DNA of 64,000 nucleotides from Lytechinus pictus (GCF_037042905.1 NC_087245.1:19036001-19100000), one strand, 5' to 3'. Shown: positions 1 to 64,000, counted from the stretch's first letter. Notes: generated by a model not told the origin, from the sequence alone. Numbers and translations are program-made.

Positions 1-384
1 TTCACACACGCTGTATTTGTAGGCCTACATAGTGCATTATTTAAAAATACAAATCTGCTTTCCTGTCAATTAAGCTTTACTTTTAAAACATTTTAAATCG
101 CAATTAATTATAATAAGAACAAAATCGTAATATTAAAGTATGATGAATGACTAAAAATATTTCTCCCGCTCGTGATGGACACGTTCATTATTTCATAGGC
201 GAGTATAGAACAATACAAATGAACATAGCAATAATTGACAGTGATAAACGAATCTTGATTGGATATTATTAGTATTTTACATCATCAGCAGAAGTCTTAA
301 TTATGAGAGTTATAGTTTCAATGAGTATCTGAAAACAAAACAAGCATGCAAATTACATCGTCTCATGAATACCGATGCCCATTA

Positions 385-560
385 TTTGGAAGCCTCGGAA
401 GTTTTCTTCCGAGGCTTCCAAACAAAGTCGGAACAATCTTTGGATTGAGTAAGGGCGTGGCGCGGCGCGCATGCGGTCCGTAGATGTAGTCGGTCATTGA
501 CACGCATTCACAAAATGAATCGCACTTTCTAAGGACGTAGCGATCTAGACATTGGAAAGT
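385..560 (+). promoter_or_regulatory. Candidate CpG-rich promoter of the + strand unit
   Basis: Seen: CpG-rich patch with Sp/KLF-type box GGGCGTGGC (453-461), NRF1-like GCGCATGCG (467-475) and CGGAAG ETS-like cores in an inverted repeat at 385-422, directly upstream of an ATG and a GTAAGT donor. Promoter function is inferred. Confidence 0.5.
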
Positions 561-606
561 ATGGAGTACATTATCGATGTCATTGATGTGAATAAATCTA
601 TAAACT
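561..606 (+). CDS. Candidate first coding exon of an unknown small protein (MEYIIDVIDVNKSIN + 1 nt)
   Basis: ATG at 561 in good context (aagtATGg), open to a consensus donor CT|GTAAGT at 607 (phase 1). A 5-codon upstream ORF starts at 515. No homology recognised. Confidence 0.4.
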
Positions 607-1399
607 GTAAGTATAAAATGAGATTGAATTTAAATCTTTTCTTTTGACCTTTTTCATCAGTACTTGCCTTTCTGCTTCAATCGATCGCAATTCGCGCAAC
701 CGTTACGGCTGTGTGGCCGGAGAAGCATTAAATAGACATAAAATGTGGTGCATTTAGCAGCAATCTAAGCTCTTCGATATTGATATTTTCGATAGCTACC
801 GCGCTCCGCACGGGAGGGGGGACACCCCCCTCCTGCAACCCTCCCCCCGTGCGTGCTTCGCACGCACCAAGGCCGCTGCGCGGCTTGCGTACCATCGCTT
901 CGCGCCGCCAAGCGTCAGAATGAACCTGGCGAGAACGTTGTATACACTGTACTAAAGTGATCCTTGCCATCAAAATCTTCCTAAATATGGAAAAACTAAT
1001 CCATCATTTTCTATCTAACATTGCTCTTTACATCAGCTTGAAACAATTATACTGACACACATGTACATGTAGATGTAATAGCATTACACATATGGTATAT
1101 TAGTAGTAGTACTATCGACCAGTCATCAGAAACGTGCAATAACATTACTATTTCCTTTTTACCTTGAGAGAGATAGTGTTGCTCTTCTTTTTTTCCTCCT
1201 GTGTTCAATCTATATACCCTCGTCCAAGGTTGAAAAAATATTATAGAGAGGCCTCGTTCGATAACACCTCTATATAAATGTGAGAACTAGATCCTATTTT
1301 TCTGAAGCTACATTAGAAAAGAAGCGAGGTGATTGTGTATGTGTGTGTGTCCTGTAAACCATAAAGATATTGTATTGATTTTTTTTCCTTTCAAAACAG

Positions 1400-1476
1400 A
1401 CGAGGTGCAAGAATTGGACGGGAATAATTCATATGAAATTTATTGTTATCTAGATCATGTGTGGACTCTTTATTAA
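1400..1476 (+). CDS. Candidate exon 2 of the + strand unit
   Basis: Acceptor ttttttcctttcaaaacAG|. Continues exon 1 in frame (YEVQELDGNNSYEIYCYLDHVWTLY*, stop at 1474-1476); alternatively spliced at a weak CAT|GTGTGG donor after 1458. Confidence 0.33.
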
Positions 1477-1503
1477 CTACATGTAGTACTTCCAAGAATC
1501 TAA

Positions 1504-1952
1504 GAGGCCGTTCTCATTACGCTTTCTAAAACTAGTTTACTGGAAACCGATTCAGGAAACCACTTTGGAAGATCGCTTTGCTAGCGTTCCCACTTGATCA
1601 CACGAAAGTGGTTTTCAAAATCACTTCACGTAAAGCGCTCTTGTCGCTATGGAAACGCTCTCAGTGGGGTGACACGTTTCGCGCGAAATTTGAAACCGCA
1701 GCATAGGCATTCTACACCTGTCGTGTGGAGTGGCGCGCTAAAAATGTGCGAAGATTGCTTCCCGAAGAATGGTTGTGTCCTCACTTACGCTAAAACCAGT
1801 TTAACGAGGCAAAGCGAACTTAAAAACTACATCGCGAGGTGGTTTTCCAAACTGGTTTGGAAGATCGCTTCCAAGACCGCAGTGACCGTTCTCACTACGC
1901 GTTAAACTAGTTTCCACTAAACTAGTTTTAGGAACGTAGTGAGAACAGCCTC
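1504..1952. mobile_element. Non-autonomous DNA transposon (MITE), PIF/Harbinger-like
   Basis: Imperfect TIRs of about 35 bp (GAGGCCGTTCTCATTACG... / ...CGTAGTGAGAACAGCCTC), direct 3-bp TAA flanks at 1501-1503 and 1953-1955, internal repeat of TTTGGAAGATCGCTT, CpG-rich. A TWA TSD is typical of PIF/Harbinger. Confidence 0.85.
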
Positions 1953-3147
1953 TAATAGTCATCATTACACTACGGATACTAACTATATCAGGAAAAAGCA
2001 ACATTGCCTCAGAATCAATTACTCATTCAATTTGTGCATAACCTATGATCAATTTTCAATCATTTCATGTTCATATACAACTAGAACTACAAATATGGTT
2101 TGGGTAGTGTGGGTATGTGCAGAATGATTATCATATATTTTGAGGCCTGAACATCTTCTTGGAATTTACAGATACTTTTCCTGATCAGGGAGGTGTAAAT
2201 ATGCAAATCATTACACTGTAAATACATGTATCTCTTGTGATTTCTGGTGCAAACTCATCGTTTGGCCCAGAAACCAAAATAGGGCACGGAGGAGCAGTAC
2301 CATCGCCCAGATAGCAATCAAAACTTGACAAGGAGACAGGAAATCTTTATGATTGAATCAAAGAAATCAAATTAAAATTTGTTGCCAATTCAAACCCCAT
2401 TCCACTACCTATCCATCATCACTGGTGAAACATACCTTGCACAGGCCCTTTCAGACATGGCACTACAAATCTTACAAACATACAGTTGTAGTTCACAAGT
2501 AAATTCTAGGCATTCTTTAAAATTCTTTATAAATATCAGGCATAGATCAAGTTGGGGGGAGGTGCGGGAGAATTTCATAAAATGAGAAAATTTACATGTG
2601 CAGCATGTACAATGAATTGATTGCACACCCCTTATAATGAACAATGGCTTTTTTCTTTCTCTTTTTTTTTGCTTGTCAAATTTTGCAGACACATTCGCAC
2701 CTTGTTAAAGTCCTGCTCTGGATCCGCGCCTTCAATACAGGGAAATTCTTTCAAAAGCTGAATCATCATAATGTTGCCTAGCTGTGAAAAGTGTTTTCTA
2801 TTCATATATTTAACTAAATTCATGACTAATATCGATCTTCCTCTGTTTACAATATCCAAGCTGGCATCTTTGTTAGTAAAGCGTTAAAACAAACATTAAA
2901 TATGTGTCAGAAATCGATCAACTCCCAACTGGCCTGCACATTTTCTTTATTGTTTTCTTTCTATTACGTTTTATTTGGATAAAACAAAGCATATTTGGTG
3001 TACTAAACTAATAATACAATATGTCATAAATATTTGATACCAGGGGTGGTTTTCAAAGAGGTAAACAGAGCTAAAAATCAATTTCAAAAGAGAAAAAAAC
3101 AATTTTGTGACATTTGACTGGTCTATTGCTTCCTTGAATTGATAAAG

Positions 3148-3232
3148 GAGGGTATCACCTGGTACCTAAAGGAAGAGCTGGAGTTGGAGTTGCCAAGACA
3201 AGATCTAGACATACATCAGACAACAATATCCA
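3148..3232 (+). CDS. Weak candidate internal exon (EGITWYLKEELELELPRQDLDIHQTTIS + 1 nt)
   Basis: 85-nt open stretch whose phases (0 in, 1 out) bridge candidate exons 2 and 4, but both splice sites are weak (gataaAG| and CCA|GTAAAA). Confidence 0.2.
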
Positions 3233-3776
3233 GTAAAATATATATCTAAAAATCCTGAAAGAGCTATGGTTTATCAAAAAAGTATATTCTTAACTAGTAA
3301 TATAACATAAATCAAACAAATCCACATCCAGTAACAAAATCCTATAAGAGCTCTGTTTAATGAAGTACTATACAGTGAAATTACAATTTTGTGAAATAGA
3401 AATTGGATGGATTTGATATCTCATTTCATCTGGTAATGCAGTTCTGAAGCCAATCCATTTTCCATCCATTTGAAGAGGATTTTGAAGAATATAGAATACT
3501 TATTTTAAAATTAATTTTTTTCATGATCAAAGGCTTGCCTTACTTACATGTACATGTATGGTGTAATGATAAGAATACCAATTAAATAAGGATATTTGTA
3601 GTGAAGTATGGAAGAAGACATGAGTAATAAAGAGGAGTAGCATAAAGCATAATAATCAAAATAAATCACCATCAACTCACTCATTGCACATAATAACATG
3701 CAGAGATCAGTTTCACTGATTAACTTTTAAAAAGCCATAACTTTGTTATTCTTCACTCGACTTGGATGTTTGTTTT

Positions 3777-3994
3777 CACTGTAAAAATGCTCTTTAAAAT
3801 TATAAGCACGTTGTTTTAGCCCGTCACTCTAACAACTATTATTAAGACTTTTAAATAATTGTTAAAAAATGTTGAACAACATGTTTAAGAGTTTAAACAA
3901 GTAATCAAAAAGGTTAAACAATTCTTTCTTTTTTTTTGTTAGGGTGACGAGCATAAACAAAGCGCTGAGAATTTTAAACAGTGTTTTTACAGTG
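3777..3994. mobile_element. Foldback MITE with CACTG termini (CACTA/EnSpm-like)
   Basis: CACTGTAAAAA...TTTTTACAGTG ends, inner inverted match (GTCACTCTAACAA / TTGTTAGGGTGAC), 2-bp TT on both flanks. Confidence 0.75.
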
Positions 3995-4501
3995 TTGGTG
4001 TTTTGTTTCTTTTATACTCTTTAATTTTATGTTTATTTCAAACAATAGCCCTTTAATAAACCTTTATGGGTAGTACTGTGAGAAAAGTGCTCAGATTTAA
4101 GCAGCAAGAAACTGGGACAAAAAGATGAGAGAATTGGGTGAGGTGTTAGCTTTCTATGTAGTTTTGGCACTTGGTGCATCCGTGAAGATTGCAATCTGGA
4201 ACTAAATTCAGGTATAACCTGCTTACAAAAGTGGGTCATATCTAGTTTTAGTGCAAGGAAATTTTTAAGTCTGAACATAGTTTCTATTTTGGTCAGTAAG
4301 TCATTTCTTTTGTCACTGCATAGTGCATACCAATAGAACAATTCATAGATAGACAAAAAATAAAATAAAATGAAAGTTCATGTCATTAGGTAATCAATTA
4401 ATCCACAAAACAACGAAATAGTTTATTCTAGTGCCCAGTGACAAAGCATGCATTCATTATTGGACCCTTTCCCAAAACATGTGCTAAAGTAAGCATCATT
4501 A

Positions 4502-4976
4502 GGTGGTTTCAAACCGCCTCGATCATAAGAATCCCCGTTAAATTACGAGAACTTTTTAAGGCTAAAAAATACCCATTAATTATTCCTGCATTCACACCGC
4601 CCCAAAACATACCCTTCGGGATAAGTTCCTGAAGTTACGAGCATGCGCAGTATGGTCTGTATAAGCAGGCAAGGCGGGAGATTCAAAATCACTAGCCCAA
4701 CAGCCACCCACGGTGCCCGCGCCCAACGACACACCGGGCTAAAAGTTCCCGTAAATTGCTTTCACATTGCCAAAATACCTGCGACCTTGGAAAAATCCCC
4801 GCGAAAGTTCTCGTAATTTTGCCAAGTACCTACTATTTAGCGGGTATTTTCTTTCGGGGAAATTACGCGTAGTTTGCTTTCACATTACCAAAATACCTGG
4901 TATTTTCTGATCGGGGTAAATTTCCCGATCAGAGAATACCTGGAACTGACGAACTTCGAGGCGGTCTGAAACCACC
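4502..4976 (+). mobile_element. MITE family B, copy 1 (475 bp, TA TSD)
   Basis: 21-bp TIR GGTGGTTTCAAACCGCCTCGA / TCGAGGCGGTCTGAAACCACC, TA on both sides, near-identical inverted copy at 39324-39798. Confidence 0.92.
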
Positions 4977-5629
4977 TAATGATGAATAAAATCTGCATGA
5001 ACACTAGTTTAAACCACAGATTCAAATGTCAAAACCACTGTTGTACATTCAGGCCAAGATTTTTCTTTCGAGAATTTCGGTATGTTAATTCATCTGTCCA
5101 ATTTCCAGTTCCTTCAATAAATGACCACAATGTCATTTCACATCATGACTCATCGTACTGTTAATCAATTCACAGTTTACATCCAGATTGGGAACAAAAG
5201 TATTTTAAACAATCCACAAAAGTACAGGTACCAAATAATAGAAATAACAATATCTTGGCAATCAGAAATAAAAATTTGATCAGATACAAAAATATCTGAA
5301 TAACCATGCCAAGAATAAGAAAGAAGACATGAAACTTGTTTATCTTGTATATAAATATAGAATTTCTTTCTATATGAAAAGCATGAGACAAACTGAAAGT
5401 GGATGATGTTTTGACAACCGTTATGTGGTTAAAGGCACAGACCTCTTGTTCTTTATACTATCCCAAGTTCACAAAGAGTAACCGGCATTGTTAAATCTTC
5501 GCAAATGTTAAACCACGGTTAAAAAATAGCATAAGTACCCATTGCACACATAAACATGTAAGCTTAATGAAGACAGATTGTTGCACTTATATTTTGTTCA
5601 AACATTTTGTTCATACATATTGTGCTTAA

Positions 5630-6232
5630 AGGACAAGTCCACCCCAACAAAAACTTGATTTGAATAAAAAGAGAAAAATTCAACAAGCATAACACTGAAA
5701 ATTTCATCAAAATCGGATGTAAAATAAAAAAGTTATGACATTTTATACTTTCGCTTCATTTCACAAAACAGTTATATGCACATCTCGGTCGGTATGCAAA
5801 TGAGGGAACTGATGACATCACTCACTCACTATTTCTTTTGTATTTTATTATATGAAATATGAAATATTCTGATTTTCTCGTCATTGTCATGTGAAATGAA
5901 GTTTCATTCCTCCCTGGCACATGGAATTCCATTATTTTAACATTGTTGTGCTTCAGGCAAGGAGGTCCTAATCATCAAATTCGTAAAAATTGAAATATTG
6001 TATAATTCAAACAATAAAAAACAAAAGAAATGGTGAGTGAGTGACATCATCGACTCTCTCATTTGGATGTAACTGGCTCGTTCATATAACTATTTTGTTT
6101 AAAATAAGCGAAACTTTGAAATGTCATAACTTTCTTATTTTACATCCGACTTTGATGAAATTTTCAGCATTGTGCTTGTCTGATTTTTCTCTATTGATTC
6201 AAATCAACATTTTTCTGAGGTGGACTTGACCT
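5630..6232 (+). mobile_element. MITE family A, copy 1 (TTAA TSD, AGG...CCT ends; Kolobok/T2-MITE-like)
   Basis: TTAA at 5626-5629 and 6233-6236; long imperfect TIRs starting AGGACAAGTCCACCCC; two further full copies at 43691 and 45747. TTAA with RR...YY termini is the Kolobok signature. Confidence 0.92.
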
Positions 6233-6861
6233 TTAAGAAAGGAGTTACATTCACTGACATATGCTCAGCATATTTTATTGTAGATATTGACCAATGTTTT
6301 ATGATTTTATCCATTACCAGTAAGTCATTATTCCCATGATTTTTCCATTTTGGCTGAGGATTAAAAGAAACATTAAATTTCTATTGGAAATTATATAGCC
6401 TATATACTGCAATGAATAAAAGATAAGAACGTTTAAGTAATTTTCATTAAAACATGTGCAGTCTCAAATATTACCTTCAAGTTTTATTGTGTAAGAAAGA
6501 TCAATCAATTCAAAATCTATGGCGAAATAAATTGATGGCTTTTGTTTTCTTGTTCTTTTACAAACAACATTTGCAAATTAAATGTAAATATGTCTTTCCA
6601 TTCTAGTTTGCTTGTTTGTGCTAAATTGTTATCATGTTATATCCCCTCTACTCAACAGATGAAGATTTATTTCTAAAAAATGACAAAGCCAACTTTGACT
6701 TTAGGATTTTTTCTTATTTGTATATATGAAATGCACTTCTGTACAGAGAACTAATAGGCCAGCTGAGCCCAATGCCTTTTGTGTTCTGCTCTTGTTTATG
6801 ATCAAGCTGGTCTAGCAATTTGTGGTTAATAACTACAGATTGAGTTCTGTTTTCCACATAG

Positions 6862-7079
6862 AACAACAACAGAAGCACCATGACGACACAGCCCGCCTGA
6901 AAAAGAGAAAGTTCGTCCCTCCCCCGCTAGCAGGCGGAATATTGCCTGTAAAACCACATCACTGCACAGAGGCATGTTTCTTGGGTTCTTCATTAGCAGC
7001 ACTGACCGCAAGTTCTGTTGAACAACATAAGGGATGGCAGGACTTATCTCCTCTGACAATGGCCAGCAGGAAATTATAG
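6862..7079 (+). CDS. Candidate terminal coding exon of the + strand unit (QQQKHHDDTARLKKRKFVPPP...SRKL*)
   Basis: Acceptor ttctgttttccacatAG| at 6861, GC-richer exon-like composition, 72 open codons in phase 1, ATTAAA at 7225-7230. Could equally be a non-coding exon. Confidence 0.35.
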
Positions 7080-7699
7080 AACTTCCCTCCAAGAGGAAGA
7101 ACCAATACAATTTATTGATATTTGTTTGACATTTGCAGAAGATGTACTTCTTTTGTTTCCAGTGCCCCCATTGCAGGGTGGATGGACTGAGGGCAAGAAT
7201 TACGGCAAATAGGGATGGATAGAGATTAAATCTATAAATTTCAATACGGTTTTACATTTTTCATGCTCTGATGTCCGTAAAATCACTCCCTCATCATCCA
7301 CCAGGCTCATTTATTTTCTTTCATTTTGATGCTAACTTCCGCTGTCTTTCATTGTAATCAACTGCGATCTCCTGCCCCACTTATGTTTGTCTCTATAAAT
7401 GGACATGAATGTTTGAGTTCCTTTTTATTTTTCTAATTCTGTGTTTTGCTTAAAACTATTTCATCTATTCACCCAGTCCCCATCTCTTTCAGTTTTTTTT
7501 CTTAATTTGTTCTTTACACCATACCTTTCACTCTTTTGCTCACCCGAAATTCCCCTTCCTAACTTTCTCTTTCTCGTCTCTAAATCTCCCTTAAACTTCC
7601 TCCCCCTCTGTTTCCTTTGGTACCCAAGGAAAATACTTCATTCTCACAATCAAAATTAATACTAACTTCCAGATAATTACTTTTCTCATACTTGATAAA

Positions 7700-8045
7700 T
7701 TTCCGTAAAAACTGATGCCAACAAGCATAAAATACACTTTATTTCTCATCTCAAATGCTCATTTTATCTATGTTTTATTCCCCCCCCCCCCCTTTCGATG
7801 TTTCATCTTTGACACCAACAGACATCCTACTGTTTGGTATGGTAATAGATATCTTCATCATTCTGTTACTGACAAAGGGGCTAACAAATCACGTTCTACC
7901 GCATAAGAAGATCTACCCCAACACCTGGTTTGCCGCATCTCAACACAATGCAACTCGTCACATCCAAGACCGCATCATTTGACTCCCAGAAACCCGTCTC
8001 ATCATCAGTACCATGAACCCAAACAAGTTCTGCTATGGAAGAGAT
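7700..8045 (-). ncRNA. Candidate terminal exon of the - strand unit (3' end undefined)
   Basis: Minus-strand acceptor tcccttatatatgctcacAG| at 8046, followed by exon-like sequence; several minus-strand AATAAA between 7100 and 7780. Confidence 0.3.
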
Positions 8046-11000
8046 CTGTGAGCATATATAAGGGACATATTGGCAGCACAAGATTATTAAAAGATGAGGT
8101 AAATGAAAAGTGTGGGGAGAGGGCACCAAATATAAACATTTAAATTTTAAAAACAATTAAATTAAAACTTGAAAAAAAAAGGAATTAATGGCCACTTCAC
8201 TTTTTTTTTAGAATGGAAATATTACATGATGCTCAAGTATCATTGACATTATTGACCCTTAACCAAAGCTTTTTAAGCAAGCTATAAATAAACGGTAAAA
8301 AATCATACTGTTTAGTACCAGACTGCTAGTGTGCTTCACCTCAATGTTCAGGTGTATCATTATGAAATTTATTCAAATGGTTTTTCATCAATTATTCCAA
8401 AAGAAAAACTGAAGGGAAAATCCCATTTATGATTCATTCCAACCAGGACATACAAGAATGCCCAAATGTCATCTATTTTCATGGCAGATTAGACTTGATA
8501 TATAGGCTGATTTTGGAGACTTTATTGTTGACTGATAATTACATGTATGGAATATCTAGGTCATAATGCAGTCTGTTTGTTAATTCCCTCTTATACTTGT
8601 TTCATGTCTGGAAAATGCTGGTCTGCCAAACTCAAGGTCACATGTGAATGCTACTGTATGTACACATTTGCATCAGGTATACATTTGGCTAAAAGCATTT
8701 AGCCAGTCAAAAGATTATTTGACTGTTGAGCAATTTGGTATCATACATTTTTCCAAGGAGTTACCACCATTTTGCCAGCAAAACAAATTGACTGAATGTT
8801 GAGCAATTTGGTATTATTTTCAGGGTATACTGTAAAGGGACATTCATGTTCCCTGTTGTTTTTCCTTTATCAAATCTCTAAAGGTCAATAAAGATCCAAA
8901 TCAATTTCTGCCAAAATCATTTCATACAAGTTTCCTTGAAGTTACTGTACATTTAAGGTGATAATTTGGAATCAAAACATTGATGATTGTCATAGCAACA
9001 TGACTCTCTGAAAATAGGCTTCCTTTATTGAGGAAAGTGGAAGGTTGTTGGACACACTATTTAACACTATGGCAGATTATGACCTTGAAGATATGGATCA
9101 TAAATCGAGTTGCAGCAATACTTCAACACAAATATCACAATTCACCAATCATAATAAATCAACAACTGTTCTTTCATCAGGTGGTATAATAAAACACCAT
9201 AGTAATAATCACACATTTAACTTACAATAAAGGCCAAAATAAATACATGTTGAATTGCATTTTACTCGATAAATATCTAGAGCAAAATTTTACAAACAAT
9301 AGATTAAAAAATCAATTGTTAACCCACTGACAAGTGAAATCTCCAGATTTTTGAACTCCCATATGTTTCTGATTGATTAATGGATGGATGGATGGATTGA
9401 TTGATTGATTGATCTTGCTCTCCTTCACTCAGAATATTCTTTCTTTTTATCATAATAGTGGTAAGATAATAAATTCATACTTCTACAAATTATTGGGACT
9501 TGTAATAAAGTATTTCTCAATCCTGTATCTGAAGATTGCTCACACCATGTGTAAATGAGAATAATCCAGTCTGAATATTAAATCACATCTCTCTTTCTCC
9601 AATAAGAAGTAATACCTGCTCCTCAATCACCGACTTTGCAATGCAGACACATAAATATTCCCCTGAGTTGAAAAGTGCAAAACCATTACCAAGTAAACAT
9701 TTGAGGGGCATTATACTTCCATTTTCCAAAACACAGAATGTCAATGGAGTTCCACTTTTAACCTCTTTGCTTTCTTTCTTCTTGATCAATTCCAAAATGA
9801 CAGACATTGTTGAATGAAAGCGAATGAACTCATCAGTGTCATTGCGCACAACAGTCCAGGACACACATGCCATTAATTGTTCCTCATCTTTCAAAAGTTT
9901 GAAAGTCATCAACTGACTTGTTATTTGAATATCAGACAACAAAAAGGATTAACAAAACTTGTGAGGAAAACATGTTTCCCCCCTGTGTGATTTATCTGAT
10001 AAGAGATGTTTCAATAAATCAGAATACAGGAAGTTATGGTCTGGCTGCAGACACAACGGAACATTTCCAAAACAAAGACATGATAAACTTTTGATTTGTG
10101 TTTTCGATGATAACAATTAACACCCACTGTGGCGTCACTAAAATTGTCTCATCTTTCTACTCAAAACAATCAACAAAATGAAACTTTTACATATAACACT
10201 TTAATAATTGCTGTGATAAGTTACAATGGGAAAGCCATATTCGTAAATAAAATTGAGTGTAAAAATAATACAGTAGAATCATGATTCTCCCAATTCAAAG
10301 GCAATTTTACAAGATATTATTATTTCATACATAAATAATTAAAGGGTGGGTAAAGTTGGTATTTTGGGCAAAAAATAGGGTCAGTCACCCAAGTATACAA
10401 TTTAACATTCTCCCAAATGAAATACAGCCCTGATGTTTTATTGCAGACTTCAATCTGAGAAACATTTCTAACTAAATAATAGAAAATAGAATAAAAATGG
10501 ATGGATGGTGCTATTCAATAAATATAATGAAGATAATTGTTATGCCCAACGTGATCAGAACACACTACCGAATCAGAAAATTGATGCAAACAACCATTTT
10601 GCACTATGATTGAGTCTGTAACCCTAAAAATACCCAATGGTAAGGTTCTTTTTTTTTAATTACACAATCAAAATTACACTTTTGATTTCCTCACATTAAC
10701 ACAAACAAAAATGCCAGATAATAGGCAGTTATTCAAATGCTATGAGTAGCACAAGACTGAAAGCACTCATCTGAAAAAGCTCTGAATTTGAAATCGAAGC
10801 ATGGAGACAGAGCTGCTGCTGGCCAGAAATAGAAGGTAAGCAGCACATGGGTAACTCATTACATGTAGCATATCACACATAGCTAGCATTACTCCCAGTT
10901 GGCAATGTTGTATTATACATGATAACACATTGAATCGAAAGTGAAGATGTTTCAACACTGGTCCCATCCGTAGCTTTCGGCGTCGTTTCTATCAGACATT

Positions 11001-13200
11001 TTCCACTGGGCCATACATGTACAATGTACATACTTGTAGAAACCAACAGAGCCGCTTTCGACAACGAATTGGATACTAAAACTAAAATTAAGAAATGTCT
11101 TTCAGTGCCACAATTGAAGAAAAGTGAAGTGACATGCAAAGGCTTAGCTTTCTTTCATACATTCTTAAACATAATTAAATTGCTCCTTTATTCTTCCACC
11201 TTTTTTTCTGACGAACTGGGAAAAATTAAGAAGCCTTGCCTATACGTAAATAAACAACAAAGTCCAATTTACTTTCCTACTGATTAACAAACAGGAAATT
11301 GTGTCTAATCAGAACACTTTGTACAAGATGTAAGTGAGGGGAAATTAATTTTTAATACTGTCTATGCATGAAGTCACCATAAAGATCTTCCCAAAAAAAT
11401 TGTGATTCATTTTCCATACCAGGCCGTTGCTCTTGGGGTAATTTCCAGAGCTTTTAATGCAAGAACCAGAACAATGTTACCTTAAGAAGACAGAAATTAG
11501 GAAGGGGAATCTCCATACGGTATCATCTACTATCATCCGCCACCCACAAATGTAATGCTTCCGGTCCCCCTAACTAATTTGCAAGGAGACGAAAACATTA
11601 AATTAAGACAGCTCTCTCTCTCTCTCTAGCTTTATCTCTCACTCAGGATGCCATGCTTGGATGATCAAACAAGAAATCAATTTACCATGGAGGAATTGCC
11701 CACAACATCTTTAATTTCAAACATTATCTTTTCAAGATGAGCCATCTTCTGATGATCCAATTTCAGAAATTAGTTGAAGGATTACTAGAAAGAGAGGAAG
11801 GAGGGTGGGTAGTGAAGATGGATGCCGAGATGCAAGATGGGGAGAGAGGCAGAGAATGAATTCTCAGGGAACGGTTTTTCTGGCCAATGACTAAACCAGT
11901 TGCTGTGAATCGACACATTACGAGAAAGAGACGAAAAGCTCCTTGGACAGCTTGCCTGAGGGCGAGCAAGAGAGCGAGAGCAAAAGAGAGGGGGTGGAAA
12001 GGAGAAGAGTCGGGGCAAGAGGAGGAGAATGAGAGGAAGAAGGGGTGCACTTTCCATTGAACTTTGTCCTCTAGATGAACCCAACCATGGTGTGTGTATA
12101 TGCATGACAGAGCGTTGTGACTGTATCGCCGATTCTCACTGAAGACGTCATACGCTCGCTCATTTAGATCTCCTTTCCTCTTCTTCTTCCTCTCTCTTTC
12201 GTTAACCTGTACTAGAACGAAGTTTTGCACAGTATGTTCTCCCCATTTTCTTTAATTCTTTTGCATGGCCTCATCTATGGATACAACTACATCTTTATTC
12301 TCTCATTCATCCATCTATACGGCAAATCATTTTGTCTATGCCTCTAATTAAAATCACTGATTATATAGAAATGAGTCAAATCTGCCAAAGGTCTTCAGAA
12401 AACCATATGTAAAAAAAAAGAACATCCCCGGGAGAACATCAACTGAAACAAAACATAAACTTCAGTAACATCCGCTACTAGACTTGAATCGACGACCAAT
12501 CCATACATTTTCTGGAAAAGGACTAAAAGTTTCAATCATAACCTACAGTGTAATTCATACTTCAAACAACATGCCTGGGCTTTCGTTGCACCGAGATCCC
12601 ATACAATTCTACTAAAAATACACCGTTTCTTCATCAACCTCTAAATACGAATGTAGCAGAGCTACCTGGGTGGCCATTATAGAGAGGTGCTAGGCTCTTC
12701 CTTCCTAATTCATGTTCTAAATCTCGCAGGGCAAACACTCCCTGTTATCAGAAAATATAAAAGAAATTTGTGAAGTACCTAGAGTAGTGATCTTTAAATA
12801 GATCAATCTAATATATATCATTTCACGATTATCTGACTTTCTAGGCACTCAAGATAACATTTTAGGACATGAATTTCAGGGTGCCTGTCGCCTTGTGGTG
12901 AATCTACAATTGCAAATATATTAGAATTATGGCCTATAACGGTAATTAGAATATGGATCATTTTGTTCACACGTAATTTAGAGCTCTATATTTGTGCTAT
13001 GATAGTAAGAACCTTCTTGCAGGATACCAGATGGCCAGGGAGCCAACTCAACTATATCACTGTACACATGCATGACCACAGGTTTTTTACTATTCCACAA
13101 GTATATATATATTCTTCTGTTTGTCAAAAATAGTACCCCTCCATAATTTCCCCAAACCTTTCTAGGATATAATTTACTCCAAGCTATTTCACCCTGAAAC

Positions 13201-13400
13201 AGGGGGGAGGGGGGGGGGGCTTGGGGGACATGCTCCCAAAAGTATCATGACCATGAAAAATGGAATAAAGGAAGGGGGAAGAGTGAAATATATATATTTT
13301 TTGATTATTTTCTGAATGATACGTCAAAATATATTTTAAAATTCTATTTGTACTAAAATGTTTTTTGGCTCACTTGCTTTGCTCGCATTTTTAAATAGAA
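13201..13400 (+). repeat. Degenerate interspersed repeat beginning with poly-G + GCTTGGG
   Basis: Alignable by eye with the reverse complement of 56055-56210 (GGGCTTGGG...CCCAAAA...GACCA...AGGGGGA...GTCAAAAT.TAT...TATTTGTA). Confidence 0.55.
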
Positions 13401-16400
13401 ATTTTCATCCATCCAGCATATCTGGCCCATCAATTTTTGTTTTGCTCATTATGAAAAATGGTCCCCAGCTCACTATTTTCCAACAAACTCCAAACACCAG
13501 ATACATGTTAATGTTCTGAAATGCGAAAATTCTACAAGCGTGCACTAGTGTATCTATCAGTACGTATTGATTTATTCATTTTATTTGTGGCACACTTCAT
13601 CTATTCCACTGATCACTACAAAACCCAACTGATTTCATTTTAACGTGTTGTTGCCCCCTTCTTAAGGAAGATCGTCACAGGTTTGACCTTTGAAGAGCGT
13701 GGGGTTGACTTTGGAATTGGTCAGGTGTAATAGATGCTGCAATTATTACCTCATCTTGCACTGCCTACGTAAACATACAAACAAATCAATATGCCAATAG
13801 GGCCAGGGAGTATGTGGCCTCAGCATACGCCTTCCTTTGCATGATGATATGGTATCATGCAAAAGATGGGTCCGTCACCATCAGCCTTGTCGCTGTGATG
13901 TTCACTAGAGCACAGAATATGTATTAAACTGTATTATATTGGGCAATAGAGCATTTTGGGCTTCTCATTTTGCAAGCATGCTATTCTTCAAAGCTCAAAC
14001 TGTTTGCATCATGATCATCACCTGCAAATTAGTGAGATAATTCATAAAGTATGCTATTTTGCTATTTGGGGAAGAAGCCTAAATTGACTTGGGCTTGTGA
14101 TCTTGATACATGTATGTAATAAATAAAACCCATGAATTCAAGTGATTGCCTCTTCATTTAAAACTAGATAGGCCTATAGCTTGTATTGATTGGGTTTAGT
14201 TACAAAGATCAAAATTATAAGACCTCAGGCTGGTGAAAACAGGTCATGATACAGAAGTTTAAGTCTTTCTTCATCAACCAGGCCGACCGTGGATTGATCC
14301 TTGTTTCCATGAAGGTGAGACAAAGATTGTTTAATATTCCATCAGAAATATGATTCAATCTTAAGAATAAGTACTTGAAAATTTAAGCAGTCAGACTGAA
14401 GAATTCTGTGAGGCAATTTTTTTTCGCTTATAGTTTTGTACAATCATAACGTTTCTACGAATATATTCAGTAAAATGTAATAATGATATCACCAGAACTT
14501 ATTACGCGTAGTTTCATGCACATCAAAGTTCCTGGCTAATTGATCTCAACTTTGATGTCATCAATTAAAATTAATTTCAACTCGCATCACAAAGGATAGA
14601 AGGGGGAAAAAAGCATTCCAAAAAGTCTGGGATTTGCTGGCAGTTTTGTTCCTCTCTATTCATCCGTTGGGTATTTAGGATACTAATTGATCCATCCCCG
14701 TGGCTCTTGACCATTTCATAAATCTAGCTGATTAAAATTCCATCCAACCCAATCAGCGGAGGCTGTAGCTATAACTGCCCTCCACGATACTGACCTTGGT
14801 GAGGTCACGTTCCACCAAGGATGACAACAACAAAAAAACCCAGTTGCATTTTCGTAACAAAATCAGGCTGCATTCAATCAACACTTATTTATGATAGGAG
14901 AGCACGGTTTTCAAATATATTTTGTTTGAGGTTGTTTTCAAACAATTTTTGTTGGTCTTAAAATAAACGGCTTCGTAACACAAACTTGAAGCACTGATTT
15001 CGAAGACAACCATAGTTACATTAAGTCACTTGAACATAATAGAGAGCTCAGTCACAATTCTATGATGTCACTGTAGTCAGCCCTACAAGCTTGCATCTGG
15101 TTCAGAGATTTAACTGCTACTCTTCAAGATGACCTAACTTGTATAATTTATGATATTTCCTAGGTCAATCTGTATATTTCAACAACAAAAATCAAAATGC
15201 TTTTAACGAATGCAACCTTACTTCATCGAATGCACGCTTCCAAACTCTGATACATTAAATACAGTCAAGATAGGTCCATTAAAGGCAACATACCACAGCC
15301 AATAGAATAGCATCCATTCTAGTCAAGAACTACATGTACTCAACCAGTTCCTGATTTTTTTTACCCAGAATACATATAAACCCATAGAATGATAACATTC
15401 TTACCATAAATATGTATCTAAGCATCAAAAGGTTGCCTCCGTTACATAGTATCATTATACTGAGTGCACCTTTAATTCAAAGACATCAAAGCAGAAATAT
15501 AGTAGACATTTCACTTTATCTTTGCATTCACTCCACTATCTAGAAATACACTGAAGAGCAGAATGTTTCAATTGCAAGGAAATCTGATGTTTCCTTATGT
15601 TTCCTATTCACATCGCAAAGTAGAAATGTCAGAGACCAGAATACCCATGGAAAGATCAAATTTAATTACATTGGCATCATTTCAAATTCAGGGACAATGA
15701 TGATGAACTAGGTGTTACACCTCAAAATCATCCTCGTCAGATCAGAAGGCAAAAGGACATTATTCACTTTATATAATAAGTGCCCATTTTGCTATAATCT
15801 GACAAAAACGGTTTTATTCCTCTAAGTTGAGATAGAAGTCAGCCCATTTTGCAAGCATGTACCATTCATTGCCATTGTTGATTTGATAATCTAGCTGTAC
15901 AACTTTTATCTTCACTCTTTTCTTATGAAGGAAAATGAAATTGTGTCCAATAAAACAGAATAAAATGTAGTCAAATAGTTAAGTACTGTGACCCAGTTTA
16001 AGAATAGATGTGTAGTTTTTGCGTAAGAGATTTGAAGCCCGGGGTAAGATCAGGTCTGTGTGGGAGTCAAGAAGAAAGAAGTGTTACTTTTAAAACTTGG
16101 TCATGCACTCTAGATTTCAATTCAACCTCAATAAAGTTCAAAACAATGTAGGTCATGTTTTAGGCATCTCTGATATCTTTTTTAGCATTCCGTATTCCTT
16201 TCTTAAAGCCCAGGAGAGATCTTTAATGGATCCAATGAAAGTCCTATTTTTGAAAAAATTATTATCCGGATTTATTCTGGATTGAGTTCAAGTTTGGCTG
16301 AATATAACTATGATTTATTGATTCAACCTCTAGGCTTAATACTGGTCAGTTACTCCTTTATGATGGTAGAAGAAATTCCAATAAATGACCCACCTTTCAC

Positions 16401-16494
16401 AATTGTTTTATTACATAGATTTTATATAAATGGGTTCGTATAAAATCATGGCTGAAATAAAAACCAATAAAGTAAACACCCCTCTGGTTTATTA

Positions 16495-18355
16495 GGCCAA
16501 GTAAAAAAAGATAGTAGTTGATCGTCCGGGTTTTCTGAGAGCAGTGATGAGGGAGGTCCTTACTATTTGCTATCTTGCTATTTTTTTTAAAAACAAGGAG
16601 GCATTTTCTCGGCCCGTTTTTTGACATCAGTGATGAGGGAGGTCCTTACTATTTACTATTTTTTTTGCTATTTTTTATTCAAATGATTGTCAGGCCATGT
16701 CAAGCTCGAATTATGTGATCGATGCATGCTCAATATTAATAATAAATGAGTAGAAATATATGTATATATATATATGCGTAATATATATAGGATGGGGGGT
16801 CGGGTGTCCGGACACTTTATATTTTTGAAGCCTTCTTTTTTGTCTTTGGATTACACTAAAAATATGAATTCAATAGTTGTAATCATCTTCCATTTTGTTC
16901 TCTATAATATTTCCTTACATTTTGCACTAAAAATTGATGAAACTTCGCTTGTAAATTTTTCCAAATGACTTTCTAAAATTGATCGTCCGGACACACAACC
17001 TGTCCGGACACACAACCTGTCCGGACACACAACAACTGGGTATACATGTATACAATTGATTGGAAATATATATGGAAAATGTATTATGCGATAAAAATCT
17101 ATTGAAGTATTACTGATGTATACCGGTACTTGTTGTAAAACAAAATGTTCATGTCAAGTGAATGATTTAAACATTATTCTATATTAATATATTCATGTAT
17201 GTAAGGGTAAAACATGCATTGGGGGGGGGGGTCATTTTTATTACCATATGGAGCCATGTTCAGTTTTCCAGAGCCAATCTCTTTTTTAGCTCTGGGCATG
17301 GTTTCGCATCGCAGTTTCCAGCTGCTTGTATATTCGTTTACATAATGTTTAATACTGTTCAATTTTTATTCATTTTTTTAATTGATATCAAATGTTAAAT
17401 GATTATTGAATTAATTGTTAACATAATGTTTATTATTTCAATATTTGTAACTGTTAGTGTTAGATCTATTTACCGTACTAATGTTTACAATTGTCCATCA
17501 AATTGAATAGCTCGAGGAAGAATGAAGTTTATCAAATTTGAACAGAATTGGCACTTACTGGAATCCCATTAATGATTTTCAATATTGATAATGAATAACC
17601 CACTTGAAATTATTTTTTGAATATTCAATGCATTGCCTGCTGACGTTTACAAGAAAACTTGCCAGAAAATTCAATTCATTTCACAAATTGACATGTCGCG
17701 CCAGCACAGTCAATCACATCATCCCAGCACACATGCATTCACCCAACAGAGTCACAAGCACAGCTCATTCACCGGTCCGTAACACACATCGAAGTACTGG
17801 CGCTATCACTCACCAAAATACCCCGCTAAAATACAAATTACATCATTAAAATTGATTTATCTGCGCCATATTTCCAAAGCACGCGACGGATTAGTTCAGA
17901 TTCAGGAAGCGGGGTCCCCGAAAATGCACTAAAAATGAAGAAATCCGTGATCTTTTCCGAGTTTGCAAACTTTATTTTCTCGCTAATTTATGATGGTATC
18001 TTCAAAATTCCAATAAAAAACCAAATCAGAATTTTTTTCCTTCTTGCAGTTACGGCGATATCGGACTTACCAATTGTTTTTGAAGTTGCGAGAGAGATCC
18101 CAGAGCACATGAGAGCAAATCACTAGCCAATCTTGTGAAATTTTTTCGCTATTCAGCAGCCATAAAAATAGTAAATATCAAGAAAATTGATGCTGCAGTC
18201 AAAAAGGAAAGCAGGCACGGAGGAGAAACATCACTATTTTTTTTTTTTTTTTTTTTAAGCCAATTTTTGAAAATAGTAAATAGTAAAATTTTTCATGCGG
18301 CGGCCAAAATAGATGCGCGCGAGGACGATCAACTACTTTCTTTTTTTACTTGGCC
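16495..18355. mobile_element. 1.86-kb non-autonomous DNA transposon, Zator- or PIF/Harbinger-like
   Basis: 33-bp TIR GGCCAAGTAAAAAAAGA(T/A)AGTAGTTGATCGTCC with one mismatch; direct TTA flanks at 16492-16494 and 18356-18358; no transposase ORF inside. Confidence 0.88.
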
Positions 18356-18379
18356 TTACAAATTACTAATTTACAATTT

Positions 18380-18579
18380 GGGCAATTCCGTAAAATAATC
18401 AACCATTTAGTACATCCGACCCCCATTTTTCTCAAGTTTTACTTCACTTCATAAACTGACCAAGTCATGATCCTTTGAGAATATTATAGACTGTCATGAG
18501 AACCAGAAGTCAGAGACAGAAAATTTCAAGAAGGCCTCGCATACATGGGGTTGGACGTACACATTTAATGGAATTGCCC
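18380..18579. mobile_element. 200-bp MITE with 4-bp ATTT TSD (Sola1-like)
   Basis: GGGCAATTCC...GGAATTGCCC ends, inner inverted block GTACATCCGACCCC / GGGGTTGGACGTAC, direct ATTT at 18376-18379 and 18580-18583. Superfamily is inferred from the AWWT 4-bp TSD only. Confidence 0.75.
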
Positions 18580-20491
18580 ATTTGCATTTTCATGTTTCAA
18601 CAGAACTCCCAAACAAAAATCAAAGCTTCACGTTTAAACTGAAAAGGGAATCCAACTTAAATTTAAAAAAAAATTTTTTTTAAAGAAAATGAAAATCCAG
18701 AGAAGCAGGTTAACATCTGAATAAATCAACAGTATCGAGTTTTGGAAAGTTATATCAATCTACCTACAGCAATGAAATTTCAAATTGGCAGAAATGGTAG
18801 TCATTTAGAAAAAGGAAAAAGGGAAATCAAATTGAAGGCAGTCATACTCCCTCAGACTTTGCAATAACTAGCACTAGCATGTTTTATCCCAGTGTATATC
18901 CACACTCTTGATACTCAGGTATTTTTTTTACTTCAAGAGTGAAGGGTGAATAGAATGAGGAAAGAAACGGTAATGAAGCCAGGTTTCACAAAATTCATTG
19001 CATCATAACAGAGTCACAAATTTTCAGTCTTTAATTTTGTGATGTGCGGGCAGCTCACCGACAAATATCATGGAAAATAAATCCCATAAAAAACCTTTTT
19101 CCTATAAAAAAAGATAATTTTGTATGTGTGCATTCATCATATCATACAGACTTCTATGAAAATTAAATCATCATGGACAATTAATAAATTGGTGATTTGT
19201 GGAAATGTCATTAAAATTTATGCTGGAGGATGCTGGCACATGACGAAAAGGCTTCTACTGCATCTTTCAGTATGTCCTGTTCTTATTAGGCCTCTGAGGT
19301 ATAAGATGGTTGTGAAATGGCTTGGCTTAGAGCACACCACATTAGCCTTGCTATGTAAATCAACGAAAACATGATCTATCAAGCAACACCTTCACAATCA
19401 AGTTTATATAAGGTGTGATCCACTGGCAATTTAACGATTAACTCACATCCATACATTTCAACACGCCAAGAAACTTGTGTCAACCACGAAAGGCCATCTA
19501 GAGATGTCTTCAACAGCAGCAACATCATTCCCATCATGTGCCCCTACCCTACATGGCCGATCTGGTTATGGCTAGCTGATTAATTTTTTCCTTGTCACCA
19601 TCAAAGGGCAAGACGCAAGCAACAAAACAACAACAAAAAACAAGCCGACATGTCATAGAGTCACCATACATCACATGAAATACGGTACTGGCGAAAACAG
19701 ACTCAATTTTAAAGGCAGTTTGTAACTTTGTCTATTTAATCAAAATCAAAATCACCTTTCCTGTTCCAATCAGGATTGTAAATTTTTAAATGGATCAGAC
19801 AGGAACTGCCTGAGCGTAACATACTAAGCAGTCGTTCTTATATATTTATGATAGAAAGTACATGTCTCAATAGCTCTAATTATCTGCCAGAAGCAAATTT
19901 TTATTCGTTTTGACAATGTTAATAAATCCCTTTAATCCTTCAGCGGGACAAACTGTATTTTACAAAATACATGTACAACCTCCAAGGTGGGACAGAACAA
20001 AAATCCAGGAGGTCAGATTCTTTTCTATACGGCTTGTATCAATACACAATCTGGATGGACATTGATTAATTAGAAATATATTCCCTTTCATTTTCTTTCA
20101 AACTATTTGGTCTTCAGCTGAACAGAAGAGAAAGAGGGTCGGTTCATTATCTCCACTATCCCCTCAAAACAGACAGAACTAGATCAAGACTCAAACATAG
20201 AATCACGATCATCTATAGAAATGCAAACCCATGCAGTCTCTGTCTCCAAAGGATTTCTCTCCTACTATCTTTGGAGCCTTTTGACTGGCCAGAACATTTC
20301 GATAGATTGGCAGAAAGTTTTTGGCCAGCCAAAATCTCGATGAAAATGAGACTTGCATCAGTAGATTTTGGTCTACTAAATGATCTTTTGACCTACCAAA
20401 ATCCTGAGCTGGAAGGGAAAGGTTAGTATAGTAAAGTTTGGGTAAACAATATTTTTTTCTCAAAATATTAGGCCTATATTGTGCCTAAATA

Positions 20492-20784
20492 TAGTGGCCC
20501 AGTGGATTAGTCTTCTGACTTTGAAACAGAGGGTCGTACGTGGGTTCGAATCCCAGTCATGGCGTTATTTCCTTCAGCAAGAAATTTATCCACATTGTGC
20601 TGCACTCAACCCAGGTGAGGTGAATGGGTACCCGGTAGGAAGAAATTTCTTGAATGCTTGCGCGCCTAGGCAGCCCAGCTTAAGCCGAGGTGATAATAAT
20701 AGCAGGGCCTGCTGAGAGAACAGTTTCCAGAACTGAAGTGGCTTCCCTGGGTAAATATACCTATATTATTATTATCATTATTAT
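20492..20784 (+). mobile_element. tRNA-derived SINE
   Basis: Pol III A box TGGCCCAGTGG, B box GGTTCGAATCC, tRNA-unrelated body (CAACCCAGGTGAGGTGAATGGGTACC) and (ATT)n tail; no complete tRNA acceptor stem. Confidence 0.88.
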
Positions 20785-23700
20785 ATCATAAAACAATATC
20801 TTTCACATGAAAAGGAAAGAAGAGAAGGGTATGGAAGAAGGTGGGTATTGGGTTTATTGATAGGGTTTATCATATCTAATAACCATCATAGTTAATATTT
20901 CTCTCTGGCAAGGTCTGGCAAGATGACCATATCCAATTCTGAGTAGTGATATACAGCTGGTGAGAGGGCGGTTATATCATATCAAATTTGTTCCTCTCTC
21001 CATCTTTCAGCCTCGACAAACTTCCACCTGGGTTTCTCGTTAATCAAGATTTTGGAGGTCAGATCCTGTTATGCTTTTGCAGCCTTGTGCTGGTCACTGC
21101 CATATTCAAATTAACGAATATAATGTGAAGAGTGTTACACAGGGGTGTACATGTAGAAAATGATACAATACTGACGTAATATACAATGCATTAATGTTTG
21201 TGTTCCAATATTTTAAATTCAATTTAATTTTGTTTTGGTTATTTTTATGTGTTGGACTACTAGTGGTGATTTTATTTTGAAGAATGAGGGAAGCTTTGTC
21301 AAAAAGGTTTGTAAACTTTCTTCAGGGGAATCATTTTTCTTTTTTGGTGAAAATAAACTGGGAATTAAAATGAAGCTGCAGGGAAAATCAGTGTGTTCTT
21401 TAAAATTAAAGAAAAGTTAATTGATACTTTTTTTTCTCCTTCCAATGCTCAAACTTTTTGAATGCAATCAGTCTCAATGCAAATTGTGCTCCAGACATTT
21501 TTCCTTGAAACTTAAAAAAAAATCTTTCAAACACAAACTTAAAATACCAGCCAGATTTCCTATATTTCTCTTTTGTACAAAAATATGAAATACAAAATGA
21601 TGATACTGTGTACATTTATCAACAAAAACGGATACAAATGAATGACCACAGCCGATTAAAGCCTTTCATGTAGGACAAGAGTTGTAAAATTTATATTCAT
21701 TTTGCTTCGGCGGAAGAAATTCATGAATGGGCCTCTTACGCTGGATGGCCATGCCCCATTTCAAATCGCCACGCTCTAGATTGTTTGATCTGTCTTTAAT
21801 TTTAGGTACTTTCAGATAGAAAACCTGGTTTTCTCTGATTGGATAATCTACCAAGATCTACATGTACCCCAATTGAAGACTACCAGGTATGTTTTCCACT
21901 GAAAGCAAAGTACTTGAAATACCTCTGAACTGGCTGCTATTAATAGCTGTTTTAACATTATAATTTTTTTTCCACCAAAGTTGGCGGTATTCTTTTGGTG
22001 TGGAAGAAAATGATATCTTTCCCATTCCAGCAAGTACACTGGACACAGGCACCAAAAAGCGTTTGGTTCTAACTTGCTAAGCTAGCGATAAAGAATCATG
22101 CACCTCATCTGCTTCTTAGACTATAAATGCGCATGCTTATAATTTCAAGTAATAATCATTATCAAAGGAATCGGTTCATTCAGGCATGAATGCGTAAAAT
22201 AATTCTCATTGTTTATTTTGAGAGCTGATCAAATTCTCATATATTTATGGGCATTCAACTGCCTATTTACGAAAAGCAACAATTTTCAAAATAAATGTCA
22301 TGTCTCTGGCCTTTCAAAGGGTGGGAATTAGCCTGGGTAGTTTCTGACAGTGTATACTCCCCATTACAATGATAACAGCTTTAACCATAGATAGTAAAAC
22401 AACCCATATCTTTAATTGTCAACAAACACAATTAAGAGGCTTCCAACAGTCAAGACTTATGCAAGGGTCTCCTGTGAATCATTACATCACACACAATGTA
22501 AAAATACATCAAGGCACTCCACAACACGTGTACAAACCCAGGAATTCAAACCAATCTGCTATTTCTAAATGACAACTTCTCCCAATAACAACATTCACTA
22601 TTGATTGTAATGGACTAATGGCGACACAAATCATGCATTTCATGGTACTTTCTTACCACCTTTTTCCTCAGACATACAAGATACATGTAGCATTGGCCAA
22701 GAATTGAAAAATTGAAGAGCTATTTAAGTGAACAATGAATCTTACAGCAGGGAAAATAAGTAATTAGTAGAGCTTTGAGATCCCAGGAAAGCTGGACTTT
22801 TTATGTGGTTTGTAATTTCTTTGAAAGAGAAACGCTGCAATCAATGAAGTGTGTTTAGCACACTATCGTCAAACATTCTGCATGCATAATGAAATGCACC
22901 AATAAGCAGGCTGTTTCATGGGATTCAAGTCAACTGGAGATAACTATCCTGAATCAATTTCAGATTTTTGTGAGATGGCCCACAAAGTTATGGGTATTTT
23001 CCTTAAGAGATATTTCAGTACTTTTTCTTTCACCCTGAAAAAAAATATCTGACATTTTCTGATCTATATTTTTCTTAATTTCCAAAAGGTGTGAATGAAT
23101 TCAGAGTTGCCAATTTAATGGTCTATGAATATCACCTACAAACTGGTGATTTTTTCTAATTTCTCTGGCACGCTGATCTTACCAGTTCCATTAAAACCAA
23201 TTCAATTTTCAAAGGCACATCATTTTCAAAATATAATTTTTCTATTCACTAATCTCAAGAAAACCCCCCTCTTTAAGACAAGCATGAGCCTCTATCATTC
23301 CTTTGCTTGGTAAACACACATTGATACGGTGGGTTCAAACTTGGGGCAAGTTTACTCACACATAGACCAGGTAGAACTTCCCATTTACAATTAAAACCAG
23401 GTATGAATTATGCCTCAATAAATGACTGCCTCACTAACAATATCATAACAGAATTATTGTGTCACATATTAAAGGCAAATGCAATACAAATAAGGTATTG
23501 ATGCTCGCACTTGAATAATTATTTTTGCGATACCAATGTCTACAACCTCCTATTCCCATTCTCAATTTAATGTATTCGCTTTGTATCCAAGGCAACTAAA
23601 GAAAGCACATGGAGCTCTTGTAGAGTAGAGGTAGTGATGTTGGTTTAGGAAGTGCACGTCTGCCGGTGTGAGAAGGCAGGGCAGGCAGGCAGTCCGTTGG

Positions 23701-24806
23701 AGGATATTTTTTTCTCGATACTTTCTATAAAGTGTGATTGGAGCCAATTGGTAGATCAGTGTTCTTGCATTAAAACATTCAAAGACAAAAATATCAATAT
23801 GTATTACTGATGCAACTCCTGAATAAGCACAGGAAAAACAATAATTGGGAGAAGTACATGTATATCCATAGAATATGTACAAGGCTAACTGTCAATTAAC
23901 CACATTAAACTTTATCACAAGTAGTATTATAAAATCTAAAGACCATTAATTTTCCATTTAATTTGTTGTCTGAAAATCATATGTTTGTGTGAAAGAGGAA
24001 AAATTGATAAAAATAGGTCAAATTTACTATTAAAAAGATGGGTTCCCAATGACTACTTTTTAAATATTAATTTAAAACTGATTTAAAAGAATGGAATGGA
24101 AAAAAAATTCAGGATACAATCTCCATGTATGTATTTAGCTTTGTGAAATACAAAGTAATTCTACTTTTGCTCAAAGGGACATTACTAAGTAATGACCTTA
24201 AAAAAGGAAGCTATAATATGTCCATGGTCAACTTCATACTTCCAAAAAGATTCACTTTAAAAGAACGGATAACAGTCACTAACTTACTTCACTTATACTC
24301 TTAAATAATCCACATAATTGATTCTTTACCACATTCTTTAAAAAAAAAGTTTTTAATGTTAAGGCAGGACCCTTCCTCTTAAATACTTACTTGAATACTG
24401 GCTATATTTATCAAATATTGTCAAAATACGTTTACATGTATTGGGGAAACACTCCATACTGCATGCTTAACTGTCCTACTTATTCTCTTCTTTCTTAAAA
24501 AAAACATTTTTTTTATTCAGGACCACCTCCAGAATAAATTGGATCACTGCACAGCTACACAAACTTCAAAAATATTTGGCAAATAAATCACTTGTACCTA
24601 TTCTGAAATAGTATAAAAGAAAAAGGAATGATATATTATCAAGAAATTATAATTGTTTTTTCTGTAAGCCATATTAAGAACTCTTCAAAAGTGTGAAGTA
24701 GCGCTTCTTTATCTTTAATATCTCTCCCTTCCCCCTAATTCCACTATACAAAGATGTTATATAAAATGAACTAATTAATTGTCTGAACATGCTGTAGGCC
24801 ACTTAC

Positions 24807-24934
24807 CTTGTTCGTTTTCAATAAGGCATCAATCTAAAACACTTTCAAAACCAAAACAGTTTCGCTTTCCGGTTTCCTTAGAATTCACAATAATCTAGTC
24901 TAATCCTTCAATGATAAACTCCAATTCAGAAGGT
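24807..24934 (-). ncRNA. Non-coding internal exon (128 nt) of the - strand unit
   Basis: Strong acceptor tttttgtttttccatgcAG| and consensus donor AAG|GTAAGT; stops in all three frames. Confidence 0.65.
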
Positions 24935-26183
24935 CTGCATGGAAAAACAAAAAATTAAATGAGTCAAAATTTAAAGTTTCAAGGTACAGTTTTGTTTCAT
25001 TTCAAGCAGCATAAAATCCTTACCAAAGACAAAATTAGGCTAATAGCGGTCAAACACTTCCATCAAAATATCACCTGTGTGAGGTAATAAAACTTGCAAA
25101 CCCTGTGAACGCAAATGAAAATCAAGCAATGCTAAAGTTCTAGGCAATAATTGATAAATCACCTGAATCTTGGCAAGGACTCAAATCAGATAATGGTACA
25201 AGAGTACAGGCCAAAGTTCAAGTTATTTGATAGGAATTGACAATAAAGATATCAACTTTAATGCCAATACTAAAGGGTGCTTAATGCCATAACCCAAATA
25301 AATGATAAAATAAATTGCTGCTTATTACTCCAAAAACACATCCTCATTGTATTTTCAAATCACAGGTATAGTGCCTTAATATGCACAGGGTGCAATGTGT
25401 ACAGACTATAACCTTATATACATGTATCCTTCACAAACTCTCAAAAAGTGCAATACTTCGGTGTGTTCAAGCACTTTCTTCAGAGATAAACATGCAAGCA
25501 CGATTCATAGTTATTAAAATAGATGTTTGTTGCTGTAAAAAATTTAAATAGCATGCTTAGTAAAATGAAATTCTCAAATTTGTTTAACTTGCAGCATTTC
25601 TCATGATCAAATGCACATAGAAAACAAAATCAAAGAATAAAAGAAAAATTAACTTCCCTATTAAACCTAGAAGTACGAAAATGTAGAACTACATATCCTT
25701 TTTCAATGACCTGGTATATACAGTACATGTATGTACAGTAGGTTTCAAACACTTACACTGTACAATCACTTTGGAGGATATGCACACAAAACATTTATAT
25801 TGAAATACTGTACGAATAAAACATAGGCCTATAAAGAACCCCTTTGCTTTAAATTTTAATAAACAAATTATATTATAGATATATTATATTATAGAGTGGA
25901 CCCCCCTCATTTCCATTTATGCTCAATTTTATACTGTTTTTTTTATGAAGTAAGAATGTTTATCCCTAAAATTGTATCTGATTTATATTATTTTGTATTA
26001 TGTTTTGAATGGAAATGTAATACAGAATTATATTGAATATCCATGGCTTAACTCCAAGGCCTGTTGACTGGCCTCAATGTCCCTCTAATTTATATACCAT
26101 TTTAAATTTTTAACTAATATATACAGAAATCATTAAATTGTAAGACTGAAGAAACAAGGACAGACGGTCTAAAGATTAATAAT

Positions 26184-26808
26184 AGAGACTTTTAGGAGCA
26201 GTGAATGAGAACGGCGTAGCAGTCGTCTGATCGTTCGAGTCAACGCCGTCGTCTGCACTTGTTCACTACAGATGCGAATACTTTAGATTTCACACGACTT
26301 GAACGTGTACGTACGTCCACGTGAAACAGCGCGATAACCAGCCGGTCATGATACGCTGCCCGACCCGGAAGATCTGGCGTACCATCGCCTGGCGACCCGG
26401 TCAGGTGATGCGAAGGTACATGTACCTTGTGCACACTTGCCCTTTCACTTGCTTATATTCCTTTTTACGCGAGTTAGGATATATATCGATATAGATTTTG
26501 GAGATCAGAAAGCAATTTCAAATATGATAAACATAATGCATCGTACAACTTACATTAATTTTGTGAAAAAGTCACTGAAAACTGTGTTTTAAAAGGGAAA
26601 GGTTGAACTTCATGCTGAGCTTCAGCGGTTGAAATGACGTCACTCATGTGCACGTCGACTATGATTTAGGAGAACCACAAAATGGATGTGGCGAGGTTCT
26701 CGATTCTGATAGTGGATGTGTGTGAGGACCTGAGGCATATGGAACGCCAAAAAATGACGTCATCTCGTACCAGTTGTCTATGTCGATGTGCATTTCTAAA
26801 AGTGCTCA
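26184..26808. mobile_element. Putative non-autonomous DNA element, CpG-rich
   Basis: Short imperfect inverted ends AGAGACTTTTAGGA / TTCTAAAAGTGCTCA, AT on both flanks, abrupt rise in CpG; no coding capacity recognised. Confidence 0.45.
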
Positions 26809-26818
26809 ATGTCAAATA

Positions 26819-27188
26819 CTGCTTTCACACCAAGGTACGGTCGCATAGACCGTAATCATCGAATGATGAAACCATGGTGTGAAAGCATTTCATCGTACTC
26901 AATGACTGATCACTTTGGTAAAAAACGATCGGTAGCTGAGTCCGACCTAAGAGGTACTTCAGCGACAGATCACTACCGATGCAAGCTTGATGTGAAAGCA
27001 CATCGAAATGCAATGACCCCCCATATACATGCCCACGCGCTACATGTATCTCTACTTCCACTTACGGCTAGGTCAGCTATACAGCGACCGATCGCTCTGG
27101 GCCTGACCAAATTTGGACGGCGGTGTGAAAGCATGTCCGATCAGTCGCTGGGTACAGTCTCTGCGACCGTACCTTAGTGTGAAAGCGG
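26819..27188. mobile_element. MITE (370 bp, TA TSD)
   Basis: TIR C(T/C)GCTTTCACAC(C/T)AAGGTACGGTCGCA at both ends; TA at 26817-26818 and 27189-27190; internal repeats of TGTGAAAGCA. Confidence 0.88.
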
Positions 27189-27767
27189 TATAACTGATGT
27201 AATGTGAAGATGTGTGCCCTAGAAAAAAATAACCTTACCCTTAGACATTGATATTTAAGGCTTGAACATTGGACCATCATCCAGACATTACAATCATAAA
27301 CATTTTCAACATGAGCACAGGTCAAAATCCAACATCTAATGGTTTGTTTTCAGGCAGCCTGTGTTTAAGACATACATAGCCCTTTGAGATGAGAGCAATT
27401 CCGAAATCAACAAATAAGAAAGTGCCTAATTGTCATTACAACTGCTTATTGTTTTAAATACATAAAATAATATGACAAGAATGGAGGTGAGAAAATTATC
27501 ATTCTCTTAGTCTTACCTTTTTCCTAATGCTAGAAATATAAATGAAGTTTGTCCTACTACGTTATTTTTAATAATATTCATTACATATTAACATATTTTG
27601 CTCTGTACAGGTTTATCATTGTTCATCATGACATAATCAAAGGCCCACTCTTTCCGTTGGTCACTGATGAGCTACATGTACAGTACATGTACAGCAGATA
27701 AACTATTTAGGCCCAATATCCTGGTACAAAGGTTAAACATAATAAAAAAAAGTTGAGAATCACTTAC

Positions 27768-27811
27768 ATAATGAATATCCTCACTTAACAAAAATCAGTG
27801 GCTCCACAAGA
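27768..27811 (-). ncRNA. Small internal exon (44 nt) of the - strand unit
   Basis: Acceptor ttttgttttttctgtttAG| and donor TAT|GTAAGT. Confidence 0.5.
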
Positions 27812-28364
27812 CTAAACAGAAAAAACAAAATGCATGTACTGTGTAGGCCATTACATCTATTCCAACTCATGCAATGGAACAGAATAACTGAACAACTAAT
27901 AAGTAATAATAATAAATAATCATAGTTACAATTGAATAGCACATCATACTTTGTATTTCTAAAGAAAAGTTTTAAATTGTCATTATTACCCAGGTCATAG
28001 GGTCCATCACTGTTCCACACATAAAGTGCACCATCTCCACTCCCTGTTACATAAACATAAACTGTACAGCCCAGTCTGTTACGAAGTCTTATCCCTGAAC
28101 ATTGCAGATAAAACCCACATTGATTAGGTTAGAGTAATTTCAGGTCAGAAGGAATAACAATGGGGATACTCAAAAGGAGGAAGATCCTATTGTTGCAGAA
28201 TCCCTCCACAACAATAGAATGGATCCAGAGCAGAACCAACTAATCCTTTAATGAAAGGCAAAGAGTTCATCCCTGGTCAACTCAAACTAACCTTGATAAA
28301 TTTCTTTTGATAAAATATTGATCCAATCTGACAAACCCCTTTCAGTAACTCTCTCATCCTCTCA

Positions 28365-28513
28365 GGAAGACCCCTCGGGAGACCAGCAGCACCAAGATTG
28401 ATGCTGCTGAGTAGGGCATCTTCCCTATTTTCCATTTATCAATTCACATGTATCATTTTATATGTATTGTTATTTGTTTTTTAACATAAATAAATTCAAT
28501 CAATCAATCAATC
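28365..28513 (+). mobile_element. 5'-truncated LINE/SINE 3' end
   Basis: Stem-loop (GGAAGA...CAGCAGCA/TGCTGCTG...TCTTCC), T-rich tract, AATAAA and (CAAT)n tail: the architecture of CR1/L2-group 3' ends. Confidence 0.5.
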
Positions 28514-29224
28514 CTGACAGATGGAAGAGTAGAGCCTCTTGTGATTTGTTTAATCATTTCTTTCACAAATTTATGCTCTGCAGTGGTTAGTAGATTGCAA
28601 ATGAACAAAAAAGAAAGAATGTGTAGTGTAGTTGTTTGTAGTAGTTACATGTGAAAGTATTGGTAGATAGCTGAAAGGCTAGCTAGGTTCCAGGAAGTGA
28701 AGGTCACAGGGTCAAGGAGTGGTACCTGGAGGGTTATGCATTCCCAACTTGAGCTGGTAGTGGATTATTCTTGGCATCACAGACCCTAATCATGTGACCT
28801 AAAAAGCAGTGGTCTCCAATGGCAATTTAGGTAAATATAAATGATCCATTGATTGTTTTGAAGCAGTAAGGGTTATATTTCTGGTGGATATTTTCTGATT
28901 TAAAGATTGCTACGTTCAGTTAGGGTACCTTGAACTTCTATGATGTTCTGATGATTGACGAAACATGGAAAAAGAAAGCTAATACAGGAGGCTAATCAGG
29001 TTGAATTTTAACTGGAGGGGGTGCTGTGATTGCGCCATTGAAAGATGTGTAAACAGTAAGACAAGTACCAGGCGATAGCTCCCATTTGCGAAGGCTCTGG
29101 GCTGGAACACAGGGTTGGCGCGTGAGAATATTCGGCCCTGAATCACGAGGTCGCACAACGGGGAGCACCTCTTGAAAGTTTGAGGTAAATGCCCTCACTT
29201 CGTACCATACCGGTACTTACTTAC

Positions 29225-29335
29225 GTCCATCCAACACTACCAACAAATGACCATCATCCATTCTTACAATAGGATCAAGAAGTAGGCCTAGTCATGCTGT
29301 TGTGATCATCTTAGCATTAGTGAGTTCTCTCTTCA
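29225..29335 (-). ncRNA. Non-coding internal exon (111 nt) of the - strand unit
   Basis: Acceptor atttctgttttgcAG| and tandem donor GAC|GTAAGTAAGT; stops in all frames from the acceptor. Confidence 0.55.
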
Positions 29336-31829
29336 CTGCAAAACAGAAATACTCACAAATCATAAGAAGCACAGGCCAGCATCAAGCAGCATGCCTATTG
29401 CATTCGAAGAAATGCACATCTCCATTCTTTGTCTTGAGGTCTGTCTTGATTCAAAATAAACACATTCTGCTAGATACATGTATTTTCAAAATGAAACTTA
29501 GGAAGATTGTTCATATTTTGGAAATTCATTTACAATCAATACTAGTTTATAAAAAAATCAATTTAAAGACAGCTTCTGCCCATGTACAAATTGAAACATC
29601 ACTAACTATCTGTATGCAGGGAAGATATCCTAATGCCCTTGTAATGAGTTCGATAAGACTGGTCCAAACACAATGTATGCACATTCTCCACTCTCCTGGG
29701 AGTATTCTAGCCAGTCTCCAGGCAGGCACCCAGAATTTCAAATGAGAAATACTCCTCAAGATAATGGGAACTTCTTGCTCCCAAAGGACCAATGCATACT
29801 GAAATCCTGAGATCAGGATATCTGTGTTGATAGTACTTGCAAATCCAGTATAGCCTTTCACTTTATATGCATCTCCAACTTTTCTTTATACACCAAAATT
29901 ATGAGTGTAAGTGTCACTTAAAGTGCAATAAATCGATAATTAATCGTCTTTGCAATGTTTACCTTTATGCAGCAATTTAATTTTCTCTAAAAGCCAAATC
30001 ATCATCAATCAATGCAATTCCTAGATCAAGGCAAGACTTATACACTAGGGAATTCCTCTTTTGTTCAAGCTACATGTAGAAGCAGAATCTCAAACAAGGT
30101 CCACTTCAATCAGCCTGTTCAAGTCATCACTGCCAAAAATAATAGAAAGTATTAATATTTTTTAATATTTAAGAGCACCTTACCATAAAAAAATAATACA
30201 AGGCTCAATAATGGACTAAAGACCGAGGTAGGAAATTACTTCTCACTCTTATTTTGATTAGAATTCCCCTACCTTGGTCATCCTCAGGTCAACCATTCTT
30301 TGCATCCAAGAGAACATTCAAATGAACAAGCAGAAATTGAAACATGATTGGCATTCAAACTCCATCTTTCTAAGGTGCAGCAATTATGACGGCTTTGTCA
30401 CCCGCAGGCTCTGAATGAAACTGTTTCATTTGAAATTTGGCAACATCCTCTATTCCCCCTAATCTCCCTCTTTTGAAGCAAGATCAACAACAAAGTCAGA
30501 TCCATTGATATTGTTTACATAAATATTTAAAAACTATTTGCATGATTTCACCTCCTTGTCTAGGTTGGATGTGTCAATTGCACGTCATCGCACCGAGAGG
30601 ACACAGCAACAATACAGAGAAAATGTTTTTTCCATCAAAACATAACTCGGGGGAAATCAGGCGTGGATTGGTTCCACTGAACAAATACAAAATGCGTTTG
30701 CTATTTACTCAATCCTGTCACAAAACTTGGATACAAATGTGACAAGTTCTTGGAGTGCAACCCCAAATATGACCGATATTTGACCCCCCAAAATGTGTTC
30801 TACAGTACGAACAGGGCCATGTTTCCTTTCATACTTAAATTGTTTATCAATCTAGCTTCATATTACTGTTTTGTTACATATTTTTAAAAAAAGAATCATG
30901 CTTGTCTACAAAGAAATTTTAAGAATGATCATTTTCACCGAGGACAGTATTCTGAAAACTGTGTTAGAATGAAGATGGCATTAGCTAGTTTTGTATTCTA
31001 AGTTTAATAAGTGAATGCCAAAATCAACACTATGAATTAGATTTTTAAGAAATTTGAATTTTTAAATTAATGTGAAGAAGTCAGCACAAACCATAGCAAA
31101 ACCCTGTGGCAAATCTTGTAAAAAAAAAAGTTTTCTTACATCGCACAAAAGGCTTGTTAGGTAATCACGTTCGACTGCTTCGTTTAAGAGAGGGCCTGGA
31201 TACATGTACATGACGGACACAGGTCAGAATGTGAAAGATGCTCTTTTCTTTTATTTTCCTTCAAACCTTCCTTCATGTTTTAGTTTCTTTCTTCCTTCTT
31301 TAATCACTTCCACTTTGATCTTCCTTCATTTTCCCCTTCCTCTACATGTAATTAATATTTCATTTTCCCCTCCCTCTTCATGTAATTAATGTTCTCTAGA
31401 ACAAGCAGTTCAACAATACCCATCCAAACATATCAAAAGAAATTGAAGGGGCTGATCCTTAAAACCCCATCTTTTATATAAAACTGATGAAACTTCCTGT
31501 GGAGCATGTTCAAATCAAATCTGACCTCTCCATCTCATCCAATTTTTTATTCTAAAATTGAGAGGAGAATGATTATTCATGGCAAAAGCGTTGGCTGCCA
31601 TTCAGACTAAACCTTCAAATTCACAGTCAGTGAATCATTCTTGTATTCTAAATTCCTTCTCATCCCTGTAAAACAAGAACACAATTTGTCACTCTTTCCT
31701 AGTCTAACTTAAAGGCCAAACATCATAATTAAACAGAAAACAATATCTGCCATACCAAACCACAACATATCACTTTTTTGCCTAACATTTAAAAAGCAAA
31801 AAAATGCGAGCAGCTTTTCTACATGTACA

Positions 31830-32158
31830 TATACATATCGTACGATAACAAATCAATGAAGTGTAATTTTCTCAAAAAATTGAAAATGGTTTATTGTATA
31901 TGTACCTTCAGTTTATCAATACACAAATCATTTCACACATGCTCCCTAACAGAAATTATAAAATAACCATTAGAAAATAAATTTATTCATTTATGATACA
32001 TGGGACAGCTGCTTGTTTATGACGTCACAAATCAAAAACTTGACATTTTAAAAACTTTCTTAATATTCAATGAATTTCCTCAAACCTTCACCAATGTTTT
32101 TAGTTATTTTTCTGCCGTTTTTACAACAAACTTTTCTCCAGGGTGAACTTCCCTTTGA
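31830..32158 (+). mobile_element. Partial Kolobok-like MITE (right end only; left boundary approximate)
   Basis: Ends CAGGGTGAACTTCCCT-TTGA; shares TCAAACCTTCACCAAT and the terminal motif with 46420-46806. Confidence 0.55.
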
Positions 32159-33309
32159 CGGGGAAAGAATGGCTCCATGTATTTCAGGCCGTTTTCCCTT
32201 GATTTTTTTTTACATCCATTTGGATTCATCCCACCACATCCCCCTTTTTCAAGCCACCCCCTCTCTATTCTCTGTCTATCTGTCAATGTTTACAGTTTTA
32301 ATAAAGATAATTTCAAACTTTAACAGATAACAACCCATCCTGAAGGAAAAATAATATACACAGGGAATTGTATTGAGGCTAGTGGATGACACACCCAGCA
32401 CATTAGACAGGCGTTGCTAGGGGCAACGGGAAAAAAACAATGACAAGACATGCTATGTTGCCAATCATCGGTGATTGATGATTTGGGGATACAAAAGGCA
32501 ACAGGCAATGCAGAACTTTATCCAATTGGATAGAATCCAGCAAGAGATTTGGGCAAAATATATTTACACACAAAAAATGCATATTTATGAAAGATACAGT
32601 AGTAGCCAGATATATGAGATAGAATTAATTTCTTATTTATGGGGAAGGGTGAAAAGTATCATACTTTATTTCAATACCAGACACAATCTGAGTACATAGT
32701 ACACACTATGACTCTATGCCTTGCATAACTTGTTCTTAACGGTTTTATGAATGCCACCATATTTTTTTCAGACAAAATATGGCAAACAAAAAAGAACAAA
32801 TAACTTTTTACAGTATCATACAGCATACATGTACCGTGTACTTCTATTGCCAATCCCTTAAACCACTCCAATCCCTGATTTATTATTAGTTCTGGATTAT
32901 CTTGAAATCATTCAAAATGAGAAAAACATGTTCAATGATCTACAAGAGTAGAATTCAGTGACAGCAAGGTACAGAAAAATACATAAGTCTGACATTCCTT
33001 TCAGTCTTTGGGGACTGGAATTGATGATAGTGCAGAATTCTCTTTTTTTTTTACAAAAAGAGACCATATTTTGTGACTTTCCCACATGAAATGGAAGAAA
33101 GGAAGAATGATACTGATAGTAGCTCGATGAAACAGACAACAGCAAATACATGTGTATATAAATACAAGAACAATACATGTATAATGCAACTGTAAATGAT
33201 ATATTCAACTGTTTTATCGTACGATATATCTACGTGTAGGCCAACATCTGACTAAATTATGGGTTTTAGAAAAAGAAAATGAAGGTATTAGTCGGCTATG
33301 GTCAGTTAC

Positions 33310-33414
33310 CTAAATGCCAAGAGCAACCAAGGAACAAATGGCTTTCGGTCCTCTCCCAGGTAATGATAAATGAGGAACAGAGGGTAGAAACACATAAAAT
33401 ATGTATACCTGCAC
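33310..33414 (-). ncRNA. Possible internal exon (105 nt) of the - strand unit
   Basis: Acceptor tttctattaattcacAG|GT and donor TAG|GTAACT. Confidence 0.3.
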
Positions 33415-35544
33415 CTGTGAATTAATAGAAATTGTTAAAGTCTAAAAACACAAGATATTTATATTTCAACATTCACATCTTTCTTAACTACATAAAAGTA
33501 TTTCATTTGTGTTCTTGCAACAAGACCATGCCTAAAACATGGATGCAGCATTCTCCTGGCACACATCAAAAGTTCTTGTACAGTGTATATGCAAATTGCT
33601 TTCACACTGCACATATCCCAACCGTAATTTGAAATTACATTATGCGTGGGTATTTTCTTTGGGGGTAATCATACTGTATTCTTTTACACTAGAGGAAAAA
33701 TCTGGTATTTTTGTGACCCAGTGGGTGTAAAGGCACTTCATTTAATTTTCAAGCAAAGTCCAACCATGTCCACACTCCAACCATGGATATATTGCTCTGA
33801 CAGAATAGTACATGTAGGTCTATGGTCCAACCCAGGTACATGCACTTGCTCACTCTACTAAACCATCCTGCCTGTGGGGAATCTACAGGTAGGACTATGG
33901 TATGCCAATGCTGTACAGAGCACACACTTTAAAAAATCATTAAAATATCACTTTTTTGACCAAAATTACTAATTTCCATACACTTGCAATTTATTTTCAT
34001 TAAAAAATTGGGAATAATTTTTGTATTGACCAGAGCGCTCAAAAACCTGAATTTGGGGCATATTTTTGTGTACGCCCTCTATTGGTGGAAAGTAATATGG
34101 CAATAAAATTTTCATTTTTCAATCTCTATTTTTAATTAAGAAAAAAATAATTTAAAGAATCAAATTTACTTAACAGCCAAGTTATATGATGAATAGCTGT
34201 AATAGAAACTGACAGTGTAAAAAAATTAAGCATTTGTCCCAAAGAAAAAGTGAAAATAAGCCAAACATTGCCGACCTTATTTGGCCACACATGAAGATGT
34301 AACTGAGAACAAGGTTATATCATAACCTTGTTCATTGAATGAGTGGGTACATGCATGTAGCTATTTTTTTAAGACAATTGCTCAACATGTGTAGGCCTAC
34401 CATTTTATACAAATGGATCAATCATCACACCTACCATTATTATAACGAGTAGGGCCTACCTGATGTCAAAGTTACAGCAGTCAGTTCATACAGGCTGATC
34501 ACTGTACTACCAATGCAATACATTCTTAAAATGGGGGAGATGAAATATCTACACTTCAAACTGTCCACAGTACAATGAATCCTGTTCAGATGCAGAATAA
34601 ATGCGATTCAACTTCCTATCCACAATACAACTGGAACATAGACTGTCAATGTACTTTCAAACCGAGCTGAACGAAAGTGACCTTGATGGAGACAGTTTCC
34701 ACATATGCATCAAACTTATGACAATGAATACAAACACATATCTGCAATTCATGCCATGCTACTATGGTAGTATATACAGAAAAAATTGAATAGTGAGGTC
34801 TGCAGCCTACTGCGTGCCATTGGGCAAACCATGACCTTCCCCTGGGGGTGTCACATGCACATATTGTCATGAACATGGAGACTAGGCCTATAGTCTATAC
34901 GTCCACATGCATGTTTACACTACTGTTTTGTACCACTGAACTGAAGTTTAAAGAAGGCACATGACATTGGTGAGTTGTTGCTATCAAGACTTAACCATAG
35001 CTGTGATTAACCACATGGGATATTAAAAAATAAGTTACTCCACCCAAGGATCATTTTGTAATAACCTGAGTGTATGCCTACATATGACATTTTTTAAATT
35101 TAGAATAGGTCCATATCCTTTTTTTCCCTCCTTTTGTAAATTTACAATTCATATATCTATTTAAAAATAAGGGAGAAAAAGTAAAAATAATGAAAGTAAG
35201 CTTTTTTAATATCTAATGCAGTTTGAGATTCATGTTTTTTAGTACGACTTGATTTTTTTTTTTACTTTTCTAAACTTACTTGAAAGGCTCTACATAGGAC
35301 TACAGTACTGTAAGATTTTTATGCTGATAATTCTGACAAATTTTCAGGGGATTCATTTCATGATTACAACATGGAGAGCTGATCTGAATATCATTATGCA
35401 ATAATGTTTAGGCCTATCATATAATATAATTGCAAGATGGTTTTAGGAAGGACTACAGGACAATTAATGAAGATGTACATGTGTACAATGTATACTAGTC
35501 CAGTAGCAAATGTTTGCTACATTGTACATGTACTTCCATATATA

Positions 35545-36012
35545 TGCTTTTCACACTGTACTTTTTTTCCTTAACCCCGGGAAATTGGGGGGGGCTAAGG
35601 GGGGGCCTTAGCCCCACCAATCCTGGGGTTAAGCTTAGCCCACTTCGTTTTAGCAAAGTGGGCTAGCACGGTAAATAGTCCGGTACTATCTGGCCCTGCA
35701 AAAAGCAGGGTTAGCCGGCTTATTGTGGTTCTAGCACCACAATTGCGGTGCTAAGAGATGCAGTGTGAAACGAAACTGGGCTAAGGAAAAGTGGGGCTAA
35801 GCAATAGCCAATCACAGGAGTCGAAATTGCACGTTAATCACGCTCTGTATGGTAAAATCATTAATATTCATGAGCTGTGGGATAGTCCGGGGTTAAGGCG
35901 TTAACCCCGGCTAAGCAGATAGTATGGGGTTAAGAAAGACAGTGTGAATCCAAAAAAAGATAGTATGGGGTTAAGGATAATATGGGATTAAGGAAATGCA
36001 ATGTGAAAAGCA
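35545..36012. mobile_element. MITE (468 bp, TA TSD) with GGGGTTAAG/GGCTAAG internal repeats
   Basis: TIR TGCTTTTCACA(C/T)TG, TA on both flanks, many subterminal GGGTTAAG motifs in both orientations. Confidence 0.85.
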
Positions 36013-39000
36013 TATTATATGCTTGGTGGGGGAGTTACTATCTCAGATGTTAAATGTATTAATGCTTTCCTTACTTCCTTTGTTTTTAATTTCATGAAAT
36101 ATTTCTCTCTTTTTTTGTAGCTTTCAGCTCAATCAAAATATTTTTACAAAATTATAGACAATTATGTCAAATGTGAAATTTCAGCAACTTTCTGGTGAAG
36201 GTTATTCTCTTTCCTTAAAAAAAATGTTCAATCATGTGACAAAATGGCAAAAGGATTAGGCTTTTATCAGTCATTTAAACATTTAACTTGGCCCTGTTCA
36301 TAATAATAACATAATAGGGAAAAATTACAGAGGGGAGCAGGTGAATTTGTCCAAGAAATACCCAAAAGAGCCCTGGAAAAATAAAATGCATTTAGTTTCA
36401 CTGGGCCCTTAATTTCAAAGGTCATTTTGCCTAGACTGATGATGATATAATTATTATCAACGCCTACTTCGAAAGGCTGACCCTACCCTCTTGAATAATT
36501 ATTGATGTTCGCTTCAAAATCATCTCATTCCAACTCAAAGAATAACACTGAATAAACCCGGAGTCATAAAAAGCTCTCATAGATGTAAAATCAATATTGC
36601 TGCAGTTCTTCAATTTGTATTTTGCAATGATTTCTACAAAGCCCAACAGAGGATGAGCTTCTTTTTATTATGTCTTGAAGTTGGTTTTAATACACAATGT
36701 CCTCTGGACAAGAAAGCAATAGGAATACAATTATACCAGCTGACAATGGGTACACCCTTAGGCAAAAAAAAACAGAGAACAATGTGATTTCAACAAATGT
36801 CTATCTGCTAGATGTGGTGAGAGGGGCATTATCCTCAAATACAACAAAGGATTTGTCATCTGCCATCCACCATTCTCATCCTCATAATCAGTATTATATA
36901 ATTCGCAACAGAAGATGAGCACACATACAGGTAGTGCATATGTTTTGCTATCCTTATTGACGTGTCTATTGTTCGCGAATGACAAATTGATGAACTGCAG
37001 AAGAATGGAAGTTACATGTATCTGTGATCTTATGGACACTGAATTCCGATTAAAACTTTCTGCATCTACAAGTAGTTGCATCTAGTGCAAGATAACTAAA
37101 AACTCTTATAATTAAAAAATCCAAATTAAAGAATGATGCAATCAAAAAAAAGTTTGACAGAAATTTTGATGATTTGGATTAAAACCTGCCCTACATGTAG
37201 AATATGTAATATGTTTCTAATTGAGCTTTAATATACAAAGTAACGGTAAAGCTTTCACACTATGCTTTCCAATTCCAGAGTTCAATAACTGCTGTTATCA
37301 GTACAATTGCACTTCCTTGAGACAGGCACTTTCATATCTAAACCATAATATGTATTGTATTAAATGAAAACACCAAAACAAACCAGACTGGAATACCAAT
37401 GCAAAAATAAGCACTTGGATGTCACTGCACCTCGCTTTTATTTTACTTTTTCCTCTCAAATCAACTGAGATGGCAATTTAATCATTGGTTCAAAAGTTTA
37501 ATCACCTTCAAAATAGAGAGGGATTCACAGCTGATTGAGCTTCATATATGGATACATGGTTCCTGTTTGATTCCACACGTGATTGGTATCACAATGATAA
37601 AAACTGAATAGCTAAAAAAGTTCTATTTTTATTAGGATGACGTATTCATCTTCAATATGAGAAACAATTACATGTAGGCCTGCAGTGTCGGCAAACCCTC
37701 TGGGAAGTACTTCAAGCTGTCTAATACCTTTTTCAGCAAATTATCAATTGGTAGAAAAATTTGCCTTGATCAGCACAATAGATGAATCTGGTGCAGATAT
37801 GTATCTCTTTTTTTTTAACTGAGCAAATTAGCGAATTATTTCAAATCCAACCATGCACAACATTGTAGATAGTTTGACCCGGGAAGAAAAGGTCAATTTG
37901 GAGTTTACGCACGCCACAAGAAGCCCAACCTAAAATCCTGATCAAGTTATCCAAAAGTCAATCAAAATATTCATGTTTTTGCAGAAATCTTCTCTAAAAA
38001 AAAAACACAATTTTTCAGCATGAATAACATTTTGAAAATTTGTTCCTACCATTGATAAAAAATGAATCACTAAAACACCACTTCTTGGAATAAGAAGTCT
38101 CTGAAAAGTACTTAGATTGAAGCGTAAAAAGGGTGACAACAAACTTGTCAGCTCCAGAAGGCATTGGACCATACATTGGCAACCTTTGCTGAACTGTCCT
38201 CACTGGATCATAATGGCGTCTCTTTTTAAAAATATGCATATTAAATGAAATTTGGAAGGCAACCACTTCCTCTTTAATGTCAATAATAGCAACTAAGGCC
38301 GACCACAAACACACAAATGCAAGGCTAAAAACATTTTTCAGTGCTTTTCATTTGGGACATGTAGGAGGCACCACATATATGACTGATTTTTAGGAAAAGT
38401 GAGTAAATACAATTCCATTTTTAGCAGAAAGTGGTTAAAATCCCTCACGGTTCAGGTGATATCAATAATAGCGACTCCCATGAAATTTTATCATTTAACC
38501 CATTGTTAACCTTATTGCATTCACGTATGTATATATATATATGGCTTAAAACGGAACCTTGAGAAGAGAGTTCACACACAAGAGAAGGTGCAGTTTAAAA
38601 ATAATATTTTCAATTCTCATCAAAAGTCAAATCCATCCAAGAAAAAAATCAATTTGGTGAAGAGAAGTTCACATATCTTGAACAAGTTCAATTATTTTAA
38701 TTTAACAAGTATTATAATTTAACAATTTTTTTCTATCTTTTCATATTGTGAGCCTTTATAATTGTTACATTGTCATTACCTCTTTATGATAATAGTGTGC
38801 TTTGTATATACATGTACATGTATTTTTTGTGTGTGTCAGGACCATGATGTAAAACAGACATCAGCTGATTCATGTTTTATCTTTATCCTGAATAAATGTT
38901 ACGATATAATAAAATAAAATAAAATAAAAATTCAATATAAATATTAAATTGATGTAAAATAAAAATGATTTTTTTTTTTTACCATTGCCCCAAACAGTTT

Positions 39001-39323
39001 AATGCATATCATGACAAATCCATCCTCAGTCCTTATGAAGTTTATCTTATTCTTTTAGATAAATGTTTCAAAAAAATCAGTACCAAATACTTGTACCTTC
39101 TTGAATAATATCTATGCTTATGATTCAAAATTAAACAAAGAATAGGCAATGAATTCTCTCTTTTCGGCTCAGGAAAAAAGCACTCAATCATTTTAATAGC
39201 AACTTGCACTGCTCTCAATCATGAAAGCTGTCAAATTATCTGTCATTTCACTTATACTATAATCACCAACCCCTACTTTTACTTTCTCATCCTTTGTGGC
39301 ATGAATTCATAAATCTCTCATTA

Positions 39324-39798
39324 GGTGGTTTCAGACCGCCTCGAAGTTCATCAGTTCCAGGTATTCTCTGATCGGGAAATTTACCCCGATCAGAAAAATA
39401 CCAGGTATTTAGGTAATGTGAAAGCAAACTACACGTAATTTCCCCGAAAGAAAATACCCGCTAAATAGTAGGTACTTGGCGAAATTACGAGAACTTTCGC
39501 GGGATTTTTCCAAGGTCGCAGGTATTTTGGCAATGTGAAAGCAATTTACGGGAACTTTTAGCCCAGCGTGTCGTTGGGCGCGGGCGCCGTGGGTGGCTGC
39601 TGGGCTAGTGATTTTGAATCTCGCGCCTTGCCTTCTTATACAGACCATACTGCGCATGCTCGTAACTTCAGGAACTAATCCCGAAGGGTATGTTTCGGGG
39701 CGGTGTGAATGCAGGAATAATTAATGGGTATTTTTTAACCTAAAAAAGTTCTCGTAATTTAACGGGGATTCTTATGATCGAGGCGGTTTGAAACCACC
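39324..39798 (-). mobile_element. MITE family B, copy 2 (inverted relative to copy 1)
   Basis: Reverse complement of 4502-4976 with scattered substitutions and two 1-nt indels; TA flanks. Confidence 0.92.
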
Positions 39799-40060
39799 TA
39801 TTGAACAAAACAATCACTTAAAAAAAGAATGATAATGCACCCGGCCCTGTAGGGTGTGATAACTATAAATAAGACTATTCCATTGGATTGCTTTGTATAT
39901 CAAATCAAATAAAAGATTTTCCCAGCAAATCAGAATTTTATGTGAAACATCTATACTGTACATGATTCACTAGCACAAATAGAAATGCATCTTTATTCAA
40001 TCTGTTCATCCCCAATCTACGTGTATCTTCAAATGGGCTACTACTCATCTCTTTATTTAT

Positions 40061-40109
40061 CCCACCAAGCCCACCAAGCCCACCAAGCCCACCAAGCCCA
40101 CCAAGCCCA
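40061..40109 (+). repeat. Perfect 9-bp tandem repeat (CCCACCAAG)x5
   Basis: Directly visible. Confidence 0.95.
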
Positions 40110-42699
40110 ATGACATATAGTGAGAACTCATGGCTTTATTATACAGGGATTACAATCTGAAAATCATATACCCTTAGCAACGCCTATAAGAAAACCACAT
40201 CCCCCAATAGATATAGACCTTCCCATGCATATAATTTGATGTTGTGTTTAGTGACTGCACGCTATTAGTCATACGTGTGCATTCTGCGACTGTTCAACTG
40301 TGTGCAACTGATCATCGATTGGGGATGCTACATGTATGGCAGCTTCCGCATTAACATACTATACGTAAGACTACTAGAAATTAAGTATCGGTATAAGAAA
40401 GAACTGTTTTAGTCAACCAATGTCAATAATTCAATTCAACAAGATTTTTAAAATCAACAATGCAAAATATTAGTCACAATGAATGAACAGTATTCTTTAT
40501 TTTATTGAGATATCACCAATTATGGACGAAAAAGAAAATTACCAAGGAGGATGTCCCAGAAAACGAAGGTCAACTGTCAGTTACATGTATGTAAAATTCA
40601 TCGTTCAGAAAGATCTGCCCAATGATTTAATTTTACTAGAGAAAATTATTTTTGAATAATTCCTTAGTGTTTGAACAACTTTGGGCCTATTCAATTTGAT
40701 ATTTTTCAAGAAAAGTAGCTGTACTCATACCAAAACTTACTGTTACATTTATACATCCTGTACATGTATTTTTATGTAGGCCAAAATGTTAAGAGTAAAC
40801 CTACATAAAACAGATGGGTCCTCACTTCCACGATACATGTTTATTATGGTATCGGTACATTGTAGATAATATACATTTCAGAGCTAACTGAGAGGGTTTT
40901 TAAAAGCAGCTATTAAATGGTGGTAAAACATTTCTTCAGCAATCATTTTCAAATACATCATATTTTGATTTCAATTTTCCATAGTACTGGAGTTCAAGTC
41001 ATGAGGTTTTTGGCCCCTCTTGCCTGCCTTTAGTCTCTCAATGCAGCCTCAATTTGAAAACCCAGGAAAAAAATTGACTCTGTATGGAATACAGCCAGGG
41101 AATTTGAGTGGAAATATGAAACAACCATCGTACAATACTCAGTTTATTGTGAATTTAAATTAAAGTGAATATACTTCTTTCAACATTAAACAAAATATGT
41201 AGGTTAAGCCCATCAATTAACAATAGAACATGACCTTTGAAATCTTCATGAAATGGACAATAATATTTCATAGGCATGCCATACCATTTTTAGTTCGACA
41301 AAGGGACAAAACCAAATTAAGTAGGCCCTAATCAACATACTGTATGAATCATCATAATATAATTTCACTGTGGTATATTCCTGAGCATAATACGCTAATT
41401 TGGCATAGTGTAGGCCCTACATAAAGCTTCATTATTCACGATTAGTATGAAACCATAGCTGATTTGGGTCAAATGTGATTCATAATCTCCTCATACATGT
41501 CATGTATATAAACGATAGGGACCAAAATCTAACAAAAGAAAATCAATTTTTCACGATTCATTAATTCGTTTGCCAATTGGATTCCATATGGACATCGCAT
41601 CTGCAGTTGCGATCCAGTGTCTTGCAATGTGAATTGTACACTTAGGACAGCAACTGTTCCTATCAGGTAAGCCTTCGGAATTGAAACAGGCACTTCCTGT
41701 TCAAAATAAAAACTGGGACATTCCATTTATACCATCCTCTTGAACAAAAAAAAACCTCCTTCCTCTCAGAACAGACATCGTCACTTCCCTTTCAGTCACA
41801 AGATAATCAAAGACTTCCACAGACATCTCCCCAAATAGGGTCTGATGGTGGAGACTAACCCCACACCAGAAGGGGTGAAACAGAGTTCAACGGCAAAACT
41901 TGACAGAGGTTAGAAGCAGGAGCAGAATTTTCAGAGTAATTGGTGAATCACGTTCACGAAATAGCATGCGGTTTGTTTTGTAACTCCAGGTGATGCCGAA
42001 AACCGTCTTCAAATTCTGCCCTTCCTTTCTTTCCTTCCTCCCATTTTCACTTTCTTTTTCTTCTTTTTTTCCTCTGCAAGTTTCCCTACCATTTTTTATC
42101 TCATATATTTTACTTAGAAAGGAAACCAAGCAGGACAGATTTTCAAGCCAAACTACACTAGTTCACTTCTAATTACCCCTTGTTTCTTTGATCAATAACG
42201 ACAAAAAATAGGGAAGAATAATAATTGAGTTATGTTACAATGTATGTTAACAACAACTATTTATTCTCCATTTTTTAAATACATGGGATCTAATTCTTCT
42301 TCATTTGTAACTTGTATTTTTGCACACTTAAGTGATATCACATTTTGCAAAAGCAAGTGTACAATAAGGGTAGGAAATATGTTTGATTTTAGGGGCTGCT
42401 TTTGCCAGATTGGGGCTAATTCTTTTAATTCAATGGATATTTTTGTTATCCAACCGTAATATATTTCATAATTCTGCTGGACATATATGTAAAATATAAA
42501 TTTTCCATTAAGTGTTATTGAACATTTTTGGGGGCAAATCATGGGGCAACTTTAAAGTTTGGTTGCCCTAAAACATTCCACTTTGCAAATTTTAGGGGAG
42601 ATTTTGTTATGAAGGCAAAATTTCACTAGCCCTAGTGTGTTCCCTACACTACATGTAGTACATATTTTTAATGTTGTTTTCTTTATTGAAGTTTGTCAG

Positions 42700-43208
42700 T
42701 TTGACAATCCAAACATCGTGACTGCACTCGACTCCATTCGATCGAATCGAAAACATCACAAGCGCAAGCTCAACTAACATAGAAGGCAACTTATCACACA
42801 GCCTAGCCGTGTGTTGCTGCCCTCTACGTTCGAAGCTGTACAGCACAATATCAAAATGGCGGATAGGCGAAAGACGTTGACGGCTCAGAATGATGTCCAA
42901 AAAGCCCCAAAATTATCTATAAAACTTCATCCAATCCTAAAATAATGCTAATAACGTGAAAGGTGAGGATGTATTTATGCTAAATGTTTGTTAAAAGATG
43001 CTAGGTAGTCATTTACATCTGATGAACGCGGATTTTAAAGCGTTCTTGGTACAGTGGCAGATACAAATTTTGACCAACACAAGTATGTGACATGACATCG
43101 CTATAATGCATAAAAAACGCGTATTTGTCGATAGATATCGTTATCGATATCGTTAAGATATTTTTAGCATGATATCGACAGAGAATTTACTCAACGATAA
43201 CAGCCCTA
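42700..43208. mobile_element. Possible hAT-like element fragment (right end)
   Basis: CpG-rich block ending in clustered CGATA/TATCG motifs and CAGCCCTA, a common hAT-MITE terminus; no matching left end or TSD found. Confidence 0.4.
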
Positions 43209-43690
43209 TTATGTACATGTACATGCATACATGTACATACAGTAGTTTAATAAACTAGAAACAGAGACTTATTAGGAGGTCTCAGTCAGGTCAGACAAAC
43301 ATTTTTTTTTGTGTAATTATAATTATCATACATGTATGTACATGTAATGTAAAACTTGCAACCTCAAATTAGCCTACAGTTCACACAAAAAGCTGAATGT
43401 AAAAACCTCATCAACATCTCAAAGAAAAAATAGCCTATAGGCCTACATTTTCATGTCTTTTTTTTAAACCTTGATATCCTTCAGGGTCTATTCAGAATAT
43501 AATTTCCTTCATGGTCTAATGGTTAAAACTATTGTAGTAAATCTTATAAGGGAGAGGTGTTTACACTGTGCTCAATAACATTTTCATCCCACTGTTGCAA
43601 CTTTTAATGTTCCATTTCTTTAGCTCTCATACAGGTACATGTACGGCTCTATGTCCTGAAATGTAGTCTACACTCACAGACTTTTCTTAA

Positions 43691-44284
43691 AGGACAAGTC
43701 CACCCCAACAAAAAGTTGATTTGAATATAAAGAGAAAAATCCAACAAGCATAACACTGAAAATTTCATCAAAATCTGATGTAAAATAAGAAAGTTATGAC
43801 ACTTTAAAGTTTCACTTAATTTCACAAAACAGTTATATGCACATCCTGGTCGGTATGCAAATGAGGAGACTAGTGACGTCATCCACTCACTATTTCTTTT
43901 GTATTTTATTATATGAAATATGAAATATTCTAATTTTATCCTCATTGTTAAGTGATACAACAATTAATTCCTCCCTGAACATGTGGATTTAGCATTGTTT
44001 AATACTATATGGTTCAGTCAAGTTGGTCCTTATTGTCAAATCTATAAAAAAATGAAATATTGTATAATTCAAACAATAAAAAACAAAAGAAATAGTGAGT
44101 GATGGACATCATCGACTGACTCACCTAGTTGTGCATATCACTGTTTTGTGAAAAATAAGCGAAATTTAAAAATGTCATAACTTTCTTATTTTACATCCGA
44201 TTTTGATGAAATTTTCAGCACTGTGTTGGTTTGATTTTTCTGTATTTATTCAAGTCAGCATTTTTACTGGGGTGGACTTGACCT
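43691..44284 (+). mobile_element. MITE family A, copy 2
   Basis: TTAA at 43687-43690 and 44285-44288; same TIRs as 5630-6232. Confidence 0.92.
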
Positions 44285-45115
44285 TTAATATGCTAAGAAC
44301 AAGAGTAAACCTCAAAGGGGAAACTGGGTGGTTTTGAAGGCATATCCTCAGAATGAATGCCTCTACATCCTACTTGTACATGTTTCATTGATTGACATAA
44401 AACAAAATCACAACACTTACATGTATATTTACATAAGTACGCCCTACATGTACATGTATAAACCCCAGAAATGAAGGTGTGACAAAATCATTTTTATATT
44501 CATTTTGAACAAGGCAAGGGCACAGGTACAAATGTTTACTAAAACTAAATAACCAGAACTGCATAATGACACTTTGATACGTTTTGAGATCAAGTGCACT
44601 CATACCTGCATACATCAACACATGATTTTCTACACAGGCCAAGGTCAAAACCAAGAGGGTACTGATATCTGTGCCATGAACTTCGTTTCACCCTCCCCTA
44701 AACACTTCAACTGCAAAGATCCTCCTACTACTGCACCATTGCCATCACTGAACAATAACCTCAATCCTACTTTTTCCCCATCCAACTCTCGTAAAATCTT
44801 CCAAGGGTGCCTGACTTCAAACATTGCTGATCTATTTTTACTTCGCTTTCAATCTGATCCCCATAACATGAATCATTACGACAGATAATGATACCCAGTA
44901 CGGTATACAAACTCAGCTTCCACAAAATACATTGTACAACCATTCAGGCCCTTCTTCACCTACTTCCTCCTCATCATCTACTATTCTCATCCATCTTCAA
45001 TCGATATACAAAAAAAAGTTACAGTATAATTAATTATTTTCTTTCGTGATTTCAATCCTTCACATTATGGGGGTGTAAGCATGATCAATTATCATAGATG
45101 ACAGGCCTAACTGTA

Positions 45116-45372
45116 CCGCCGTACTTTGGCAAAAGGAAGCAAGTTACAAAAGCATCATTTTGTTGTAAATGAGAATGTGTGTTTGTCCATTACATGTACA
45201 TAGGCATCAATGCAATTTAATAGAATATTTTCTTCAATATCTTAATAATAATAATAATATAGAATGATCATTTTGAACATGCAACATACAAAGGGTGTTA
45301 AAGAAACAACAATAAAGGCAACTCAATTTGACTGATGTGTCACTTGCTTCCTTTTGCCAAAGCTGGGCAGTG
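45116..45372. mobile_element. Small MITE with TA flanks
   Basis: Perfect 21-bp inverted repeat CTTTGGCAAAAGGAAGCAAGT (45124-45144 / 45342-45362); right end GGCAGTG-TA, left end decayed. Confidence 0.7.
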
Positions 45373-45485
45373 TAGACAACAAGTGGAACACCTCAATATA
45401 TTCAATATAGCAGCAGTGCTAACTTTGGGGAAAACTATGATGAATAAATTATTCACAAAAAATCATTGATATGAAATAAATTACT

Positions 45486-46416
45486 AAGTTCATTGACCCT
45501 ACATTGCCTCTGACCTTGATCATGCGACTGTCCTGAAATTAATGCAAAACAATCGGAGATATTCTATTACTTCTGATATAAAAAAATATACCGTACATGC
45601 TCAAATTTCATTGACCCTAAATGACTTTTGACCTTAATCATGTGACTAAGAACTCATTCAATACAATCAATATTGCTTGATTACTCTTACATGTCCAAGT
45701 TTCATGAACTAGAATACTAGATCCATAAAGTTATGATGACATATAAAGGACAAGTCCACCCCAACAAAAAGTTGATTCGAATAAAAAAGAGAAAAATCCA
45801 ACAAGCATAACACTGAAAATTTGAAAATTTCATCAAAATTGGATGTAAAATACAAAAGTTATGACATTTTAATTTCATAAGACAGTTATATTCACATTCT
45901 TGTTGGTAATGCAAATGAGGAGACTGATGACATCACTCACTCACTATTTCTTTTGTATTTTATCATATGAATTGTGAAATATTCAAATTTTCCACCTGTT
46001 ATCCGGTGAAACAACGATTAATTCCTATATGGTTCAATCAAGTTGGTCCTTATTGTCAAATCTGCAAAAAATTAAATTTTGTATACGTAATTCAAACAAT
46101 AAAAAACAAAAGAAATAGTGAGTGAGGGACATCATCGACTGTGTCGTTTGCATGTCACCGAGTTGTGCATATGACTGTTTTGTAGAAAATAAGCGACACT
46201 TTAAAATGTCATAGCTTTCTTATTTTACATCCGATTTTGATGAAATTTTCAGCATAATGCTTTTTTTATTTTGCTCTACTTATTCAAATCAACATTTTTC
46301 TGGGGTGGACTTGACCTTTAAAAAACTTTACCTTGGTAAGGATTTCAATGTTGATACCCCTTACATGGTTAAAGTTCGTTGACTCATATTGACCTTTGAC
46401 CTTGGTCATGTGACCT
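45486..46416 (+). repeat. TGACCTTTGACC-type periodic repeat interrupted by MITE A copy 3
   Basis: Three AAGTTCATTGACC...TGACCTT..TCATGTGAC units at about 45486, 45603 and 46371. Confidence 0.65.
45747..46317 (+). mobile_element. MITE family A, copy 3 (more decayed, nested)
   Basis: Same TIRs; left flank ATAA, right flank TTAA; internal deletions relative to copy 2. Confidence 0.9.
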
Positions 46417-46419
46417 ATT

Positions 46420-46806
46420 GGGAGGGCAGTTTTGGCATTCTTCATAGAAAATGGGTTTCAACTTTTGTGACATCATAAACCAGCAGCACCTCAAACAGTA
46501 TTTCATGTGATATAAATTTTAAAAAATGAAATTTTCTCTTAAATTTAAATTGATTTTATTTGTGTGGGGATAAATTATCACACACATTTTTTTACAGCAC
46601 AAGCTGATAGAAAGGCATTTATTTAATTAATGTTCCATTAAAAATGTGAATTTATGTCACATATATTACATGATATGGGAAATATTTAACAATTCATAAC
46701 TCTCTTATTCTCTGATGTATTTTTATCAAACCTTCACCAATATTTTTCACAATTTTTTCTTCCTTTATTAACACAAACTTATATTCAGGGTGAACTTTCC
46801 CTTTAA
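46420..46806 (+). mobile_element. Partial Kolobok-like MITE (right end only; left boundary approximate)
   Basis: Ends CAGGGTGAACTTTCCCT-TTAA; related to 31830-32158. Confidence 0.55.
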
Positions 46807-47128
46807 AAGAAAGAAGGGGGAATTGGGGCTCTTTTTTCAATAAGGTCTGTAACAGGAGACAACAGAGGGACCAACTGTGTAAAAATGCTTCCTTTTCAGC
46901 ATACAATACAGTGGTCAGACAATCGACTGCCAAATTCCAAGAAACCTCCAAGAGAGGACCTGCTTTGCCAAAATGTGGATAGCCACCATGATTTAGCAAG
47001 CTTTACCCAAGAGGCTCTGGGAAGGGGAACAAAGGCATTACTCAAATAACTTCTTTTTAACTGTGGAAAAGTTTTTTGTGGTTATATGCTTACCATATCT
47101 CCCTGGTATATGCACATTGCAGTGTTAA

Positions 47129-47523
47129 AGGTAAATGCTAGTTTTGGTAACGATATCAAAATGAGTTCGTACAGAATCCAATGAAATGACCACCAAAGTG
47201 TCTGTTTGTATAAATAAAACGCATGTGCCAAAGGATTCTGGAAGAAATTGTGTAATTGCTGAGAAATCAGCAAATAAGCACAGGATTCGGGTAGAGCGTC
47301 GGGCCCGACGCTCTAAGCAATAATTATACACAGTCCCACGTGCGCTTATCTGTGTTGGGGAAGTTCAGTCTGAACATTTTTCAGCGTAGATTTCAAGATT
47401 TCACAAAGTTCAGTTTATGTAACTGTACCAGATCTAGATCCTCGATGATATACTGACAATTAAGCCTGGTTTTACAGACTTTCTCATGAAATCAGTGTTT
47501 ACTGCAACTACTGGAATTTCTCT
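47129..47523. mobile_element. TTAA-flanked non-autonomous element (Kolobok-like) with central palindrome
   Basis: TTAA at 47125-47128 and 47524-47527; short imperfect TIRs AGGTAAATGCTAGT / ACTGGAATTTCTCT; 24-bp palindrome at 47292-47315. Confidence 0.7.
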
Positions 47524-50500
47524 TTAAACTTTAAACTGTGGAGGCGACTTTCATTTCCAACTCAATTTATCTTTAGTCCATACCATCTGTGTGCAAATGT
47601 TATTCAATATTTTGGTCAAAATTAGACCCATGTTTAATGATCACCATTCATTTCTCTTTAATTATATCACATACATATCAAAAAAGCAACTCGAGAATGA
47701 CGAATTACACAATTGCCTTATTTTAAATTACAAAGAGAATCAAGTGTTTTGTTTAAATGTTTGACAATAAAAAAATTTACATTCCCTCCCTTTCTTTCTA
47801 CATCATTAAAATAAAAAATGTTTGGATGGCCACTCTCCACACCAAAATATCAAGTTTTCTTCATGATTTCACAAACCAAACAAGATCCTTTTATGCCTCT
47901 TGGTCAATCAGCAAAAGCTCTATTTCAACTTCATCCAGTTTTCCCCCTTCCACAAATTTGAGAATTGATATGACATGACTAGTGACTATACAGTATGTCT
48001 ATTCTCTTATCTCCCCTAAATGCTTTATGTACATTTATAACAGTGAGGATATTCTTGGCTAGATCATTTTATTTATGTACAGCTACATCTATTGATCTTG
48101 ATACAAATAAAAAGAGCTTCAAAATACATGTAACAAACTAAATTCTGGACACACTTAATTCTTGAAGTTGAAGGTGAAGACTGCATGGTTTTATATAAGA
48201 CACAATCAGAAAATGAGAGAGAGACAGAGAGAAAGAAAGGTCAATAATCTTATCCATATTGAATACATTTTTCAGAAAAAAAACTCTTACATCCTTTCTG
48301 GTGGGACTATCTTACTACTAGACAATGGGGGGAAACGTCCACCAGCTGAAAAATGAGTGCATGTGTCAGCATTGAAGTTGAAAGAATTTCACTTTTCAAA
48401 GTTCAAGGACCTTAAAAGCAAGTGGCTGCACTTCCTACTGTACATTGACTTCCTACATGTATCAATTATTCTGAATCCAATCCCCTAATATCAATATGTG
48501 ATAAAAGAATATTTTTTTAAGCACCATGAAAATGAATCCATACTATCTCTTGAGGAGATTGTTACTTTGATCTACACGTATAGGCCTAAGTGTAGCATTT
48601 AAGTAGGCTACATTATAATAATTCGATTTCTGATGATTCATTTATTTACACCAACTGTATCATGCTAATCATGTTTTCCTTTTTTTTTTTTTTTTTACTA
48701 AAAGAATGACAGAAGAATTAGACAGATTATGGCCCATGTTGTATACTCGAAGCAGAACAATTCACTGATTCATGCTTACAACATGGATCATAATGATTTC
48801 AATACAGTTCACCAGTCATTCTAGTACAAAAATGAACAAAAAAATAAACTGCTTCCAATACTTTGTAACTTTAAATTCTTTAATATCACAAATCAAGACA
48901 AATTGAAAATACTTTTTTTTTCCTAACAAAATAATTCTCCCCATTTGAACTTTAATTCATAAACCTTGAACTATCTACATGTATCTGTAGAATGTAGGGC
49001 CTATCACAATAAATCTTACCCTTTTTCAAATCTCATTAAAAGTATGATGTGGTTCTAAAACACTATAAAAGTACAAAACATTGTGCCAATAACATTCTCA
49101 TTACAACTTTATTTTGCAACCTTGTGTATTGTGTACAATTACAAATGAAGTGATTGATTGCTTGAAATCTAAAATTCATGGCACAAAAACTCATAATTAG
49201 TTGAGGTTTGGAACTTGAACATAAGTTATTCAAAACATTATGATCACAATTTCATGCTTTATTATTTATTGATTTCATGCTAAATATTTTCTTTCATGAT
49301 AATAATGCCTGGTGTTCACATGTCATTGTAAGAGCTCAGAGGCCTATTATCTAATATTGTTTCAACAATAAAATCATCAAATCCATCCTTTACTGAATAC
49401 AGAGAAATAGGACTTCAGGTTTTAAAAAAAGTGTCAAAACCAACAAGACAATACTCGAGCAAGATGAAGTACATGTAGGTTATTATTTTTAAGGGCTGAC
49501 TGACAATGTTATCCTTACCCAGTTTTTAGATATCATAAGTATGGATGGAGGTTAAAAATACAGTTCATCCAGAATGATTCAACTCTTGATAATTATGTGA
49601 CAGGAAATGATTCCACATTGTGAAGCAACCAACCTTGGCCGAGTTTAACAATGAATGACAACTCTTAGGACACTGGGATGGGCATAAACTAATATCGACA
49701 ACTCTGCATGTTAAGCCAGTTTACGTGTAGGCCTATCTACATCACATGGCAGAAATCATTCTTTGTTCAGAGAAGTACACTCACTTTTCATAATTAGCTT
49801 CAGACACATAAAGCTTTCCATGGAAGTAACTGTAATGTAACTTTCATTTTAATAAACGATGTCCTTCCGAAATTAAGATTTAAAACATAGGACAGACACT
49901 TCTCATGGTTAAAACAAGAAGTCATGCCGTGTGATGCTTTGTATTATGGGAATATGCAAATGCTGAATTTAGCTAAATGCAAATAAGGAGGGTTTGATAC
50001 AGAATATGCTTTTATTCATTATTTATAAATGGAATACTAATTTTTACAAAAACAGAGTTTCTTGGTTAATCTTCAGGATGATTATGTCATTTCCACAACT
50101 AATTGTGGTATTATAGCTTGACATTTCAGTTGTTTGATTCCTGTTTGTTTTACAAACGTTACATGTAGGCCTATATACATTCGCTTATGACAGGAATAAT
50201 AAGGAAATTAGCATTACAAATTCAAATAACATTAGAAACATGACTTCTAAAAAAATGTTATTTCAAATGAATACTCCAAAAAGCTTAAGTTAAAATTCAT
50301 TTCAATGACCAGCTACTAGGGCAGATCCATTCCTTAAGGATAAGGACATAATAACTTTTCATTACTTAAACCCTTTTAAGCTGAAACAAGGTCGAAAAAT
50401 GTAGACTTTGTGAAGAAAAAAAACGTTTCAACAGTTGCGAATGATGACTTTCTTAAATTTCACGTGATAACCAGTCACTCCACCATTACAAAAATGTAAT

Positions 50501-51382
50501 GACAAACAAACAAAAGTACATTGTGTATGATATACTAGCTGTCTAACAGGTGATTCATGTTACAAGCTGTTCTTTTAATATATAACTTCATTTCTGCACT
50601 TAGCCTAATTATTGTTGATAAGTCATTAATGACATGTTTTGTAGAATTAAAAGATAAACTTGAACTTCAACAATCACGTTTCTAAATGACATGCTTACAC
50701 AAGTGCAACTGTACTTAGCCTCTTCTTAGGCCTATTGACAGACTCATGAACATATTTACTTGTTACTGTATTAACATTCATGACATTAGTCCATCTTAGG
50801 TTATGGAATTGGAAAACCCAGTTTCAGTAACAAATTGATTCCTGTTGCCATTTCCCAAATCTTAACATGTGGAACAGTTCCCCCTAGGCTATGGCTAAAC
50901 AACTTGCACAATGAGGAATGAAATATCATACTCCTAATTAATGCCAGTGGATAGAACTGGGAGAATGTAAACAAACACTTTCTATGCATTGACATTATTT
51001 ACAGTTATCCTACTTACATGACTTACCAAAATCAAGAGACAGCTTCAACTAGAAGATAGGGAATCTTAGTTATAATCCACAAATCATGGGAACACTCCGT
51101 TCCCAATGACAATATAGCCTTGTTGGACAATCCAATGGTCTGCATAGAGGCGTTATATCATTCATTCATGCACTGCACTGTATAGGGTCTATAACATCCC
51201 GTTCCAAGTGTTTACGTTTGCAACGTGAATAGTGTTTCACAACGTGAAATAGGCATATACCACTCGTAGTAGTACTACCGTAGTACAATAGTCAATACAA
51301 TCCAAAAAATGAAGAGTTTGCGAATCACGAGACTCGACAATGTCGAGTCCCAACACATTCACCATCCAACAAAAGTACTCAC

Positions 51383-51560
51383 ATAGAAGCTGCTACCTAT
51401 GTTAATACACTTGTCCAAGACAAGCAACTTGGTCCGTCCAAAATTCCCGAAAAATCAAATTATCAAAGTTTTTCCTCCGAGCTCTGTATACGTATTATGT
51501 TCTAGGTCAGTTCAGTTTTGAACATGCTCGAGCGCAGAGCAAAACATCCGAATCACACAC
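51383..51560 (-). ncRNA. Candidate first exon/TSS region of the - strand unit
   Basis: Donor TAT|GTGAGT at 51382 at the edge of a CpG-rich zone, UTR-like sequence with no long ORF; further GTAAGT donors near 51012-51026. The 5' end is approximate. Confidence 0.5.
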
Positions 51561-53512
51561 TATATGGCCACAATTGGTGTTCGTGCGTCAAAATAAAATA
51601 ACATTAAGTTAACGATTCTTTACTCTCTTTTTACTCTTTTAAATCATTTGATGCTACCATCAATCAATATTTGTTATTTTTATGTAGCAATATTCGATAC
51701 CACTGTAATAAATTTGGACAATTTATAGAAAAGCGTAACATCTTTCGTGTCAGAGAGTGAGTGATTCGTCCGATCCAGGCGAACTGGATGCATGTGGCTG
51801 CGTGTAATCTATTTCGCAATTTGTAATGCTTACTGTTGAAGTATGTCATTGATTGACAGTCTGTGTGTTGCAAAAGTGTATGATAATAGGATTGCTCGAT
51901 ATATAATGAAATATTCAATAGAAGTAAACTAAGAATAAAACATGACTAGACCATGGTAAATGTTAGATGGACACCATAAGGCTTGGATGGCTTCGACCTG
52001 ACAAACGAGTGAAAATGTATGGCTTCTTTTCATCTGCTGTGCTGTATCACTACCAGACCTCTCATCTCAAGTTTTGTGTTGAGGGGGGGGGGATTCGGAT
52101 ACTTTTTTCAACGAATAAAATCTGTTTGAACTGTATGTTTCCCTGTGGACTGGCGATCTACGCATTTCTTACTGGACAGACGGCTTGTTGGTCCCATATT
52201 GTGGATTTTTTTTTTTTTTTTTTTTTTTGCGGCGGGGGGGTCAGAATAGTTGCACACGTCCACCTCATTTGGTTGGCCTATAACGGTGAAGGTGTAAGAC
52301 TTGATATATCAAGAAGGCTTTATTTTTATGATAATCTTGGTATTTGCCGATAATATTCCTGCTTTTAGATATGGAAGCACCTGCTCCCTGGCCCGTTACG
52401 CGCAATCGTGAATACATAGTGCAGAGCGCGCAGGTGTCGTATGCGCATGTGCAGTTCAATTAGGCGTAATTGGTGCGCACCTCAATATGGGCACTTTGAA
52501 CAGGGAGGGGACAAAGCAAGATGCCGCAATGAAAAATATATTCAACTGATTCATTGCACAAATACATTGTTATTATATATTTTTAAATTCCTTAATATTT
52601 GTTTATTGTGGGATTTTTTTCAGAGAGAGAACAAACACAAGACATGTAATTTCAGTGTTATTTTTATGTAGGGCCTATCATCCATTTATAGATAACGATA
52701 TTCACCTCAAGATTTGAACCTTTTAATAAGACTCTATATTATATACTGCATGAATATGATTATATATAAAAATATTAACATAGATATAAAAAAAAGACAA
52801 AATATAACTTGACTATTCGGTAGATTTACCGCTGCAGGAATTCTACTGAAATAAAATAGTCAAGTGATATTTTGTTTTACTATACTACAGCAGTATATGT
52901 TAATGTTTGATTTGTAGATATCTGCATGTAATGTACATGGTAACTTGAACGGCGATAACTACCCCTATATACACTTTGCATGAGTCTTTTTTTTTTCTTC
53001 TTCTTTTCAAGCCTGTTTCCGTTGAAATCGGGTGTAAATTAAGAAATACAGGATTCGCATAATTTTCCTGAATTACGGACAGAATGCTAAAGAAGTCAAT
53101 GATGCCACACACCCACTGATTCTTGTCTATGTCCATGATTTTTTGAATTATTAAAACAAATATATCTTCCTAAAACATAAACATTATTTCACAGCCTCTT
53201 GAACATATGAAAATCACCATTAATGTCACCCAATCAAGACTTCTTTATCATTATTTATGATTAAACTTAACACTTTCGGTGTGTGGTGTCATACATTTTG
53301 CGGATCACAATGTGTATTTTTGAGTGGATGTGAGATTAGGAAATTTGTTGATATTTTATGTAGGCCTACCTTTCTTATAGTTTGAATTAGGCTCAATTTA
53401 TTCAAATCAACATGCTGTTGGGATGTACTTGACCTTTAAGATAGGGGGTCAAGGAAGAGGCGTGATAACCCAATTGGTAGAACCGTGGTCTACCGAGCCC
53501 CCGTAAAAAAAG

Positions 53513-53914
53513 GGTTTATTTTCAATTGGTCTAATGCCAAATCGTCCAATTACCAACTCGTCTACTATCACTTGGTATACCATCAGTTCGTCCACTATCC
53601 ACATGGTCTAATGGCCATTTCGTCTAAGACCAGTTGGTCCAATAGCCACTGAGTCCATATACCATTTGGTCTAATTTGACTAAGTGTTCATTGGGCGAAA
53701 TGAATGAAAATCAAATGGGTATTAGACCAACTGGTTATGAGACGAAATGGTCATAGACGAAGTGGTTATTAGACGAAGTGATGATTGGACCAAATGGATA
53801 CTGTACAAAATGGTTGTTAGACAAAATGTTGATGGACGGAATGGCACTAGACTAAATGAAGGTAGACCATGTGATGAGTGGACGAGTTGGCAATAGACGA
53901 ATTGGCAATTTACC
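53513..53914. mobile_element. Foldback element with arms of about 15-16-bp tandem repeats
   Basis: Left arm repeats CCA(N)TT(C/G)GTC(T/C)A, right arm the inverse T(A/G)GAC(G/C)AA(N)TGG; GGT...ACC termini; no clear TSD. Confidence 0.8.
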
Positions 53915-55275
53915 ACACAAAAAAGGGTTAGCGATTCGTAGGCAGTAACTCCCTCCTCCACTTGATACACACACACACCCACTCGCACGCACACACTACA
54001 CATGCCCTAACAATTCTGTCGGAGGAAAAGACCGTAAACGCACGACTTGTTCTTTTATCCCTGGTCTTTCATAATTATGGTCAAAGGGATAGTTCAGATA
54101 CAAAGGAATTTTATGATTTATGATCTAATAAAATATTTTATGGACATTTTTAATAGAGATCCGATTCAAATTATTTCTCTTTCTGGCTCTAACCTCTCTT
54201 GGAAGAGGGCCAGAAATATTTATTCTTTTATGTGGTTCTATGGCGACAGTTTGTATAAAACAAAATAACAGAGAGATTGGGTTACTATCCCGTTTTGTAG
54301 CCCATAATTTCATCCCGATTATATTCACCCTTTTAAAAACCTCGCCTTTGTTTATAAACTTCAATATTATATAGATACACCATCGACAGAACATTCATAT
54401 TTCACCCAGGCATGGACCTGGGAAGGAGGGACACTTGAGGCACCTGTAACATCTCACATGACACAATGTGGCATTGCCCCCCCCCCTCCCACCCCTCTTG
54501 TCACGCTTGTGACACCTTTTGAAATAAGGATGAAAACGTGTCAATTTTTCGAAGTGAACACCCTTTCTCTTTTTGTTGTTGCATATCCACAAAATTGTCA
54601 GTGTCCCTAATTCTAAAATTCTGGATCCGCCTCTGGTTTCACCTTATTCCAGATCTCACAAAGAAAATATGTTTATTTACTAGTATTTCAATATATTAAT
54701 TTATACACTAATCAATAATTTATCGTTTTCTTTTATTGATTTTTTTCTATTCATTTGCAAATAAATATGTAAATTCGTATTACCCATCAAATAACTTGTT
54801 TATTTATCTTTCCAAAAATATTTTTTTTCTGTGCCTTTCTCGTTTTTTTTATAATTATTATTTTTTCTATATTTGATTTATATTTTTCCTTTACTGTTGC
54901 CTCATTTATTACTTCACTAAGCTATCAAATCATTAATATCTGCATCTATATGTACATGAATATTCATTTGCTTATTGTTACTTCATTTGCTAAAGTGATG
55001 ACACTGTGGTTTGTCCCAATAAACAGTGCCCTTTTTTTACTTTTTTTTTACATTGCACACGGGGTGGCGGCTGAGGGGTGGGGGCGAACACCCTTCTGAT
55101 TTTAAGTAGTGAAAATGAGAGAAAGAGAAAAATAAAGAGAGAGGAGGGGAGAAAGAGAGAAACAGGAATATTGTACAGAATGAGAGGTCTGATTTCTGTC
55201 ACTTTCTATTCCCATTGTTTGTCAACTAAGAAACAAATATGACGCCACAATCGCCCCCAATCAAAACGCGGTTCC

Positions 55276-55465
55276 ATTTCATTTCATTTATTTTCCATTT
55301 CCAACAATAATTTACAATAAGTTTTGTTACATACATCTTGATATAATTATAATCAATAAAACAAGGAAACTTTATATGTATAATAATCAAGATAACCATG
55401 TATTAGGTCGGAAACGGAGGAAGCTGCTAAAAAGCGGAGCTTGTAGAATGCAGCCTCCTATTACA
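55276..55465 (-). mobile_element. 5'-truncated LINE 3' end
   Basis: On the minus strand: stem-loop GGAGGCTGC...GCAGCTTCC, T-rich tract, AATAAA and (TGAAA)n tail. Confidence 0.45.
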
Positions 55466-55513
55466 TATTCGTTTGAACAATGTACACAAAACACAAATAC
55501 AAAACACAAATTC

Positions 55514-55700
55514 CATGACATTTGCTCCGGCGGCAATTGCCCCGATGGAAAATCTGGACCTTAAGCCAGCCAGATCTATCCTCCATCAGAAAATAAACCC
55601 CATCCCTTTCTCTACATTATTCTGAATAAAAAATTATATGACAACCCTAACTCTAACCCTATGCCCTCTGATATATATTAACTCAGGAGAATATGTCGTG
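55514..55700. mobile_element. Small decayed MITE
   Basis: Imperfect inverted ends CATGACATTTGCTCC / GGAGAATATGTCGTG with internal CCCTAA-like repeats. Confidence 0.55.
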
Positions 55701-56054
55701 TCACCCAAAAGGCCGCCCTGAATGTACATCGGAAGAAAGGACAAACAAATATCCACTTAAGGTGCCCATTAATTCCTGCATAATAGTATCTTTCATTCAA
55801 CGGTACAAAGTGTATCAGAATATATTGAGGATTATCACGAAAATACCTAGATTAAGCAAGCATATTCTAATAAAATACTGATTTTAAACGCCAACTCTTA
55901 AATTTTGAACGTGTATATAGAGACAATTCACTCTAATTCTCTTTCTATTATTAATCATTTACAACGAATAAAAAATATGGCAATGAAAATGCACTTTAAA
56001 TTTTTCACTGATTGAAAAATAAATGTAAGAATTCATTTATCTAAATGAATGCAT

Positions 56055-56210
56055 ATTTTATTACAAATATCAAATTTTATTATAGATTTTGACAAGATAT
56101 TTAGAAAAAATAACAAATGTCATCCTCTCTCTCCCCCTTTCTCTTTTTTTTTCCTTGGTCGTAAATTTTTTTGGGAAGCGCCCAAGCCCCCCCCCCCCCC
56201 CCCCCCCCCG
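56055..56210 (-). repeat. Second copy of the poly-G/GCTTGGG repeat
   Basis: Reverse-complement similarity to 13201-13360. Confidence 0.55.
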
Positions 56211-57448
56211 CCCATCAACATGCGATAATGTTTTATTCGGCATATTTTGGGGGGTCATGGGTCAATCGATGCCCTGTCCTCATGGTTTTGGTAAAAGTGA
56301 AAATTGAAAGAATTGTTTGTTTGTTTTATTTCCGTATATACAATAACAAATACAAAGTACATACAAATACATATATCATGAGATTGTGAGGTCAAAGTTA
56401 AGATACAATAATAATAAGGTAAGGAGTAAAGTAAATTATACGGCTGGTAGTCCATATTCAGCTGCAATAATGCATTGCTGCTGGTCTTCCATGGAGCCAG
56501 TTTACTTGCAAAAAAGGCTATGATTATACCATAATGTAAAGGACGTTGACCATCAGACATAAAGAATCGAGTGAGGCTTGTAAGGGGTCAGACGGAGACA
56601 GGGTTGTCGCCCCCTGATTTTCTTTTCAATAAATGCAGAAATATGTATCTAAAACGTTATATGCATGCATGTGAAATCAATTACCAACTCTCGAGAAATT
56701 TCGATTTTCTGGCTCGATTACCTCACTCTCTCGAGTTTTTTTTTAAATCCATTGTTTTCTCAACCTCACTGTGACACTGCGTTTTAACCTACATGTAGAT
56801 AGCACGAAGTCAATGTAGGCCTACATTACATAATATACCATATGTTTAGAATACATAATTTACCATATATTTAGAACACATAATTTCATTCATTTAAACG
56901 GCTCATTTTCGGTTATACGTTTAACAATTATGAAGAACATGTTTATGTTGTCGCTTTTACATGATATTCAAGGGTACTCGCTACTCTGAGGTAAAAATTA
57001 TGATTCGACGGGTTCACCGTTTAACCTACATTACCAGCGCTGGTAATGACAGATAGATGCTTAGAGACTCATTGCTAAGATCCTAAGATAATCTTCAGTC
57101 AAAACTTAAACATGGCAAAACAAATACACAGATTCATCATTCAACGCATTTGTATGAATAAATGATCCCGCCTTTTTTCTCCCCTCCCGAAGTTTGAAAA
57201 CATGAAACCTCATTCACCTTCACCATGGACCATACTACTCTGACTTGCCTTCACAAACGAGACACGTGCCCTGTTCGATCACAATATTAACTATATACAT
57301 TTCCACAGATTTCTTGACTGCCGCCTCAACTACATTGTGAATGGATCCAGCTTATATAAATCAAGACACCCCCTTAAAAAAGGATTAAAGATAAATTAGA
57401 ATATCATGATTGTTCATATGAGAAAATATAGAGGAGAATAAGAAAAAA

Positions 57449-57582
57449 ATGGTGGTGGTCGTGATGAAAACGATTGTGATGATGAGGAATGAGGATGGTG
57501 GTGGTGGTGATGATGATGATGATGATGATGATGGTTACGATGATGATGATGGTCAAGGCGACGACAGCGATGAGGATGACGT
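57449..57582 (+). repeat. (GAT)n/(GGT)n trinucleotide microsatellite
   Basis: Directly visible; explains the poly-Asp and poly-His ORFs. Confidence 0.9.
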
Positions 57583-59137
57583 TGAAGAAGCCTACATAGT
57601 GACAGGCCTACATTATGTACAGGATATTCAATGGTTTGCCAGAGGAATATTGATATGTCTACTACCACTATTCCGAACAGAGTTGCTGTTTTCTATCATC
57701 TCACGCTCTCGCCACCGTATGAAATCGCAAGATTGATAGAGCCCCCCCCCCTCCCCCTCAAAGAAAAAAAACGTGTTTAAAAAAGCATATAATGAGATGT
57801 AAGACTAGGTTTGACCCTGAGTTTTCCTTTCTCGACGCAAGGGAACTATCTTTTCTTCTCAAGTTCACGGTTGAGGTGCCGATCTCCGAAAATTGATGTC
57901 AAATGCAACCGGTCTAGCGTGATTTAAAGTTTCCGCTTTTGATCAAGGACACTTTCATAACCTTCACTATTCTTACATCCAGACATTCCAGAATGTTGGA
58001 TTAAAATGAAATATAAATATAAACCGTGGTACTACGTGGTTTGCAGCTTACCCAGTCGATTATTAAAAAACTAGACATAATTGTTTAGGCCTACATGGCA
58101 CCATATCGTTGCTGAAAAGTGTTAATAAAGTGAAACTGGTCAGTTTTTAGGTCTCCATTTTTTAAACATGTACCAAATTGGTTAATTTTTCAACAATACT
58201 AAAAAAAGACATGAACCCTAATATTGATGCCCAATCACTTTGGTCGCTTCGCTCCCCTCTTTCTTATGATTATTAAAATCAACATTCTACATTTTCCAGC
58301 ATCCTATATACCCTTTCCGAAAATTCTCTGCGCAGCCGTGCAACAGGAACCATAAAGGAGACATGTCAGTTTGTTACACCCTCATAAATGTTTATCAACA
58401 TCTCAACATCTACCAAAATGTTGGTATAGAAAAAATCAATTCGTTTGACATTCAACTTTCTTTTAACTTACCGTTGGTAGGTTCATATATTAACCAGCCT
58501 AATATTTTTATTCTGCGAGTGTAGTGTTTGTCAGAAAGAATCAAGATGTCGTCCATTGGTACAGGAAAGGGGGGGGGGGGCATAATTTTGAACCAACAAT
58601 CTAAACGCGTCAGATAAATGGAAGTATTTCATTCTCTGTGCTTGGTCACCCCCAGCATGTAGGCGTGTTTGACAAACTTACCATTGATTAAAACTAATTA
58701 TCACGTCAAGACTGGAAAGAATTAATTCTTAAAGGTCCTAACGAAACTCAAAGGGAAATATCCTTCTCATTTGTCAAGGGTGTCTGCCCTCCCCGCAGGG
58801 AACCTTTATACGAGGAAATAATTACTCAGTCTGAGAATACAGACCAGTTCTCTTTGGTTTCATTTCATGAAAGGAGAAAAGACAAGTATCCCTTTCCCAT
58901 TAAATTAATTTTTTGAAAAGTTTGTGGTTAATAGCTTCATGGTCAACCCCTATAATGGAAAGAATTTATATATTGTTAATTCTGAATAAATACAGTATAG
59001 TAATTGTTTTGGGAAATCTCATCATTCGTCTCTTTATGTAATTAAAATCAGATACATCCAAATATTCACCCTTTTTTCTTTCTAAATGACGACTCCCCCC
59101 AGAAAAAAGATAAATAAATAAATGAATAATCATATAA

Positions 59138-59142
<5 letters not shown>

Positions 59143-59212
<70 letters not shown>
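59143..59212. repeat. (TA)35 microsatellite flanked by (AAAT)n
   Basis: Directly visible. Confidence 0.97.
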
Positions 59213-59213
<1 letters not shown>

Positions 59214-60069
59214 CTAAATAACTAAATAAATAAATAAATAATAATAACAAATAAATAAATATGATATTACGGGTCCCAGTCTTGCTGGAAATGTAAATCA
59301 AATTATCATAGTTAGAAACACCCTCAATCGTGTCAATGGGGGGAACCCGGGGGGAAAAGACACAAATGTTACCCATTCTACATTTCGTTGATGATGGTTC
59401 CATCTAAGAATCATAATGGTACTTGCAAGATCCATTGTTCTGTCATCCACTGCAGTGGATGAATTTCGGAAATATAATTGCCTTCATGGCGTGCTGTGTT
59501 TCAGTTATCCGACACCTACCATAAATTGAGTCCAGTGTTATGAATTAAAAATCAACCTCGTCGGAAACAAACCATTCTCTTCTCAAATCAAACTTGGCAT
59601 TGGTCCAATTATAAATGTATAACGTTTATTTCGACCCGCCCCAATCGAGATCAACCTATACATGTTCCAGGAATTACATTTTGTGGGTGGTGTGTCCGCG
59701 ATTTGTATCACCCAAAATAGTGACATAAACAATTATTGATGGGACTACAGCAGATTCAAATAATGGAAAATGACCGAACTGAAGGGGTAAGGCACAGTCA
59801 TGATACGCTATTTCATAAACTTTCGAGATACCACCGCCCCACCCACATGCTGGTCCACAGGTCATGAAGCTGCCCCACATCTTTCACAATTCCAATGTCG
59901 GCCAAAGGTTTCTTACAATCAATGGATTAGTCAGATGTGGTCTCCAAGGGGGATGAAGAACAACTCCCCCTGTTTTTTGTTTAAGCAAACATCATCCCCT
60001 CTAGAGAAAGCAGAAAAAGATTATTAAATATGATTTTGTTTTAATACAATAATATAAAGACTATAGTGT

Positions 60070-60410
60070 TAGCGTGAAGCGCGAGCTGAAATATTTTTAA
60101 ATTGCGACCTGAAGATGGGACATTTTAAGCAAATTTATTTAACAATAGGCCTAAATAATAAATGCGAGCGTGAAGCGCGAGCATAAATTATTCATATACT
60201 GAGTCTTAAAATCTTATATTTTAAGGACAGACTGTCGGTTTTCATGAACAAAATACTTATCACAGAAACCAAAATGCAAGCGCACAACGCGAGTTGAAAT
60301 TCGTTTATAAATCAGAACTAGAAAAGAGAAATTTTAAACACTTTTTGTAACCATGAACGGGATGCTTATCAATAATTCGAGCCCGAAGCTCAATTCGAAT
60401 CGCGCTGAAA
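60070..60410 (+). repeat. Periodic repeat with GCGAGCG(T/C)GAAGCGCGAGC motif about every 100 bp
   Basis: Motif variants at about 60070, 60164, 60276 and 60378. Confidence 0.65.
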
Positions 60411-60777
60411 ACTATTTTATCGATTCTGATGAATTCATCTGTACATAATTCAGGGGTACCCACTTTACATAGAAACATAGTATTTTTATAGGGGGCAAGG
60501 TTATCATTTTTTTTTTTACATACAAGATATGAGTGCATTATGTATTCACACAACCAATCTATCTCTCTTCCATGCCCTATTCTTCATCTTATTCTTTTAT
60601 TTTCGTATTCATGGTAACATAATCTGTATTTTTCTTGTAGGTTACTGTAGAATTTCTTCTAGAATTCAGCAAAATGAAAATGGCATGAAATATTTGTTAT
60701 ATGTCTATTTGCAATTACGAAAACAATCAATGCAATAATAAGAGACCTGTCAACCATGTAATGCTTGGGTTGAAGTG

Positions 60778-61345
60778 CATACTGAATCGTTGGCATATCA
60801 TTGCGAATTCTGTAAACAAAAGACATGACGGAATTCAACTTTTCTATTTTTATAATCATATCTGAATGAGTGTCAGTTGTTATTGCTATTTCTATTTACA
60901 AAATATTTGAAGGAGGTCATCTTTTCTATATTTATAATCATATTTTGATCAGTGTCACATTATTGCTATTTCTGTAAACAAAAATTTTGAGGGTTTCATC
61001 TTATCTATTTTCATTAATCATGTCTCAATAATTGGCATATTATTGCGATTTCTGTCGACTAAAATTATATAAAGGATTCCACCTTTTTTATTTTTACAAT
61101 CATCTGAATCAGTGTCATATCATTGTCATTTATGTAAACAAAATATTTTAATGATTTCATGTTTTCTATTTTTATAGTCATATCTGATTCACTGCCATAG
61201 ATCTATTATTTCGATTTCTGTAAACGAAATGTATAAACAATTTCAACTTTTCTTATTTTATAATCATATCTGAATCAGTGGCATATTATAGTGATTTATG
61301 TAAAAAAAATATTGAAGGATTTTGTCTTTTCTATTCTTATATTCA
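60778..61345 (+). repeat. Degenerate tandem repeat, about 80-bp unit, about 7 copies
   Basis: Recurring TTTCTATTTTTATAATCATATCTGAATCAGTG...ATTTCTGTAAACAAAA at 78-86-bp spacing. Confidence 0.85.
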
Positions 61346-61419
61346 TCACTGTCGAGAAATTCGGTCTAGGCCTATATCAACGATTCTTTCCGAGAAAATA
61401 TTAAGAGAGCTAAGAGCGT

Positions 61420-61620
61420 TGCAGGTATACGGATACTCGGCTAGGCCGAAGCTTACCGCCGGGATTAGCGTTCTTTTCCGTTGATATTGCACCAGGGTCG
61501 CCAAAACGTCACATTTCGCGCTGATATGACGTAGTGATGGTACATCGTTGACGTAGGAAAGGCTTGATTAGCATCCGTCAAGTTGCGTAAATAATACACA
61601 ACATGGGCGCCATGTTCTTT
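61420..61620. promoter_or_regulatory. Candidate CpG-rich cis-regulatory module or promoter
   Basis: Three CRE half-sites (61506, 61527, 61549), TTGCGTAA (61583-61590) and GGATTA (61462-61467); donor-like CAG|GTATAC at 61435. Confidence 0.35.
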
Positions 61621-61987
61621 AAAAAGAGTGGGAGGGGTCGGGTGGGTGTGAGATAATAGTAGGAAAGAGGATGGAGACTAGAGGCACGTACCTGGAATAG
61701 GCCTACCCCTAATTGAAATCTCATAATGCAAGTATTAATTGGAAAATTAAATTTAAGTTTTTTTAAGCACAATAATTAGGCTCTAAAATAAAACATGGGA
61801 AACCAAAAAGAACTGTAACATTGTGCATAATAATGAAAACCACATCTGCGCCAGTATAGGTCCTACATCTCCCCCACTTTCTTTTCCAGCTACATTATAC
61901 TCTTTCTTGTTTCCTTTAAAACATGATGAATAAATCATAAAAATGCATGCAGAACCAAGATTGCTAACTGTTTTTATTTTAAATCAG

Positions 61988-62080
61988 ATAATTCAAAATG
62001 ATTATCAGCATCATCAGAGGAAATGCCATAATTTACACACTCTGGATGAAATGGGTGAAAAGTCCCACTTCTGTGGAATG
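61988..62080 (+). other. Isolated 93-nt exon of an unidentified + strand gene
   Basis: Branch point CTAAC, pyrimidine tract and cAG| acceptor; donor ATG|GTAAGT; open in phase 0 (IIQNDYQHHQRKCHNLHTLDEMGEKSHFCGM) and also from an internal ATG. Confidence 0.55.
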
Positions 62081-64000
62081 GTAAGTTTAATCCGTAACAA
62101 AGATAATGAGCCTAATTATTAATTGAAAAATTCATTGCATAATCGTAATTTTTTATCTTAATTTCATTGCAGAATTGATTATAGGTCACTTTCATTGCAA
62201 CTTCACAACATGCACCCGATAACAATTATTGTTTATATACAATCATTATTAGATTACGTGAATGTCAATAATTTAGGCCCTACTTTACAATTATCCGGAA
62301 AGAATGATATACTAATTTCTTAAAACAATCTGCAATGAGTTAATTTGCTTTGTGAGATGGGGTCTGATGAACTTACAAAGAATACATAATTATAGGTCTC
62401 AGGAAATAGTGGCAGATCTTGATAGAGGGGGGGGGGGTGTGGTGGGGGTCGTGCAGGTGTTCTCGTTTGGTGACCCCATCCTACCACTTTAGTTAGTTTC
62501 AGTTAATTTGTTAAAACCTCTATAATATATACTAAAAAGTTTTTTTTAATGAAATTTCTGTCAAGTGGCGAAATATAATGAGGCAGAACATTTCTGAGTT
62601 TGGATTGTGCAGTCTTAAAAAATGAGCAAGGAAAAGATAAACGTCTTCCAATAAGCAATTACTTCTATATATGTTATAAAGACTTCAGCCCCTCCCCCAC
62701 CATCCACCTTAACCCGAGTGGGTGCTACTGTAGGGGGGGTGTTTTTTTTTTTATGTAGTAAAAAGGGGGAAAGGGCAAAGATGAAGAAAGAGAAAGAAAG
62801 AAAAATATAAAAAGAGAGATCAGGGTCGTCTAGCTTTATTCAACCCATGAAATTAATGGGAAATGAAGTCACAGGTCATCTTCCATTATTCCCCTTTAAA
62901 ATACCCTCACGCAACTTTTGTCCTCAACTACCAGGACGTAGTATATGGGGGGGGGGAGAACATTAATTGAATGTGTAAGTATCTTTGATTGTCACCGGTA
63001 GTCCTATAACGTGCTGCAGAAAGCCAATTTCAGGAAAGTTCTGGGGTCGGAAAAAAACCGGGCAATAATTTGTTGTCTGCTTGTGGTGTCCTTATCATAG
63101 TTCGTAATAAAGGAAGAAGTATAAGGGTTGCCAACCTGTTTGGCTGGCGATACGGCTCCTCTTTGAAAGGAATTTGAAATATTAACTTTAACAAAGAGCA
63201 TGTAATTATACGGGTATCATATTAATATTTTTATGTAGTTCTATAAAAAATAAAAATAAAGATAAACAAAACGGAAGAGCTAACGATCGCCGGAAAGAAA
63301 AGGTGAACAAAGGAAAGAAGAGCAAGTTAAATGATCGAAGAGGGATTTCATTGCAATTGTGTTCTTAGTGTAGTACCTCTTTTTTTTTTTTTTTTTTTTT
63401 GGGGGGGTAGTTTTTTTAGTTTTCCCCGAGAACTATTATTAATTTTTATATTAGAAACGAAAAAAATGTAAATATTACCTGCTATCAACACAACAGGCAG
63501 CTTAATTTGTAGAACAGGATTGAGAACAATGATGTCATCATCCTGCAACCCATGAACAAATTCCCGTAAGACATTTATTTGAAAAAAGTAGGAAGGGGCA
63601 GCCCCCCCCCCTTTCCAAGGCCCTTGCATTGAAAATTAGAATTGGTGTTCAGACCGCTCTAAGTTAAATACACTAAATCATGTATTTAGGCATGTATGAT
63701 AGGGGCCAAACACGTACAGAAAATCAAGTCTGCATGGTAAAATGAGAAAGGAAGGTGGAAAAGCCAAAGGGCGGCGCCACGGTGGGGGGGGGGGGGGGTA
63801 GTAGGAGTGATCGTCTTCTGTGGTTTTTCAAGTAGTCCGAAAAACAAATAGGAGAACAAAAATTAAGAAAAGAGGGGGAAAATGGAAGAAAAAATGAAGA
63901 AGAGGTATGAGTCGCACAACTGTTCGAAAAACAAATGACATCATAATACATGTAGGTCTTCTTGCATCAAAACATCCTGACAAAAACTTATATGGCCCTA

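Follow-up and report, generated by a model that had tools for sequence, protein, structure and literature searches.

A stretch of 64,000 nt from Lytechinus pictus (GCF_037042905.1 NC_087245.1:19036001-19100000, one strand; hereafter the window) carries a large excess of short palindromic words in which a core lies between two TAs, and the best-supported reading of the enriched words, which we consider probable, is that they are excision footprints of TA-targeting cut-and-paste elements. Such an element would insert at a TA, duplicating it, and when it later excised it would leave a few terminal bases from each side which end-joining would seal between the two TAs. Footprints of this type are made from 2-3-base 3' overhangs plus the TA duplication, according to passages of PMC3878927 and PMC8151067. 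TACATGTA, TACWGTA (TACAGTA and TACTGTA) and the variants one base longer would fit Tc1/mariner-type elements with CA ends, while TAGGCCTA and its GGC, GGGCC and GGGGCC variants would fit a second, putative TA-targeting element ending in GGC(C). Overhangs ending in AT or GC could anneal with one another, which may be why a single palindromic +6 product dominates.

Excess, length variants and flanks of the words

TACATGTA was found 57 times and TAGGCCTA 19 times, against 2.5-4.2 and 0.4-0.8 expected (approximately 20 and 40 times over chance respectively). The original prediction gave by-eye counts of about 55 and 19 and chance figures of roughly 2 and under 1; base composition gives 2.28 and 0.67. 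The excess of both words also survived the check set beforehand, a k-mer count against Markov backgrounds of orders 2, 3, 4 and 5 (2.85, 4.22, 10.7 and 23.7 expected for TACATGTA; 0.47, 0.75, 2.83 and 9.61 for TAGGCCTA), the expectations rising at high orders because the background learns the word itself; an order-3 background rebuilt with both words collapsed to TA gave 2.5 and 0.4. Together the two words reach 1.2 per kb (1.5% of the 5,049 TA sites) and are spread across all 64 kb. Apart from the microsatellite TATATATA, no other member of the set of 16 palindromic TA-xxxx-TA words stood out, and both flanking TAs are required: on both strands together, TACATG was followed by TA 114 times and by the next commonest pair 7 times, the figures for TAGGCC being 38 and 6. 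Three minor pairs of words had also been said to recur, and for two of these an excess was found in the window, TACAGTA and TACTGTA (12 and 13; 25 against 10.4 expected, p = 9e-5) and TAGGGCCTA with TAGGCCCTA (6 against 0.2, p = 3e-8), whereas TACCGTA and TACGGTA were present but not significantly beyond chance (6 against 3.0, p = 0.09).

That mutation bias or slippage by itself built these words (through CpG decay turning CGCG into CATG, alternating purine-pyrimidine slippage or point substitution) is disfavoured and highly improbable. CpG is depleted in the window (observed/expected 0.53), substitution accounts for some sites (30801 and L048:2505, below) and 3 of the 8 joins between words are CATG-CATG doublets, but the excess persists at every Markov order from 2 to 5, TACGCGTA (n = 2) and its half-decayed form (n = 5) are too scarce next to the 57 completed words, GGCC contains no CpG product and the other 5 joins connect different cores.

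Variants of +7 length were also in excess in the window (CAATG/CATTG, 6 against 1.6 expected; CAGTG/CACTG, 5 against 0.9; GGGCC/GGCCC, 6 against 0.2). We looked for further lengths in the DNA of other organisms, using 110 of 119 metagenome loci selected for containing both words, with the query match masked. Here GGC/GCC occurred 87 times against 25.5 expected, GGGCC 18 times against 1.1 (in 17 loci) and GGGGCC 7 times against 0.3 (in 6 loci), and there was no enrichment of GGG, GGGC or GGGCCC between TAs in these loci. With their TA ends fixed, the variants read like retained terminal bases and would fit CAG/CAT and GGC(C) ends.

The flanks, profiled after chains had been collapsed to one TA, are biased. 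At CA-type sites of the window, T occupies +3 in 0.52 of half-sites against 0.34 and A occupies +1 in 0.12 against 0.33; at GG-type sites C stands at +1 in 0.42 against 0.17, and A at +1 is depleted (0.18 against 0.33). In 296 kb of DNA from other organisms the profile was the same (0.47 against 0.31, 0.14 against 0.29 and 0.43 against 0.22). Tc1/mariner elements prefer an A..TA..T target, and the flank bias at CA-type sites agrees with this general pattern, as a Tc1/mariner (ITm) footprint should.

A conserved flank profile is also compatible with a binding site, and the words could instead be transcription-factor sites held or built by selection, of Irx or Myb type for TACATGTA. In the sections consulted of the two papers concerned, TACATGTA is the preferred Irx site and an abundant Phytophthora promoter motif (PMC3520976), and PsMyb37 binds it (PMC11134190). 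The same sections, dealing with Phytophthora motif-1 / AM-20 and the Irx site, describe a word likewise very abundant in non-coding DNA and favour a binding site, the footprint idea being weighed and then set aside. One-mismatch variants are only modestly raised in the window (66 against 48-50), as selection could give. Against this, the words cover the whole 64 kb at the density given above, and +5, +7 and +8 variants, mixed chains and whole-word insertions in repeats are not products of site selection; length variants, chains and insertions here argue for a mutational origin, making the binding-site explanation very unlikely in our view.

Insertions at TA sites

Direct proof that TA-duplicating insertion occurs in this genome comes from a third core, GATC, at 61198 (Table 1). 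The other five units of this satellite (60778-61346) are without the GATC insertion and four of them show a plain TA.

Table 1. Coordinates of words, chains and elements in the window
Feature	Position	Strand	Basis or remark
Field of 57 TACATGTA and 19 TAGGCCTA, plus 25 TACWGTA and 6 TAGGGCCTA/TAGGCCCTA	20..63954	.	word counts
TA-GATC-TA, clean +6 with TA duplication	61198..61205	.	1 of 6 aligned 80-bp satellite units
TACATGTA within multi-copy repeat	26417..26424	.	other copies 4 letters shorter
TACATGTA, possibly absent in other haplotypes	40582..40589	.	indirect, from X6 and X10 contigs; after-the-fact observation
TACATGTA with X1 contig ending exactly at its first TA	37013..37020	.	indirect, from a contig end
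Family B copy 1, 479 bp including both TAs, GGT ends, TCAT-TA-ATGA context	4500..4978	+	poor fit as a source of TAGGCCTA
Family B copy 2, TCAT-TA-TTGA context, sharing 96.5% identity with copy 1	39322..39800	-	very high depth in the four runs
1.86-kb element, GGCC termini, TTA on both sides	16495..18355	.	sequence
TA-TA-TA-CAG-TA-CATG-TA-TG-TA-CAG-TA, mixed chain	25715..25740	.	sequence
TA-CATG-TA-CAG-TA-CATG-TA, mixed chain	27673..27691	.	sequence
Chain of CATG, TG, CA and CAG units	43210..43244	.	sequence
TA-CGTG-TA-GGCC-TA; CGTG is a one-transition variant of CATG	49722..49735	.	sequence
TA-CATG-TA-GGCC-TA, mixed chain; sole join between the two main words	50160..50173	.	sequence

Sequences from 4 of 11 runs, all of them contigs, were aligned to positions 24000-43600, giving 418 indels and 1,462 substitutions, of which 12 and 39, dominated by repeats, are considered here. 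Among those 12 indels, all in high-depth repeats, none was a clean loss of the 6 bases CATGTA or GGCCTA from a site of the window, and the only CATG site was that at 26417, where other copies of the repeat omit 3+1 letters in nearly all of the depth of all 4 runs. As this insertion is a net +4 rather than 6 and lies inside a perfect 16-bp palindrome it is not a clean +6 scar, and a fold-back may have produced it. Compared to two other haplotypes, TACAGTA at 30801 shows an A>G substitution and no gap. The CATG sites at 25419, 30071 and 31820 are undeleted in haplotypes 1-4% divergent, as expected if the scars are older, yet giving no support. At 40582 the X6 contig stops matching right after the first TA of the word, and the X10 contig, across both 40329 and 40582, is exactly 6 letters shorter somewhere within that span; altogether 2 of 62 contig-piece ends fall exactly at the first TA of TACATGTA, where 0.11 would be expected (P = 0.006 in a test made after the observation). 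Thirteen hand-picked repeat copies held 2 words in 7,610 bp against 9.0 expected, a depletion, and in coarse 654-bp bins the words were not depleted where repeats were rich (12 in 11 bins, compared to 23 in 19).

Paralogues within the 119 metagenome loci provided 13 sites at which copies differed. Three were clean TA-duplicating insertions (CATG +6 at L048:4594; CCG +5 at L009:1605 and L058:5823) whose core was not copied from the flank, three were larger insertions containing the word (L024:1854, +9; L084:579, +10; L048:2072, +11), three differed by substitution only (L048:2505, CATG; L048:1288, GGCC; L048:317, CAG), one was a tandem duplication, one was mixed and two aligned at only 67%. A clean +6 GGCCTA was seen neither at the window sites displayed nor among these 13. 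Elements of TA-CAG, TA-CAC and TA-CCG type occur in other organisms' loci. As controls, 16 viral loci with a 14-mer chain held one TACATGTA and one TAGGCCTA in the 90.9 kb remaining once the match was set aside, and the two long ones among 3 prokaryote-genome matches to a longer pattern lacked a surrounding word field.

Real +6 insertions might also come from host repair or fold-back, if short palindromes were added where TA steps break. Every strongly enriched +6 core is palindromic, the 26417 palindrome differs by a net 4 from its family and the window yielded no source element, all of which suit host repair. But the palindromes run on past the 8-mer no more often than under shuffled pairing (first flank base, 17 of 57 against 15.4 and 6 of 19 against 5.9), and for want of any such extension a hairpin or fold-back was rejected as the general rule. 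The core is moreover absent from the empty site in clean cases, and strong enrichment in the window is confined to 2 of the 15 palindromic cores that are not microsatellites, for which host repair would need a fixed template; we therefore think it unlikely. From the clean insertions, flanks and length ladder we infer that the CATG and GGCC words of the window are insertions of this kind made by a transposase. The footprint proposal of the original prediction has thus gained the GATC insertion, the paralogue insertions, the flank bias and the graded lengths, but the 6-base gap at a CATG or GGCC window site did not appear among the indels considered.

Candidate source elements and known footprints

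TAGGCCTA had been ascribed to family B, and a scar of this family or of similar GGT-ended elements now seems quite unlikely. Family B has TA-flanked GG..CC ends, two bases per end would give TAGGCCTA, and it is very abundant in all four runs, in which copy 2 has very high depth. The +5 scar that a GGT end would leave, TAGGTTA/TAACCTA, occurred 10 times where 4.3 were expected (p = 0.01 for this one among 32 classes), 3 of the 10 sharing a TA with a strong word. However, none of 25 GG-type sites had the family context CAW-TA-WTG (a small sample, with the context defined by two insertions only), A at +1 is depleted and C enriched at these sites, TTAGGCCTAA was absent, and GGTCC/GGACC, with the third base of a GGT end, occurred once (0.2 expected) compared to the 6 of GGGCC/GGCCC. 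Family B could alternatively be an AGG..CCT element without duplication, both readings sharing one empty site. Its end pattern had no matches in metagenome or viral contigs; a single match among prokaryote genomes showed no other resemblance. The source of TAGGCCTA was not found and is probably not family B, its variants pointing instead to a putative second TA-targeting element ending in GGC(C).

The element at 16495-18355, which we take to be PIF/Harbinger-like, has suitable GGCC ends, but its 3-bp duplication and the absence of its predicted scars (TTAGGCCTTA and TAAGGCCTAA, both 0) show that it is not the source. A TA-CAG pair (12544-13933, 15/18 alike) and a TA-CATG pair (33837-34359, 15/20 alike) were rejected, being at chance level for the pairs scanned, and no convincing TA-CA..TG-TA or TA-GGC..GCC-TA element was seen in the window. 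Neither Pfam (150 of 193 frames of at least 62 aa, a search that would miss short exons) nor Rfam gave a match in the window, and no transposase remnant was seen among those frames. Minos leaves a 6-bp footprint with a non-palindromic core in two orientations, resembling the words here in its uniform +6 product (four terminal bases plus TA) and differing from their palindromic cores.

The closest known footprint is that of Tc1 in Caenorhabditis elegans, where, in the part consulted of PMC3520976 (citing Eide and Anderson 1988), the identical taCATGta is described as rare. The Tc1 product has, and the word here would have, the TA duplication around two terminal bases per CA..TG end, but here the word is dominant (~0.9 per kb) and apparently inherited, and no source element was seen in the window. 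The end-joining factor NHJ-1 of C. elegans governs somatic empty sites and not obviously germline ones, judging from an excerpt of PMC13148408. Sleeping Beauty and Frog Prince leave TA-C(A/T)G-TA (passages of PMC3878927, PMC5224488 and PMC8151067); TACAGTA and TACTGTA are near-equal here and ~2.4-fold enriched, but they are a minor class, with ~10 of the 25 expected by chance and the one at 30801 differing from other haplotypes by a substitution. IS630/Tc1/mariner elements such as ISY100 have a TA target that is duplicated and a cut two bases inside the 5' end (portions of PMC2170065 and PMC10045372), features that would suit the words here, and no described member with the GGC(C) ends of the putative TAGGCCTA source was found in those parts of the literature that the search reached. 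That search also found no paper on TAGGCCTA as a whole word and no description of dense genome-wide scars, including in the portions seen of PMC2872659, PMC520745 and PMC4284660, although genome-paper supplements and subscription journals could hold such an indel-spectrum result.

A wider reading, possible but doubtful, makes excision scars a major kind of heritable mutation here that has been overlooked. The GGCC series would then stem from an undescribed family of TA-targeting cut-and-paste elements, active in several distant organisms, whose GGCC ends are self-complementary and allow the breaks to be rejoined in the manner of sticky ends. Scars would far exceed surviving copies in number. 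By hand arithmetic, ~2% of TA sites would be scarred, and scars would form about one quarter as fast as substitutions per base, a very rough figure; they would be a countable, datable record of transposition missed by repeat annotation, and would go on supplying non-coding DNA with a known transcription-factor word. The usual measure of cut-and-paste activity is the copies that stayed. If the words are scars, the window holds ~76 exact +6 scars and no recognisable source copy, so past transposition would be badly undercounted; it would become measurable per site and datable from decay and polymorphism, and behind the GGCC series there would be an element family awaiting discovery. Since oomycete studies regard TACATGTA as a regulatory motif, motif discovery in genomes of this sort may be catching scars, or scars may be supplying binding sites.

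Chains through shared TAs

All five chains named in the original prediction are present (Table 1), and that at 50160 cannot be produced by one-unit slippage. Among 107 strong words there are 8 joins through a shared TA against 2.26 expected with all TAs equally likely (P = 0.003), but a flank-aware null expects 4.6-5.0 (P = 0.07-0.12; a rougher version gave 6.2, P = 0.28), so that the repeatedly hit hotspots which the chains had been thought to mark are not required. Each scar would create two TAs that already have the preferred flank on their inner side, which accounts for most of the chaining. The chains would thus arise mainly from the two favoured-context TAs that each scar provides, and some of the same-unit doublets may be due to slippage.

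Excess of TA-bounded words

The window has a G+C content of 35%, with CpG at 0.53 of expectation, and contains an 80-bp satellite along with a number of small inverted-repeat elements; no Pfam match was obtained for the 150 longest of its 193 open frames of at least 62 aa, and no Rfam match was found in the window. The excess of two TA-bounded 8-mers over background that was originally noted was upheld, as TACATGTA (core CATG) was found 57 times against 2.3-4.2 expected from Markov models of orders 0-3, and TAGGCCTA (core GGCC) 19 times against 0.5-0.8. With an order-5 model, which has mostly absorbed both words themselves, the excess was still two-fold, and a background with both words collapsed out gave expectations of 2.5 and 0.4 respectively. 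Among non-microsatellite palindromic TA-xxxx-TA words in the window, strong enrichment was limited to these two, and TA was needed on both sides for the excess, so this signal is real and strong. Of the minor words also put forward as recurrent, TACAGTA/TACTGTA (25 against 10.4 expected) and TAGGGCCTA/TAGGCCCTA (TA-bounded, cores GGGCC/GGCCC; 6 against 0.2) were enriched in the window, but TACCGTA/TACGGTA (6 against 3.0) were not significantly so.

We think it likely that the words are excision scars from two types of TA-targeting element. Tc1/mariner excision is described as leaving 2-3-base overhangs that combine with the duplicated TA into a footprint, that of Sleeping Beauty being C(A/T)G (PMC3878927, PMC8151067, PMC5224488, PMC2170065, PMC10045372). 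A further paper lists taCATGta as a rare Tc1 footprint and also an Irx site, and takes the word that abounds in Phytophthora to be a binding site (PMC3520976); PsMyb37 is reported to bind it (PMC11134190), and work on C. elegans assigns end-joining repair of Tc1 breaks to the soma (PMC13148408). No description of dense inherited scars, or of TAGGCCTA, was found in the literature searched, which took in few subscription papers and no supplements. The mechanism itself is textbook; the density of the putative scars and the GGCC series are new here.

Words as possible insertions at TA

Within the satellite, GATCTA follows a TA in one of six aligned units and is absent from the other five, showing that the window's genome does contain a +6 insertion that duplicates TA and has a palindromic core, GATC being a third such core. 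Contigs of four public sequencing runs (X1, X6, X10 and X11) were compared with the window over 24000-43600, indels being taken from 12 of 418 rows. One of these rows is informative: the window has TACATGTA at 26417 where the repeat family is four letters shorter, so the word there is new, but the length difference is a net +4, at a site that forms a 16-bp palindrome. Two of 62 contig-piece ends (32 pieces listed) coincide precisely with the end of the first TA in a TACATGTA against 0.11 expected, a post hoc count, and an X10 piece spanning 40329 and 40582 has exactly six letters fewer than the window, which is likewise indirect and post hoc. Pointing the other way, no deletion was seen at 25419, 30071 or 31820 in haplotypes 1-4% divergent, and the difference at the TACAGTA at 30801 is a substitution.

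At 42234 the X10 and X11 contigs depart from the window, two bases ahead of a TACAATGTA flanked by two TATGTTA repeats (42234-42244), and continue for 320 unlike letters, while X1 and X6 span the place; this may be a filled site or some other insertion. X10 contig ends leave a 31-bp gap at 37665-37695, which contains TACATGTA followed by GGCCTG, and about 30 letters are missing from an X1 piece over the region, possibly a larger insertion polymorphism.

A metagenome scan with a chain of both words as query gave 119 loci of other organisms (317 kb). Once an AT-rich palindromic array in L004 and the sites shared unchanged by every partner are set aside, there are 13 motif sites at which an aligned paralogue or allele differs. 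Clean insertions that duplicate TA account for three, none of them a +6 GGCCTA; the other ten comprise three larger word-holding insertions, one tandem duplication, three substitution-only sites, one mixed and two poorly aligned. This type of insertion is real, yet it is not the origin of every instance. Two arrays (L074:1780-1945 and L118:265-534) are made up nearly entirely of units bounded by TA (GATC, CATG and CATGGTC-type), and the other loci show mild enrichment of cores CCGG, CTAG and GATC as well.

Coordinates of insertions and candidate elements (window positions unless a metagenome locus, L, is named)
Feature	Position	Remarks
80-bp satellite	60778-61346	~7 units, 70% matches; holds +6 TA-GATC-TA insertion
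Contig-piece ends after first TA of TACATGTA	37013 in X1; 40582 in X6	indirect, post hoc
Clean insertions	L048:4594 (CATG, +6); L009:1605 (CCG, +5); L058:5823 (CCG, +5)	paralogue/allele alignment
Family B, two copies	4500-4978; 39322-39800	GGT ends
1.86-kb element	16495-18355	GGCC termini, ~40-bp inverted ends, TTA both sides; no Pfam match in frames scanned
~600-bp inverted-repeat element, three copies	5625-6240; 43683-44292; 45740-46325	TTAA-AGG ends; 78-84% alike
Inverted-repeat elements	35541-36020; 26816-27191	TTTCACAC near ends, as in family B
256-bp inverted repeat	L076:2413-2668	TA-CATG at both ends; single copy, true ends uncertain

Flanks, chains and age

Reducing every chain of words joined through a shared TA to one TA gave 99 window sites. 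At CA-type sites A was avoided at +1 (0.12 against 0.33) and T favoured at +3 (0.52 against 0.34), and at GG-type sites C was favoured at +1 (0.42 against 0.17) and A at +2 (0.52 against 0.35). Tc1/mariner targets have a symmetric A..TA..T preference. The +1 and +3 biases were seen again in 114 of the 119 metagenome loci, the set retained here (296 kb), where TAGGCTA/TAGCCTA share the +1 C bias (0.44 against 0.22), which links them to the GGCC series. The words could instead have been copied from their flank by fold-back, but the palindrome ends at the 8-mer, with no extension beyond it in the window words, which argues against such a source.

All five chains originally listed were found in the sequence as written. 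Among 107 strong words there are eight shared-TA joins, five of which link different cores. Sequential insertion at random TAs predicts 2.26 joins (P=0.003), but a null using the measured flank preference, extended to the new TAs made by each scar, predicts 4.6-5.0 (P=0.07-0.12), so that hotspots, as first proposed for the chains, are allowed but not needed. Word density is uneven across 4-kb bins (0 to 14, p=0.003). In thirteen hand-picked repeat copies there are 2 words where 9.0 would be expected, although no depletion of this kind was seen in coarse depth bins of the window. The bin at 4000-8000, with zero strong words, contains two repeat elements.

For TACATGTA, 66 one-mismatch variants were counted where 48-50 are expected (transitions 27 against 14-15), an excess about 0.3 of that of the exact word, giving by hand arithmetic a decay of ~3-4% per site. 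This is comparable to the divergence of X1 and X6 from the window (2-8%), so the words look young and, roughly, a considerable fraction of them would be expected to be polymorphic. Equally low decay would also follow from selection on the exact word, so this figure cannot tell the two readings apart.

Cores and candidate source elements

For core lengths in the other loci, 110 of 119 were kept (five duplicates or alleles and four motif-built arrays being dropped) and the query match was masked. The enriched GG-series cores were GGC/GCC, GGCC, GGGCC/GGCCC and GGGGCC/GGCCCC, with no enrichment of GGG, GGGC or GGGCCC; they may be read as prefix plus suffix of a GGCC-starting end (GG+GCC, GG+GGCC etc.). 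The enriched CA-series cores (CAG/CTG, CATG, CAATG/CATTG and CAGTG/CACTG) would fit CAG ends and, possibly, CAT(G) ends. Where an overhang ends in GC or AT it could anneal with its counterpart, which would favour one palindromic product. The metagenome inverted repeat bounded by TA-CATG, whose flank agrees with the CATG profile, is a possible element with CATG termini and a lead only.

Family B (479 bp, TA-flanked), initially proposed as the source of TAGGCCTA, did not bear this out: its insertion contexts are TCAT-TA-ATGA and TCAT-TA-TTGA, which occur at none of 25 GG-type window sites, and the +7 variant predicted from its ends was found once in the window, whereas ends in GGC or GGG are represented six times. 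TAGGTTA/TAACCTA are weakly raised (10 against 4.3, p=0.01 before correction for 32 classes), so a minor +5 scar may be left by elements with GGT ends. The 1.86-kb element, which we take to be PIF/Harbinger-like, was rejected as a source of TAGGCCTA because the scar it predicts is absent from the window. One copy of the ~600-bp element, presumably Kolobok-like, has a +4 TA-CG-TA inside it at 46086. The X10 and X11 contigs also depart from the window at 36031, by the inverted-repeat element ending at 36020. A very high-copy repeat at 33843-34345 reaches a depth of up to 400,000, with joints running from end to start, suggesting a tandem unit of ~486 bp.
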